Assembly (NCBI GenBank): GCA_031392315.1
Contig: JANMVC010000130.1
Span: forward strand, 1 to 41,444
Length of the DNA stretch: 41,444 nt
Direction of reading: 5' to 3'
DNA from: Pyrinomonadaceae bacterium
GTDB lineage: Bacteria; Acidobacteriota; Blastocatellia; Pyrinomonadales; Pyrinomonadaceae
Shown here: positions 1-41,444 of the stretch, one piece after another
How the letters are laid out: each line of letters starts with the position of its first letter
Numbering within the stretch: position 1 is the first letter of the stretch
Program-made: the position numbers and the translations under genes
The notes under the pieces: generated by a model
Seen by the model: the letters and a program-made list of their open reading frames with translations, nothing else
The model's database searches: none
What the model was told of the DNA's origin: nothing

Positions 1-102
1 ATGACTGCCATTGACTGCGGCAGTGTGTTTGGCCCAACTCTGGAAATCAATGTTCGTGTAAACATTAAAACATCCGTAATTACCAGAAGAATTAGAGCGC
101 AG
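1..102. repeat. Terminal direct repeat, copy 1 (102 bp, identical to 41343-41444)
   Basis: Base-by-base comparison of the two window ends. Confidence 0.95.
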
Positions 103-1029
103 CCTTCCTACCCCAACCCGGTTAAACAGATTCCCCTCATCTCGGTTAAAGCATGAGACGTTGTAGTAATAGATGCCAAAACCGTCTGTTTGATTGGGCC
201 AGTTCGTTAAGGTGCCGATGTCGTTGTAAAGAAACGAATTCTGAACTGCGTAATTCGGAGCGATTCCAGAATTTGTAAAGTTGGTAATCTCGCAACTCTT
301 CACCCAGCATCTGTCCGATCCAACCCACAACACTCCATCTACACCAGCACCGACATCAATCGTCATGTCCTCAATTCCGCAGAGAACAATGCCCGGCCCA
401 CCAACCTGATAAAATGCAACAGGACTGTAACCTGTCATTGTATGTAATATTGGAGGAGTAAAGGTCACATCATTACCACTAACCGCAGTGATTCGATGCG
501 TGCTTCTCACATAGCTGCCAATCCCTGTGGTGGTGAAAACAAAGTTAGTATTATCAGAACATTGAATTAGGAACAAAGTATCCACTGCGAAACCCGCATT
601 TGGTGTGGTTGAAAATGTAACAGTTGTTGAGCCCTTGGTAACTCCAGCCGATAGAGATGCTCCTGCTCCACCAGACACACCAACCTGACTGTCGATGAAT
701 CCTGAAGCAGCAAATCTCAGAATTGTTTGACCCTTACCATCTCCTCTTAATGTAACTCCTCGCTTCTGTGCCCAAGTTACGTCTCCACTTAGCGTGTAAG
801 TTCCCGCGCTTAATTTCACTACCTGATTGGAAGTGCAAGCGGCAATCGCGCTAGCAATTTGAGCCGCTGTGGCGGATGACGTAAGAGTTGCGTGAATCGT
901 TGTTCTGTCGTGAGGTCCTCCCGGCACACCGGTTAATGACCAATCTACGGAACGGTAAGAAGGAAGAGAATATGTGGCCGAAATAACGCAGAGCGGAAAT
1001 GACAACAGAATTAGGATAGCCGCTTTCAT
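1..1029 (-). CDS. N-terminal 343 codons of a 570-aa junction-spanning secreted right-handed beta-helix (pectate-lyase-fold) tailspike/depolymerase-like protein
   Basis: Manual translation: ATG at 1029-1027 overlaps the TGA of the upstream gene (ATGA). N-terminus is MKAAILILLSFPLCVISA. No stop in this frame down to base 1, and the frame matches 41342->40659 once the 41,342-bp period is applied. Confidence 0.8.
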   Translation of the reverse strand, partial: MKAAILILLSFPLCVISATYSLPSYRSVDWSLTGVPGGPHDRTTIHATLTSSATAAQIASAIAACTSNQVVKLSAGTYTLSGDVTWAQKRGVTLRGDGKGQTILRFAASGFIDSQVGVSGGAGASLSAGVTKGSTTVTFSTTPNAGFAVDTLFLIQCSDNTNFVFTTTGIGSYVRSTHRITAVSGNDVTFTPPILHTMTGYSPVAFYQVGGPGIVLCGIEDMTIDVGAGVDGVLWVGSDRCWVKSCEITNFTNSGIAPNYAVQNSFLYNDIGTLTNWPNQTDGFGIYYYNVSCFNRDEGNLFNRVGVGRLRSNSSGNYGCFNVYTNIDFQSWAKHTAAVNGSH

Positions 1030-2129
1030 TGCTGTTCATCAAAACCGATATCCCACGATCCAGATCTCGTCTGCCCATCCACGTCATCACCGAAGAGGCT
1101 AACTCCACTTGGGTCCGTGACTCCAAAATCTTTTGCGCCAGTATCTCCTGATTGCAAATGAAAATCCACCCCACCCACGAATGTATAGGTCTGGCTCGTC
1201 CGTGAGTTACTCCCGGGAGCGCTAGCATCACTGGATGAATTGTAGCTAGAACCGTGAAGGGCTGTAACGCTCTCGAAGCCATTCCCGAGCGTCGGCGCGG
1301 CGGAAATACAGTTCTTTAGAATTTGCGGATCAATATAATTGAAACCGTTACTGACGGACGTGCAGTTATAACTCGTAACATTGGTCCAAGCTGAGTTGAA
1401 ACCCATGGTATAACTTCCCCCACTGCTTGCCATTGTGTAGGCAAGACAGTTAAACATCCGCATCTTGTTTGAGTGCGTAATAATTGCGAACTCCGAATTC
1501 CCGAACCCCGTGATTCCACCTCCAGCATGGTCCATCCTCGCAATACTTCTGCTTATCCGGCAATCGGCGTCAATGCGCCCGGAGCCAACATTGGCAGTGC
1601 TCAACCGATAGCAAAGATATCCGCTGCCTGTAGTGCCCCGAATATGAACTTGTAGATTGTCGATCCGCACATGGGCTGGCTGATTGTTATAAATCGCGTT
1701 AGCGTTGGTGAACGCCATTCGATAGGCAGTGTCGTTCCATATTCCGGGCGTTGGGTTGTTCCCTTTGATTTCGAGATAATTCGATGGGGTCGTGCTGACA
1801 CTGTTCCACTGCGTTTGGGTTACATTGGTAACGTCATTGATCGATCCCATACAACTGATCCGCGTTGGTCCGGCTGTCAGTGCCGTATCGAGTGACGAAT
1901 GAATGATCGCCTCGTACAGGGTGGCAAAGGCCCGCGTTGCCCCTGACGTGTTGGTCGTAGTCCCATCTCCACCGACCGTCGAGTCAGTATTGACGTAGAG
2001 CGTGGTGCCACTGAATGAATCACCTGCTGCTGCGCTGGCCTTCAGTAACGGAAGATAGGCTGCCCGCGAAACGTTCAGTTGCGCGCTTGCCGAAACGCAA
2101 AAGGCCAGGAGAAGGAGGAGCGTTCTCAT
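1026..2129 (-). CDS. Secreted parallel beta-helix repeat protein (367 aa), fibre/depolymerase-like
   Basis: N-terminus MRTLLLLLAFCVSASA-Q. The C-terminal DFHLQSGDTGAKDFG...DVDGQTRSGSWDIGFDE resembles the common beta-helix-protein tail motif. ATGA overlap at both ends. Confidence 0.8.
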   Translation of the reverse strand: MRTLLLLLAFCVSASAQLNVSRAAYLPLLKASAAAGDSFSGTTLYVNTDSTVGGDGTTTNTSGATRAFATLYEAIIHSSLDTALTAGPTRISCMGSINDVTNVTQTQWNSVSTTPSNYLEIKGNNPTPGIWNDTAYRMAFTNANAIYNNQPAHVRIDNLQVHIRGTTGSGYLCYRLSTANVGSGRIDADCRISRSIARMDHAGGGITGFGNSEFAIITHSNKMRMFNCLAYTMASSGGSYTMGFNSAWTNVTSYNCTSVSNGFNYIDPQILKNCISAAPTLGNGFESVTALHGSSYNSSSDASAPGSNSRTSQTYTFVGGVDFHLQSGDTGAKDFGVTDPSGVSLFGDDVDGQTRSGSWDIGFDEQQ

Positions 2130-4843
2130 TGCACGGCGATCAGGGTTCCAACGACGTTCGTTCCGTAGCGGGAGAGTGAATAGACATAGGCGACGCCCTG
2201 GGTCAGTGTGGTCCAGAGCGGTGAATTCGCGTTCGTCCGAAAGTAGGTTCCGTCATAGCTGGCCCCAGACACCGGCCAATTCACTCCTCGATTGATAAGC
2301 TGAGGGAAGATCATAAAAGACACATCCGCCGCCGTGGTCGCATCGACTCCGGTGTAATTGGTGAAAGTCGCGTTGTTCGTGAGCGTCATCGAAACGCGGT
2401 TCGTGCGGAAGTTGACGACGATATTGGAGAGCGAGCTGTTGGTCGGGATGAGCGCGGATTGCAACGCGAAAACGTGATTGTTGATGTTGGACACCACGCC
2501 CGACGTTGGGAATTCCACGCCGGACACGACGAGGTTGCTCAACACGCCAGGGCTAAGCGTGAGCGTGCCCGAATTGATTTGGAGTTGGGTCGAGCTCTCA
2601 TTGGTGACGTTGTTGGCGACGGTGCCGACCAGGTTGCTCAAGACCATGCTGGCCGACTGCTTTCCGGACAACTCAGCCACAAGGTTGGTTGACCCAATGG
2701 TCAAGCTCGTGGCCGTCGCCGCTCCGATGGCTCCATCCGCAAAGAGCAGCGCGCCTGTTCCTGATTCATCATCCATCAGTGCGCGCAGCTCACTGGAGGC
2801 GTCGATCTCCGTTTCGAGCAGGATGTTCAAGGCGCCGATAGCCGTCTCGATCTCCGCGATGGTGTCCCACTCGGTGTCGAGTGTCGCGCCGGAGGGAAGT
2901 TGCGCGGTGGCGAGCGGAGCGTTGGTAATCACTCCAGTCTGACCCGAAACGCTGTGGACGGAAAACAAATGGTTCGCGGCCAGCACGGAGAGGTCGAACT
3001 CCAGGATGTTCGTCGGCTTACCAGTCAAGCTGATGGTCGGGACGGTGAACGATACGCCCGAGTTGCCGTTCGTCCCCTTGATGGCCACCACGCCCGGCCC
3101 GCTCCCTTCCACGCCCGTGGTGATTCCGTTTGTTGCCACTATCCAATTTCCGGCGTTCGTTCCGCTGACGAAAAGATTCGTCAAAGCGCTCACTGAACCC
3201 TGAAGCTCACTCGTTCCTTCGTTAATGATTCCCACCCCGAATAACCCTAGGGTTGAGACATCAAGCGACGCGATGATGGTTGTTCCGAGACCGATCAAGC
3301 CCCGAACTGTCGGCGAATTGCTCCGCACCAGATGACCGCTCCCGCTCGTCGTCGGGATGTTGATTTCCATCACCACAACGCCCGCTTGATTTGATCGGCT
3401 GGAAACGGTGAGCGCCGAAACGTCTGAGCCGTTGGTGAAGCCGATGGTGTGGATGTTGGTCCCGACCGTGACGCCGTTGACCTGCGCGGCTTTCACGGAC
3501 CCGCCACCGGCTCCTGCGTCATCGTCGCTGACGGTGAATGTATGGACCTGGTTGGGGGCCGTGCCGCTGCTGGCGGCTGTGACCGTGATCCCTCCGGTGC
3601 CCTGAATGACCTTTACTCCGTTGGTCGAAATGAACCCGTTCTGTAGATGATTTGTCGTGAGGAAAAGATTCGTGGACATTCCAGCCCACTCGATTAGTTC
3701 CGCATCGGTGATGGCGAGATCGATGTTCGTCCCGCGATTGGTTCCTCCCAGGCCGAACCCAGGTTCGATCGAGCGTAGGAGATTCGTGATGCCCGCCTTG
3801 CCGTTGACCATGCCGAAGCGCGTGGCGTTGGTCACCGCTGCTTCGCCGTTCACGTTCACTTCGCCCACGCCGCTGAGCGCCTCGATCTTGTCGTAGAGCG
3901 CGTTCTTGGTGGGCACGGTCAGCGCGCCATCCCAGCCCACTCCGTAAGCTTCCTCCGGCACCGTAACTGTGCCGGCCGCCACGATGTTGGAGGAGAACCA
4001 GGCATTGACGTGGTTCGTCCAGTTGTAGGGGGAGATCCCCCAGACGATGCGGGGCGAAGCGGAATTGTTGCCCAGCTCCAGGGTCAGGAGCGCCTCGGCG
4101 CTGCTGCCGCTGAAGGCGGACATGGCGAAAGATTTCCAGCGCACGCCCGTCCTGAAGCTCGCGGTGCCGTAGCCGAAGATTTCGTCGAGGTACAGTTGCG
4201 TGCCCGCCTGCACGGCCGTGGGGCTGGCGAGCGTACCTTCAGCCTTGTGGGTGAGATACTGCGGGTAGTGCGCGGAGGTTCCGTATTGCCACAACGAAAC
4301 GTCAGGCCGGGTTGTGTTCGTTTCCGTGATTCGCAGAAACGCTTGCGATTGGATCCCAGCCTCGGGATAAAAGACGCCTCGGTTGGTGACCACCGTCGAG
4401 AATGTGGCAGCGCCAAACAATTCCGTGAGCCCATAGAAGTCCGTGTTGGTGCCGAGCCCGCTCGTGCTGGCGACGTAGGCGCCGGCATTCGTGGCTCCTG
4501 GCGCGATGCCTGAGCCGACGATGTTGGAGAGCACGATCGCCAGATACACATTACCACTCGCATTGGTAAGGAACCGCGTCGGGTCAAAATGATATTGCGT
4601 CTCCACTGACCCCGCCCCACCTGCGCCCGTGTTCGTAATCCACGGCCCGAGGTTGGTCGCTAAGTCAGGCGCGAGAATGTAGCGGGAATACTTGATGCCA
4701 GATGCGTCCTGAGTGACCACGTAAAAGAGGCTGTTGGATTGGATGGCTCGCGTGCGCGTGAGACGACTCAGCTTCGTGCCCGCGACACACAGACAGACGA
4801 CGGCGATTAAAAGACCGGCGGTGAAAAAGCGTTTCGAGTTCAT
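2126..4843 (-). CDS. Large fibre-like protein (905 aa) with N-terminal signal/anchor
   Basis: Long ORF rich in Thr/Gly/Asn/Ser. N-terminus MNSKRFFTAGLLIAVVCLCVAG. ATGA overlaps with both neighbours. Confidence 0.8.
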   Translation of the reverse strand: MNSKRFFTAGLLIAVVCLCVAGTKLSRLTRTRAIQSNSLFYVVTQDASGIKYSRYILAPDLATNLGPWITNTGAGGAGSVETQYHFDPTRFLTNASGNVYLAIVLSNIVGSGIAPGATNAGAYVASTSGLGTNTDFYGLTELFGAATFSTVVTNRGVFYPEAGIQSQAFLRITETNTTRPDVSLWQYGTSAHYPQYLTHKAEGTLASPTAVQAGTQLYLDEIFGYGTASFRTGVRWKSFAMSAFSGSSAEALLTLELGNNSASPRIVWGISPYNWTNHVNAWFSSNIVAAGTVTVPEEAYGVGWDGALTVPTKNALYDKIEALSGVGEVNVNGEAAVTNATRFGMVNGKAGITNLLRSIEPGFGLGGTNRGTNIDLAITDAELIEWAGMSTNLFLTTNHLQNGFISTNGVKVIQGTGGITVTAASSGTAPNQVHTFTVSDDDAGAGGGSVKAAQVNGVTVGTNIHTIGFTNGSDVSALTVSSRSNQAGVVVMEINIPTTSGSGHLVRSNSPTVRGLIGLGTTIIASLDVSTLGLFGVGIINEGTSELQGSVSALTNLFVSGTNAGNWIVATNGITTGVEGSGPGVVAIKGTNGNSGVSFTVPTISLTGKPTNILEFDLSVLAANHLFSVHSVSGQTGVITNAPLATAQLPSGATLDTEWDTIAEIETAIGALNILLETEIDASSELRALMDDESGTGALLFADGAIGAATATSLTIGSTNLVAELSGKQSASMVLSNLVGTVANNVTNESSTQLQINSGTLTLSPGVLSNLVVSGVEFPTSGVVSNINNHVFALQSALIPTNSSLSNIVVNFRTNRVSMTLTNNATFTNYTGVDATTAADVSFMIFPQLINRGVNWPVSGASYDGTYFRTNANSPLWTTLTQGVAYVYSLSRYGTNVVGTLIAVQ

Positions 4844-5226
4844 TCTATATCCAGTGTTTGACCCTCTTCAGTTTCCAATGCGGTTTCGCTTCCCGTCTGA
4901 ATGAGGCTCGATGCGGTGAGTGTCCCGTTTGTGTCAGGCACGTTTATTCTGAAAACGCTCGTGTAGGTGTTGCCGAGGACAAAGACCCGGTATTCGCCTT
5001 CGCTCAGATTCGTCGCGGTGAAGATCCCGTTTGTGCCGGTGTTGAAAAATCGACGGTCGCTGATGACCACGTTGTTTCCATTCCCGCGCACGGTGGACAG
5101 TGGCTCAACGCGCACGGTTTTTCGTTGGATAGGGACAGCGGTCCCGAGGATGTCCACGAGGTTGAAGGTGACGTTGGCTCCGAGAGCGACGCTGACGGAT
5201 AACAACAGAATCAGAATGACTCTCAT
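4840..5226 (-). CDS. Small secreted Ig/carboxypeptidase-regulatory-like beta-sandwich protein (128 aa)
   Basis: N-terminus MRVILILLLSVSVALG-AN. The GEYRVFVLGNTYTSVFRINVP stretch resembles CarboxypepD_reg-type strands. ATGA coupled. Confidence 0.7.
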   Translation of the reverse strand: MRVILILLLSVSVALGANVTFNLVDILGTAVPIQRKTVRVEPLSTVRGNGNNVVISDRRFFNTGTNGIFTATNLSEGEYRVFVLGNTYTSVFRINVPDTNGTLTASSLIQTGSETALETEEGQTLDIE

Positions 5227-6680
5227 CGCCAGACTCCTTTCAAACGCCAGCGCGCGGCTGACGCGTTGTAGATGGCTTCAAACATAGCCGGGTTGTTAGT
5301 CAACACCACGTCAGCGCCCGTGCCGGTGACGATTCGATTTGCTGCCGTCGGGTCAGTTCCGGATTGGTGCGCGATGGTCAGGCTTGAGGTTGGATTATCC
5401 GCTTCGATGATGTGCCACGAGCCATCCTGCTCCGCCGCGAATCCATTGATCACATAAGCCGCCGAAGGCCCGGAGAGCCGCAAGAAAACATTCGTCCCGA
5501 GGACGACGGCCGCATTGTTACCGTTGGCCAGTGAGGTGTTGGCGCGAGATGTGAAATCTACACGGCCGTTGAAAACGTTCGTTCCGCGATGGGTGTTATT
5601 CGTGAACACCGAACTCGTGAACCGACCCGGCGCTGTGACCGCATGATCGGCTGACCCGAGGATGATTTGATTCGTGGTGGTTGTCGCGGCGAAGCCACCG
5701 ATAGCCACGGAGTTTTGATCCGCTGCCGCCGAAGAGACTCCGATGGCAATCGAATTTGAACCCGCTGCACCGGACGCGGCACCTATCGCCAGCGAGCCCC
5801 CGCCGGAAGCCGTGGCATCCGTTCCGAGCGCCGTCGCATCCACCGAAGAGGCTTCCGCCAATGTCCCAAGAGCCACTGCTGCCCCGCCGCTGGCGATGGA
5901 TGCGTATCCGACCGCCGTCGAACTCGCCCCGCTCGCGGTTCCTGAGATGTCAACGGAGTTCGCCCCGCTGCCGGGCGCGAAAAGATTTGTGAGATACGGG
6001 GAATCAAATACGCCATTGGTCCAATAACCATTCGTCAGCGCCACCACGTAGCCGCGATTGGTGGAGTTGTAAAAGCTGGCGTTGGTTAGGCTGGCAAAAG
6101 CCGCCGTCAGCAGGGTGCGAAATTCAGTTTCCGTCAGAACCACCTGCTTAGTTCCAGCTCCTTTATGGAGTAGGTTGGAAACCGCCGTCGAGTTAGTCGC
6201 GAATGCCTGCGTTGAGAACTGCGACAGCCCGTAAACAAAGGCGCTCGCCTGATTCGTCCGATTCGTCGCACCGTCCATATTCTCGATTGGCCAGAGCGCC
6301 GTGAACGTCGCGGCTGCTGCTTGCGTGTTGAGGGTGAGCGTCGCCCACGTGCCGGCGCTTGAAGCGGCCAGCGCCCCGCCGATGGGTCCGCGCAGTTCGA
6401 TCTGATTCGTGTTCAGCCAACGCGGAAGGATGGCGCCGGTGTAAGGCGCGAATGCGATCTGGTTGAAGAGATTTGTTGCCGCCAGATTGACGCTGACGAG
6501 GTTGGTCGCAATCGTCGTCGCCGAGATCGCATTGGTCCATGTGCGCGTGCTCGAGTTGACGGTGAGCGTGTTGGATGTGACGGGCGGATTCGTTACGGTG
6601 ATGGTCAACCGAATGCGCTCTTGATTTGCGCCGAACGCGGAGACAGCAAAAAGCAAAAGGAGAGGTAGCAGCTTGTTCAT
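5223..6680 (-). CDS. Fibre/adhesin-like protein with YadA/Hep_Hag-like Ser-Ala-Gly head repeats (485 aa), signal peptide
   Basis: N-terminus MNKLLPLLLLFAVSAFG-AN. Repeats run TASGASSTAVGYASIASGGAAVALG...SLAIGAASGAAGSNSIAIG...NSVAIGG. Confidence 0.8.
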   Translation of the reverse strand: MNKLLPLLLLFAVSAFGANQERIRLTITVTNPPVTSNTLTVNSSTRTWTNAISATTIATNLVSVNLAATNLFNQIAFAPYTGAILPRWLNTNQIELRGPIGGALAASSAGTWATLTLNTQAAAATFTALWPIENMDGATNRTNQASAFVYGLSQFSTQAFATNSTAVSNLLHKGAGTKQVVLTETEFRTLLTAAFASLTNASFYNSTNRGYVVALTNGYWTNGVFDSPYLTNLFAPGSGANSVDISGTASGASSTAVGYASIASGGAAVALGTLAEASSVDATALGTDATASGGGSLAIGAASGAAGSNSIAIGVSSAAADQNSVAIGGFAATTTTNQIILGSADHAVTAPGRFTSSVFTNNTHRGTNVFNGRVDFTSRANTSLANGNNAAVVLGTNVFLRLSGPSAAYVINGFAAEQDGSWHIIEADNPTSSLTIAHQSGTDPTAANRIVTGTGADVVLTNNPAMFEAIYNASAARWRLKGVWR

Positions 6681-7303
6681 ACGTCGAAGGTCTGATCGAT
6701 GGCGTTGCCGCCGTCGTCCACGCCGATCACGCGCTGTTTCAGGTTGCCGGGTGACGTGATGGTAAGTTGCCCGCCAGCCTCCATGACGCGCGGGACAAAC
6801 TGCGCGACGATTTGAGCCTTGGTGTAATACTCATCATTCGGCGTGGGGGCGACGGAGCTGACCTGCGTGACGGCGTTTTGAAGTGTGATTTGGCCGATGA
6901 ATACTTTGGTTCTAGCCGTGCCTTCCTGAACCTCGATCTCGAGATACGCGGTCTTCGTTGAATCCGATCCGAGATAGGTATTCAGGAGGGCCGTGTTCAG
7001 GGCTAGTTCTCCGCTGAACACGTTTTCAGTTTCGTCCTTGGACCAAACCGTTAGGAGGGCCAGCGGCGCCGCTGAATCATAAACGCTATTGATTGCAACG
7101 GAGAGTGACAGCGGAGAAATATCAATCCGATTGAAGCGATCTAATCGGCTCGAAGTGAGGTCGGGTTCAACGAGGACAACTTGAATCGGAACGGTCTCGT
7201 ATTTGGTGAAGGAAGAGAGTTGAACGCTGCCTCCGTTCATGTCCGACACCTGCAACTTCTTATCGGGGAAGTTGACAAAAAGTTTTCGCCAAGCCGTTGC
7301 CAT
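6677..7303 (-). CDS. Hypothetical tail-tip/baseplate-region protein (208 aa)
   Basis: ATG at 7303 lies 8 nt downstream of late motif copy 1. Its stop overlaps the next start (ATGA). Confidence 0.75.
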   Translation of the reverse strand: MATAWRKLFVNFPDKKLQVSDMNGGSVQLSSFTKYETVPIQVVLVEPDLTSSRLDRFNRIDISPLSLSVAINSVYDSAAPLALLTVWSKDETENVFSGELALNTALLNTYLGSDSTKTAYLEIEVQEGTARTKVFIGQITLQNAVTQVSSVAPTPNDEYYTKAQIVAQFVPRVMEAGGQLTITSPGNLKQRVIGVDDGGNAIDQTFDV

Positions 7304-7311
7304 TGACGCCG

Positions 7312-7340
7312 GGGTTAGGCGTGCAAATGGCGGGGGTCAA
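7312..7340 (-). promoter_or_regulatory. Late start-associated/promoter-like motif copy 1 (TTGACC-17 nt-TAACCC)
   Basis: Minus strand reads TTGACCcccgccatttgcacgccTAACCCcggcgtcaATG. Confidence 0.5.
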
Positions 7341-7369
7341 TTACGGAAATCATGTGCCTAGTGGTCCAC

Positions 7370-7996
7370 CTAAATAACGTCGATCTGGCGGTGAGCAACC
7401 AATGTTAGCAGTGTGGTCAACTCGGAAACGCTCAGCCCCACAGACGGCAGGAGGACGGATATTGCGGGACCACCAAACGTCACCGACTCGATCACGTCGG
7501 GCCTTTTAAAGCCATTCACATACGTGGTCGATGAGACACGGACGCGATAAGCGCACGGATGAGCGAACCAAACCCTGCTGCGGCGCGCCACCGCAGCGGT
7601 CGCGCTCAACCCCTGGGTGTTCAATCCAAAGGACGTTACCGTTGGAAACGCTAAGAGCCCGCCGAGTGTGCCGGCCCGGATGACAACACCGGCGCGATCG
7701 ACATACAGGTCGGCCCCACCGGGTCGAGTCATGTCGAGAGTGAACGGCGCGGAGTCGCGTGACAAGAAGGTGATGGATGGCGCATTGAAGTCGAACTCGT
7801 CCAGTTTAGCTTTCATCGCCGCGAGCAATGCCGCCACTGCGATCTCGCGATCTATTCCTGTTGGAACGTCATTCGACCCCAAATTGATAGTCGTCCAACC
7901 AACTACTTCGCAAGGTGGCGGTGGGCGAATCAGCCGATCTCTAGCAATCGACTTTACATAATCCCGATTTACGGATCGATCTGGCGCCCTGCTCAT
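7370..7996 (-). CDS. Hypothetical tail-tip protein (208 aa)
   Basis: ORF abuts the upstream stop. Positioned in the tail-tip block. Confidence 0.75.
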   Translation of the reverse strand: MSRAPDRSVNRDYVKSIARDRLIRPPPPCEVVGWTTINLGSNDVPTGIDREIAVAALLAAMKAKLDEFDFNAPSITFLSRDSAPFTLDMTRPGGADLYVDRAGVVIRAGTLGGLLAFPTVTSFGLNTQGLSATAAVARRSRVWFAHPCAYRVRVSSTTYVNGFKRPDVIESVTFGGPAISVLLPSVGLSVSELTTLLTLVAHRQIDVI

Positions 7997-8584
7997 TTAA
8001 TACTTCGTCCACGCTCGCCCGTCGCGATTCAAATCAATCAAAGTAATCGGCGCGTCATTCGGATCGGTCAACGGTGTGTAACTCGGGCCGCTGGTAATCT
8101 TGCCGCTCAATTCTATCGCGAAGATGAGTTGGTTCGCACTCTTAAAGTAGGGCGTCAGGACTTGGATTTCCGCCACCCCCGCGATCGTTTTAGTTCGCTT
8201 CGTCGCGGATGTGTAAGTGTAGGTTGCGGTGAAAGCGTCGCCGTCCGAACTGTAGACGATGCTTTGCCCGTTCCAATTTGAAACCATGTGCTCGAAAGGA
8301 CGAGCGATGTAAATCTCGTCGCCTGTCTCCGCTGTGCCGGTCCATTTCTTGCAGGAATAGAAATCGTTTTCGATCGAGACAAGTCGATATTGCTGAACCG
8401 ATGCGCCAGCCGACGCCCTCGGAATATCCGCGGTGAACGTTGTCCCGTTCGCCTTTCGGTTGACATTGATCCCGCGCCCGCCCACGGGAGAAATCTCGCG
8501 CACGTATTCAATCAGCCGATTAAACTCAGCCCAGACCGGGCGATACAATCCGATCTCGGGAATCTTGCGCGGAGTTTGATTCAT
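7997..8584 (-). CDS. Hypothetical tail-tip protein (195 aa; start moved to MNQTPRK)
   Basis: ATG at 8584 lies 1 nt after the upstream TAA (8586-8588). The longer track start would overlap the upstream gene. Confidence 0.7.
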   Translation of the reverse strand: MNQTPRKIPEIGLYRPVWAEFNRLIEYVREISPVGGRGINVNRKANGTTFTADIPRASAGASVQQYRLVSIENDFYSCKKWTGTAETGDEIYIARPFEHMVSNWNGQSIVYSSDGDAFTATYTYTSATKRTKTIAGVAEIQVLTPYFKSANQLIFAIELSGKITSGPSYTPLTDPNDAPITLIDLNRDGRAWTKY

Positions 8585-8585
8585 T

Positions 8586-9356
8586 TTACCAAGCGAGGTT
8601 TCCGCCGGAGGTCGTGTAAGCCAGCAAGGACCACGGCGCGAACACGAGTTCAACGGTCTGTTCCGCGTAGTTGCCGACGATCTCCACGCGTTGCCCGCGC
8701 TTGCGCCAGCCCCATTGATAATCCGAACTCGGCGCGGCGGGTGTCGCCGGGAGGTTGAACGCCACCCCCGCAGGAAGCTGAAGCTGATTCGTGGTGTAAA
8801 TGTAAAACCCCGTGTCGAGCGTGATCTGCCCTCCAGCGTAAGCGTAGCTGAGATCCACCTGCCGAAACCGTCGCAGGCAAACGAAGTCGATTTGATAACC
8901 GGTCACGCCGGATTTGAGATGCCGGACAACACTCAGGAACAGTGGGGAAGTAATGACTGATGCGCCTGGTGCTTTTCCAACTGCTAGTTCCGCTCTCTCT
9001 CGGTAGGTCGTGGAGCCCTCTGCGGCAATGTCATCAAAGGCTGCAATTTCCGCCATTACCCCGGGCAATTCAAAGATGCTTTTCTCCTGTGCCTCCGTCG
9101 TGATCTCGTATCGGTCTAAAACTTCCTGCGTCGGTTCGTTGATCGGAATTCGAGCCGACAACCCGTAAACCGGCCCGTCGATTTTGTTAATCCGAAAACT
9201 AATCCCCTGCGCCTTGAGCGTGACACCGAGTCCAAAGATCGCGCTCTGTGAACCTGCGTAAAAACGATCCTCAACCTCAACGCCCGACTCCGCTTCAAAC
9301 GCCGGTTCGCGAGAAACCAGCGTGACGCCGCCGTAGCCTTTCCAGCGTGCGCTCAT
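8586..9356 (-). CDS. Hypothetical distal-tail protein (256 aa), directly after the tape measure
   Basis: ATGA overlap with the tape-measure stop. The function is inferred from position only. Confidence 0.7.
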   Translation of the reverse strand: MSARWKGYGGVTLVSREPAFEAESGVEVEDRFYAGSQSAIFGLGVTLKAQGISFRINKIDGPVYGLSARIPINEPTQEVLDRYEITTEAQEKSIFELPGVMAEIAAFDDIAAEGSTTYRERAELAVGKAPGASVITSPLFLSVVRHLKSGVTGYQIDFVCLRRFRQVDLSYAYAGGQITLDTGFYIYTTNQLQLPAGVAFNLPATPAAPSSDYQWGWRKRGQRVEIVGNYAEQTVELVFAPWSLLAYTTSGGNLAW

Positions 9357-10519
9357 CGTGTAACGTCCCTCACGACGATTCCATTGACGGAGAGCACTTG
9401 GTTAATGGCGGACAATAGTTCCACCTGCCGTTGCGGTTGCGCGGCGTTGGATGCGGCACCGGTGAAAGCGCCGATGCGACCGAATGCGGATTCTTCAATC
9501 CCGTTTCTGCTCTTCGATTTCGGCGTGCTCTTGGAATTCAGAGCGTGAACTTCAGAATCAATCTTCGCCTTGGCGAGCGCTAGAACCGCGTTGGCCTCTT
9601 CACCGAGTTGCAGTGTGAGTTGCCGCTGAATCTCGGCGCGCTCTTCCAGAAGTTCATTCAGCCGCTCCTCTTTGGTCAGTTGAGAAATGCGCGTGCGCTC
9701 ATTGATGTCGTCGGCTTCACCAGTGAGCTTCCGAACGCGGTCGTCGGTCTTTTCCAGTTCTTCCTTCTTGGAGTTGTCGGCGAGGATTTGATTTTCGTCG
9801 ATGGTTGGTTTCGCGCCGCCTCCGCCTAGCTTTTCCAGAAGCTTCACCACCGGCGCGGGAATTAAGCCGGAAGATACGAGCGTTGCCAGTCGCAACCCTA
9901 GAACCTTTGCGCTGGCGGCAATCCTAATCATGCCGTCATTGACAAGCCCCATGTTGTAGATCTCTTTGTCGGAGAACATCAAGACGCCATTCTTGGCCTG
10001 ATATAAATCCCCCATAGATGTAACGGCCTTTGCGGCTCCCTTGCCGAAAATGTCTACCATCTTCTCCGCCCGGTCCGCACTTAGCCCAGTCTCGTCAATC
10101 GCCTTCGCCATGCGTGTCCATGCCTCTGCGGGCTTCATTTTAGCAATGTCGGCGACAGAGATGCCAAATTTCTCTAACTTGTTTTCTTTTCCGTTCAGAG
10201 CGTCAGCCATTGCGCCGCGAAGTTTCAAAAATTGGGCAGTGAATCCCCCCACATCGGTGCCGCCAAGCTTTGCGGCAAGTGCAAATTCTTGGGCCTCTTT
10301 GTTAGTGATCCTGAGCTGCTCGCCCATCTCCTTGATCTCATCGCCGGTCTGTAAAATCTCACGGCCAAATGCGACGACCGCCCCAATTGTAAACGCTCCC
10401 GCCAGTTGGCTTTTTAGGTCTGTGCCGAACTGGTTAGCCCTCTTTGTCGCATCCGCCAAACCAGCGTCAAAACCCGTTTTATCAAGGCCGAGTTTTGCGA
10501 GTAAGCTAAGAATTGCCAT
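9353..10519 (-). CDS. Tail tape measure protein (short, 388 aa)
   Basis: Ala/Gly/Lys-rich helical protein (MAILSLLAKLGLDKTGFDAGLADATKRANQFG...) in the canonical position after the tube and chaperone. Confidence 0.7.
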   Translation of the reverse strand: MAILSLLAKLGLDKTGFDAGLADATKRANQFGTDLKSQLAGAFTIGAVVAFGREILQTGDEIKEMGEQLRITNKEAQEFALAAKLGGTDVGGFTAQFLKLRGAMADALNGKENKLEKFGISVADIAKMKPAEAWTRMAKAIDETGLSADRAEKMVDIFGKGAAKAVTSMGDLYQAKNGVLMFSDKEIYNMGLVNDGMIRIAASAKVLGLRLATLVSSGLIPAPVVKLLEKLGGGGAKPTIDENQILADNSKKEELEKTDDRVRKLTGEADDINERTRISQLTKEERLNELLEERAEIQRQLTLQLGEEANAVLALAKAKIDSEVHALNSKSTPKSKSRNGIEESAFGRIGAFTGAASNAAQPQRQVELLSAINQVLSVNGIVVRDVTR

Positions 10520-11144
10520 GAAACTTTCCTGATTTGATGTTCTCCGCGAGTTGTTCCGCTGCGGCTAAAGCCTGCTCCTTGGCGTCGCGTCCATACATTT
10601 TCACTTCGTTATTGAGCGCCTTCAAAACAACGTGATCCCAAAGACAGAGCGCCCATGACCGATCAAGGATTTCCGATTCACTGATATGCAAGTCGCGCAT
10701 GAGCGTGACCTTGATTAGTTCGATGGACGGCACAGCCAGCTCGCGAAAGTCGCCCGGGTTGAAATCGTAATCAGGAATCTTGCTGCCTTCCTTTAGGTAA
10801 TCCGCGAATTCTAGACATTTCGATTGCAAGTCGATCGGTCGGAACTTACGGAACCCAATCTTGACCCAGAACGAATCTGCGCCGGTCAACTGGTCGTGCC
10901 AGCGTCGCATGAATTCCGGCAGGTCTTGGTCATCGAAGGTCGCAATGTTTTGTTCCCATGTCTGGGAACAGATGAGAACCGACAACGCGAGATCGTGGTA
11001 GGCAGGTTCCCCTTCGTCGGCGGTGACGAAAGCGGATTTGACCCGGTGAAGAAGTAGAAGATGCCCGAGGCTAAGCGGACGCAAACGCAACCCGAGAATC
11101 GTTCTCGGTTCTGGCACCGCCGCTAAGTAAAATTCGTCGGTCAT
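10506..11144 (-). CDS. Putative tail assembly chaperone (positional), 212 aa
   Basis: Lies between the tube candidate and the tape measure. No slippery-site extension seen. Confidence 0.5.
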   Translation of the reverse strand: MTDEFYLAAVPEPRTILGLRLRPLSLGHLLLLHRVKSAFVTADEGEPAYHDLALSVLICSQTWEQNIATFDDQDLPEFMRRWHDQLTGADSFWVKIGFRKFRPIDLQSKCLEFADYLKEGSKIPDYDFNPGDFRELAVPSIELIKVTLMRDLHISESEILDRSWALCLWDHVVLKALNNEVKMYGRDAKEQALAAAEQLAENIKSGKFHGNS

Positions 11145-11147
11145 TCA

Positions 11148-11588
11148 TTACGCTGCGGCTGCCGTCGTTAAATCGTTCCCCTCGTCACCTTGTTCAAGTT
11201 CGAGGTCGATACTCACCACGCCTTCAACGCTGCGGCTCTGGGAAGCGCTGATGAGGTTGTAGGATGCGTCAATAACTGTCCCGCTCGCATCGACCGCCGT
11301 GATCGTAGTGCCAGGCGCGGGCATGTAGGCGTCGGCGCTACTATTGGCCGCACTGGCCGAGTTGGTCGGCGCCGCTGGAATCACCGTCATGGAAAGCGTC
11401 TTCTTGAAGCCGTGAAAGATTTGTGTGCGCAGAACGCCGTCATCGTCCACCACCTCGGTCATCTTGCTACCGCGATTGAAGCGCGCGCTCTGGGGGAAGG
11501 CGGGGTTCGTCGCGCTGACGATGCCAGCGGTGAAAGTGATTCCGCCGATGCTCCATTTTACGGCCCGGCCCTTAAGTGTCGCACTCAT
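11148..11588 (-). CDS. Putative major tail tube protein (146 aa)
   Basis: Position and size fit. The ATG lies 6 nt after late motif copy 2. Confidence 0.55.
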   Translation of the reverse strand: MSATLKGRAVKWSIGGITFTAGIVSATNPAFPQSARFNRGSKMTEVVDDDGVLRTQIFHGFKKTLSMTVIPAAPTNSASAANSSADAYMPAPGTTITAVDASGTVIDASYNLISASQSRSVEGVVSIDLELEQGDEGNDLTTAAAA

Positions 11589-11594
11589 GGACGG

Positions 11595-11623
11595 GGGTTA
11601 GAAACTGAAATGGCGGGCGTCAA
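11595..11623 (-). promoter_or_regulatory. Late motif copy 2 (TTGACG-17 nt-TAACCC)
   Basis: Minus strand reads TTGACGcccgccatttcagtttcTAACCCccgtccATG. The TTGACG contains the upstream TGA stop. Confidence 0.5.
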
Positions 11624-12057
11624 GCGGTCAATGCTTGGCTGCAACAATAAACATCCATCGAAAGTTCGCTGACCCACTGCCGATCTTCGATGCGACTGCC
11701 GCCGGCCAGACGATTGGAGATGCCGAATACTCCGAAGTCTGAAGTTGCCGCGCCGAGCTCAGTTGCCAAATCGTCGGACATGAAAACGCCGAGCACGATC
11801 CCAGCGGCGGTGCGCTGTTGTGCGACGGATGTATCATCTGCGCTCAATCGAAGTTCAACGGAAAGTTGCAGCGTGAAGTTGCCAGACCCCTGCGGAAACT
11901 CGGGTCCGTTCTGCGCGACCACGAGCGCGTGCGGAAGCGTCTTGGTGGAATCATCCGTGCCGGTGAAGACAAGCACGGGCGCGGCGCCGACAGACACGCC
12001 CATCGCCTCAATGAGCGCACGGCCGGCGGCTTCTAGCTTTTGGGGGAGGTCTTGCAT
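11620..12057 (-). CDS. Hypothetical head-tail connector/tail terminator-region protein (145 aa)
   Basis: ORF immediately upstream of the tube gene. Confidence 0.7.
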   Translation of the reverse strand: MQDLPQKLEAAGRALIEAMGVSVGAAPVLVFTGTDDSTKTLPHALVVAQNGPEFPQGSGNFTLQLSVELRLSADDTSVAQQRTAAGIVLGVFMSDDLATELGAATSDFGVFGISNRLAGGSRIEDRQWVSELSMDVYCCSQALTA

Positions 12058-12058
12058 G

Positions 12059-12226
12059 TCACGAATTCCAGCGGACGCCTTCCGCTTTGAGTTTCGCCGC
12101 GTTATCGACCATCCATCTGATTGGAATTATCGCAGCATAGGCACCCACCAGAACCAGAGCCGCAGAACCAATTACAACCCCTATTGCGACGAGCTGAAAA
12201 AACTCGAACGCTTCCCTTATTCTCAT
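12059..12226 (-). CDS. Unlisted micro-ORF, single-pass membrane peptide (55 aa)
   Basis: Manual translation gives MRIREAFEFFQLVAIGVVIGSAALVLVGAYAAIIPIRWMVDNAAKLKAEGVRWNS. TGATG overlap upstream; its stop lies 1 nt before the next ATG. Confidence 0.45.
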   Translation of the reverse strand: MRIREAFEFFQLVAIGVVIGSAALVLVGAYAAIIPIRWMVDNAAKLKAEGVRWNS

Positions 12227-12954
12227 CACTTCGCACTCGCTTTCTTTAGGTCGGGAGCCAATCGCCGGGCCAACTCCTTCACCATGTCTCGCGCCGTCAC
12301 GTCCAAAGCCAACTGTAATCCTTTCACCGACGTAGGCATCGGGTCGCCACCGGGCGCAGGTGGATTCGATTCGTTCCCCTTTAACGCGGTGTTTTGGATC
12401 ACGGCTTCAATCTTTGAATTCAGAGAGAACCTCGCAGGCTTTGCTCGGCCCTTCGGTTTCCCGTATTGCCGGGCATCGCCCGTGGACTTCAACCCGGACG
12501 GCTTGCCTTTGACAAAACTGAAAAGCGCATTCCGCGCCCCAATCCAACCGGATGCGATGAACCCAGCGGAGCGCACCTTGGACGCGATGTAATTTGCCAC
12601 GCGCTCTTCCATCGTTTCGCCCTTGGCGCCCCATTCCCCGGTGAGTTTGAATCGCTTGGCCAAAATTAGAGCAGCCAGGCTGTTTTCCTTGGCCTGATAC
12701 GCGCCCTGCTTTACCCGTATCTTCCCCTTGTTTTTGCCGCGCTTGATTTGCTGGAAGCTGACTTGCCGACCGATGGCCCCGAGGACGTGCGCGATCTGTT
12801 GTCGATTCGCTTTCATCGTATTCCGCACCGCTTCAATTGACACCTTGAGCGCCTGGCCGTTGGTGAAGTCCACACAAGTCCGAGAGCTGGTGGCTCTCAA
12901 ATCGTTGGCGGCTTGATGGAACTGCCGCATGTCCAGACCGATGGTGGGTTTCAT
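12226..12954 (-). CDS. Hypothetical connector-region protein (242 aa)
   Basis: ATGA overlap with the upstream gene. Basic, Lys-rich. Confidence 0.75.
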   Translation of the reverse strand: MKPTIGLDMRQFHQAANDLRATSSRTCVDFTNGQALKVSIEAVRNTMKANRQQIAHVLGAIGRQVSFQQIKRGKNKGKIRVKQGAYQAKENSLAALILAKRFKLTGEWGAKGETMEERVANYIASKVRSAGFIASGWIGARNALFSFVKGKPSGLKSTGDARQYGKPKGRAKPARFSLNSKIEAVIQNTALKGNESNPPAPGGDPMPTSVKGLQLALDVTARDMVKELARRLAPDLKKASAK

Positions 12955-13193
12955 CGCGCTGAAGTCCTCGCGTTAAAGGTGCCCGTCATATTCTCACACT
13001 TCCGCATTCTCGGAACGGCGGTGTAAGCAGGCATCAATCGTCGCTCGCAGGCGCTGGCTTCCGCGCGCGCGGCATCTCGGCTTCTCACCAAACCGGAACC
13101 AAGCGAAGCGTCGCCGTCGCCCAGCACGTTCCATCGATAACTCCCCGACGGGAGCTTCGTGTATTTCTTGCGAAAGAATCGTTGTCCTCTCAT
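12951..13193 (-). CDS. Small AP2/Arm-like putative DNA-binding protein (80 aa), paralogue of 24483..24776
   Basis: MRGQRFFRKKYTKLPSGSYRWNV..LGSGLVRSRDAARAEA matches the pattern MRGxRxFxKKxTxL..(Y/W)RWxV..G...AA. ATGA overlaps on both sides. Confidence 0.55.
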   Translation of the reverse strand: MRGQRFFRKKYTKLPSGSYRWNVLGDGDASLGSGLVRSRDAARAEASACERRLMPAYTAVPRMRKCENMTGTFNARTSAR

Positions 13194-13513
13194 TTATGCG
13201 CGCTCCTTAAATCCATCTGGAAACCGACGTTGAGCGGATCGATCTCCGTGCGGTCGATCCGGTAGGTCTTGGTTCCGATGATGACGGATTGACCCACGGT
13301 CGGCAGTGTGACGAAAACATTGGCCCCGACTGAATCCTTCAGCGCGATCACCAGCGTCATCTCCGGACCTTCCTCGAACCCGCCGAGTTCAAGCGCACGT
13401 CTCATATTCAACCCTGAGATGGTTCCGGTGTAGGAGTTACCCGAGAAGGTGAAGAGTTGCGGAGCGTCAGAAATCATGGCGCGTAGGTCATTGCCATGAA
13501 TGTCGGCCGTCAT
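13190..13513 (-). CDS. Hypothetical head-tail joining-region protein (107 aa)
   Basis: The ATG lies 8 nt after late motif copy 3. First gene of a new coupled string. Confidence 0.75.
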   Translation of the reverse strand: MTADIHGNDLRAMISDAPQLFTFSGNSYTGTISGLNMRRALELGGFEEGPEMTLVIALKDSVGANVFVTLPTVGQSVIIGTKTYRIDRTEIDPLNVGFQMDLRSAHK

Positions 13514-13521
13514 CGGAACGG

Positions 13522-13550
13522 GGGTTAGCAGCCGAAACCGCCGCTGTCAA
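13522..13550 (-). promoter_or_regulatory. Late motif copy 3 (TTGACA-17 nt-TAACCC)
   Basis: Minus strand reads TTGACAgcggcggtttcggctgcTAACCCccgttccgATG. Confidence 0.5.
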
Positions 13551-13601
13551 TTAGCATTGGACCGCGGGTGTCTTACCTGTCTGGACAATTACTGTCTAAC
13601 A

Positions 13602-13635
13602 ACGGAAAAGCCCCGGTCCTCAAACGAGGCGGGGC
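13602..13635 (-). terminator. Rho-independent terminator ending the membrane-protein cassette
   Basis: Minus-strand RNA reads GCCCCGCCUC-GUUU-GAGGACCGGGGC followed by UUUUCCGUUGUU (10 bp stem with a 2-nt bulge). Confidence 0.65.
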
Positions 13636-13661
13636 GCTAAACGTGACGAGAGGTTTGGGTT

Positions 13662-13967
13662 TTAGGACGGTTCTGGAGTGGCGTCGGGAACGATGTCATC
13701 GAGCGCCTGCGTGGTGATTTTCAATTCAGCAACGGCGGACTCGATGGCGGACAGGTCGCCGCCTGCATCGATGATGTCTCCCAGGCTTTTGAGTTTGGCC
13801 AGCACTTCGTCAATGCCCTTTCGGGTTTGCTGTCCAACCGCTCGAATTTCCGCTGCGATTTCTTCGGATGTTTTTGCCATAAGCTCTTTGAGTTCTTGGT
13901 GTCGTTTTTGTGTTTCGCTCAACCGCTCCAACCCGAGCCAGTCGAGCACGGAGCGAATCAAGCGCAT
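13662..13967 (-). CDS. Coiled-coil hypothetical protein (101 aa; start moved to MRLIRSV)
   Basis: ATG at 13967 lies 4 nt after the upstream TAA. The longer track ORF overlaps the barrel gene. Confidence 0.6.
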   Translation of the reverse strand: MRLIRSVLDWLGLERLSETQKRHQELKELMAKTSEEIAAEIRAVGQQTRKGIDEVLAKLKSLGDIIDAGGDLSAIESAVAELKITTQALDDIVPDATPEPS

Positions 13968-13971
13968 GGAT

Positions 13972-14571
13972 TTAGAACTTGAAACCGAACCCCGCGCGCA
14001 CGCGCACCGCGTTCCCGAGTTCGGACAATTCCTGTTCAAAGCCGTGAATGGCTTGCGCATCGGCAAAGATGGAGAACCTGTCCCGCCGGAATTCCAAACC
14101 GGCACCGGCGGCGAGAAGGTTTTCGTGCTGAACAAAGTCCCGGTGGTAGCCGCCAATCAGATACGGCGCGAACCCAGTCTGCTTGAGCGGGAAGTAGTAT
14201 TTGAGATTTCCGCCGGCGTCGCGGAATGACTCGAGCCACTGCGAATCGTCAATGCCTTCGCTGGTGACTTCAGCTTCGACGGTGAGCTTCTCCGTTAGTG
14301 AATAGCCGAGCGCCAGACCGCCGCCGTAGCTGAGTTCGCTATCCACTATGGACGCGGTGGCGAATGGTGAGAGGGTGACGCGGCCTTTTGAGAAGAGCGA
14401 AGGCGCGTCAGCAGCGTGAACCGATGCGCTGAAACAAAGGAGCATGGCGGCCAATGATAACTTTTGTGTTCGCTTCCTCCATCGAGGTGGACGGCAGTCA
14501 GGGAGCTTGTCGATTCCGATGATGGCGAGAGTTGCGACGACTAACAGCACGTTAATTTGTAGGAAAATCAT
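13972..14571 (-). CDS. Outer-membrane beta-barrel protein, Lom/Ail/OmpX-like moron (up to 199 aa, start uncertain)
   Basis: Internal signal-like segment KLSLAAMLLCFSASVHA-AD, alternating beta-strand pattern, and a C-terminal RAGFGFKF ending in Phe. Confidence 0.65.
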   Translation of the reverse strand: MIFLQINVLLVVATLAIIGIDKLPDCRPPRWRKRTQKLSLAAMLLCFSASVHAADAPSLFSKGRVTLSPFATASIVDSELSYGGGLALGYSLTEKLTVEAEVTSEGIDDSQWLESFRDAGGNLKYYFPLKQTGFAPYLIGGYHRDFVQHENLLAAGAGLEFRRDRFSIFADAQAIHGFEQELSELGNAVRVRAGFGFKF

Positions 14572-14572
14572 A

Positions 14573-14869
14573 TCAATTTTCGGTTTTTTTGGTTTCTTTG
14601 GTCACGGTCGTTGTCACGGATTCCGTCTGAGTCACTTCTAGTTCCGGCACAGGCGAACGCTGAAGGTAGGCCGCCGTCGAAATAATTCCGCTGACGAGGA
14701 AAGTGCCTAAAATCATCACGAGCAAATTGTGCAAACCATCGCGCAGGTTGTATTCCGATGGCGTCTGGCTGATGGCAATGAACCCGCTGGCCACTGCGCC
14801 CGCACCGCCGCCGATGAAGGCTGCGACGAGTCCGCGAAACCAAACGAGAGGGTCTTTCCATTTCGTCAT
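14573..14869 (-). CDS. Two-TM membrane protein with charged C-tail, holin-like (98 aa)
   Basis: MTKWKDPLVWFRGLVAAFIGGGAGAVASGFIAI...LLVMILGTFLVSGIISTAAYL then a TKETKKTEN tail. ATGA overlap upstream. Confidence 0.55.
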   Translation of the reverse strand: MTKWKDPLVWFRGLVAAFIGGGAGAVASGFIAISQTPSEYNLRDGLHNLLVMILGTFLVSGIISTAAYLQRSPVPELEVTQTESVTTTVTKETKKTEN

Positions 14870-14997
14870 TTTTTGATCCGGTAAGCCGCGAACATCAGGC
14901 TGACCCAAAGCACCAGCGCGGAAATGAGTAGCCAGAAGATGATCCACTCCACGTAGCGAACCGGCGATGACGTGAGCATTAAGGCGTGCATCGTCAT
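14866..14997 (-). CDS. Unlisted micro-ORF, single-pass membrane peptide (43 aa)
   Basis: Manual translation gives MTMHALMLTSSPVRYVEWIIFWLLISALVLWVSLMFAAYRIKK. Its stop overlaps the next ATG (ATGA). Confidence 0.45.
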   Translation of the reverse strand: MTMHALMLTSSPVRYVEWIIFWLLISALVLWVSLMFAAYRIKK

Positions 14998-15009
14998 CGC
15001 CGGATGGTG

Positions 15010-15279
15010 TTAACGCGTAGTCAAACCGGCCGGGTCGGCGTTCTTGGCCTTTGCAGACGCGACCGGCTGAGCTTTCTCAACGAGCGCGTCCACATCTTTG
15101 GCGGTGAGAACTTTGGTCTTCACCTCTTCCAAAAGCCCGAGCGCCTTCAAATCACCTTGCGGGATTTGTTGCCCGGCGTTGGCGATTAGAAATGCCGCGC
15201 GCTTGTCGCCCTCCAGCACTACAGACTTTCGATCCGTGGTGTAGTAGAGAGCGACAGGGGTGATGACAGGGATGTTCAT
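15010..15279 (-). CDS. Hypothetical protein (89 aa)
   Basis: ATGA overlap with the upstream gene. Confidence 0.7.
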   Translation of the reverse strand: MNIPVITPVALYYTTDRKSVVLEGDKRAAFLIANAGQQIPQGDLKALGLLEEVKTKVLTAKDVDALVEKAQPVASAKAKNADPAGLTTR

Positions 15280-15740
15280 TGCAGGGTGAGTGCCGTGAAG
15301 TTGGTGATGAACACGCCGAGCAAATTCGTGTTCTGGATCGATTTGACTCGCAAATACGTCCCGTTGGCGAGATTGGCCGTAGTCGGCAACATGTTCGTGT
15401 AGTAGTCATACCCGGTGGTCCCGTTCTGCGGAACGGATAGCGTGAAGGTATGGCTGTCCACAACGTCAGTTCCGTTCGCAAGTTGCTCGAGCGTGATGAC
15501 CATGTTGGTAGTCGATGCAGCGTTGGTGCCTGCGACTTTCAGCGCGAACCCTACACCGTTCTTACCGATCGAAATCAGGTTGGCCTGAGTTGTCGGAAGA
15601 TTGGTCGTGAATACACCAGCGATGAAGAAGTTGCTGGAGATCGTGATCGGCGTCTGGAACGTCGGCGGGGCGACAAACTGCGCTTGCAGTTGCGCGACCG
15701 CCAACGCGAGAACCGCTGCGATTTTCAAGAGTGTTTTCAT
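15276..15740 (-). CDS. Secreted-type protein directly after the capsid gene (154 aa; start moved to MKTLLK)
   Basis: N-terminus MKTLLKIAAVLALAVAQLQA-QF. The longer track start overlaps the capsid gene. Confidence 0.7.
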   Translation of the reverse strand: MKTLLKIAAVLALAVAQLQAQFVAPPTFQTPITISSNFFIAGVFTTNLPTTQANLISIGKNGVGFALKVAGTNAASTTNMVITLEQLANGTDVVDSHTFTLSVPQNGTTGYDYYTNMLPTTANLANGTYLRVKSIQNTNLLGVFITNFTALTLQ

Positions 15741-15777
15741 GTTCGTTTTCAGTGGAATGTTTCCGGTTCGGTTTTGG

Positions 15778-17643
15778 TTACACGTTCGGAATTCCGGTGA
15801 CGGTGCAGAACGACGCAGCGCGATAAACCACCAACGCCAGGCGCTCTTCAGCACGAATGGCGATCCGGTTGTATTTGAAATCCGAAGCGTCACTGTTGGT
15901 CATTTCCATCGTGAGTCCCATGCGCCGGAACAACTGCGCGCCGAGGCGGAAGGCGCCAACCAAGGCCGTGCCTTGCGCGATCGCAGTTGTCTCGATCACC
16001 GGTTTGCCCCACAGGAAACCCGCGACGGAATAACCACCTACGCCGTAGGTTCCAGAGAACGGACCCCCGGCGTAATACTGGCCGTTACTGTCTTTCGACC
16101 GGCGAGCATTACCCCAGTCGGTGGGGTTCATGATGATCGCGTCAGGCTCGAGGAAGGCAATGGTTCGAACCTTTTGCAGTCCTTTGTCGATAGCGTCGAA
16201 GATGGTGTTGCCCGCGTAGGCCTGCGTCTGAATGCTGCCGGTTTGGAGGATGCCCGTAATAGAGCTACCGCCGGCGCCGTTCAACAATTCGTTGTCTTCC
16301 TTGGCCTGAACCATGAAACCAAGGCGAGCGTTTACGTAGTCGCGCACCGCCGGATAATCGGAAAGCATTTCGTCGGAAATGCGTCCGATGACCGCGATCT
16401 TCTTGACCGCAAAATCAGTCTCGGCCAGGGAGAACGTCGCCTCAGGTTTTTCGCCTTCTTCCGCAACGGCGGTCGCCGCATTGGTGAAGCTGCTTTCCGT
16501 GAAGATTCGGATCGTCGAAGCCGTGGTTTCGCCCTGCGCCAGCAACTGCGCGATGGTCAACGGTTGCTGATTGACCACTGTGATCCCAGGCGGACGATCG
16601 TAGGAGGTCATGCCCGTGCTCAACAACGTGGCGCGAGTGTGACCGTCGCCCATGATGTCGCGCATCCCGAGGACGTTGTCGATTTCCAGCGCGATGTTTT
16701 TGCTCTTGGAGTTGCTCTTTGCAGCGCTGCGGAACAGCTCTGAGTTGACGAGTCTTTCGCCGATGCTGAATGCTCGAGTTTGACCGTCGCGAGTGCGGTC
16801 CCCATTGGAAGATGGGTCGATGACGGCGCGGCCTTCGATGGGCAGGCTTTCGAGCTTGGTAAGAAGCTCTTTGCGCAGCCGATCAGGAGACCATCCATCG
16901 CGAAGCGCCTGCTCGTAGATTTCGGTTTTGTTATGCCGCTTGCACAGCGCAAACATTTCGTTGAACTCGCCAGCGATGTCAGCACGGCTTGCGATAATCG
17001 CAGGCGCGGCCGGTGCGGGTGGAGTGGCAGGACCGCCGCCGCCAGTAGCGGGCGCGGGGTCGAGCAAAAGTTGAGAACGGATTTTCATGGGGTCTTCGAT
17101 TTCAATAGTGGTTTGGGGGATGGTCTTATCCTCGCGACCGATGCCGACCGATGCATCCGCCGGGATTGAGACAATCGAAATCTCCATAGGCGTCCAGCGC
17201 ATGGCTCGAAGTGTTTCAACTTCGTTCTCGATCTTCTCAGTCACCAGTTTGTGAACCCGGTATCCGACCGAAACCAATCGGCGAATCCCGTCTTTCACGT
17301 CCTGGAAAATTTCACTGGCGCGGGTAGAGTTTCCGAACCGCACAACGGCCGTGCCTCGGCTTTCCTTGATTTCCGCGCTCTCGATGACACCCACTTGATC
17401 CTCCCGATTATGGTCCATCAGGAGCGGCCCGCCGTTGTTCAGCCGGGTCAAGTCAACGGAATCGGGCTTGTGATCGAGGACTTCGTAGTAGCGGCCGATC
17501 TCCCAGTTGTATTGCTCAACCGGAAGCTCGGAGGAAAAGGAAAGCTCAACGGAACGGGAGTCTTCTTTCATCGCCGCCCGATTGACCTCGAACGTGCGAT
17601 AGATGATTCCGGACTTGAATTGGCGCTTTGCTTTTCCGCTCAC
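15778..17643 (-). CDS. Fused prohead protease - scaffold-like linker - HK97-family major capsid protein (621 aa, GTG start)
   Basis: N-terminal protease-like region (..EVLDHKPDSVDLTRLNNGGPLLMDHNREDQVGV..). C-terminal HK97 MCP-like region (..LEPDAIIMNPTDW..GKPVIETTAI..ALVGAFRLGAQLF..AIRAEERLAL). Confidence 0.85.
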   Translation of the reverse strand: MSGKAKRQFKSGIIYRTFEVNRAAMKEDSRSVELSFSSELPVEQYNWEIGRYYEVLDHKPDSVDLTRLNNGGPLLMDHNREDQVGVIESAEIKESRGTAVVRFGNSTRASEIFQDVKDGIRRLVSVGYRVHKLVTEKIENEVETLRAMRWTPMEISIVSIPADASVGIGREDKTIPQTTIEIEDPMKIRSQLLLDPAPATGGGGPATPPAPAAPAIIASRADIAGEFNEMFALCKRHNKTEIYEQALRDGWSPDRLRKELLTKLESLPIEGRAVIDPSSNGDRTRDGQTRAFSIGERLVNSELFRSAAKSNSKSKNIALEIDNVLGMRDIMGDGHTRATLLSTGMTSYDRPPGITVVNQQPLTIAQLLAQGETTASTIRIFTESSFTNAATAVAEEGEKPEATFSLAETDFAVKKIAVIGRISDEMLSDYPAVRDYVNARLGFMVQAKEDNELLNGAGGSSITGILQTGSIQTQAYAGNTIFDAIDKGLQKVRTIAFLEPDAIIMNPTDWGNARRSKDSNGQYYAGGPFSGTYGVGGYSVAGFLWGKPVIETTAIAQGTALVGAFRLGAQLFRRMGLTMEMTNSDASDFKYNRIAIRAEERLALVVYRAASFCTVTGIPNV

Positions 17644-17649
17644 GAGCGC

Positions 17650-17678
17650 GGGTTAGAAAGCGGAATGGCGGTCGTCAA
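17650..17678 (-). promoter_or_regulatory. Late motif copy 4 (TTGACG-17 nt-TAACCC)
   Basis: Minus strand reads TTGACGaccgccattccgctttcTAACCCgcgctcGTG. Confidence 0.5.
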
Positions 17679-17687
17679 CAGGGATTT

Positions 17688-19229
17688 TTATTCCGGCTGT
17701 TGCGGCTCCGGTGCGGCTGGCGTCAGTCTGGCCTCAGCTTCCAATGTGTGTTCAACCTCAGACAGCGTGATGCCGCGAGAATCGGCCGCGCGCTTGTCGT
17801 CTTCGATTTCATCGAACAGCTCGTCGCGGTCGATGTTCCGCTCGGCAAGGATCCGTGAGTGTGACGTGAGACAGTTACGAAGCTGCGAAATGTCCGCGTT
17901 GACCTCTTGCTGCGGGTTCACGTAGCTCCAGCGTCGGCCCTTGAACTCGGGGGAATTGAACTTATCGAACTTGCCCATCGGCAACGCAACGGCGCCCGTG
18001 GTAATCGACATCAAAAGAAACTCTTTAAAAATCTCTTCGTGGAAATTCTCGATCATCCAATACTGAATCGCTTTGGCGGCGTCGCGTTCATCGTCCAGCC
18101 CGAGCTTTCCGGACGCGAAGTTCACGCTCTCCATGTCGTTAGCGAGCGTGTTGTAACTCATGTCCAAACCGCTCGCGATGGCGCGCAGTCCGGTCTTCAT
18201 GAAAACGTGATAGCTGGAATTCGGGTGATTCCAGTCCAGGACTTTCAGATCCATTCCGAAGGGCAACTGCTCGATAGCTCCCGGCTCCGCGTCCATCGAA
18301 TGATTGCCGTCTGCGTCGGTCTCGCCGGTGTAGGACGTGTTCGCGTTATTCGGAATCAGGAAACCCATCTTGGACGCTGATGCTCTCGCCGCGGTGACTT
18401 CAGCCTCTTCGTATTTGCCCAGCATGTTGAGCGCGTAGGCTGCGGTCGCGAGCCACGGGTTGCCACGGGATTGACCGAATCGCCGGAACAAAGCCAGGTG
18501 CATGACCTCTTCGGCCGGTAAACGGTAGCGCCGTTTCTCCGCGCGCCGTTGACCGTAGGAATCGTTTGGGTTGTAGGTCAGCAGATGATAGGCAACCGGC
18601 TTTTCCCACTTGTCTAACTCGACGCCCATCCGGACCTCGTTACCGTTGGCCGGATTCACGGTGTCGTAATCGTCATCGATATAATCGGACTCCAAAATTT
18701 GCAGGGCGAACCCAAACGGATTCTCGGGCCTGCGGATCTTGCGGATCAAGACCTCGCCATCCACGGCCACGGTTTCGAGGATCAACCGCTCGACATCGCA
18801 AAAGCTTAACTTTCCGGTGACGGTGCAGTTTTCCTTGCGACCCCAGCGCCACCATTGATCGGCAATTAGTTTGTTCGCGAACAGGTCTAGCTTGCCGGGA
18901 ATCAAATCGCCGCCCTGAAATTTATCAGGGTCTTTCGCCTTGTTCCGAAAGTGCATCCCGGATTGACCGAGAACATTTTTCTTGAGCGTGGAAAGAAACC
19001 GTTTCGCGTAAAGATTGTTGTCGCGCAGTTCACGTGACCGATTGCGCAGCGTCTTCAGGTCGGTGCGCGCCTGGGCGTCTGCGCTCAACGTGGTTTGCGT
19101 CCAACTCGCAGTCAGTCGGTTGATGGCTGCGGCTTGGAAATTCGCCATGGCCTCGCGCACCTGCACCTTGCGGTAAAGCCCGACTCGATTCAGTAGCCGG
19201 GTGACGAGTGGAGCCGTGGGCTTTTTCAT
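17688..19229 (-). CDS. Portal protein, lambda gpB-type (513 aa; start moved to MKKPTAP)
   Basis: Size and position after the gpA-type terminase and gpW-like gene. The ATG at 19229 overlaps the upstream TGA. Confidence 0.8.
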   Translation of the reverse strand: MKKPTAPLVTRLLNRVGLYRKVQVREAMANFQAAAINRLTASWTQTTLSADAQARTDLKTLRNRSRELRDNNLYAKRFLSTLKKNVLGQSGMHFRNKAKDPDKFQGGDLIPGKLDLFANKLIADQWWRWGRKENCTVTGKLSFCDVERLILETVAVDGEVLIRKIRRPENPFGFALQILESDYIDDDYDTVNPANGNEVRMGVELDKWEKPVAYHLLTYNPNDSYGQRRAEKRRYRLPAEEVMHLALFRRFGQSRGNPWLATAAYALNMLGKYEEAEVTAARASASKMGFLIPNNANTSYTGETDADGNHSMDAEPGAIEQLPFGMDLKVLDWNHPNSSYHVFMKTGLRAIASGLDMSYNTLANDMESVNFASGKLGLDDERDAAKAIQYWMIENFHEEIFKEFLLMSITTGAVALPMGKFDKFNSPEFKGRRWSYVNPQQEVNADISQLRNCLTSHSRILAERNIDRDELFDEIEDDKRAADSRGITLSEVEHTLEAEARLTPAAPEPQQPE

Positions 19230-19459
19230 GGTTTCTGAAGCCGTAGCTTGATGCCAACCGCAACCATGTTGACCGTGATGAACACAGAAGATCGGGCAGC
19301 ACTGAACCGCGCCACATTGTAGCGCCGGAAGTGTCCGTAATGCGAAGCGCACACGGATGGAGCTCCAAGGATCAACTTCCACCAAGGCTTAAGCTTTAAG
19401 TGAATCACCGATCCTCTTTGCTCAGTGCGGCAATCGAATCCTGGAATTGAAATCTTCAT
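19226..19459 (-). CDS. Hypothetical protein (77 aa) wedged between the gpW-like and portal genes
   Basis: ATGA overlaps at both ends. Odd composition, so uncertain. Confidence 0.45.
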   Translation of the reverse strand: MKISIPGFDCRTEQRGSVIHLKLKPWWKLILGAPSVCASHYGHFRRYNVARFSAARSSVFITVNMVAVGIKLRLQKP

Positions 19460-20019
19460 CGGAGAAATCGAATCAAGACGTTCTTACCTTTGCCGCCAGT
19501 GGCTTCGCCTTCTTCGGCTTTTACCTTGGTTGCAAAGTCGTCGCGAAGTTTCAGCAGGTCGGCCACGGTCATCTTCACCACGGATCGCCCGACAGCCTGC
19601 TGAACGTAACTCTGCTGGTCGTGTGTGGCGCGGCCTTCCAGAACCGCATTGATGGAATCCAGACATCGCCTCGCGTGCGTGCGCCCGTCATGCGGCGTGG
19701 TGATAGTGGCGAAGTTTGGAGTGACTTCGATGGTGCCGGATGCAACGGGCTTCCGGTCGCCGCTCTTGGAAACGAACGCTTGGAAGTGGTAGATGCCGGG
19801 CGTGTAGGCGCCAGTTACATCCGGGCTCAGGTCAACGGAGTAATCGTTGCCGTCAGTCGCGGCTGCGATGTCGATGGCATCGTGCGCGAAATTTCCGCGC
19901 AGATAGTAGGTGAGTGTCCAGCCTTCGGAGACGGGATAATCCGTCAGGGTGCGCTTCCACTGAGCGCGATCGCCTGCGGCAATTTTGGTCGGTTCTTGAT
20001 ACGGTATTTCAAAGGCCAT
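19456..20019 (-). CDS. gpW-like head-tail joining protein with an extra N-terminal beta domain (187 aa from the ATG)
   Basis: The C-terminal ..CLDSINAVLEGRATHDQQSYVQQAVGRSVVKMTVADLLKLRDDF.. resembles lambda W. The track start at 20034 is TTG. Confidence 0.55.
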   Translation of the reverse strand: MAFEIPYQEPTKIAAGDRAQWKRTLTDYPVSEGWTLTYYLRGNFAHDAIDIAAATDGNDYSVDLSPDVTGAYTPGIYHFQAFVSKSGDRKPVASGTIEVTPNFATITTPHDGRTHARRCLDSINAVLEGRATHDQQSYVQQAVGRSVVKMTVADLLKLRDDFATKVKAEEGEATGGKGKNVLIRFLR

Positions 20020-20091
20020 GCGCTTTCGCGGCAAGGCCCCGGCCCCGGTGCCACCATCGAACGCACCCGACGAACCCGCCGCTTGCGGGCG

Positions 20092-20120
20092 GGGTTAGGT
20101 TGCGAAATGGCGGGTTTCAA
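20092..20120 (-). promoter_or_regulatory. Late motif copy 5 (TTGAAA-17 nt-TAACCC), here about 72 nt before the ATG
   Basis: Minus strand reads aaatcacttcTTGAAAcccgccatttcgcaaccTAACCCcgcc, followed by a GC hairpin. Confidence 0.5.
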
Positions 20121-20130
20121 GAAGTGATTT
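20111..20130. repeat. 20-nt repeat CGGGTTTCAAGAAGTGATTT, copy A
   Basis: Identical to 20687-20706. Overlaps the TTGAAA of late motif copy 5. Confidence 0.9.
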
Positions 20131-20136
20131 CGAGAC

Positions 20137-20616
20137 TCAGACGCGCACGTTCCCGTCGTGGTAACAAACGAACTTCCCGCCTTCCCTGACGATGGCGCAC
20201 CTGTGCTTAGTTCGCCAGCGCAGCATCGGACCTTCTAGCGGCGACATTGGGTCAAGCGGGTGTAACTGCGGGTCTCGGTAGCTTTCGATCTCCACTCCGA
20301 AAAAGTAGGCGATGGCAAACCGTTCCATGTCGTTAAGCTCCGTAACCTCTTTGTCCGCCGCGCCGATAACCGCGTCTCGCCATTGAGCAAGGACTCGCTG
20401 AATCAAATCCCGCGCAACCCTCGGTCCGTCGGTTATCTCAATCCGCGTGGTGTGCCATGGTTCTGGACGGTTCGTTTTCATGTGTTGCCAAGCCGTGTTC
20501 ATCATCCGCGCCAGGACTTCATGGCTCGACTCGTGTTGCAGTGGCTCAGCGTGGGTGAAGTGCTGGAATGGAATTGCTGGCAGTCCGCCGTTCTGGATTT
20601 CGATTTCGTTGCTCAT
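20137..20616 (-). CDS. Hypothetical protein (159 aa; start moved to MSNEIEIQ)
   Basis: ATG at 20616. The longer track start runs into repeat copy B. Confidence 0.65.
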   Translation of the reverse strand: MSNEIEIQNGGLPAIPFQHFTHAEPLQHESSHEVLARMMNTAWQHMKTNRPEPWHTTRIEITDGPRVARDLIQRVLAQWRDAVIGAADKEVTELNDMERFAIAYFFGVEIESYRDPQLHPLDPMSPLEGPMLRWRTKHRCAIVREGGKFVCYHDGNVRV

Positions 20617-20686
20617 AGTTTTCGGAAGATCATTACTGATCCGCTTTGTCGCGTTTGTCACTGCGTAATAACCACGGCCTCGCTCT

Positions 20687-20706
20687 CGGGTTTCAAGAAG
20701 TGATTT
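20687..20706. repeat. 20-nt repeat CGGGTTTCAAGAAGTGATTT, copy B
   Basis: Perfect match to copy A. Confidence 0.9.
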
Positions 20707-20938
20707 AGGACGGTGAGAAAGGTTCACCCTCGCCGAAAACCGACTAAGCATGCCGTATCGTCGACTTCTTCGGACAGCGAGCGGGTGAGCTTCGTGTCGC
20801 GAGTCGCCCCTGATTTGCTTTCGGTAGCGACCGCCAATGCCCGAGTTGCCTTACTCTCCACAATTCGCTTCGCCCGGCCTTCGGCGTCACTCGTTGCCTT
20901 GAGTTTGGAAAAATTACTATGCCACGTTTTAAACGGTT

Positions 20939-20955
20939 GTTTCAAGAAGTGATTT
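20939..20955. repeat. 17-nt core GTTTCAAGAAGTGATTT, copy C
   Basis: Perfect 17-nt match. Overlaps the TAA stop of the 74-aa gene. Confidence 0.9.
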
Positions 20956-21178
20956 ACGGCTGGTATTCCACCCCGATCCAATTCGTTGATGTTGGAACCC
21001 GACTAGCTGGCGCTGCTGATTTGGAGCCGCTCCTGTAGCCGATCCAAAACACGCACACTACGAGCGCGGTCCCGAGCACGGTCCCAAGCAGATTTTCAAA
21101 TGTCGATGGGCGACTCAGTGCTTTGCCTCTCTTAAACGCCCTCTCGACCTGCTCGCGGGTGAAATATTCTTCGCTCAT
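20954..21178 (-). CDS. Single-pass membrane protein (74 aa from the ATG; a GTG at 21184 is also possible)
   Basis: GGAG lies 5 nt upstream of the ATG at 21178. TM segment LLGTVLGTALVVCVFWIGY. Confidence 0.6.
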   Translation of the reverse strand: MSEEYFTREQVERAFKRGKALSRPSTFENLLGTVLGTALVVCVFWIGYRSGSKSAAPASRVPTSTNWIGVEYQP

Positions 21179-21180
21179 GT

Positions 21181-21771
21181 TCACTCCATCTCTGCCAGGA
21201 ATTGCGCCAGTTCCTTGCGGTCGAACTGCGTTGGCGTCATCACGATCAACTTCTTGCCGACGATGCGATATGGCAGGTTACTCTTGGTTGGTGGGGCGAT
21301 GCGCTTTGCCCACGCGGATTCAAGGAATGCCCGCTGCTGTTCCTGGGACCGGATACCGTCATCCGTGAAAACCTGATTGCATTGCTCAGGCGACAGGTTA
21401 CGAACATCGACTAACAATTCATCCCATCCTTTTTCTGTCTTGAGCAGAAGCGCGACGGGCGACTGTGTGTATTTTTCCTGCCAGCTATAGGAGAGCTTTG
21501 CCAGCCGCCGCTCTCCGGCTGACTCACCGATCAAAAGGTCGAGGTGCAAGGCACCACGGCCAAGGTCAATCATCTTGCGGATGAATCGCTCCGTAAACTC
21601 GGGATGTTTCTCAATCAGCTTTTTCGTGAAGCCCGGAACTTTCTCGACGGCATCGGCGAGGACTTTGCCTGCGTTGATCCACGCCTGCTTGCCTTGCTGG
21701 ATGAGTTCACTGAAACGGTTGATGTATTCGTTTGGGTCGTTGTCGGGTGCTGTCACTGCTGCTTTGCTCAT
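21181..21771 (-). CDS. Hypothetical protein (196 aa; start moved to MSKAAVT)
   Basis: ATGA overlap with the upstream stop at 21768. Confidence 0.7.
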   Translation of the reverse strand: MSKAAVTAPDNDPNEYINRFSELIQQGKQAWINAGKVLADAVEKVPGFTKKLIEKHPEFTERFIRKMIDLGRGALHLDLLIGESAGERRLAKLSYSWQEKYTQSPVALLLKTEKGWDELLVDVRNLSPEQCNQVFTDDGIRSQEQQRAFLESAWAKRIAPPTKSNLPYRIVGKKLIVMTPTQFDRKELAQFLAEME

Positions 21772-22532
21772 GTGTTTGTTTGGATGGGTGTTGATGTTAT
21801 TGCTAGTGCTTGAAAAAGGTTTTGCGTTTGCAGGCGATTCCGCTTCGATTCCCTCCGCTGGAGAATCACCTTTTCGGGATACTGCGCCCGATAGCGGGCG
21901 TTTCTGACCGCTACCTTGTCTGGGTTGTCTCTCTGCCATTGTGCTGACCTAGCGTTGATCTTGTGGGCGTTTCTTTTGTTGTATTCGCGCTGATAGGCGA
22001 GAATTGATTCCTTGTTGCGGTAGTAACTATCCCGCTTCAACTGGTTCACATAAGCCCGCTTTGTTTCCATCATGCGTGCTCGCTTGCGTTTTTTTCGGAG
22101 CCTCTCCTTGACCGCTTGGCACGGTTTGGAGCACGTCGCTTTTGGGTAAACATTTGTTTTGAACACCACCCCACAAGTCACGCAGGTTTTAGTGAAGGGC
22201 ATTGAGGGCGCTGGGCGCTTTGTTGAGAGTCCCCAATGGTTCACCTCGTCAAAGCTTTTTAGCCTCCAGAACTCTTGCGCGACGGAATCCATACCGAGCC
22301 TTTTTCCGTGCAGTAGGCTTTGGTTGGCGTGGCACAGGGCATCGCAGTAATTCTGGTTGCGATAGCCGCGTGGAGTAATCCCGCACTGGCAAACCCGACA
22401 CGTTTTCATCACCCGCTCTTTTACCACAGGTTTCTGGACGAATGGCTCCGGCTCGCAGTGGGTGCTGCCTATCGTTGTGTCTAGTAGTGCGTTGTGATGC
22501 ATTGGGGTAAATTGAAGCGAATTGTTTCCCAT
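21768..22532 (-). CDS. Double zinc-ribbon protein with a basic C-terminal W-x3-NP-x-K...ARY repeat region (254 aa)
   Basis: CRVCQC..YCDALC and CVTCG..CSKPC clusters. QWQRDNPDKVAVRNARYRA resembles AWAKANPKKKKANDANYVA in 30860..31189. Confidence 0.65.
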   Translation of the reverse strand: MGNNSLQFTPMHHNALLDTTIGSTHCEPEPFVQKPVVKERVMKTCRVCQCGITPRGYRNQNYCDALCHANQSLLHGKRLGMDSVAQEFWRLKSFDEVNHWGLSTKRPAPSMPFTKTCVTCGVVFKTNVYPKATCSKPCQAVKERLRKKRKRARMMETKRAYVNQLKRDSYYRNKESILAYQREYNKRNAHKINARSAQWQRDNPDKVAVRNARYRAQYPEKVILQRRESKRNRLQTQNLFQALAITSTPIQTNT

Positions 22533-22554
22533 TCCTTTTTTCTTGACCGGATTT

Positions 22555-24492
22555 TCACCACCTAACAAACCCCACCCGCCGCCTGCGCGGTGCCATCTGT
22601 TTCGGCGCATCCGCCCGCGTCACGGCGATGGGATCAATGGGTTTCACTTCGGCCGGGCGCTTCACCAGTTCCGCCGAGCGTTTCAAGTTCTCCGCGATGG
22701 CCGCGAGGTTCGGATTGCGGATTTCGAATGCCGCGATGTTGCCAGCCTTCAAATCCAAGGCTTCATTGCGTGAACGGATCTTCGTCCAGACCCGACGCCT
22801 GCCCTCAATCGACACACGTTCCGCCGTCAGTTGCTGGAAAAATTCTTGGTCATAACCGCGACCTTCCGGAAAATGGTTGTAGAGCGGCCCCGGCGAAATG
22901 ATGGAAAGCCGGGTGTAGACCTCACTCTTACAAACGTCGGACCCGATCATCTGCAACAGCACGCCGTTCTTTTGGAGCTTCGGCAGGAATAGCGGCGCGC
23001 CGATCTCTGACGATCCTTTGGCCGCGAACACATACCGGCTCTGCCTTGGTCGAACGAACTGATAGACCGGCCGCGCAAACGCTTTGCTATCGTTTTGCCC
23101 ACCGGAATCAATCAAGACGCAGGACAACTTCAGGCTCGCGCCAGACGGATGTTCAAAGCGCCGGGTGATCTCAGCGTCCAACGCTTCCCACACCCCGGAC
23201 TCGTGCGGGTTGCCGAAGAGCTTCTTGGTTTCGATTGACCAGTTCTCTTCCTCCAATCCCCAGCCTTCAACCTGTAGCTCTAGTCGATCCGCCTGAACGT
23301 CGACGAACGCGGTGAGGTAAACGACGGCTTCAGGCAAGAGCGTCTCGTAGGGCTCAAGCCTGCGGTGCAGCGCCTCCCATTCCGGCGGCTTCTCATACTC
23401 CATCTCGAAACATTCGCAGAGCCCGGTGTTGATGATTACCTTGATCGAGTTCGACCCTTTCTTCTTCGCCCGTTCCCACTCCTCCGCCATTTCATGCAGC
23501 CGATTCTTGAACCCTTTGTGCTCGCGCCATGGACAATAAAGCCAGTTGAGATGGAATCCGCGAATGCCTTTAAACGGTGCCGTCGCCTGCCAGTCGCCCG
23601 CGAAATACATGTCGCGCCGTTGCTCGTCATTGAACGATTTCGAGCAGCACTGGCAAACCATTTGCGCGGCCTCGGTGTTGCCCTTCGGCCATTCGATGAG
23701 CGCGCAGGGAATCTGCGGAGGCAACTTGGAAATCATCGACCATTTGAAAATAATCCGCTCGCCGCAATTCACGCACGGCATCAGCCAGAGCTGTTGGTCA
23801 CTCGACTGCCAGTAATCCCAAATCCTGGAGCGCCCCTGAACCGTCGGCGTAGACGCCAGAACTTTAACGACGTTCGGGTAGGACTCGCCGCGTTTCCAAA
23901 GCAGGTCAACCGGGTCGCCTTGCCCGCCGATGTCCGCTTCGTAGTCATCGATTTCGTCGCCAATCAGGACCGCTCCCGACGCACCGCGAAGAGAGGAAGT
24001 GGAATTCGATCCGACAATGAAGATTGAACCACCGCGAAAATCTTTCACGAGGATCGTGTTGTCACTCGACCGGCTGCGTGATGATGCGATTTCGGCCAGG
24101 CACGGCGTCGCCTCGATAAGCGGCCTCAACTTTTTCTTGGAGAACTTTTCCGCCGTCTCGATGGTCGGATACATGACCACCGTGGATGTCGGCTTATAAT
24201 CCATGTGATAACCGATGATGTTGTTGATCACTTCGGTCTTCCCGAATATCTGTGACGCACCAATCATCACCGTCATCTGAACCTCAGGATCCGTTGGCGC
24301 TTCCTGAACCTTTCGCTGGTGCGGTGCGTCGCTCGATTGATACCGCGCGTTGCCATGCTCTGATTTCGCGGAGACACCCTTGGCAAGGAATCTATTCTCG
24401 TCGGCCCATTGCCAGACGTTGCGACGTGCGCGCGGGGTGTAGAGCTTTCCGATGCGTGAGATTGAGATGGATGTGGAGGCGTTCATTCCCAT
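22555..24492 (-). CDS. terL: Terminase large subunit, lambda GpA family (645 aa; alternative ATG at 24486)
   Basis: ..RRNVWQWADENRFL..VMYPTIETAEKFSKKKLRPLIEATP.. and internal Cys pairs are typical of GpA-type terminases. Confidence 0.85.
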   Translation of the reverse strand: MGMNASTSISISRIGKLYTPRARRNVWQWADENRFLAKGVSAKSEHGNARYQSSDAPHQRKVQEAPTDPEVQMTVMIGASQIFGKTEVINNIIGYHMDYKPTSTVVMYPTIETAEKFSKKKLRPLIEATPCLAEIASSRSRSSDNTILVKDFRGGSIFIVGSNSTSSLRGASGAVLIGDEIDDYEADIGGQGDPVDLLWKRGESYPNVVKVLASTPTVQGRSRIWDYWQSSDQQLWLMPCVNCGERIIFKWSMISKLPPQIPCALIEWPKGNTEAAQMVCQCCSKSFNDEQRRDMYFAGDWQATAPFKGIRGFHLNWLYCPWREHKGFKNRLHEMAEEWERAKKKGSNSIKVIINTGLCECFEMEYEKPPEWEALHRRLEPYETLLPEAVVYLTAFVDVQADRLELQVEGWGLEEENWSIETKKLFGNPHESGVWEALDAEITRRFEHPSGASLKLSCVLIDSGGQNDSKAFARPVYQFVRPRQSRYVFAAKGSSEIGAPLFLPKLQKNGVLLQMIGSDVCKSEVYTRLSIISPGPLYNHFPEGRGYDQEFFQQLTAERVSIEGRRRVWTKIRSRNEALDLKAGNIAAFEIRNPNLAAIAENLKRSAELVKRPAEVKPIDPIAVTRADAPKQMAPRRRRVGFVRW

Positions 24493-24776
24493 GCAGCGAA
24501 CTCCATTGAAGCTCCGAGCGGGTTGAATGCTTTAAGAGTCTCGCCGTTTCCTTCCCCGATCATCACATCGCGGTTTTTACCGACCGTCAGTTTCTTTTTC
24601 CACTTTCTCTCGGCCTTTCTCGCTTTAAGCTTTGCGGCTTCCACGTCTGGAGCAAATCCAGTTTCCAGCGCCTCACCACAGTAGAGGCTGACAGTCCATC
24701 TCCACTTGAACGGACTGAACGCCTTGACTGGAAGCAGTCGTGTGACCTTTTTGTTGAACAGCCTAGACCCCCTCAC
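24483..24776 (-). CDS. Small AP2/Arm-like putative DNA-binding protein (97 aa, GTG start), paralogue of 12951..13193
   Basis: (M)RGSRLFNKKVTRL..FKWRWTV..GFAPDVEAAKLKARKAERKW. GTGA overlap upstream; its stop overlaps the terL start region. Confidence 0.55.
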   Translation of the reverse strand: MRGSRLFNKKVTRLLPVKAFSPFKWRWTVSLYCGEALETGFAPDVEAAKLKARKAERKWKKKLTVGKNRDVMIGEGNGETLKAFNPLGASMEFAAWE

Positions 24777-24934
24777 TGCGTCATCCTCTCCTCTTCATCC
24801 GGCGTTGCGCGATAAACCGGCCGACCGCAGGAAAGGAAGCTGCGAATGTCCGCGAGTAGTTCGCGTGACTCTTCCGTGTTCTGGTATTTACGAATCACCT
24901 CGACGGTGCGGTGCGATAGATCGGTGGCGTTCAT
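24773..24934 (-). CDS. Hypothetical protein (53 aa; start moved to MNATDLS)
   Basis: ATGA overlap with the upstream stop. Confidence 0.5.
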   Translation of the reverse strand: MNATDLSHRTVEVIRKYQNTEESRELLADIRSFLSCGRPVYRATPDEEERMTQ

Positions 24935-25119
24935 TGCCGTAGATGCACCAAAGCTCCCGCCGCAATCAGGATTGCGGACCAGACCACGGCAGCCGAAACG
25001 ATAGCTTCTGGCCCGCCGGTAAATGCAGCTTCTGTGACCACCCAAATAAACAAGACAAGGCATCCGGCCATCGGCACCGAACCTGAAATCATCAACGCTA
25101 TTCCAATTCTATTTTTCAT
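24931..25119 (-). CDS. Two-TM membrane protein (62 aa)
   Basis: Hydrophobic MKNRIGIALMISGSVPMAGCLVLFIWVV..AAVVWSAILIAAGALV. ATGA overlap. Confidence 0.6.
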   Translation of the reverse strand: MKNRIGIALMISGSVPMAGCLVLFIWVVTEAAFTGGPEAIVSAAVVWSAILIAAGALVHLRQ

Positions 25120-25505
25120 TTTGTTTTGTGCGCCTCACTAAGTTTCGTTAGCAGCGCATCCTCCGCCGTCTCGCTCAGTCCTGCCGTCCGAATTATTCGC
25201 ACCATCTCCACCGCGATGGTCTCATACGCGCGGCAGAAATCGTCGATGTCCACAAGCGTCCCGTCTGACTCCGCATTGCGCTTCTCCACCTCTTCGGCCT
25301 TCGCCAGTGTTTCGCGGATCCGAGCCAGCTCCAGGTCGCCAAAGATCGCAGTCGCTATTTCTTTCGTCGTAAAAACGAACTTCATCCCTTTACGAGTGCC
25401 AGGAATGCCAGCCCGAGTGAGTCTCCCCGACAGCGTTTTGGGGTTAATTCCAAACTCTTTGCATGCCCGATCCTGGGTCCATTCGATGAGCGGATTCTTG
25501 TTCAC
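25116..25505 (-). CDS. Putative terminase small subunit (129 aa, GTG start)
   Basis: N-terminal HTH-like WTQDRACKEFGINPKTLSGRLTRAGI plus a helical C-terminus. First gene of the late block, upstream of terL. Confidence 0.55.
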   Translation of the reverse strand: MNKNPLIEWTQDRACKEFGINPKTLSGRLTRAGIPGTRKGMKFVFTTKEIATAIFGDLELARIRETLAKAEEVEKRNAESDGTLVDIDDFCRAYETIAVEMVRIIRTAGLSETAEDALLTKLSEAHKTK

Positions 25506-25634
25506 GTTGCAACTAGCATAGTGCTAAGGAGTTATGAGCTAGGCTTTGATCGAAATCTGGAACCCTCGTTGGGGGAGGTAGGCAAAAAGAACCTAGGGCA
25601 AAATTTACCTAGCATAATGCACTCCAGCCGCTCA

Positions 25635-25760
25635 TCACACCTCACTCCTGAAGCTCGGCGCTTCCACGCTGACGACGCGAGCGGACAGTAGCCTGTCCTC
25701 GACGCGTGCGTCCCAGCGCGCTGCCCATTGGCTCGGTGTGACGTTGGTGTTGATCGTCAT
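25635..25760 (-). CDS. Hypothetical small protein (41 aa from the ATG), last ORF of the early block
   Basis: GGAGGAGG lies upstream of the ATG at 25760. ATGA overlap with the HNH stop. Confidence 0.45.
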   Translation of the reverse strand: MTINTNVTPSQWAARWDARVEDRLLSARVVSVEAPSFRSEV

Positions 25761-26197
25761 GCCTCCTCCTTCAGAAACGTCTTGGCGTCGTAAGCGAACC
25801 GTTGGACCGATGACTTGCTCGCGCACATCGACGCAATGGCGTGCGTGAGTTCAAGCGCACCGTTGTTCTCCAACCCGACGAGTAGCGCGCCGTTCAAGAT
25901 TTGAAACTCTCTCGGCTTCAGCTTTGGGAACACATAGCGCCTGAAGTTCTGGAGATGATTGTGCATCTGTCGATGACAGTTCGGGCACAGCACTGTTACG
26001 TCACCCAGCCCATACTCCCAAGGGAGCTTGCCGGGTTCGTAAAAGTGATGATGAACATTCGTGGCGGCCGAATGTAGGCGACACGCCTGGCAGACATTCC
26101 CGTAAAGCCCTTTCACATGGTCAGAGAACGCTTTCCAGTCGTCGGTCTTCAGGAGGAGCTTGTAAGTCTCCGCTGCTGTTTGTGATTGCTGGCTCAT
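25757..26197 (-). CDS. HNH endonuclease (146 aa; start moved to MSQQSQT)
   Basis: CQACRLHSAATNVHHHFY...VTVLCPNCHRQMH. ATGA overlap upstream. Confidence 0.75.
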   Translation of the reverse strand: MSQQSQTAAETYKLLLKTDDWKAFSDHVKGLYGNVCQACRLHSAATNVHHHFYEPGKLPWEYGLGDVTVLCPNCHRQMHNHLQNFRRYVFPKLKPREFQILNGALLVGLENNGALELTHAIASMCASKSSVQRFAYDAKTFLKEEA

Positions 26198-27003
26198 ACC
26201 ATCAGGCCCAATGCTTTCTTCAGTTCCTTCTTGCGCTGCACCAATCGCTGCCGCTCCGTGGCGTCTGCCGGCGTCCACGTCTGATGGTCTGCGTATCCGG
26301 CCCGAAGATTGGCCAATCGCTTCTCGATTCGCTCAAGGTCTTTAGAATCGCGAACCATCATTGCGCTTGCGCTGACGCCGCCCGAATAGTGCGCCGATTC
26401 TCCTTTGGCGCTCCTGGAGCTCGTTGACCACGTCGCCAATTTGCTCTCCCACTTTTGGACCGGATGCCCGTTTTTATCGATCCATCCCGACGACTCGAAG
26501 TGATGCCAGAACCGTTCCCCTTCCTCCTTCGGGACGGCGCTCATTTCGCACTTGGTTAGCACGTCTTGAAGGGTAGGCCTGGAACCCCTTTTGTTTGTTT
26601 GTACCTTATATGGATCTGGATCTGATTCTGGATCTACCCCGTTACATGGCCGTTGTTGGCGTTTTTCACGGAAGCGTTCCTGGCGCTTCACGTTGCCGCT
26701 TCGCACTTTATGTTCTCTCTCCATTCGCCGGTTCGTAACCGTTACTATTTTGTTGCGCTCCGTTATTATTGCCGCTCCGGTGGTTTGAAGCTCGGTCAAC
26801 GCGTGGACTAAATCGGAGGTCAGGCAACGGGCGAGACGAGCGAGCTGGTCGTTCGTCCCGCGCAGTTGTCCTGAACGTCCTGATTCGTGCATCGCACTGA
26901 GCAGATCGATCCAAACGCCGCGAGTGGCGGGTGAGCAGATGGTGAGGCAGGGATCTTTCAACCAATCCCCGGTGTAGAACTGCATGTAGGGGTAACCAGC
27001 CAT
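26194..27003 (-). CDS. YdaU/DUF1376-family replication-associated protein (269 aa)
   Basis: The N-terminal YPYMQFYTGDWLKD..TRGVWIDLL is the characteristic DUF1376 signature. Confidence 0.7.
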   Translation of the reverse strand: MAGYPYMQFYTGDWLKDPCLTICSPATRGVWIDLLSAMHESGRSGQLRGTNDQLARLARCLTSDLVHALTELQTTGAAIITERNKIVTVTNRRMEREHKVRSGNVKRQERFREKRQQRPCNGVDPESDPDPYKVQTNKRGSRPTLQDVLTKCEMSAVPKEEGERFWHHFESSGWIDKNGHPVQKWESKLATWSTSSRSAKGESAHYSGGVSASAMMVRDSKDLERIEKRLANLRAGYADHQTWTPADATERQRLVQRKKELKKALGLMV

Positions 27004-27148
27004 TCAGGCGACTTGATGTCCCGGCGTTGTCGCTTCCGGGTTTCGTTTTGAAATCAGTGCTGCGGTCATTCGGCTATGTGCCTTGGTCCATTTCATTTCG
27101 GTGGATTTGACTCCGTGTTGGTGCGGCCCAATACACTGTTAGGGCGCT

Positions 27149-27355
27149 TCAAATATTGTAGTCATCGGGCTTTTGGACGATCGCGTCTTTGCAGATCAGC
27201 AGCGTGTCGTGCAGCATCTCCATCGTCCTTGAGAATAGTGGAGCGGACACGGTTGCTATTTTTCCACTCGGCAGCACGATGTGCATGGTGGAGTTTGGGA
27301 TGTGCGCGTCGTCCGGATGGCGCGGGATTGAGATCACGTAGTGTTGAGCATTCAT
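27149..27355 (-). CDS. Hypothetical protein (68 aa)
   Basis: ATGA overlap with the upstream micro-ORF. Confidence 0.6.
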   Translation of the reverse strand: MNAQHYVISIPRHPDDAHIPNSTMHIVLPSGKIATVSAPLFSRTMEMLHDTLLICKDAIVQKPDDYNI

Positions 27356-27447
27356 TTTTGTATTACGCTTATTTCGCGCCCTAACAAATCGCTGGAGCCA
27401 ATGACGGGCAGCGCGTCAGTTTCAGTTTTCATTTTTGGTTCCGTCAT
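27352..27447 (-). CDS. Unlisted micro-ORF (31 aa)
   Basis: Manual translation gives MTEPKMKTETDALPVIGSSDLLGREISVIQK. It fills the gap and ends in an ATGA overlap. Confidence 0.3.
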   Translation of the reverse strand: MTEPKMKTETDALPVIGSSDLLGREISVIQK

Positions 27448-27450
27448 GGC

Positions 27451-27666
27451 TCAGCTTGGGTCGTTAGGCTTCCTCATGTCATCGTCCAGACATTGCGCCA
27501 GCAGCCTTGGCTCTTCCTTCATGCGCCAGCCTCGCGTGTCCTCGGTTGCCCAGCGGAGTGCGGTTTCCATCGCCTGCGCGATGCGTTGCACTTTTGGGTC
27601 GGGGTGCTCTTCGCATAGCTTGCGATACAGCCTCTTCATTCGGTTGATGCTCTCGGTCGTTTTCAT
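27451..27666 (-). CDS. Hypothetical protein (71 aa)
   Basis: ATGA overlap upstream. Confidence 0.65.
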   Translation of the reverse strand: MKTTESINRMKRLYRKLCEEHPDPKVQRIAQAMETALRWATEDTRGWRMKEEPRLLAQCLDDDMRKPNDPS

Positions 27667-28013
27667 AGCTTTGGGTCGTTTTCTCCGCTGTTGAAAATAG
27701 TTGGGTGGGTGAGACGGATTATGGAAAGCGTGGTTAAAGCTTTTTCAATCACTACGTCTCGCCATTTACGCATTTGAGGCGCACTGTCCAGGATTAGTTG
27801 TGAATCAGCGGCGTATTCGTCGAAGCATTCTATGGTGGATCTTAAATCTGCGACGACTAACTTCAGAGATTCGGAGAGTTGGTTCTCCCTCTTCTCATGC
27901 TCTGCTTGGAGGGTGGAGAGCGCCAGGAAGACAGCTTCTTTTTCAGATGCAAAAGATGGCCATAGACACTTATTAGTCATCTCTCTCAGTCGTTGTTCAG
28001 TTTCGGGAGTCAT
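27663..28013 (-). CDS. Hypothetical protein (116 aa), in the AT-rich island
   Basis: Clean ORF with visibly lower GC than its flanks. Confidence 0.7.
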   Translation of the reverse strand: MTPETEQRLREMTNKCLWPSFASEKEAVFLALSTLQAEHEKRENQLSESLKLVVADLRSTIECFDEYAADSQLILDSAPQMRKWRDVVIEKALTTLSIIRLTHPTIFNSGENDPKL

Positions 28014-28140
28014 TTTTCTTGTTCCTTTCTACACAATCATCAAAGGCGGCTATGGCTAGTATCCCAAAGGCCATGCTCATATCGGAATTTCTTAGACACA
28101 TAAAAATCGCACTTCCAAGAATGTAAATGAATGCTTTCAC
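27997..28140 (-). CDS. Unlisted micro-ORF, membrane peptide (47 aa, GTG start)
   Basis: Manual translation gives VKAFIYILGSAIFMCLRNSDMSMAFGILAIAAFDDCVERNKKNDSRN. GTGA overlap upstream. Confidence 0.35.
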   Translation of the reverse strand: MKAFIYILGSAIFMCLRNSDMSMAFGILAIAAFDDCVERNKKNDSRN

Positions 28141-28319
28141 AACCCCTCCCCTTCCACTTCCAATGTTCCATGTAAATGTATTGTATAAATAGCATCTAAA
28201 ACAACTGAATGTTCTCCACTAAGCCCACTTAAATGGGCTTGAAAAGTAGAACATCGAGCCTCGATCGGATGCCAGTTGTCACAATGATGACAATAGTTTT
28301 CTTTGTTTTTTGATTTCAT
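28137..28319 (-). CDS. Cys/His-rich small protein (60 aa)
   Basis: The YCHHCDNWHPIEARC motif. Confidence 0.55.
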   Translation of the reverse strand: MKSKNKENYCHHCDNWHPIEARCSTFQAHLSGLSGEHSVVLDAIYTIHLHGTLEVEGEGL

Positions 28320-28443
28320 AGTTTATCCAAATACAAAAACCGATTACATGCAGTGGAATTAGTATCAAAGCAAACGGGGGAAAAAATAAACTTGTGATAA
28401 CAAACACACCCTCTTCATAAGCATCTTGCAATTCGTTCAACAT
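28279..28443 (-). CDS. Membrane peptide (54 aa; start moved to MLNELQD)
   Basis: TM segment VFVITSLFFPPFALILIPLHVIGFCIWI. Overlaps its neighbours. Confidence 0.5.
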   Translation of the reverse strand: MLNELQDAYEEGVFVITSLFFPPFALILIPLHVIGFCIWINYEIKKQRKLLSSL

Positions 28444-28709
28444 ACTTCTCCTTCCACTACTTTGCGGGCGTGGCTTTCTAGCCAACAAGTCTCAACTGAA
28501 ATGGAAGCTCTCACGGTTTTACCAAGAGCGTTGTTATAACCTTCTTGCCAAGCCTTCTCCACTTCCTTCCTCAACTCCGCGTTCTCTCCTTCTAGAGTGC
28601 GGGCGGTTTCCACCATCTCGCAATAAGCTTCCATTGGATCGCCCTTGTAATCTCCACCCATAAACAACAGGTAAGGCTTATCGGTTCTCGGTGTTGGCGT
28701 GTCACTCAT
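28437..28709 (-). CDS. Hypothetical protein (90 aa)
   Basis: ATGA overlap upstream. Confidence 0.7.
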   Translation of the reverse strand: MSDTPTPRTDKPYLLFMGGDYKGDPMEAYCEMVETARTLEGENAELRKEVEKAWQEGYNNALGKTVRASISVETCWLESHARKVVEGEVC

Positions 28710-28918
28710 TCCTTTATCTCCCGTGTTGCCTGCATGTGTTCCCTAACTTCATTCTCCACGCGTTCAGCGCATGTTTCTAGAGCCGACGCGCTGACCTCAA
28801 CTGTGAATGGAACTTTGCCGTTCGCGTCCCGGTAACGGTCGCGTGTCTCTTCGGCGCCCGTGCGCCAGACCGCGGCGAGTTGAAGCATGCGTGTGTGGAA
28901 ATGGATGCCTTTAGTCAT
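28706..28918 (-). CDS. Hypothetical protein (70 aa; start moved to MTKGIHF)
   Basis: The ATG at 28918 overlaps the methyltransferase end by 8 nt. The longer track ORF lies inside the methyltransferase gene. Confidence 0.6.
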   Translation of the reverse strand: MTKGIHFHTRMLQLAAVWRTGAEETRDRYRDANGKVPFTVEVSASALETCAERVENEVREHMQATREIKE

Positions 28919-29921
28919 TCGATCTCTCCTCACGAAACAGTATCCCTTCCGGCCGCAGGCAATGCGGACTAAACCAGATCCTTTCCCTGGCTGAGTTGGT
29001 GCGCCCGGTGCCGTTAGCCTGCGAGCCGTAACCCCCGCGCGCCTTCCAGGGCACGCACGCCCAATCTTCGGGCATGGTGTGTTCACCCTCGTAACCGCAA
29101 AGAGCGATGCGGAGCAGCGAGTTCTCGCCATTGGCAATCGCCCATTCACGGACAGCCGCCGAGCAATCCGTTTCGACCGAATAACAATCCGAGCGATCCG
29201 CAGTGTAAGGCGGGTCCAGAAAGACAGCCGTCACACCGTGCTTGATCGTGACCGACTCACCCAAGACGCGGGTCCAATCCCCGCAACAAATGCGGACGTT
29301 GCGGAATCGATCCGCCAGCGTGGCGAAATAATCGTGTATCGGTCCACGGTTGGCCGCGTTGATGCCTTTTCCGTTTGTCATCAGATGCGGACGCTTCTCG
29401 TGGTTGTGGCTTCCCCTTCCCGCGTCGCCCAGATGGGGCAACTTCCGGTTGATCCCCATTCCCGCGCTGCCAAGGTGCGGAAGCTGTTCCGGTTGATCCC
29501 CATTCCCGCGTTGCACGCACCAACCCGAGCCGATCCATGAACACAAACCCCAAACCCACCAACCCGCGATCTTCGCGTCGTAAAATTCCGGGTCAGACTT
29601 CAGCATCTCCAGACGCGCCCCACCGAACGACACCAGCCAACGATGACGCGCCAGTAGATCCGCCTCGCTCACCGGCCAATCCGCCCAAGTGGCAGTCAGT
29701 TCAGGATCGGTTTGGATCGCCCGCCAGAAATTCACCAGATAGGCGTCAGCGTCATTCACGGTCTCGGTGTTGGGCGCGTGCGGCCGACCAAGCAAGACCG
29801 CGCCCGAGCCAAAGAATGGCTCCACGTAATTCGGCACATCGCCGAAACGCTCCCAGACCAACGGAGCGACGCGCGACTTACCACCGAACCAGGGGAATGG
29901 GGCTTTAAGTGGATCGCTCAT
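28911..29921 (-). CDS. DNA N6-adenine methyltransferase, Dam/D12 class, orphan (336 aa)
   Basis: Motifs PFPWFGGKS, EPFFGSGAV and FLDPPY. No adjacent restriction endonuclease gene. Confidence 0.85.
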   Translation of the reverse strand: MSDPLKAPFPWFGGKSRVAPLVWERFGDVPNYVEPFFGSGAVLLGRPHAPNTETVNDADAYLVNFWRAIQTDPELTATWADWPVSEADLLARHRWLVSFGGARLEMLKSDPEFYDAKIAGWWVWGLCSWIGSGWCVQRGNGDQPEQLPHLGSAGMGINRKLPHLGDAGRGSHNHEKRPHLMTNGKGINAANRGPIHDYFATLADRFRNVRICCGDWTRVLGESVTIKHGVTAVFLDPPYTADRSDCYSVETDCSAAVREWAIANGENSLLRIALCGYEGEHTMPEDWACVPWKARGGYGSQANGTGRTNSARERIWFSPHCLRPEGILFREERSND

Positions 29922-30097
29922 TTGGAAAATAAATCCTTTTGCGCATTCATCACCGTCTCGGCGGCCACAATTAGATCCTCAGCGTGTGGCCGCATTTCAT
30001 CGGGGAGTGTGTTCAAGCGAATCCAATCCGCGTCGTAGCTCGTCCCCTTGGAAAGATCCAAAAGCTCACGTAGACGCTGTAGTTGCTTTGCGTTCAT
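29918..30097 (-). CDS. Unlisted hypothetical protein (59 aa)
   Basis: Manual translation gives MNAKQLQRLRELLDLSKGTSYDADWIRLNTLPDEMRPHAEDLIVAAETVMNAQKDLFSK. ATGA overlaps at both ends. Confidence 0.6.
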   Translation of the reverse strand: MNAKQLQRLRELLDLSKGTSYDADWIRLNTLPDEMRPHAEDLIVAAETVMNAQKDLFSK

Positions 30098-30336
30098 GCC
30101 ATTAAATACTTCTTCGCCCCTTTGCTGTTTTGCTTGGGCAATCCGCGTGGTGAGTTTCTGAAAGTCGAATCGTAAACGAATCGGTAACGCCCCTCGCGAA
30201 CCACGACGGCTTTGGGATCGTGCTTTAGACGGGCAGCGAGAAACTTTTCAAGCGCGTCGCTCTCGCATTCGCGGAAGGATTGAGAGCAGCGCACTAGCCC
30301 GCGTGACTCCGCTTCGGATTTGGAGATGGTGGTCAT
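30094..30336 (-). CDS. Hypothetical protein (80 aa)
   Basis: ATGA overlap upstream. Confidence 0.7.
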   Translation of the reverse strand: MTTISKSEAESRGLVRCSQSFRECESDALEKFLAARLKHDPKAVVVREGRYRFVYDSTFRNSPRGLPKQNSKGAKKYLMA

Positions 30337-30884
30337 ACGGCGACAAATTTGATTAGCTCAAACCTCGCGACCCCATTGGTTCTAAGTGTAAGCTTTGGAA
30401 TCTCTATTCCGTGATCCCTTTGAATTCGCTTTATGAACGGTTTCCCGTTGAGAAGCGAAAGCTCGAACCATCCCTCACTGATCTCGTTTAGCCGCACGGC
30501 TGAAGGTGTGAAAACAGCCCTGGCTTCAGCTTGAGTAAGATCCTTTGCCATCTTCCGTATTGGCTCAGTGTGACGGCCCCCACGAGGCACAGTCACGGGC
30601 TCGCTAAGGACCCGCAACTGCTCGTTAATTGGAAGCTCGGCAACATGGTTGAGAACATGGCGTGGTAGCAATAGCGCGGATGGCTCCAGTTGCTTCCGCC
30701 CAATCGACTCAACGGTCTTTAGCATGGCGATTATCACCCATTGATTAGTGGCAATAATCGCATTAAAGATATACGGATCTTCATCCAGTAGATCCACTAG
30801 TGCTTTCCCGGCATCTCCCAGGAACGTGAACCCCATCTCAAGCTTTGTGATGAAGCCGTCTATTTTGCTTTCAAGGACGTGCAT
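30333..30884 (-). CDS. Hypothetical protein (183 aa)
   Basis: Clean ORF in the coupled string. Confidence 0.75.
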   Translation of the reverse strand: MHVLESKIDGFITKLEMGFTFLGDAGKALVDLLDEDPYIFNAIIATNQWVIIAMLKTVESIGRKQLEPSALLLPRHVLNHVAELPINEQLRVLSEPVTVPRGGRHTEPIRKMAKDLTQAEARAVFTPSAVRLNEISEGWFELSLLNGKPFIKRIQRDHGIEIPKLTLRTNGVARFELIKFVAV

Positions 30885-31189
30885 AAAAGGAATGTCTTGA
30901 GACTGAACTGCGCTCGTGTTGCGTAAATCTGTCTCCGCTTTGCCGCCAACTGTTCTACGGTTGGATTTACTACTCCTTGCCGACGCAGAAGGGTTCTTAA
31001 ATAAGGGTCACTAAGCTTCCGGATAAAAAGCTGTTCATACGCTCGAATCGACTCGACGTTCTTAACTCGTCTCGCCCTCTTGCCGGCTAATACTTTTCCC
31101 CTGTTCCTAGCTACGTAGTTAGCATCGTTGGCTTTCTTTTTTTTGGGATTCGCCTTAGCCCAAGCCATAGCTCGTTCGGATGGTGTCAC
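30860..31189 (-). CDS. Basic protein with a W-x3-NP-x-K...NY motif (109 aa from the GTG; alternative ATG at 31168)
   Basis: GTGA overlap with the RuvC-like stop. Shares a motif with 21768..22532. Confidence 0.55.
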   Translation of the reverse strand: MTPSERAMAWAKANPKKKKANDANYVARNRGKVLAGKRARRVKNVESIRAYEQLFIRKLSDPYLRTLLRRQGVVNPTVEQLAAKRRQIYATRAQFSLKTFLLCTSLKAK

Positions 31190-31659
31190 AACACATCCCT
31201 CCGCGTCACCGTCTCGTCGCGCAACATCTCCGTGCGCATCGTCGCAATCGCGAATGCCTGCCAAAGGTGGCTGCGCAGCCCGTAGGTGATGCCGGGGGCT
31301 TCCTTGGTCCCTTTGTCCCCGTACTTATCCTTGAGCGCCTGAATCACGTTCCCGTCTTTGGCGCGCACGTTACCGCAATGGTGCAGCTTCACGTCGCGAC
31401 GATAGACGAGGTGGAAGGGGATCTTTTTGAATTTGCAATAACTTCGGAACTCCCCGATCCAAAGACACGTTTCAAACACTTCTTTTCCAACAGCCATTCC
31501 GTAGCAGGCCACCATTTCGCACAGGACAACTGCGTTGATCGGCACAAATGTCAGCACAAGCTCATTGGGAGCTATCTCAGCGGTCAGGATGTATCTCCCA
31601 TCCCACCTCAGCACCGCGCTTTCAGTTGTGCCTGGGTCGATTGCGATAATTTGTTTCAC
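31186..31659 (-). CDS. RuvC-like Holliday junction resolvase (157 aa, GTG start)
   Basis: N-terminal KQIIAIDPGTTESAV (RNase H-fold first Asp motif). GTGA overlap upstream. Confidence 0.6.
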   Translation of the reverse strand: MKQIIAIDPGTTESAVLRWDGRYILTAEIAPNELVLTFVPINAVVLCEMVACYGMAVGKEVFETCLWIGEFRSYCKFKKIPFHLVYRRDVKLHHCGNVRAKDGNVIQALKDKYGDKGTKEAPGITYGLRSHLWQAFAIATMRTEMLRDETVTRRDVL

Positions 31660-32012
31660 GCTTCCACCCACTTTCCGATTGTGCGCAGGTAGGCTTCAGC
31701 GCGTTGTGCGGCGGTGGCCTGATAGAATGCGTGGTCAGTTAGGTGCCCGGTGTCTGGGTCTTGCTGCTCAACTGTCGCGTCACGCATGATGATTTTACGA
31801 AGCTCCACGCAATACTCATTTCGTTGATGCAACCGGAGCGTCATCGCGGCCTCATGCATCGCGTTCAGGTCGTGCAAATAGTCGGGGAGGTGATAATCAT
31901 AATTATCCTTTGGGTTTTCTCCGCGTGGAAGGCTCATCGAGCATGGGCATATTCGCACTTGCTTCCACCCAACACTCTTCGCAATCGCGATCCTTTGAAT
32001 TACTGTATTCAC
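31656..32012 (-). CDS. Hypothetical protein resembling the phage ABA-sandwich domain (118 aa, GTG start)
   Basis: GWKQV...LPDYLHDLNAMHEAAMTL pattern. GGGAGGG lies upstream of the GTG; GTGA overlap. Confidence 0.45.
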   Translation of the reverse strand: MNTVIQRIAIAKSVGWKQVRICPCSMSLPRGENPKDNYDYHLPDYLHDLNAMHEAAMTLRLHQRNEYCVELRKIIMRDATVEQQDPDTGHLTDHAFYQATAAQRAEAYLRTIGKWVEA

Positions 32013-32206
32013 GCTGCCCTCCCTTTCATCTCGCGCACGTAGAACTTCCCATCCGGCCCGCAGCAACCCACGTTATCGCGTCTTTCAATATCGCAAAATG
32101 TCATCTCGGTTTCACCTGTCACCGGCGACTCAACTGAGGTTCGTTTGCATTTCGAAAAACCGAATTCAATCGGGTGATAATGCGCGCAGTCTTTACAGAG
32201 GTTCAT
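32009..32206 (-). CDS. Cys-rich small protein (65 aa)
   Basis: MNLCKDCAHYH...FCDIERRDNVGCCG. ATGA overlap upstream. Confidence 0.6.
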   Translation of the reverse strand: MNLCKDCAHYHPIEFGFSKCKRTSVESPVTGETEMTFCDIERRDNVGCCGPDGKFYVREMKGRAA

Positions 32207-33216
32207 GGCGTAAAATCGCACTCCTCAACGCGGGCCAGATCGGTAGTGATCGGCGCGATGCTTGGAAACGTTTCGCGGAAAGCGTTTTTGACGCTCACCA
32301 TCCAAGGCTCAGGCTCCACAACCTGAAACGGACTAATGACCGTCTGCGTGGGCGGGTAAGACGGCCACTCGCCAGACATGAGGCAGCGGCAGTAATCGCG
32401 CAACGCCTGCTGATATTGCACCCGACCCAGCGCGAGGAATTCCAGGGAGAGCATCGGGATCGGATTCGCCACTTCGTAGGGCGGAAAGTTTTCTTGGATG
32501 ACGTTCAACCAGGTTTCCCGATGCTCGCCAGTCGCCGCGTTGAACAGGTCCGAATGAAACGCCGCCTGCACATGATACCCGCGCTCAAACGAGATACGCG
32601 CCCACCGTTGACCATCCGCCGTGAAGCTCGTTTTGAAGTCGGCAAGGCACGGGCCGAAATCGCGGCTGCTCTTGTCAGGCACAAGATCCAAGAGCGCCTT
32701 GACCGGGATGACTAATCCAGTTTGAGCGTCCACGTATTCACCCACGACGAAGACCTGACGCTTCGAGCATTCGATCAGTTCAAGGACAGGCCCGTTGGAC
32801 AGCAAAACGCCAATTGCTTCCTGAGCGTCGCCAAGCTCTTTCGGCGTGAGGCAAGACTTTGACCCCTGATTTTGCTTCCACTCCTTGCAAAAGCCAGCGT
32901 TCCAATTCCATGGCTTTTCAGTTCGAGGGTCGGACTTGGTAGGTTCACATGGGTAAACGTCCGGCGTGACGGCGTAACGCTCACCAAACGCACTTGGCGA
33001 CAGTGCGAGCGTGTCCATGAGTTGCCCCCAATCCGTCGAGTCCGTGTCCTTACTCTGATACCCACGAATCCAGCGCGACGGGCATTTTGCGAACTCCATG
33101 AGCGTTGACCGACCGATGGCCAACCCGTGTTCGCCGCGCTTGGCGTCCGACCGGTGATAAGCTTCCGGGTCGATCCCGTCGCCCACGATTCGAGCGTTTT
33201 GAAAGAAGGGTTTCAT
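32203..33216 (-). CDS. PD-(D/E)XK (RecB/YqaJ-like) nuclease (337 aa; start moved to MKPFFQN)
   Basis: KALLDLVPD...CLADFKTS fits D...(D/E)XK. ATGA overlap with the ATPase stop. Confidence 0.65.
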   Translation of the reverse strand: MKPFFQNARIVGDGIDPEAYHRSDAKRGEHGLAIGRSTLMEFAKCPSRWIRGYQSKDTDSTDWGQLMDTLALSPSAFGERYAVTPDVYPCEPTKSDPRTEKPWNWNAGFCKEWKQNQGSKSCLTPKELGDAQEAIGVLLSNGPVLELIECSKRQVFVVGEYVDAQTGLVIPVKALLDLVPDKSSRDFGPCLADFKTSFTADGQRWARISFERGYHVQAAFHSDLFNAATGEHRETWLNVIQENFPPYEVANPIPMLSLEFLALGRVQYQQALRDYCRCLMSGEWPSYPPTQTVISPFQVVEPEPWMVSVKNAFRETFPSIAPITTDLARVEECDFTP

Positions 33217-34175
33217 GTCAGTTCGATTTCCACTTTCGTTCGCGCCTCGGTCATTTCGTCGTCGCTCAACGCGGAAACTTTCTGGCCGGGTTGCAGGATT
33301 TTCTTGGACACCATCCACGCTTCAGCCACGTCCCACGATTGAGCCGTGCCGCGAATTGTCTGGCAGGCGGACCAGAGGCGCGCCTTGGCTTGGCTGGGTG
33401 CGGCTTTAGCTGGAGTGGATGGATTATTGCACCAGCGAGCCAAAGCCTCGCCGTGCTCCGTTGTGATGGGTCCGGACTTTGGGAAGCAATCCCGCAATGA
33501 CGGGTGCGAACACTTTGTCAGGTCGATGGAATGATCCTTCAAAACCTCGGCGTGCGCCGTCATCTCAAAAATGAAATCGTCCGCCTGAATCGGCGTTGTG
33601 AAATCATCCTTAATGATTTGCGTCTTGCCGATCTGGTCCCGACGAATCGCGCCAGACTCCGCCATCTCCGCCGTTCCTTTGACCTGTTTGGTTTTGTGTT
33701 TGGCGCGAAGACAGACGATCACCGGAAGCCTCGATTGAAGGAGACGAAGCATGAACTTGGCGTGCTCCATTTTCGGGCCGCGCCAGTTATGCAACCCCGG
33801 CCTGCCACTCTTGGCTTCTGCCTCCCCAGCCAAGTCCAGGACGCCCCCGATACCCTCCCACTCGTGCGACGCGCTATCCATCACCAGAACACCCGCGCCT
33901 GAGTCCTCCGCTGCGCCGATAGCTTCCATGTAACGCGACGGTGCGAACGGCTGGAAGAGTTCGATCACATCGTAACCGCCCGGTAGGACATCGGCGTATA
34001 GGCTGCCACGTCCGCTCTCGGTGTCTACCATCACGATCTTTCCGGATGGCCCAACCAACCCACGCGCCAGCAATAGGGCGGAGTAAGTCTTACCGCACCC
34101 GGATTCACCGTAGAGCCCGATCAAAGGTTTAATCCCTTGACGAGTGGCTGGCTTGATTGTCAACGCGCTACTCAT
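33213..34175 (-). CDS. RecA-fold AAA_24/Sak4-like ATPase (320 aa)
   Basis: Walker A LYGESGCGKT and Walker B-like VLVMDSASHEW. Confidence 0.7.
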   Translation of the reverse strand: MSSALTIKPATRQGIKPLIGLYGESGCGKTYSALLLARGLVGPSGKIVMVDTESGRGSLYADVLPGGYDVIELFQPFAPSRYMEAIGAAEDSGAGVLVMDSASHEWEGIGGVLDLAGEAEAKSGRPGLHNWRGPKMEHAKFMLRLLQSRLPVIVCLRAKHKTKQVKGTAEMAESGAIRRDQIGKTQIIKDDFTTPIQADDFIFEMTAHAEVLKDHSIDLTKCSHPSLRDCFPKSGPITTEHGEALARWCNNPSTPAKAAPSQAKARLWSACQTIRGTAQSWDVAEAWMVSKKILQPGQKVSALSDDEMTEARTKVEIELT

Positions 34176-34552
34176 TCCGCCCGCTCCTTGTGCGCAGCGA
34201 CGCGAGCTGCTGCCGATTTCAGTTGCGAGAGGGAAAGGTTGACGGGTTCGTTGTCGCCAACTTTGATGGACATCGAGGTGCCACCGATACCCGGCAGCTT
34301 CGGATTCTCAAAATCCTCGATGTCGCACGAGCTTTGAATCTCATCTGAGAATTTGCGCGAATAAGCGAGCGTCCCGATGGTGTAAAGCTTGGTGTTCACG
34401 AGCGAGAGCGTGAAACCCAAACTCACTTTTAGTTTCCCTTCCGGTGAGTCGTTCAATTCAAGGGCCATTGCCGACACATTGTTTGCAATCAGATCCGTGA
34501 CCGCCTTTCGGATCTCCGGTTCCATCGCTTCAGATAGTTGGCTTAGGTTCAT
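34172..34552 (-). CDS. Hypothetical protein (126 aa from the ATG; track start is TTG at 34570)
   Basis: Its stop overlaps the ATPase start (ATGA). Confidence 0.65.
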   Translation of the reverse strand: MNLSQLSEAMEPEIRKAVTDLIANNVSAMALELNDSPEGKLKVSLGFTLSLVNTKLYTIGTLAYSRKFSDEIQSSCDIEDFENPKLPGIGGTSMSIKVGDNEPVNLSLSQLKSAAARVAAHKERAE

Positions 34553-34560
34553 AGATAGAA

Positions 34561-34656
34561 TGCGGGGCAATGGTTCACTTGTTGTTTTCTGCCCTCACGG
34601 CAGCGGGATCACATCCATGACCCCGAATAATAGTTAAGCTCTCCAGTCGCCCCGCA
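34561..34656 (-). other. Structured intergenic element (8-bp arms TGCGGGGC/GCCCCGCA enclosing 80 nt)
   Basis: Inverted repeat 34561-34568 / 34649-34656 with an inner CTGCC-N5-GGCAG hairpin. Confidence 0.4.
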
Positions 34657-34672
34657 AATTGTTGTTCATTGT

Positions 34673-34888
34673 TCAAACGAGCTTCTTAGCGTTGCAGTCG
34701 CCGCCTGAACCCCATTGCACGCGCTTGGATCGAAGCCAGTTGATCGCAACCGACAGGTCCGGCTCGGCGATGTCCCAGACGCGCACGCAATTGTCGGAAA
34801 TCAACCTAGCCTCGGAGAGCAGGTGCATTACCTGCGGGTCCGTCAATTCGAGCCGCTTCATCTGAGCGAGTAGATCAGAGTGAGTCAT
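34673..34888 (-). CDS. Hypothetical protein (71 aa; start moved to MTHSDLL)
   Basis: ATGA overlap with the upstream micro-ORF. Confidence 0.6.
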   Translation of the reverse strand: MTHSDLLAQMKRLELTDPQVMHLLSEARLISDNCVRVWDIAEPDLSVAINWLRSKRVQWGSGGDCNAKKLV

Positions 34889-34998
34889 GGGGTTATCTCG
34901 CACCCGCGCACGAACAGAACCGCAAGCACGAGCAGCCAGAGAAATATCGAGAGCACGACGACGCCGAATGCGCCGCAGTTTTTGGATGGGTGGTTCAT
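34885..34998 (-). CDS. Unlisted micro-ORF, single-pass membrane peptide (37 aa)
   Basis: Manual translation gives MNHPSKNCGAFGVVVLSIFLWLLVLAVLFVRGCEITP. ATGA overlaps at both ends. Confidence 0.45.
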   Translation of the reverse strand: MNHPSKNCGAFGVVVLSIFLWLLVLAVLFVRGCEITP

Positions 34999-35375
34999 GG
35001 CTTTGACCTTTGGGCGAGCATGGCGTCGGCGCAGGCGTAGCAGTATTTAGCCATGTCGATGTAGCTCACTGTCCCGTTTTTGATCCGTTCGATGTCGGCC
35101 ATTGAGTCTATGGTGAACGCGGTCGCAACTTGCCCCGCGAAGTAATCACGAAGGGTCATGCCCTCCTGCATGGTGGTAGGAAAAGCGGTAACGCCGTCCT
35201 TGGCTTGACTCACGCTCCCTCCCAGCTCCGCAATCCTGGCGTGAAGCGGGGCGGTGGCTGCGTCGATGGCGGCCTGGACATAGACACCTTTGTCTTGATG
35301 TTGCCCTTGATTGTGGTTGTAGCGGAGAACCTCTTGCTGCGCTGAGTCTCTCGCCGCTTTTGAAATCTCGTTCAC
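34995..35375 (-). CDS. Hypothetical protein (126 aa from the GTG)
   Basis: GGAGGTGGGAAGTGA context: SD plus a GTGA overlap with the upstream micro-ORF. Confidence 0.6.
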   Translation of the reverse strand: MNEISKAARDSAQQEVLRYNHNQGQHQDKGVYVQAAIDAATAPLHARIAELGGSVSQAKDGVTAFPTTMQEGMTLRDYFAGQVATAFTIDSMADIERIKNGTVSYIDMAKYCYACADAMLAQRSKP

Positions 35376-35533
35376 TTCCCACCTCCAGCAATCCAGCTCA
35401 GCACCGCGCACAAAACTAAGAGCAGCGCACATGTCACCCGCCAGAACTGGAGCTTGTCCTTCAACTCCTCAACCTTCGCCGGGTGAAGATCCAATAGCTC
35501 AGCCTGCAATTCGCGTCCGTTGGTTTCGATCAT
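35372..35533 (-). CDS. Unlisted micro-ORF, C-terminally anchored membrane peptide (53 aa)
   Basis: Manual translation gives MIETNGRELQAELLDLHPAKVEELKDKLQFWRVTCALLLVLCAVLSWIAGGGK. ATGA overlap with the PAPS-reductase stop. Confidence 0.5.
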   Translation of the reverse strand: MIETNGRELQAELLDLHPAKVEELKDKLQFWRVTCALLLVLCAVLSWIAGGGK

Positions 35534-36333
35534 GGGGTGAGTGGGTTAATGCAGTCCTTGCACATGGGTTGAAACTCTGTTTGCTGGCAGGCTTTGCGAG
35601 TGCGAGGGAATTGATCGCCCCATCCAAAGCCGTGCTGCTTGATGGCCTCAGCTTCAAGCTCATTCAGTCGCTTCCCCCAGCACGGATAAAGCGCGGATGC
35701 CTCTGCCCGTTCAGCTTTGCTTTGCATGGTCCCGCACATGCACTCGCCAGAGCGGCATAGCTGAACCGCCACCGGATTGATCGGCACCTTGCGACTGACC
35801 AAATAGGCGTCACGCTCAGTTTGGCTCCAGTCGTGAATCAGGTTGACCCAGAGATTGTTTTTACGAGCCGGGTCCAGTCGCCACTTCTGAAGATGCTTTT
35901 TGCGATTCTCGCTCTCATCTTTTCGGGCACCGTTTAGAAGCATGACGCGGACGCCGCGTTGGCGCTTGCGTAGTAGTCGCGAGATTGTCGCCCGGAAAGG
36001 GTCCGCCTTGAGAATCCGATAAGAGAACCCATGAGCCGCGATGCCGACGCCAAAGAACCCCTTGCGCATTACGTAGGACTCGTAGGCGGTTCCGGCATCC
36101 GCTTCCGCGTAGTCAGACTTCGGCCCGTATTTAGCCCTGACAAATTCCGTTGTCTCTGGAATACCGCAGCGGGTGTTGCCGTGAATCACCAGATCGATCT
36201 TCACCCCAAGTTCACGCGCCACTTCGTCGGAGGCTGCGCTGTCCTTGCCGCCTGACACCATTGAGACGATGTGTGTTGGATTGAACATCTCCACGGCATC
36301 GCGAAAGATTTGCTGAGAGCTTTCGAGGTTCAT
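35530..36333 (-). CDS. PAPS reductase/DndC-like PP-loop ATPase family protein (267 aa)
   Basis: PP-loop SMVSGGKDS near the N-terminus. Cys-rich C-terminus (CRSGECMCG...PCW...MCKDC). Confidence 0.75.
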   Translation of the reverse strand: MNLESSQQIFRDAVEMFNPTHIVSMVSGGKDSAASDEVARELGVKIDLVIHGNTRCGIPETTEFVRAKYGPKSDYAEADAGTAYESYVMRKGFFGVGIAAHGFSYRILKADPFRATISRLLRKRQRGVRVMLLNGARKDESENRKKHLQKWRLDPARKNNLWVNLIHDWSQTERDAYLVSRKVPINPVAVQLCRSGECMCGTMQSKAERAEASALYPCWGKRLNELEAEAIKQHGFGWGDQFPRTRKACQQTEFQPMCKDCINPLTP

Positions 36334-36339
36334 GGTGGG

Positions 36340-36708
36340 TTAAAAGTTACGCGAGCGCATCCGTTCGCCCGCGTTGGCATCCGTGCCGACTGATCCTGGA
36401 ATGAATTCCCCCGCCGATTGAGTCCGGCCCATTACAGGTGACGGCGCACACGCACGCCTAACGGAGTGAATGGCTTTGCTCCCTATCGCTTCGCCGCTTC
36501 CTTCAACGGGAGCTACCCTCGTAGGCGACTCGGTTAGCAAAAACGCGGGGGAAATTGAAAAGACCGGCCACAGCGCCAAGGAGGTTGCGCGGGAAGGATT
36601 GCGCGAAGAACGTCCGCAGCCGGTCAAAGTGTCAAACCGCGTAGATCCACCTACGTTGCCAAAGGTAGGTAACTCTCTTAGAGTCGCGGGTAAAAAAAGG
36701 GGAATCAT
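36340..36708 (-). CDS. Questionable hypothetical protein (122 aa) in a region of ambiguous coding potential
   Basis: AAGGTGG SD and an ATGA overlap support it. The Ser/Arg/Pro/Gly-rich product and a competing plus-strand ORF (36470..36790) argue against it. Confidence 0.35.
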   Translation of the reverse strand: MIPLFLPATLRELPTFGNVGGSTRFDTLTGCGRSSRNPSRATSLALWPVFSISPAFLLTESPTRVAPVEGSGEAIGSKAIHSVRRACAPSPVMGRTQSAGEFIPGSVGTDANAGERMRSRNF

Positions 36709-37037
36709 CTCGTCCACCTTCCGTTTGGGAAAGCCTGCTTTACCCCGCCGTTTGGATACGGGTTGTGGTTTTGAACAATGCAACCAATGACTTCCAGCTT
36801 GGTTTCCGACTTGTAATCGTCATCGCTCGCGCCTGATGTCGCGAAGCATTCCCAGCAAACGTGCGTGAAAGGCGGAATTCGACGCCGTTCTCCGCAGCAC
36901 AGGCAGACACCGTTCGCCTGTTCAACCTCGGGCTCGGTCACCACGTCGGGCGCAGTCGCTCGCTGCGCCTCATGCGCTGCCGCCGCGTAAAAGTCGCCGC
37001 GCATCCGCACGAATTCTTGGGATTCTTGGGTGTTCAT
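36705..37037 (-). CDS. Zinc-ribbon small protein (110 aa; start moved to MNTQESQ)
   Basis: CLCCGERRRIPPFTHVCWEC. ATGA overlap with the HNH stop. Confidence 0.6.
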   Translation of the reverse strand: MNTQESQEFVRMRGDFYAAAAHEAQRATAPDVVTEPEVEQANGVCLCCGERRRIPPFTHVCWECFATSGASDDDYKSETKLEVIGCIVQNHNPYPNGGVKQAFPNGRWTR

Positions 37038-37402
37038 TTGAATTGATGAGTGTCCGGATTGAACGCCTGAAACCACGTCACCTTCCTGGGTCTCCCAGTC
37101 TTTGCGTGAACCATTGGCAGGCAACAAAACTCAGGCGGTATGTTCTCTGAATGGCAAAACCGCAACCACTCGTAGGCTTTGTTTAAACAGTTTAAAAATT
37201 GATGGGCTTTCCTGTGACACTTGGCGCAATACCAAACAACATCGAGCGGCTTTGAATAATTGAAGTGATGAGCATGTAGCTGCTTTGAGGGCACCCTATG
37301 TGTGCATTTCTGGCAGCGAGTTGGCTTAAACAGCCGTCCGGTTCGCAGGGCTTTTTGAACCAGTGCGCCTGCTTGCTCTACGGATAGCGATTCAGTGTTC
37401 AT
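37034..37402 (-). CDS. HNH endonuclease-like protein (122 aa)
   Basis: CQKC...LHAHHFNYSKPLDVVWYCAKCHRKAH. Confidence 0.7.
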   Translation of the reverse strand: MNTESLSVEQAGALVQKALRTGRLFKPTRCQKCTHRVPSKQLHAHHFNYSKPLDVVWYCAKCHRKAHQFLNCLNKAYEWLRFCHSENIPPEFCCLPMVHAKTGRPRKVTWFQAFNPDTHQFK

Positions 37403-37419
37403 TTGTTTCAGGATTCAAA

Positions 37420-37510
37420 GACCCCGCGCCTCTTGTTGATCCGTGAGGCGTCGCCGCTCTCACCGGCTGCTTGCGCAGACCGTCCAGGTTTCGTAGTGGG
37501 GCGCGGGGTC
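37420..37510 (-). other. 91-nt structured element (11-bp GC stem closing two inner hairpins): candidate terminator or RNA element after the first early gene
   Basis: Perfect inverted repeat GACCCCGCGCC (37420-37430) / GGCGCGGGGTC (37500-37510). Inner hairpins include a GCAA tetraloop stem. UUUGAAU follows the 3-prime arm. Confidence 0.45.
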
Positions 37511-37567
37511 AAAGCGCTCATGGGGTATTTGCCGTAAGTGAATTTCTTAGTCGCGAGAGCAAAAAAA

Positions 37568-37762
37568 TTAGGCGGCGATGAGATGCGCGAAACGTTTTCC
37601 GGCGAACGGCTGGAGTTCCTTCTTGAGCGCACGTCGCAGCAGTTCTGAAAATGGAACGCCTTGGTTCTCTACAACCCACCGCTCCAGCACTGGCTCCAGC
37701 CCTTTGGTTTTAATTCCTATTGTGGAGGGGATTTTGGTTTTCGCTTGCATCGTCCGTGACAT
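37568..37762 (-). CDS. Ribbon-helix-helix protein, Cro-like first gene of the early operon (64 aa)
   Basis: STIGIKTKGLEPVLERWVVENQGVPFSELLRRALKKEL fits strand-helix-helix. Divergent from the plus-strand RHH gene. Confidence 0.6.
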   Translation of the reverse strand: MSRTMQAKTKIPSTIGIKTKGLEPVLERWVVENQGVPFSELLRRALKKELQPFAGKRFAHLIAA

Positions 37763-37833
37763 GGTTAACTTGTTAACCTTTTCATCGGACGTTGGGAAGA
37801 AATATTTAACTAACTTCTTGCCTTTGGTTAACC
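37763..37833. promoter_or_regulatory. Divergent control region with three GTTAAC-core palindromes (operator candidates)
   Basis: GGTTAACttGTTAACC at 37763-37778 abuts the minus-strand ATG. A perfect GGTTAACC palindrome lies at 37826-37833. Confidence 0.5.
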
Positions 37834-37889
37834 AACGGGTATCGTGCCCCCGTATTCATTGGCTGTATGGCAGTGAAAAAAAGGACATT

Positions 37890-38192
37890 ATGAAATCGAA
37901 AGAAGTGATCGGAGTGAAGCTGGAGCGCGAGTTGGACGAGTTGTTTACGGAAATCGTTGCCGATTTGAAAATCCGTAAGTCGGAACTTGCTGAACGCTCA
38001 ATCCGGCTCGGATTGGGCGCGGCTGTAGGGGAAATAATTGCCGAACGGAAGCAGGGCGTTCAGCGGGTATCCAAGAAGTCCATTTCCACAAGAATCATGG
38101 AGATGGGGAGCAACTTGGCCGTCCTGCGGGGCACTTCATGTGCAACGCTGTTGCGGGCGTTCGTGGGTTCTTCCCGGCTCTCACGAACGTAG
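37890..38192 (+). CDS. Ribbon-helix-helix protein, candidate prophage repressor (100 aa; start moved to MKSKEVIG)
   Basis: AAGGA lies 5 nt upstream of the ATG. VIGVKLERELDELFTEIVADLKIRKSELAERSIRLGL fits RHH. Co-oriented with the integrase. Confidence 0.6.
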   Translation: MKSKEVIGVKLERELDELFTEIVADLKIRKSELAERSIRLGLGAAVGEIIAERKQGVQRVSKKSISTRIMEMGSNLAVLRGTSCATLLRAFVGSSRLSRT

Positions 38193-38234
38193 AACCACTC
38201 CCCGATTGAAACGCAGTATCCCTAATTGCGGTGA

Positions 38235-39140
38235 ATGGCTAGCTCGCGGAGCTTGATTGTCATGACCCAAGAAAAGATCCCTCAGTGGCCGCTTATCGTC
38301 GGTGACTTTTTAAACGACAGGAAGGGAAAGAATCGCCGCCCCACCTACATCAAAACGTTAAAATCCTACCTCACTAGATTTACTGGAGCGGTTTCAACGA
38401 TGGGTTGCAACACACTGGAGGACGTGAAGCGGGAGCACGTCGAACGGTGGTTCAGTCAACGCGTGGAGAATCCGGCAACACGATGTGCCGGGCACGCCCG
38501 GATCTCTTCGATGTTCTCTTGGGGCGTTAAAGCGGACAAGTGCCAGACCAATATCATGCAGAAGATAGACCGGCCAACAGTTGAACGCGGAGAGGCGACG
38601 ATACTAACCGCAGCTCAGGCGATTAAGCTACTGGCCGTCACAAGACAGCTAAAGCCGGGGATGCTGGCCTACGTTGCGCTCGGCCTGTTCGCTGGCATTC
38701 GACCGCACGAGCTTTCGCGGATGACGTGGAAGGATATTGACACCAGACCGCGCGACACGGCTCCCGGGTTGGTGGGTTACGGCATGGCCACCGTATCGGC
38801 GGCCGCCGCGAAGGTTAGACATCGGCGAACCGTTCCGCTTCACCCGACGCTTTTGAAATGGTTGGAGTTTTGCCCACGGGTTGAGCATCCGAAGCGGCCA
38901 GGGATGATCGTTCCATTCACTCGCGGCGACGCGCAAACGAACTGGCTTGCCCGTCGAGCGAACATCGAATGGATTCCAGACATCCTACGGCACACCGCCG
39001 CGTCGCAGATGCTGGCCATGCATCAGAACGAATACATCGTTGCTCGATGGCTTGGGCATTCGCCGCAAATCCTGTTCAACCATTACTTTTCACTCGTCAC
39101 GCCCGAGGACTGCGCGGCGTTCTGGTCCATTTCACCTTAA
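38235..39140 (+). CDS. int: Tyrosine recombinase / phage integrase (301 aa; alternative ATG at 38262)
   Basis: Catalytic pattern: GIRPHEL (Arg), LRHTAAS (His-x-x-Arg), LGHS (His), NHYFS (Tyr). Confidence 0.85.
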   Translation: MASSRSLIVMTQEKIPQWPLIVGDFLNDRKGKNRRPTYIKTLKSYLTRFTGAVSTMGCNTLEDVKREHVERWFSQRVENPATRCAGHARISSMFSWGVKADKCQTNIMQKIDRPTVERGEATILTAAQAIKLLAVTRQLKPGMLAYVALGLFAGIRPHELSRMTWKDIDTRPRDTAPGLVGYGMATVSAAAAKVRHRRTVPLHPTLLKWLEFCPRVEHPKRPGMIVPFTRGDAQTNWLARRANIEWIPDILRHTAASQMLAMHQNEYIVARWLGHSPQILFNHYFSLVTPEDCAAFWSISP

Positions 39141-39147
39141 ACCTTTT

Positions 39148-39303
39148 ATGCAAAACATCGAAAAGAAAACCGAATGCACAATCGAACCACCGAAGGAGCG
39201 TAAGTGCCTTATGTGCGGGAAGCCTTTTGTGCCGACTCCTCAGAACCTGACTGGGTGCAAAGCGTGCCTGAGGTCGTGTAAGAAAAAGGACGGCAGACCA
39301 TAG
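39148..39303 (+). CDS. Small zinc-ribbon protein (51 aa)
   Basis: MQNIEKK...CLMCGKPF...GCKACLRSC. ATG at 39148 within track ORF 38947..39303. Confidence 0.5.
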   Translation: MQNIEKKTECTIEPPKERKCLMCGKPFVPTPQNLTGCKACLRSCKKKDGRP

Positions 39304-39348
39304 ATTTTGTAATTGCCCGCCGCCTCTCTTGGGTTTAGAGACGGCGGA

Positions 39349-39843
39349 ATGAGATACCTCGCCGCCCTCGCCTGCCTGCTTTGCGTCGCCGTGGTGACAC
39401 GCGGGCAGGTTGTCACCACTAATACAGTCACCGCTGATCCTTCGTTCAGGGTTGTTCGCGGCCAACTCTACAACGTCTACAAGTCGCAGCTGTGGTCAAG
39501 GGTGAACGGTGAATGCGTTGATGTGCTCAGCAACGCAGTAATTTGTCGAGAGTTCAAAACGGAGCGATCTGTTACGATTAGGAGTTCGCCAGCCGGCCGA
39601 TCTGGTGCTTTCGGTGGCGGAGGTGGCGTTGCCTATTCCCCTCCTTGGAGGGTTTACGGTTCCATGTTTATCCTGACGAACTACACCGGCAGCGCCAAGA
39701 TTGGCGCGACCATCTCGGAAAAGGCTTTGTTTGTTCATGGCATCAGGATCGCTGGTGAGCCTGGGGAGCTTTGGGATTTCGGACTGCCTCACGTCGTAAC
39801 CGTGGTAACAACGAACACCGCCAGGGCAAAACCTGAACGTTGA
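39349..39843 (+). CDS. Secreted protein, lysogeny-side moron (164 aa from the ATG)
   Basis: N-terminus MRYLAALACLLCVAVVTRG-Q. The track start at 39313 is TTG. Confidence 0.6.
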   Translation: MRYLAALACLLCVAVVTRGQVVTTNTVTADPSFRVVRGQLYNVYKSQLWSRVNGECVDVLSNAVICREFKTERSVTIRSSPAGRSGAFGGGGGVAYSPPWRVYGSMFILTNYTGSAKIGATISEKALFVHGIRIAGEPGELWDFGLPHVVTVVTTNTARAKPER

Positions 39844-40007
39844 AATAGAAAAGAGGCGAGCAGCCTCTCCCCCGCAACCACTTAGCAATAAAGTGAAAAT
39901 AATTTCAGAAACCCGTTGACGAATTACCAGAATCAAGACAAAGTAACCCCGTTGAACAAAACGTTCAGCCCGGTGTAAGAGCCGGAACAAAAAGAAAAGG
40001 CAACGAT

Positions 40008-40301
40008 ATGAAAAATACTTACACTGAAAAACGGGAATGTTTCGGCGGCGGGCAGAGCGAATACCAGATGACTCAAACGGACATGTGGAAAGGTAAGCAG
40101 CTCGGGAGTGAGCTTACCGAGGCTCACACGCTCCAGACGGTTGAGTGCGATCACTACGAAAACGAGGACGCTGAAGGAATCGAAATTGAGCGTAATGTTT
40201 GGGTGAAAAAGTCCCTTGTGAAAAGCGTCACTTGGAGGAGTGACGCCATCACCAAGTGCTCAGTGTTGGCTCGAATCGAATACGCTCGCCCCCTAAACTG
40301 A
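40008..40301 (+). CDS. Hypothetical protein (97 aa)
   Basis: Clean ORF followed by a hairpin cluster. Confidence 0.6.
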   Translation: MKNTYTEKRECFGGGQSEYQMTQTDMWKGKQLGSELTEAHTLQTVECDHYENEDAEGIEIERNVWVKKSLVKSVTWRSDAITKCSVLARIEYARPLN

Positions 40302-40312
40302 ATAAAAATTTA

Positions 40313-40396
40313 GCCTCCCTGCTTGCAGGGCTTCCAGCGCCTCGGGGCGCACGTTGCCTCCCTGACTCTTAACGAGCAGCGGAGGCTATTGATTTT
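40313..40396 (+). terminator. Three consecutive hairpins; the last (GCCTCCCTG..CAGCGGAGGC + UAUUGAUUUU) is terminator-like
   Basis: CCCTG-CTTG-CAGGG (40317-40330), GCGCC-TCGG-GGCGC (40337-40350), and 40356-40386 followed by a T-rich tail. GCCTCCCTG occurs twice. Confidence 0.35.
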
Positions 40397-40612
40397 ATGA
40401 ATAGCACCGCTCGAAAAATGATCGACTGGTCGAGGGTCGATTGGTCGAAACCAAACGCGAAGCTCGCGAAAAAGTTCAGCGTGACGAAACAAAATGTGGC
40501 CTACGCCCGGCGGCGGCATTCGACCGTCCAGGATCCCGTCGGCCACGGCGGTAGGCGAAAAGGTGCAGGGATGAAATCACCATCGGATAATCACACCGCC
40601 CGGCGCACCTGA
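40397..40612 (+). CDS. Small HTH DNA-binding protein (71 aa), possible excisionase/regulator
   Basis: NAKLAKKFSVTKQNVAYARRR is HTH-like. Basic C-tail. Confidence 0.55.
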   Translation: MNSTARKMIDWSRVDWSKPNAKLAKKFSVTKQNVAYARRRHSTVQDPVGHGGRRKGAGMKSPSDNHTARRT

Positions 40613-40658
40613 GCCGCCGCTAAACGCGCGTCTGGTTTGAGGATGGCGTCAGCGACGG

Positions 40659-41444
40659 TCATGGCGTGACAACTCTCCCGCTGGTGGCGGTGCGGCCGGA
40701 GATGGAGGTGCGGGTGTGGGAAACTTGGCCGCTTGCCGCCACAAAATTCGTCCCGTAAATCAAACGATGCCCAGCTTGCCAGTTGGTAACATTTAAAATA
40801 TAAGGATCGTTTGGATTAACAGGCGGAAATATCACCAGTGAGTTTGTCGGGGTGGCTGAGTAAACCATGCTATCAGCGAGACTAGTTTCTTCCCCTGAAA
40901 TCACTATCTTCGTCCGGGTTTTGAAGTCGTAGTTGCAGTGGTAAATCCATGAGTTGGTAACAACTGGATCTGGATAAACAAGCCATGGATACGTGTCCAG
41001 CCAGACTTGGGCTTCAGTGAGTGAGTTATTCGCTACGTTAGGATAACCGGCTCGAATAATCACCGCCTGATCTGTGTAACCCGGCGAACCGGTCATTAAG
41101 TAAGCGAACCCTGTGTCGTTAGTCATTGGATGCCAACCAAGCACATTCCCTACGATGTTGTTGGTGTAGTTACCCCTGTTTAAATCGATCAATTTGATGT
41201 TTCCACCAGCATCATTGACATCCATTCCGGTCACCCATGAGCGATAGAGATAACCATGGGATTCGCTTCCATGATAAGAGTCTCCAAAGCTATATTGTGA
41301 TAAATACTCTCCCTCATCAAGATTCATCATTGGATGCGCCCCATGACTGCCATTGACTGCGGCAGTGTGTTTGGCCCAACTCTGGAAATCAATGTTCGTG
41401 TAAACATTAAAACATCCGTAATTACCAGAAGAATTAGAGCGCAG
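40659..41444 (-). CDS. C-terminal part of the same junction-spanning beta-helix protein (41343-41444 duplicates 1-102)
   Basis: The track ORF 40659..41330 stays open upstream (..SWAKHTAAVNGSHGAHPMMNLDEG..) through the repeat. Gly/Asn/Thr-rich beta-helix-like composition. Confidence 0.8.
   Translation of the reverse strand: MRSNSSGNYGCFNVYTNIDFQSWAKHTAAVNGSHGAHPMMNLDEGEYLSQYSFGDSYHGSESHGYLYRSWVTGMDVNDAGGNIKLIDLNRGNYTNNIVGNVLGWHPMTNDTGFAYLMTGSPGYTDQAVIIRAGYPNVANNSLTEAQVWLDTYPWLVYPDPVVTNSWIYHCNYDFKTRTKIVISGEETSLADSMVYSATPTNSLVIFPPVNPNDPYILNVTNWQAGHRLIYGTNFVAASGQVSHTRTSISGRTATSGRVVTP
41343..41444. repeat. Terminal direct repeat, copy 2 (most likely assembly overlap of a circular or concatemeric template)
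   Basis: Identical to 1-102. It lies inside an open reading frame. Confidence 0.95.

Follow-up and report, generated by a model that had tools for sequence, protein, structure and literature searches.

The window, by which we mean the whole stretch of 41,444 nucleotides that was analyzed, carries an exact terminal repeat of 102 nt at its ends. The genome is therefore a circle of 41,342 bp, in which window positions 41343-41444 are a copy of 1-102, an artefact of assembling the circle. It is the genome of a temperate siphophage with lambda-like head genes and an integrase. The tail operon ends in five ATGA-coupled genes that run from position 6680 down through the circle junction to 40659, with overlaps at 6677-6680, 5223-5226, 4840-4843, 2126-2129 and 1026-1029. 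The fifth gene (570 aa), reconstructed through the junction, reads from 1029 to 1 and then from 41342 to 40659. Neither a sigma-70-type promoter nor an excess of terminators was found inside the block. The features are given below, where a hyphen after a leader marks the predicted cleavage site.

7370..7996, minus strand: hypervariable tail-tip gene without a leader; product length in relatives 208-630 aa
6677..7303, minus strand: 208-aa protein without a leader; its gene shares an ATGA overlap with the 485-aa gene
5223..6680, minus strand: 485-aa fibre protein (ORF, ATGA coupling); leader MNKLLPLLLLFAVSAFG-A, codons 6627-6680
4840..5226, minus strand: 128-aa protein, small β-sandwich (ORF, ATGA coupling); leader MRVILILLLSVSVALG-A, 5179-5226
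2126..4843, minus strand: 905-aa mosaic long fibre (ORF, ATGA coupling); leader or anchor MNSKRFFTAGLLIAVVCLCVAG-TKLSRLT, 4778-4843
1026..2129, minus strand: 367-aa protein, probable β-helix (ORF, ATGA coupling); leader MRTLLLLLAFCVSASA-Q, 2082-2129
1..1029, minus strand: 5' part of the 570-aa gene, pectate-lyase-like β-helix (junction reconstruction); leader MKAAILILLSFPLCVISA-T, 976-1029
40659..41444, minus strand: 3' part of the 570-aa gene, including the duplicated 41343-41444
15276..15740, minus strand: 154-aa protein, C1q/TNF-like jelly-roll, encoded immediately downstream of the protease-capsid gene; leader MKTLLKIAAVLALAVAQLQA-Q, 15681-15740
13972..14571, minus strand: outer-membrane β-barrel (OMP) protein (PF13505, 2.3e-9)
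14573..14869, minus strand: holin-like protein (two hydrophobic segments); its gene forms a pair with the OMP gene
39349..39843, plus strand: leader-bearing ORF adjoining the integrase; leader MRYLAALACLLCVAVVTRG-Q

Leader calls are based on a scoring heuristic, which combines n-region charge, h-region hydrophobicity and small residues at -3 and -1, together with comparative evidence. Every alternative start of the ~60 genes in the window was scored, and a leader was regarded as strong when its eight-residue Kyte-Doolittle mean was at least 2.9. Among these ~60 genes, strong leaders were found only in the six genes of the original prediction (the five block genes and the gene after the capsid gene), in the ORF at 39349-39843(+) and in the OMP β-barrel gene at 13972-14571. 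An ORF check placed all six genes, with their N-termini, where they had been predicted, and their leaders look like Sec/SPase-I-type signals. The claim that every gene of the block has a leader holds from the 485-aa gene onward but not for the ATGA-coupled upstream gene at 6677-7303. If eight of 60 genes were marked at random, a run of at least five marked genes would have P ~5e-4. The uncharged h-regions are 13-17 residues long, which fits a signal peptide and not a membrane anchor, with the 905-aa protein as a borderline case. By the same scoring the portal, capsid, tape-measure and tail-tip genes have no leader; only peripheral proteins carry one.

The 485-aa protein is composed of its leader, a conserved N-terminal domain, a YadA-like β-roll head (Pfam YadA_head, 2.8e-7) and a conserved C-terminal domain, in this order. 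Foldseek matched it to the BoaA and BpaC heads (35-41% identity, ~2e-4), and in the AF2 model (pLDDT 79.8) residues 1-19 lie outside the fold. Its family has 260 homologues, and the leader is kept in 116 of the 120 best ones; homologues in related phages were checked for loss of the leader, by which the prediction could be refuted, and they were found to keep it. The leader itself has drifted, with an identity of 22% among homologues versus 41% in the adjoining mature segment. All family leaders have Lys or Arg within residues 2-8 (100%), only 3% contain Asp or Glu, Ala is found at -1 in 109/116 (94%) and Ala or Val at -3 in 98/116. Such conservation at -3 and -1 can be explained only by signal-peptidase cleavage at the periplasmic face, and the leaders look selected, not accidental. 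The C-terminal module is also found in fibre genes of 21 viral loci outside the lineage, 18 of them leaderless, so that the premise that tail fibres normally have no leader holds in the data gathered. Since the same modules are leaderless in the ordinary fibre genes of other phages, these are best read as phage fibre proteins that gained export signals. Absence of signal peptides has been taken as a mark of phage and not bacterial origin (PMC6199706). Two scans of 185,579 species genomes, the first for the 485-aa family and the second for a conserved tail-protein family of this lineage, gave no copy.

The 128-aa protein shows a weak CarboxypepD_reg match (0.0088) and has leader-bearing orthologues in the same position in L002, L003, L006, L007 and L010. 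In the 905-aa protein, conservation with P0123, P0126, P0131, L006, L010, L007 and L033 covers the N-terminal ~80 aa, and the remainder is mosaic; its internal motif VPEEAYGVGWDGALTVPTKNALYDKI also occurs in the leaderless fibre protein P0134. In both the 485- and the 905-aa protein a conserved N-terminal domain is combined with a variable distal part, which usually suggests docking to a conserved partner.

The last two genes are of another kind. The 570-aa protein has 1413 representative homologues, which match Pect-lyase_RHGA_epim and Beta_helix and form a large family of mostly leader-bearing, multidomain, β-helix glycanase-like proteins with PKD, LamG or fn3 domains. The leader is dispensable for folding, since leaderless members start exactly at the predicted cleavage site. 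The 367-aa protein resembles the N-terminal part of fused, longer members of this family (P0167, P0168 and P0173) and has weak similarity (24% over 270 aa, E 0.036) to the product of the upstream gene in L037. No N-terminal adaptor or particle-binding domain was found in either protein; the β-helix starts directly after the leader. GC3 is low in both genes (0.55 for the 367-aa and 0.45 for the 570-aa gene) and phage-typical, 0.66-0.75, in the 485-, 128- and 905-aa genes. Only these two terminal, low-GC, β-helix genes look like recent imports.

The 154-aa family keeps its leader in 22/22 homologues with a nearly invariant A-Q junction. Its AF2 model (pLDDT 81.7) shows a helix at residues 2-16 followed by a β-sandwich, so that here, as in the 485-aa protein, the leader is placed outside the folded domain; Foldseek returned only generic jelly-roll, C1q, lectin and fibre-knob matches. 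The OMP β-barrel gene has an internal leader, ...LSLAAMLLCFSASVHA-ADAPS (also written ...AAMLLCFSASVHA-A), and since the phage encodes such a protein, its host has an outer membrane. In some relatives the pair of OMP and holin-like genes comes after the fibre block. The ORF at 39349..39843 is probably an accessory (moron-type) gene.

The leader pattern recurs in nine related phage loci, with the same block arrangement in L002, L003, L006, L007, L009, L010, L011 and L033. At equivalent genes, L005 has a Tat leader (MNRRKFIKG...) and L009 a lipobox (LTG-C). In all relatives examined, a homologue of the leaderless 6677..7303 gene lies before that of the 485-aa gene; the 6677..7303 product gave no Pfam, PHROG or PDB match, and the tail-tip proteins matched no known architecture. 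The neighbouring gene at 7370..7996, with zero conserved columns in its alignment (A9), is a possible candidate for a leaderless receptor-binding protein.

Tailed phages are thought to assemble their particles wholly in the cytoplasm, and an exported-looking fibre block is therefore unexpected. These sequence comparisons confirm the observation and show it to be stronger than it seemed at first. We infer that the leaders are very probably genuine cleavable export signals, mostly of the Sec/signal-peptidase-I type, by which the proteins would be translocated and then trimmed, and they appear to be selectively maintained in an uncultured temperate siphophage lineage that infects outer-membrane bacteria. 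No published precedent for an exported tail-fibre block was found in the literature.

The reading that we tentatively prefer is late attachment of the exported proteins to the virion. The 485-, 128-, 905-, 367- and 570-aa proteins and the C1q-like jelly-roll protein would be translated from the late structural operon, reach the periplasm and be trimmed by signal peptidase; exported and trimmed fibre proteins would therefore not join the tail in the cytoplasm, where the core of the particle (capsid through tail tip) would be assembled. The appendages would bind this particle only once the holin has opened the inner membrane, or later in the lysate, and the two β-helix enzymes might act free or fibre-bound. 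Late joining is physically possible because finished particles of T4 and P22 accept long fibres and tailspikes, respectively, in vitro. Against it, joining at or after lysis risks dilution, and the 367- and 570-aa proteins have no particle-binding domain. The particle may also be complete without the exported proteins, because the leaderless hypervariable tip gene (7370-7996) could bind the receptor. We know of no tailed phage that adds virion parts after Sec export, and the established exported late proteins (Lom, Bor, Cor, Llp, spanins, and secreted or SAR endolysins) are to our knowledge all non-structural.

Another option, offered by the original prediction and somewhat less likely, is that the exported proteins never join the virion and work in the infected cell's envelope or beyond it. 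They could cut or bind capsule, exopolysaccharide or another surface glycan before lysis, which would let the progeny escape and avoid re-adsorbing to debris, or mask receptors (superinfection exclusion). This option fits the non-structural nature of the established exported late phage proteins (PMC6116005), the export of tailspike-like glycanases by bacteria, such as the Tat-dependent WceF (PMC7949094), the lectin-like jelly-roll of the 154-aa protein, a possible receptor-binding role of the tip gene, and the 367- and 570-aa proteins, which have no adaptor domains and, for the latter, a family of mostly leader-bearing multidomain enzymes. However, the 485- and 905-aa proteins are built like classic fibres, with modules common to leaderless virion fibres, their genes are ATGA-coupled to tail genes in a position kept in every relative, and Sec export alone ends in the periplasm; no outer-membrane-crossing signal was found.

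It is unlikely that the hydrophobic N-termini, as the original prediction itself considered, have no part in translocation and remain on cytoplasmic proteins, where they would tether them to the membrane, help them to assemble or trimerise, or serve as handles for chaperones in conventional fibre assembly. The 905-aa leader, with its 17 uncharged residues and conserved ...CVAG-TK(L/I)S end, could be an uncleaved anchor. Yet such a role gives no reason why Ala at -1, Ala or Val at -3 and a basic n-region should persist, and acidic residues stay excluded, while the sequence drifts, nor does it account for the Tat motif and lipobox at equivalent genes, homologues that start precisely at the cleavage site, or leaders left outside the domains by AF2. 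The original prediction also offered a captured host surface-adhesin and polysaccharide-lyase cluster. Such a cluster would be lysogenic-conversion cargo, expressed from the prophage to serve the host cell. The YadA-like head is a hallmark of exported bacterial adhesins, the phage is temperate, and the last two genes have foreign GC3 and bacterial-type relatives; for the 367- and 570-aa genes only, capture is plausible. For the block it is improbable: the YadA membrane anchor is missing, the 485-aa C-terminal domain is a phage-fibre module, the 485-, 128- and 905-aa genes have phage-typical GC3 and are conserved in order across ~9 related phages, with modules that occur in leaderless fibres, ATGA overlaps tie these genes to the tail genes and no promoter-like site was found among them, and the 485-aa and lineage tail-protein families are absent from the species genomes scanned. 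An artefact of wrong start codons or chance hydrophobic N-termini is effectively refuted by the ATGA overlaps, which fix the starts, by independent gene calls on related contigs, which give the same starts as in the window, by >100 homologues that keep the leader as a property, and by the clustering on its own.

Several known systems come close. T4 long tail fibres and the P22 tailspike can bind completed particles independently of the cytoplasmic assembly line, as late attachment requires, but they lack leaders, and in vivo they are added in the cytoplasm. Trimeric autotransporter adhesins (YadA, BoaA, BpaC and EibD) share with the 485-aa protein the Sec leader and the YadA-like left-handed β-roll head; membership was rejected, since this protein has neither the YadA_anchor β-barrel nor the coiled-coil stalk, and its N- and C-terminal domains are of phage type. 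In filamentous phages, g3p and g8p are virion proteins with Sec-type leaders that are assembled onto the particle outside the cytoplasm, but these viruses are of an entirely different type, assembled by extrusion at the membrane, and we know of no tailed phage that assembles in this way. Lom and Bor of lambda, Llp of T5 and Cor of phi80, N15 and T1 are leader-bearing envelope proteins encoded in or beside tail-fibre regions, and the window also encodes a Lom-like OMP barrel. However, they are small (outer-membrane proteins or lipoproteins) and are expressed independently, as morons that act in exclusion or serum resistance, whereas the genes here are large, fibre-like and translationally coupled to tail genes, with modules common to virion fibres. 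Secreted and SAR endolysins, such as Lys44 of Oenococcus phage fOg44 and Lyz of P1, are exported by a Sec signal in the latent period and wait outside the cytoplasm to act when the holin fires (PMC6116005). They, too, are late proteins of phages and carry a Sec signal, but they are single, non-structural muralytic lysis enzymes, while the exported set here is a complete module of 4-7 fibre and glycanase genes, in which no muralytic domain was found. WceF of Pantoea stewartii is a Tat-exported trimeric tailspike-like glycanase (PMC7949094), and thus a tailspike-fold β-helix enzyme with an export signal, of the Tat type also used by the relative L005; it is encoded in a chromosomal exopolysaccharide biosynthesis cluster, whereas the genes described here belong to a phage structural operon.

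The five genes of the distal fibre block that were originally predicted to carry export leaders do exist, with neighbours overlapping by ATGA, and the N-terminal peptides quoted for them are their actual starts. The leader-bearing gene predicted after the capsid gene was also found; it codes for a 154-aa protein, and from its ATG at 15740 the capsid stop is 35 nt upstream. Bases 1-102 are an exact direct repeat of 41343-41444, so that the contig is a circular assembly with a true genome of 41,342 bp, and the 570-aa gene is therefore divided by an arbitrary origin.

Features of the window (nearly all genes lie on the minus strand)
5223-6680: 485-aa protein with leader
4840-5226: 128-aa protein with leader, a small beta-sandwich
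2126-4843: 905-aa protein with leader
1026-2129: 367-aa protein with leader
1029..1/41342..40659: 570-aa protein with leader
9353-10519: short tape-measure-like protein
15276-15740: 154-aa protein with leader, after the capsid gene
15778-17643, minus strand: prohead protease (Peptidase_S78) fused to an HK97-fold major capsid protein in a single 621-aa open reading frame
17688-19385: portal, lambda family
22555-24492: large terminase, lambda-type
38235-39140: tyrosine integrase
39349-39843, plus strand: putative accessory open reading frame of 164 aa with a strong leader, MRYLAALACLLCVAVVTRG followed by Q at the predicted cleavage site; it adjoins the integrase on the strand opposite the late genes

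The window also contains replication and recombination genes and a D12 methyltransferase. Since terminase, portal, protease-capsid, tape-measure-like, replication/recombination and integrase genes are all present, the window is, judged by its gene content, a complete temperate siphophage-type genome. It has no close cultured relative: portal and capsid share at most 47% identity with any cultured phage, and the 485-aa and 905-aa proteins gave no tblastn match among 50,697 phage records. The protease-capsid fusion has the same arrangement as PHROG 617 and 4523. Between the tube-like and tape-measure genes, in the position expected of a tail-assembly chaperone, lies a 212-aa protein (10506-11144, minus strand) without family match, which contains an LGLRLRP(L/F)SLGH motif that is very conserved throughout the lineage. 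Where the head genes give way to the tail genes, a holin-like gene with two hydrophobic segments (14573-14869) adjoins an outer membrane protein (OMP) beta-barrel gene (13972-14571). The related loci L002 and L005 have this pair after the fibre block, and L006 has a holin-like gene there. Neither an endolysin nor a spanin could be recognised in any part of the window, and for this reason the lysis system may be unconventional.

Leaders were scored by a heuristic that requires a basic n-region, an uncharged hydrophobic core and small residues at -3 and -1, and every in-frame start of the ~60 window genes was tried. Only the six predicted genes and the open reading frame 39349-39843 reach a hydrophobic-core score of at least 2.9; the remaining flagged sites are weak and lie at implausible internal starts. 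The OMP gene is also leader-bearing, behind an N-terminal extension. All six proteins have Lys or Arg within residues 2-6, uncharged cores of 13-17 residues and a best 8-residue Kyte-Doolittle mean of 2.9-3.6, and by this scoring they show the n-region, the h-region length and the AxA rule of Sec/signal peptidase I signal peptides. The core of the 905-aa protein, with 17 residues, is borderline with a signal anchor. By the same heuristic, leaders are absent from the tape-measure, tip, tube, connector, capsid and portal genes. The upstream boundary is sharp, with a leaderless 208-aa gene (6677-7303) that is ATGA-coupled to the 485-aa gene, and if 8/60 genes were marked randomly a run of five would arise with P ~5e-4. 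No family match was obtained for the open reading frame beside the integrase, which is probably an accessory gene expressed in lysogeny.

The leaders can be followed in homologues. Public metagenomes contain 260 homologues of the 485-aa protein, many of them on ~41-kb contigs, and the retention of the leader, whose loss would have spoken against the original prediction, was found in 116 of the best 120 of these; the remaining four are truncated or mis-started, or else their n-region is longer. Lys or Arg is present in residues 2-8 in 100% of this family and Asp or Glu inside the leader in 3%, while -1 is Ala in 109/116 and -3 is Ala or Val in 98/116. Pairwise identity is 22% in the leader versus 41% in the following 18 residues, within which the conserved mature N-terminus, (D/E)RIT.TITVTN, starts. 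Internal starts that could give leaderless isoforms were sought; the family has neither a Met nor a Val conserved behind the leader. In the 154-aa family the leader is present in 22/22 members with a nearly invariant Ala-Gln junction, and in AlphaFold models of the 485-aa and 154-aa proteins the leader is a low-confidence helix outside the fold. The -3/-1 rule is read by signal peptidase on the periplasmic side. Because the property is kept while the sequence drifts, and the cleavage motif stands directly before a conserved domain, the leaders behave as real signal peptides. That they are export signals maintained by selection is thus well supported by the alignments.

The genome context of these families leads to the same pattern. 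Relatives were found via the 485-aa and 154-aa families (L002, L003, L006, L007, L009, L010, L011 and L033), and they share a recurrent layout: a small leader-bearing gene after the capsid gene, then leaderless connector, tube, tape-measure and tip genes, then a leaderless gene of ~208 aa, and from there a leader on every gene to the operon end (4-7 genes). A 214-aa protein of another locus, L004, is linked to the 208-aa family only weakly, with an hhalign probability of 3.5% and only a C-terminal motif in common. In L005 a distal Laminin_G_3 protein (L005:15820-16590) has a twin-arginine (Tat) leader, MNRRKFIKGASGLFVPAAFS, of the (S/T)RRxFLK type followed by a mildly hydrophobic stretch, the sole such N-terminus among the loci retrieved, and in L009 the distal block includes a lipobox protein. 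The use of different export signals at equivalent genes argues that export itself is the selected trait.

In the tail operon the block comes last, beyond the tape-measure and tip genes, and the relatives show the same order. In the 485-aa protein, residues 20-122 form a beta-rich N-domain and ~240-345 a YadA-like left-handed beta-roll (pLDDT >95), and the C-terminal domain is conserved. The protein matches YadA_head (PF05658, 2.8e-7) in Pfam and the BoaA and BpaC heads (3s6l, 7o23) in Foldseek at ~2e-4 with 35-41% identity, and its partial NCBIfam matches to EmaA and YadA are far under the cutoff. YadA_anchor, the 12-stranded trimeric beta-barrel, gave no match for this protein in Pfam or NCBIfam. 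A trimeric autotransporter adhesin was therefore rejected as its identity: the head is present but the anchor is not, and the C-terminal domain is a phage-fibre module. Its C-terminal ~125 aa recur in fibre-position genes of many other viral contigs, and 18/21 loci outside the lineage are leaderless. The 905-aa protein is a mosaic in which the leader and ~80 N-terminal residues (GTKLSRLTRTR...APDLATNLGPWITNSG) are conserved in relatives and the remainder is swapped; its internal motif VP.E.YG..W.G.L.VPTKNALYD.I is common to a leaderless fibre protein (P0134). Both proteins thus have a conserved N-terminal part and a variable distal part, which is not so for the 367-aa and 570-aa proteins.

The 570-aa protein is one of a very large family of beta-helix (pectate-lyase-like) proteins, most of which bear leaders and many of which are fused to PKD, LamG or fn3 domains. 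The window protein itself has only a sub-threshold TIGR03805 match (6.5e-5) and no Pfam match, and its homologues match Pect-lyase_RHGA_epim and Beta_helix. Some longer family members (P0167, P0168 and P0173) have an N-terminal part that the 367-aa protein resembles, and in these the 367-aa and 570-aa pair is fused. Three leaderless members (P0174, P0183 and P0186) start with M-YS(I/L)P.ER.YDW, which is the exact position where, in the window protein, ...VISA is followed across the predicted cleavage site by TYSLPSYRSVDW. L037 has such a leaderless copy too, joined by ATGA to a gene with weak similarity to the 367-aa gene. GC3 is 0.55 in the 367-aa gene and 0.45 in the 570-aa gene versus 0.65-0.75 elsewhere, and the two terminal genes for these putative beta-helix proteins (1-2129, 40659-41444) look like a recent import. 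The 154-aa protein is modelled by AlphaFold as a C1q/TNF-like jelly-roll; its Foldseek matches are generic (lectins, carbohydrate-binding modules and fibre knobs), and at the level of the model they fit a head-decoration protein and a periplasmic lectin alike. PDB sequence searches gave nothing for the 367-, 570- and 905-aa proteins. Lysozyme, amidase and peptidase domains were not found in any of the six proteins by Pfam and NCBIfam searches, so with no muralytic domain behind the leader an exported endolysin (Sec or SAR) was rejected as their identity. The idea that a host adhesin/lyase cluster was captured as a whole is not supported, as the fibre modules recur in leaderless phage fibres and the C-terminal domain of the 485-aa protein is phage-type and lacks an anchor. 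That the proteins of the block belong to a phage fibre module is well supported.

Where these proteins would go depends on the host. Two scans of 185,579 species genomes, with the 485-aa family alignment (A2) and a conserved tail-protein alignment (A4), returned no relative, and the window has no tRNA genes. The OMP gene matches PF13505 (2.3e-9), and since the window encodes such a barrel it is well supported that the host has an outer membrane and that the periplasm is consequently the default destination of exported proteins. Shine-Dalgarno-like motifs precede only 10/40 window genes. The heptamer TAACCCC occurs 8 times (sites 7311-7317, 11594-11600, 13521-13527 and five more) versus 2.0 expected, a count reached in 0/100 shuffles, and 6/8 copies are on the coding strand. 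Several copies precede the ATG of a late gene by 5-12 nt, and their TAA probably serves as the stop codon of the gene upstream. The heptamer may be a re-initiation or ribosome-binding signal of an unusual kind and a host clue. The residue at +1 is Gln in every member of the 154-aa family (window 15681-15740 and P0138-P0158) and frequently in other leader-bearing proteins of this set, which suggests that an N-terminal pyroglutamate could form and may hint at the host clade. As host hints, low Shine-Dalgarno use and frequent Gln at +1 are weak.

One of the questions raised by these data is how exported proteins could belong to a tail. According to the textbook, tailed-phage assembly is wholly cytoplasmic, and proteins with export signals and a periplasmic default destination cannot join the tail in such an assembly. 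We tentatively prefer that they are peripheral appendages which are added to the completed particle either at the opening of the inner membrane by the holin or in the lysate. This is favoured by the fibre architecture of the 485-aa and 905-aa proteins, by the modules they have in common with virion fibres and by the invariable translational coupling of their genes to tail genes, and it fits the restriction of leaders to the outermost, last-added protein classes. The fibres, the accessory glycanases and the lectin-like capsid-neighbour protein would leave the cytoplasm through Sec, or sometimes Tat, undergo maturation by signal peptidase once in the periplasm, and would dock onto otherwise complete virions only once the holin opens the inner membrane. 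Such extracytoplasmic completion of the particle in a tailed-phage lineage is a possibility we hold with some doubt; if true, the docking would be the first such assembly step described for a tailed phage, and the route would be new, with folding in a periplasm that offers disulfide formation, calcium or glycosylation, and attachment at lysis.

Another possible option, which we regard as rather doubtful, is that the exported proteins are never in the virion and act on envelope glycans, by remodelling or by binding them. The late phage proteins known to be exported are all non-structural (PMC6116005), and bacteria export tailspike-like enzymes such as WceF (PMC7949094). The two putative beta-helix proteins have no adaptor domains: no N-terminal particle-binding domain was found in the 367-aa and 570-aa proteins, whose predicted beta-helix begins at the mature N-terminus. 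The real receptor-binding protein could be encoded in the leaderless tip region by 7370-7996 (minus strand), which comes third among the leaderless genes behind the tape-measure gene and is hypervariable; it and its equivalents in L002-L033 have 208-630 aa and no conserved alignment column, with conserved genes on either side. It could encode the receptor-binding protein, without a leader, or be an arms-race gene. For the four tip proteins that lack leaders there is no Pfam, PHROG or PDB match, and hhalign comparison with lambda M, L, K, I and J gave none. On this option the fibre-derived proteins would be an exported envelope/glycan-remodelling apparatus co-expressed with the tail; against it stand the fibre architecture and tail-gene coupling that favour late docking.

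A role of the leaders other than export is improbable, as a mere hydrophobic tether would have no need of the -3/-1 rule. A moron-type host cluster is equally improbable, and the ATGA coupling speaks against independent expression. Sigma-70-like sites number one in 9.5 kb versus 4.2 expected, though the promoters of the host may be of another type, and terminator-like sites in the block are at chance level.

Late docking and a virion-independent role would each be new biology, in a widespread environmental phage lineage with selected export signals on an entire distal fibre module and hundreds of metagenome homologues. Pipelines for receptor-binding-protein or depolymerase prediction that discard leader-bearing proteins would miss them, and recombinant expression of such depolymerases should begin at the mature N-terminus. 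In full-text literature searches, tail fibres or tailspikes with leaders were not encountered. Fibre regions are known to contain genes with leaders, namely Lom, Bor, Cor and Llp, which resemble the window genes in this respect, but none of them is a full fibre module. The lack of signal peptides even serves to separate phage receptor-binding proteins from surface proteins of bacteria, and one paper took it as evidence of phage origin (PMC6199706). WceF is an exported tailspike-like enzyme and likewise not a full fibre module. The nearest mechanistic precedent is the secreted and SAR endolysins, which are late, Sec-exported proteins that stay outside the cytoplasm, waiting for the holin to fire, but these too are not a full fibre module. 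Exported phage proteins and tail-fibre modules are each known, and there is a substantial chance that the pattern described here reflects an assembly step of a categorically new kind.

Follow-up and report, generated by a model that had tools for sequence, protein, structure and literature searches.

The window analyzed here, a 41,444-nt stretch of DNA, is the complete, circular genome of a temperate phage, and the late genes of this 41-kb genome raise the question of what reads a short element that recurs five times in front of them at fixed geometry. Temperate traits include an integrase gene (38235-39140) and divergent RHH-type repressor-like and cro-like genes. The phage has no cultured relative; its relatives, which we found through capsid homologs of 40–74% identity, are uncultured, and capsid matches of 40–47% to MAG contigs suggest that the host probably belongs to the Verrucomicrobiota.

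A pattern search of the whole stretch for TTGAM-N18-TAACCC yields five exact matches, all on the minus strand, which is the gene strand, versus none in 100 dinucleotide-preserving shuffles. Each copy spans 29 bases and consists of TTGA(C/A)N, a spacer of exactly 17 nt, and TAACCC. Four of the spacers hold CCGCCATT; that of the copy at 13522-13550 has GCGGCGGTTT instead. All five copies are intergenic, occupying gaps in a late block that is otherwise ATGA-coupled, and all fall inside the virion structural block, from 7312 to 20120. In four of them the start codon follows TAACCC by 6–8 nt, which places its first base (A or G) 7–9 nt after the hexamer. The first-pass annotation had described this motif, its spacer content, its proximity to start codons, and its location in short gaps, and had called for a comparison with shuffled sequence; each of these descriptions holds, and the motif lies above shuffled expectation. 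Its degenerate sixth copy at 36531-36559 does not survive, because a weight-matrix scan of the entire genome, with 17-mer and 29-mer matrices trained on the five copies, finds no further copy: the five score 21–28 bits (17-mer) and 37–45 bits (29-mer), the runner-up anywhere in the genome scores 10.9 and 6.2 bits, respectively, and the proposed site is absent from the top 16. The bare pattern with two mismatches allowed is not enriched (12 found versus 7.6 expected). The elements and genes concerned are as follows.

7312..7340, minus strand: predicted promoter copy 1; TTGACC, spacer CCCGCCATTTGCACGCC, TAACCC; 8 nt to ATG 7303
6677-7303, minus strand: gene opened by ATG 7303; 208 aa, distal-tail region
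11595..11623, minus strand: predicted promoter copy 2; TTGACG-17-TAACCC; 6 nt to ATG 11588
11148-11588, minus strand: gene opened by ATG 11588; 146 aa, tail-tube position by gene order
13522..13550, minus strand: predicted promoter copy 3; TTGACA-17-TAACCC, variant box GCGGCGGTTT; 8 nt to ATG 13513
13190-13513, minus strand: gene opened by ATG 13513; 107 aa
17650..17678, minus strand: predicted promoter copy 4; TTGACG-17-TAACCC; 6 nt to GTG 17643
15778..17643, minus strand: protease-major capsid fusion gene (PF04586 + PF05065); leaderless GTG start predicted
20092..20120, minus strand: predicted promoter copy 5; TTGAAA-17-TAACCC; leadered version, ~72 nt to ATG 20019
19456..20019, minus strand: gpW-like/head-tail joining gene (profile match); corrected start, MAFEIP
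17688-19385: portal gene (profile match)
9353-10519: tape-measure-like gene (profile match)
22555-24492: TerL gene (profile match)

Profiles back the earlier labels for the capsid-protease, portal, and head-tail joining/gpW-like genes, while “tail tube”, “tail-tip”, and “head-tail” derive from gene order only.

The upstream hexamers are close to the TTGACA of sigma-70-type promoters, with TTGAC kept in the relatives, and the 17-nt spacing of all five copies lies within the 17 ± 1 nt of that class. ECF-sigma promoters are recognized by a −35 with an AAC core (GGAAC-like) and a −10 with a CGT core, neither of which occurs in any copy. The downstream hexamer departs from the sigma-70 pattern: TAACCC has T−12 and A−11 but C at −7, agreeing with the consensus at two of six positions, and a promoter consensus scan does not call the five sites. 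Outside the alpha-proteobacteria, 90–99% of promoters have T at −7 (PMC7703639); TAACCC would therefore be expected to require assistance, and the poor −10 makes the five sites a defective or activator-dependent variant.

Comparison with the uncultured relatives, which the earlier reading had proposed as a check, reveals TTGAC-type elements at the five orthologous gene junctions. The copy 1 junction is orthologous in L001, L002, L003, L009, and L024; that of copy 2 in L001 and L002, with a 52-nt version bearing a Shine-Dalgarno (SD) sequence in L003 and L009; that of copy 3 in L003 and L009; and that of copy 4 in at least 10 relatives. Every element, in this phage and in the relatives, is oriented with the coding strand. 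Within the 10-kb flanks, TerS is the only early gene that the phage and its relatives have in common.

Start codons at 14 related loci were picked blind to the motif, and TTGAC lies 35–38 nt from the start in 24 of 37 cases (35 nt in 5, 36 in 2, 37 in 14, and 38 in 3). This distance is seen at 24 of 128 junction starts versus 0.68% of all ATG/GTG, and the fuller pattern TTGNNN-16..18-TANNNN-5..9-start precedes 25 of 134 junction starts versus 1.0% in the background and 6 of 164 coupled starts (p ~2e-24). The −35 and −10 hexamers, the 17 nt between them, and a further 6–8 nt add up to these 35–38 nt, so that transcription is predicted to start where the start codon lies. At the most frequent value, 37 nt, the codon follows the −10 by 9 nt, which is on the long side for a normally selected start site, and a leader of 1–2 nt is therefore just as probable as none. 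The 17-nt spacing recurs in L001, L007, L023, L024, L098, L109, and L010. Distant relatives whose spacers lack CCATTT retain TTGNNN-17-TA(A/G)NNN-6..8-ATG, as in L007 (TTGNNN-17-TAARGN-6..8-ATG) and L023 (TTGACA-17-TAGCGC-8-ATG), and promoter-like architecture is likewise kept without CCATTT in L024, L109, and L098 (TTGACG-17-ACAATT-7-ATG). L010, a prophage in a Verrucomicrobiota MAG, is another such case, with TTGCCA-17-TAATTC-7-ATG. Three boxes in L005/L006 (TTGACTCCC...) sit just 20–21 nt before homology-confirmed start codons, so that there the −35 reading cannot yield a transcript containing those codons.

The four start-adjacent copies, followed by three ATG starts and one GTG, have no SD core at −18 to −5. 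The earlier remark that TAACCC leaves no room for an SD sequence is thus true but weakly discriminating on its own, because even a 4-nt SD core is present in just 12 of 43 genes of this phage; such low use also makes SD-independent internal initiation on read-through transcripts possible. GTG, the codon at one or two of the starts predicted to be leaderless here, is an inefficient leaderless start in some bacteria. In mycobacteria, ATG or GTG at +1 is sufficient for leaderless initiation (PMC4633059), and leaderless transcription starts account for ~10% in the verrucomicrobium Akkermansia (PMC4782308). The earlier proposal of leaderless late promoters gains comparative geometry, namely the fixed 35–38 nt and the orthologous junctions; from these sequence features we infer promoter activity, the position of the transcription start, and leaderless translation.

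Conservation among the copies within a genome is confined to positions 1–17. These form a box, TTGAC-N5-CCATTT, spanning about −36 to −20, next to 20 nt that drift. The box is identical in four of four copies in L002 and in four of five in both L003 and L009. Each phage has its own version, the variable bases reading NCCCG, NNGGG, CAACT, GTGCA, or GTGAT in different genomes, and TA at positions 24–25 is kept in this phage and L001. Pfam and PHROG scans of 56 ORFs, which make up most but not all of the ORFs in the genome, recognized no sigma or activator gene and no match to MotA or AsiA, and the same scans revealed no phage RNA polymerase gene in the 41-kb genome. A dedicated factor, as the first-pass annotation suggested, is made plausible by the phage's own box and by a −10 without −7T, with no sigma or activator recognized to fill the role.

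The elements are probably activator-dependent late promoters, used by the host primary-sigma polymerase and yielding leaderless or near-leaderless mRNAs. The host enzyme would read the five elements of this temperate phage with TTGAC as the −35 and, across the 17-nt spacer, TAACCC as a crippled −10 that keeps T−12 and A−11 without T−7. Transcription from four copies would begin at, or no more than 2 nt from, the start codon, giving the capsid gene, the gene in the tail-tube position, and two other late genes mRNAs that are leaderless or nearly so (leader ≤2 nt). TTGAC and the 11 bp that follow the −35 (N5-CCATTT, about −30 to −20) would constitute the 17-bp box. This box would be bound by a DNA-binding factor specific to the phage lineage, most probably an activator, which would make up for the defective −10, and dependence on it would restrict firing to the late phase. 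The existence of this putative factor, its origin, and its sign (activator or repressor) are likewise predictions.

Sigma-70-type leaderless promoters are common in Actinobacteria and Deinococcus, and lambda cI transcribed from PRM is the classic phage leaderless mRNA. The present elements resemble them in the TTGAC −35, the 17-nt spacer, the −10 beginning with TA, the ATG or GTG at the expected +1, and the lack of an SD sequence. They differ in the missing −7T, in the 17-bp phage-specific box covering the −35 and half of the spacer, and in being embedded, five together, within one late structural operon. Factor-dependent phage promoters include the T4 MotA/AsiA middle promoters with their −30 box and those served by the late activators Mu C, P2 Ogr, and the RinA/Ltr type. 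Several copies of a phage-specific consensus before late gene groups and a defective core promoter are shared with these systems. T4, however, pairs a good −10 with an activator box near −30 that takes the place of the −35, and it encodes both MotA and AsiA itself. The present elements combine a canonical TTGAC with a poor −10, an arrangement opposite to that of T4 middle and Mu late promoters, and their box lies at about −36 to −20 rather than upstream; homologs of the T4, Mu, P2, and RinA-type factors were not detected in the Pfam/PHROG scans of the 56 ORFs.

Several other explanations bear on the same evidence. Ordinary host-sigma promoters without any dedicated factor, with the late genes boosted constitutively or by read-through, are unlikely. 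Such promoters would account for the canonical −35 and spacing, for the factor gene not found by the scans, and for the near-consensus −10s at the same geometry in L098 and L010, and the conserved spacer would then stem from cassette copying or gene conversion inside each genome, or from spacers with ATTT being favored in the host clade. Yet positions 1–17 are identical within genomes where the adjoining 20 nt have completely diverged, a sign that the box is under selection and not recently copied, and the box differs among phages whose late genes are syntenic and homologous. Five unregulated promoters before virion genes would also be unexpected in a temperate phage, and the −10 lacks the −7T (PMC7703639). 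It is quite unlikely that the box is instead an asymmetric, monomer-type repressor operator over the −35 and spacer, shutting late promoters or elongation in the lysogen in the manner of the stoperators of the cluster A mycobacteriophage L5. The L5 site contains a TTGAC(A) −35-like core. Like the gp71-type stoperators (PMC9283540), the sites here are asymmetric, phage-specific, located in short intergenic regions, and in one orientation, with all copies on the coding strand and overlapping a TTGAC −35, and the integrase and the divergent RHH-type repressor-like and cro-like genes would suit a lysogenic role. But the L5-type site also occurs at the early lytic promoter/immunity region and in >20 copies genome-wide (PMC9283540), whereas the five sites of this genome all stand at the starts of late genes in promoter geometry, and the early and immunity promoters have none; the immunity region carries GTTAAC repeats instead. 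The weak −10 favors activation over repression, and the fixed reference point of the sites is the start codon, not the end of a gene.

Two further readings can be considered. The 16–17-nt box could itself be a compact promoter or polymerase-loading site from which transcription starts a few bases after CCATTT, leaving SD-less leaders of ~13–16 nt here, leaderless genes in L005, and ~30-nt SD leaders for the tail-tube genes of L003 and L009. CCATTT does resemble CCCCATNT, the −10 of heat-shock sigma promoters, and only this reading fits L005, where the box ends 4–5 nt before ATG; it also fits the 52-nt junctions carrying GAAAGG. We nevertheless consider it very improbable, since it gives no reason for the tight 19–22-nt distance from box to start and leaves unexplained both the TA at positions 24–25 (this phage and L001) and the relatives with TTG-17-TA-6..8-ATG but no CCATTT. 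Moreover, no conserved element lies 13–17 nt upstream of CCATTT, TTGAC being only 5 nt away, and the scans of the 56 ORFs show no phage polymerase or sigma. It is highly improbable that the element works in the RNA, promoting translation initiation on a polycistronic late message through recognition by rRNA or by a factor of phage or host origin, and the earlier suggestion of a start-associated sequence (SAS) is not supported. The fixed distance to the start, the single orientation, and the genes that are uncoupled and lack an SD speak for it, as does the low SD use, which implies other modes of initiation. The cluster K SAS also recurs as an asymmetric motif in one orientation shortly before start codons, but it measures 13 bp, has an AGGAG SD core, keeps 3–7 bp from the start, and occurs in non-structural genes only (PMC3203893). 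The present element is 29 nt long, lacks AGGAG and any other SD core, has −35/−10 architecture, begins its conserved part 35–37 nt upstream of the start, and occurs in all five copies in the virion structural block. No complementarity argument applies, the junctions have no significant RNA structure (z −0.2 to −0.7), and no Rfam match was found for the junction RNAs. The family-wide invariant is a DNA −35 consensus at promoter spacing, and copy 5 and the 52–66-nt cases tolerate very different distances given an SD-like GAAAG(G) leader.

If the elements are activator-dependent late promoters, a broader picture can be put forward tentatively: a group of uncultured temperate phages, probably of Verrucomicrobiota, may express their virion genes from four to five internal late promoters with a co-evolving factor and obligatory leaderless translation. 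That factor would read a bipartite 17-bp box whose halves, in the −35 and the upstream part of the spacer, are separated by one helical turn, and it would enable the polymerase to open a −10 without −7T and initiate precisely at the start codon. Switching late genes in this way would differ from MotA/AsiA, Q, Ogr/C, and RinA and would go together with leaderless synthesis of the major capsid and tail proteins, and the factor would be co-evolving rapidly.

Copy 5 stands apart from the other four. The gene after it starts at ATG 20019 (MAFEIP..., matching relatives) and not at TTG 20034, and this corrected start gives copy 5 a leader of ~72 nt, so that it is not start-adjacent. The leader region is GC-rich and contains a hairpin, CCCGCCCGCAAGCGGCGGG, and a weak GAAAG before ATG 20019; copy 5 would drive a leadered gpW-like/portal transcript. 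The upstream half of copy 5 also overlaps a repeat, AAATCACTTCTTGAAAC, at 20114-20130.

The first 103 nt of the window recur exactly at 41342-41444, and the contig is therefore a circularly closed, complete phage genome of ~41.3 kb. The minus strand carries nearly all genes, and ATGA overlaps link most of the late ones. Genes for recombination and replication (AAA_24, PDDEXK, RuvC-like, DUF1376), a D12 methylase, a tape-measure-like protein and an HNH protein (by profile match or inspection) are present, with a PAPS reductase also among the Pfam/PHROG matches. The genes that anchor the layout are as follows.

38235-39140, plus strand: tyrosine integrase
around 37568-38192, both strands: divergent gene pair read from the sequence as ribbon-helix-helix (RHH)-like
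25116-25505: Nu1-like TerS
22555-24492: GpA-type TerL
start at ATG 20019: gpW-like/head-tail joining protein
17688-19385: lambda-type portal
15778-17643: protease-capsid fusion

Megablast with 14 kb of the window finds no match among cultured phages, and TerL tblastn identity is at most 38% (Roseobacter, Clostridium and Acidithiobacillus phages), which leaves no annotated phage to serve as a model. The host is probably verrucomicrobial, because, among species genomes, the phage capsid finds its closest matches in a Verrucomicrobiota MAG prophage (the best, 47% across the capsid domain) and then in a Candidatus Udaeobacter MAG (40%).

The pattern TTGAM-N18-TAACCC has five matches in the window, all in minus-strand orientation, and none in 100 dinucleotide-preserving shuffles of it, which bears out the five exact, same-strand copies reported by the first-pass annotation.

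7312-7340, minus strand: copy 1, TTGACC CCCGCCATTTGCACGCC TAACCC, then ATG 7303 after 8 nt
11595-11623, minus strand: copy 2, TTGACG CCCGCCATTTCAGTTTC TAACCC, then ATG 11588 after 6 nt
13522-13550, minus strand: copy 3, TTGACA GCGGCGGTTTCGGCTGC TAACCC, then ATG 13513 after 8 nt
17650-17678, minus strand: copy 4, TTGACG ACCGCCATTCCGCTTTC TAACCC, then GTG 17643 after 6 nt
20092-20120, minus strand: copy 5, TTGAAA CCCGCCATTTCGCAACC TAACCC

Weight matrices trained on these copies and run over the whole genome separate them clearly. For the first 17 bp of the element (the box, TTGACGCCCGCCATTTC in this phage) the five copies score 21-28 bits and the next best genome site 10.9; for the full 29-mer the values are 37-45 and 6.2 bits. 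A degenerate sixth copy proposed at 36531-36559 does not survive this analysis: it is absent from the top 16 weight-matrix sites, and the bare pattern with two mismatches permitted is not enriched in the window. A canonical promoter scan of the window likewise shows no enrichment, and a terminator scan finds none flanking the copies. The close approach to start codons holds for four copies (8, 6, 8 and 6 nt) and not for copy 5. The longest-ORF start of the gpW-like gene (19456-20034), TTG 20034, is wrong, since ATG 20019 gives the N-terminus MAFEIP found in all relatives; a GC-rich, hairpin-containing stretch of ~72 nt therefore separates copy 5 from its gene.

Relatives were reached through a capsid alignment, as the capsid used as a single-protein query against genome and viral collections returned no matches. 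The TerS alignment was too divergent for scanning metagenomes, and a gpW-like scan gave 7 loci only. Capsid homologues at E <= 1e-10 (836) led to syntenic contigs, here numbered as loci: L001 (capsid identity 69%), L002, L003/L004/L019, L009, L005/L006 and L007/L008, and further L020-L024, L042, L098, L100 and L107-L109. In the closer relatives TTGAC-N5-CCATTT is followed by a start codon at a fixed distance, and the element recurs at all five orthologous junction types where its presence in relatives had been put forward as a check: before the gpW-like, capsid, 107-aa, tail-tube-position and 208-aa genes.

L002 (JAXOUH010037726.1): box TTGACCAACTCCATTTG, found four times without variation and in every case exactly 37 nt from ATG
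L003 (k141_407031): box TTGACGTGCACCATTT, five copies
L009 (SRR22868762_25441): box TTGACGTGATCCATTT, four copies and one with a degenerate -35
L001 (Ga0604629_0001058): box TTGACNNGGGC(C/G)(A/G)TTT, then TA(G/A)CTC
L107: box TTGACGCGAACCATTC

Among the fetched loci the exact pattern TTGACNNNNNCCATTT is confined to this CCATTT-box group of closer relatives, on the gene strand throughout bar one stray site. Unbiased 10-mer repeat mining across loci gave output too noisy for use. The short contigs L105-L107 were considered as transcript-derived assemblies beginning at a start codon and rejected, as they begin 39-349 nt upstream.

To define the geometry, genes were called blind to the motif (first ATG/GTG of long, non-overlapping ORFs) in 14 related loci, and the nearest upstream TTGAC was measured for starts that follow an intergenic gap. 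TTGAC lies within 80 nt of 37 of 128 such junction starts, and in 24 of these 37 the distance is 35-38 nt (35 nt in five, 36 in two, 37 in 14 and 38 in three), a spacing seen at 18.8% of junction starts versus 0.68% of all ATG/GTG positions. The arrangement TTGNNN-16..18-TANNNN-5..9-start occurs at 25 of 134 junction starts against a background of 1.0% (binomial p ~2e-24), and at 6 of 164 translationally coupled starts. One -35 hexamer (6), a spacer of optimal length (17), one -10 hexamer (6) and a further 6-9 nt add up to 35-38 nt, a distance that places the first start-codon base at the expected RNA polymerase start or 1-2 nt past it. The modal 37 nt sets the start codon 9 nt past the -10, so that leaders of 1-2 nt and fully leaderless transcripts are equally likely. 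Distant relatives lack CCATTT and keep the -35/17/-10/start architecture:

L007/L008: TTGNNN-17-TAA(A/G)G(C/G)-6..8-ATG
L023: TTGACA-17-TAGCGC-8-ATG
L024: TTGNNN-17-TAGGCG-6..9-start
L098: TTGACG-17-ACAATT-7-ATG
L109, capsid gene: TTGACA-17-TAACGA-8-ATG
L010, the Verrucomicrobiota MAG prophage: TTGCCA-17-TAATTC-7-ATG and CTTTCC-17-TATGAT-8-ATG

This geometry, kept across the family, is our main reason for reading the elements as promoters whose transcripts would begin at the start codon.

Aligning the copies of each genome at TTGAC and taking a consensus revealed two styles of conservation. In the window, L001, L002, L003 and L009, positions 1-17 are conserved as TTGAC, five phage-specific bases (CAACT in L002, GTGCA in L003) and CCATTT(C/G); positions 18-37 vary freely in L002, L003 and L009, and the window (CTAACCCC) and L001 (AATA(G/A)CTCG) also conserve their own -10 region. 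In L007, L024 and L023 the conserved block surrounds the -10 and the bases after it (GGCCCGTAAGGCGGC, GCACCATAGGCGGC and CTGGCAATAGCGCTGC). Within-genome identity is thus limited to a ~17-bp block that varies among phages with homologous, syntenic late genes, a pattern expected if a sequence-specific factor exerts selection on its sites and co-evolves with them; we favor selection over recent duplication because duplication would have kept the flanks too. About one helical turn separates TTGAC (positions 1-5) from CCATTT (11-16), which puts both on the same DNA face. The -10-like hexamer TAACCC keeps T-12 and A-11 and has C at -7, where T is found in 90-99% of promoters outside alpha-proteobacteria (PMC7703639). 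Because this near-universal base is missing, we infer that the core promoter is defective and dependent on a box-bound factor, which would compensate for the -10 and could be host-encoded.

The dedicated factor suggested by the first-pass annotation thus agrees with the selectively conserved box and the -10 lacking -7T, but Pfam/PHROG scans of most genome ORFs revealed no sigma, MotA/AsiA, Q, Ogr/C, RinA/ArpU-type or AraC-type protein. The 10-kb flanks of relatives hold no homologues of window genes besides TerS and virion genes. A 280-aa protein encoded after TerL (21768-22610), with two zinc ribbons, a basic repeat region and a faint DksA-like zinc-finger match (E 0.0098), was rejected as a candidate since its gene is unconserved among relatives. 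Its zinc-ribbon motif C..C...KTCSKPC also occurs at the N-terminus of the L001 4747-5337 protein, encoded just before TerS; this protein and its L003 counterpart (4484-5197) have HNH-type C-termini by inspection and no Pfam match. Proteins just upstream of TerS in relatives were set aside more generally, being HNH-type or DnaD-like by inspection without Pfam support, and one matching nothing. Two genes upstream of TerS in L005, a 147-aa protein (3091-3534) carries a helix-turn-helix resembling sigma region 4 (SYKQIGKELRVTKAWMSRL) and is a candidate for late regulation there, with no counterpart recognized in the window.

Other junction repeats occur in the family. In the L020, L105, L108 and L109 subgroup, CTTTACTTTAACGATAACG is repeated immediately before late-gene starts (L108 3480-3520 and 17060-17105; L109 4385-4425, 6660-6699 and 15790-15834), and its core TTAACGATAA appears in both orientations (TTATCGTTAA being the reverse complement), suggestive of a site bound by a dimer. 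In L010 the junction promoters (5830-5900, 8803-8880, 11822-11900, 15119-15190 and 20110-20200) are preceded by the palindrome TGAGAAAnTTCTCA and a half-site; these putative promoters read TTGCCA/TTGTCA-17-TAATTC/ATAATT with a conserved spacer ATTGAGAYAG, several of them 7-11 nt before ATG.

None of the four start-adjacent copies has a Shine-Dalgarno (SD) core at -18 to -5, in keeping with the earlier remark that there is no room for one. The observation is weakly telling, because only 12 of 43 phage genes have an SD core and coupling serves most genes. The predicted leaderless starts are ATG or GTG, which at +1 are necessary and sufficient for leaderless initiation in mycobacteria (PMC4633059), and ~10% of transcription starts are leaderless by Cappable-seq in the verrucomicrobium Akkermansia muciniphila (PMC4782308). 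Where the box lies farther away, at the 52-nt tail-tube junctions of L003/L009 and in the ~72-nt copy 5 leader, the intervening sequence contains SD-like GAAAG(G), consistent with leaderless and short-leadered, SD-bearing mRNAs being interchangeable solutions below one promoter. Gene callers appear to misplace starts that lack a leader; the called capsid start of L009 (5594) is probably 42 nt late, with ATG 5552 lying 37 nt after the box.

Although the fixed start geometry across relatives supports the proposed leaderless late mRNAs, L005/L006 (capsid identity 46%; L005, Ga0634879_0000033, on a 159-kb contig) do not fit. Three boxes of the same type (TTGACTCCC..., in L005 at 9980-10003, 14211-14234 and 19773-19795) lie only 20-21 nt before start codons confirmed by N-terminal homology, and the box fills the entire gap from upstream stop to ATG. 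Their sequences are the following three.

TTGACTCCCCGCAGTTTTTGA-ATG
TTGACTCCCGACAATTCTTGT-ATG
TTGACTCCCCCATATTTTCG-ATG

A fourth box in these loci is 66 nt from its start, and a near-identical box, TTGACTCCCGCGCATTT, lies at the usual 37 nt in the short contig L034. A -35 cannot yield a transcript containing those three L005 start codons, so either L005 uses the box differently or box function is independent of a -35 role. This lowers our confidence and keeps alive a rival reading in which the box is itself a compact promoter. Plain host promoters without any factor are possible, and would make the finding ordinary, but they leave the selective box conservation and the defective -10 unexplained.

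An RNA element is unlikely, as folding of the four junctions is not significantly stronger than that of shuffled sequence (z -0.2 to -0.7) and an Rfam search returned no families. A start-associated translational element of the SAS kind, as the first-pass annotation had offered, fails: SAS elements span 13 bp, contain AGGAG and precede only non-structural genes, 3-7 bp ahead of the start codon (PMC3203893), and the window motif lacks these defining features. Sites of the L5 repressor/stoperator type share asymmetry, orientation and phage specificity with the box (PMC9283540), but the genome has only five box sites and none in the immunity/early region, where GTTAAC repeats occur instead. Resemblance to sigma-54 (-24/-12), sigma-32 (CCCCATNT) or ECF promoters, the Bacteroidetes -7/-33 promoter, an IHF site, a marbox or Dam/GATC methylation was rejected on spacing or sequence. 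Tested against the defining features of the SAS, stoperator, MotA-box, ECF and Q-binding families, the elements belong to none of them. They most resemble sigma-70-type promoters giving leaderless mRNAs, with the logic of phage-specific late promoters. Each combines a canonical -35, a phage-specific 11-bp spacer extension, a -10 without -7T and a start codon at the predicted +1; the combination is repeated four or five times within the virion operon and kept at orthologous junctions across an uncultured lineage, and we found no description of it in the literature searched. The proposed reading has good comparative support, and promoters, late activators and leaderless mRNAs are all established concepts.

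If the promoter reading is true, the late block would have a private promoter for each abundant structural gene instead of a single antiterminated transcript, with mRNAs beginning at the initiation codon. This would offer a first view of virion-gene timing and expression in phages of a bacterial group that is little studied and mostly uncultured. Such starts would be misplaced by gene callers that depend on a ribosome-binding site, as in the window gpW-like and L009 capsid genes. The 17-bp boxes would provide a simple signature for grouping related uncultured phages, possibly by immunity or regulatory type, and the putative factor that binds them might serve as an orthogonal switch for transcription.

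Several further features accompany these elements. The 251-nt gap upstream of TerS has no copy of the late motif, and TerS and TerL must therefore be transcribed from elsewhere; it contains CTAG repeats (25505-25640, minus strand: TATGCTAGGT, CCCTAGGT, GCCTAGCT and CTATGCTAGT) that are candidate terminase-binding or cos sites. The 17-mer AAATCACTTCTTGAAAC is repeated without mismatch on the minus strand, at 20114-20130, 20690-20706 and 20939-20955 (three versus 0.01 expected). The copy at 20114-20130 supplies motif copy 5 with its upstream half. Between TerL and the gpW-like gene, in a variable block of genes, the remaining two resemble separate extended -10 promoters (TTGAAA-18-TGgCATAGT, followed by ~200 nt without an obvious ORF, and TTGAAA-19-TGgTTATTA). 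These repeats may mark a second regulon or a small RNA. At the capsid junctions of L025-L033 (38% capsid identity) a terminator-like GC hairpin with a T-run immediately precedes the start codon, an odd layout also seen at L005 7150-7181 and 12570-12609 (for example catcggcttttttctATG and ggcggtttttatttATG), with no space for a promoter or SD. Finally, 37763-37890 forms a divergent control region between a cro-like RHH gene lacking an SD (37568-37762, minus strand) and a repressor-like RHH gene (~37891-38192, plus strand, the listed ORF start at 37578 being too early). Its GTTAAC motifs (GGTTAACC, GTTAGTTAA and GGTTAACAAGTTAACC, the last abutting the ATG) are likely operators.
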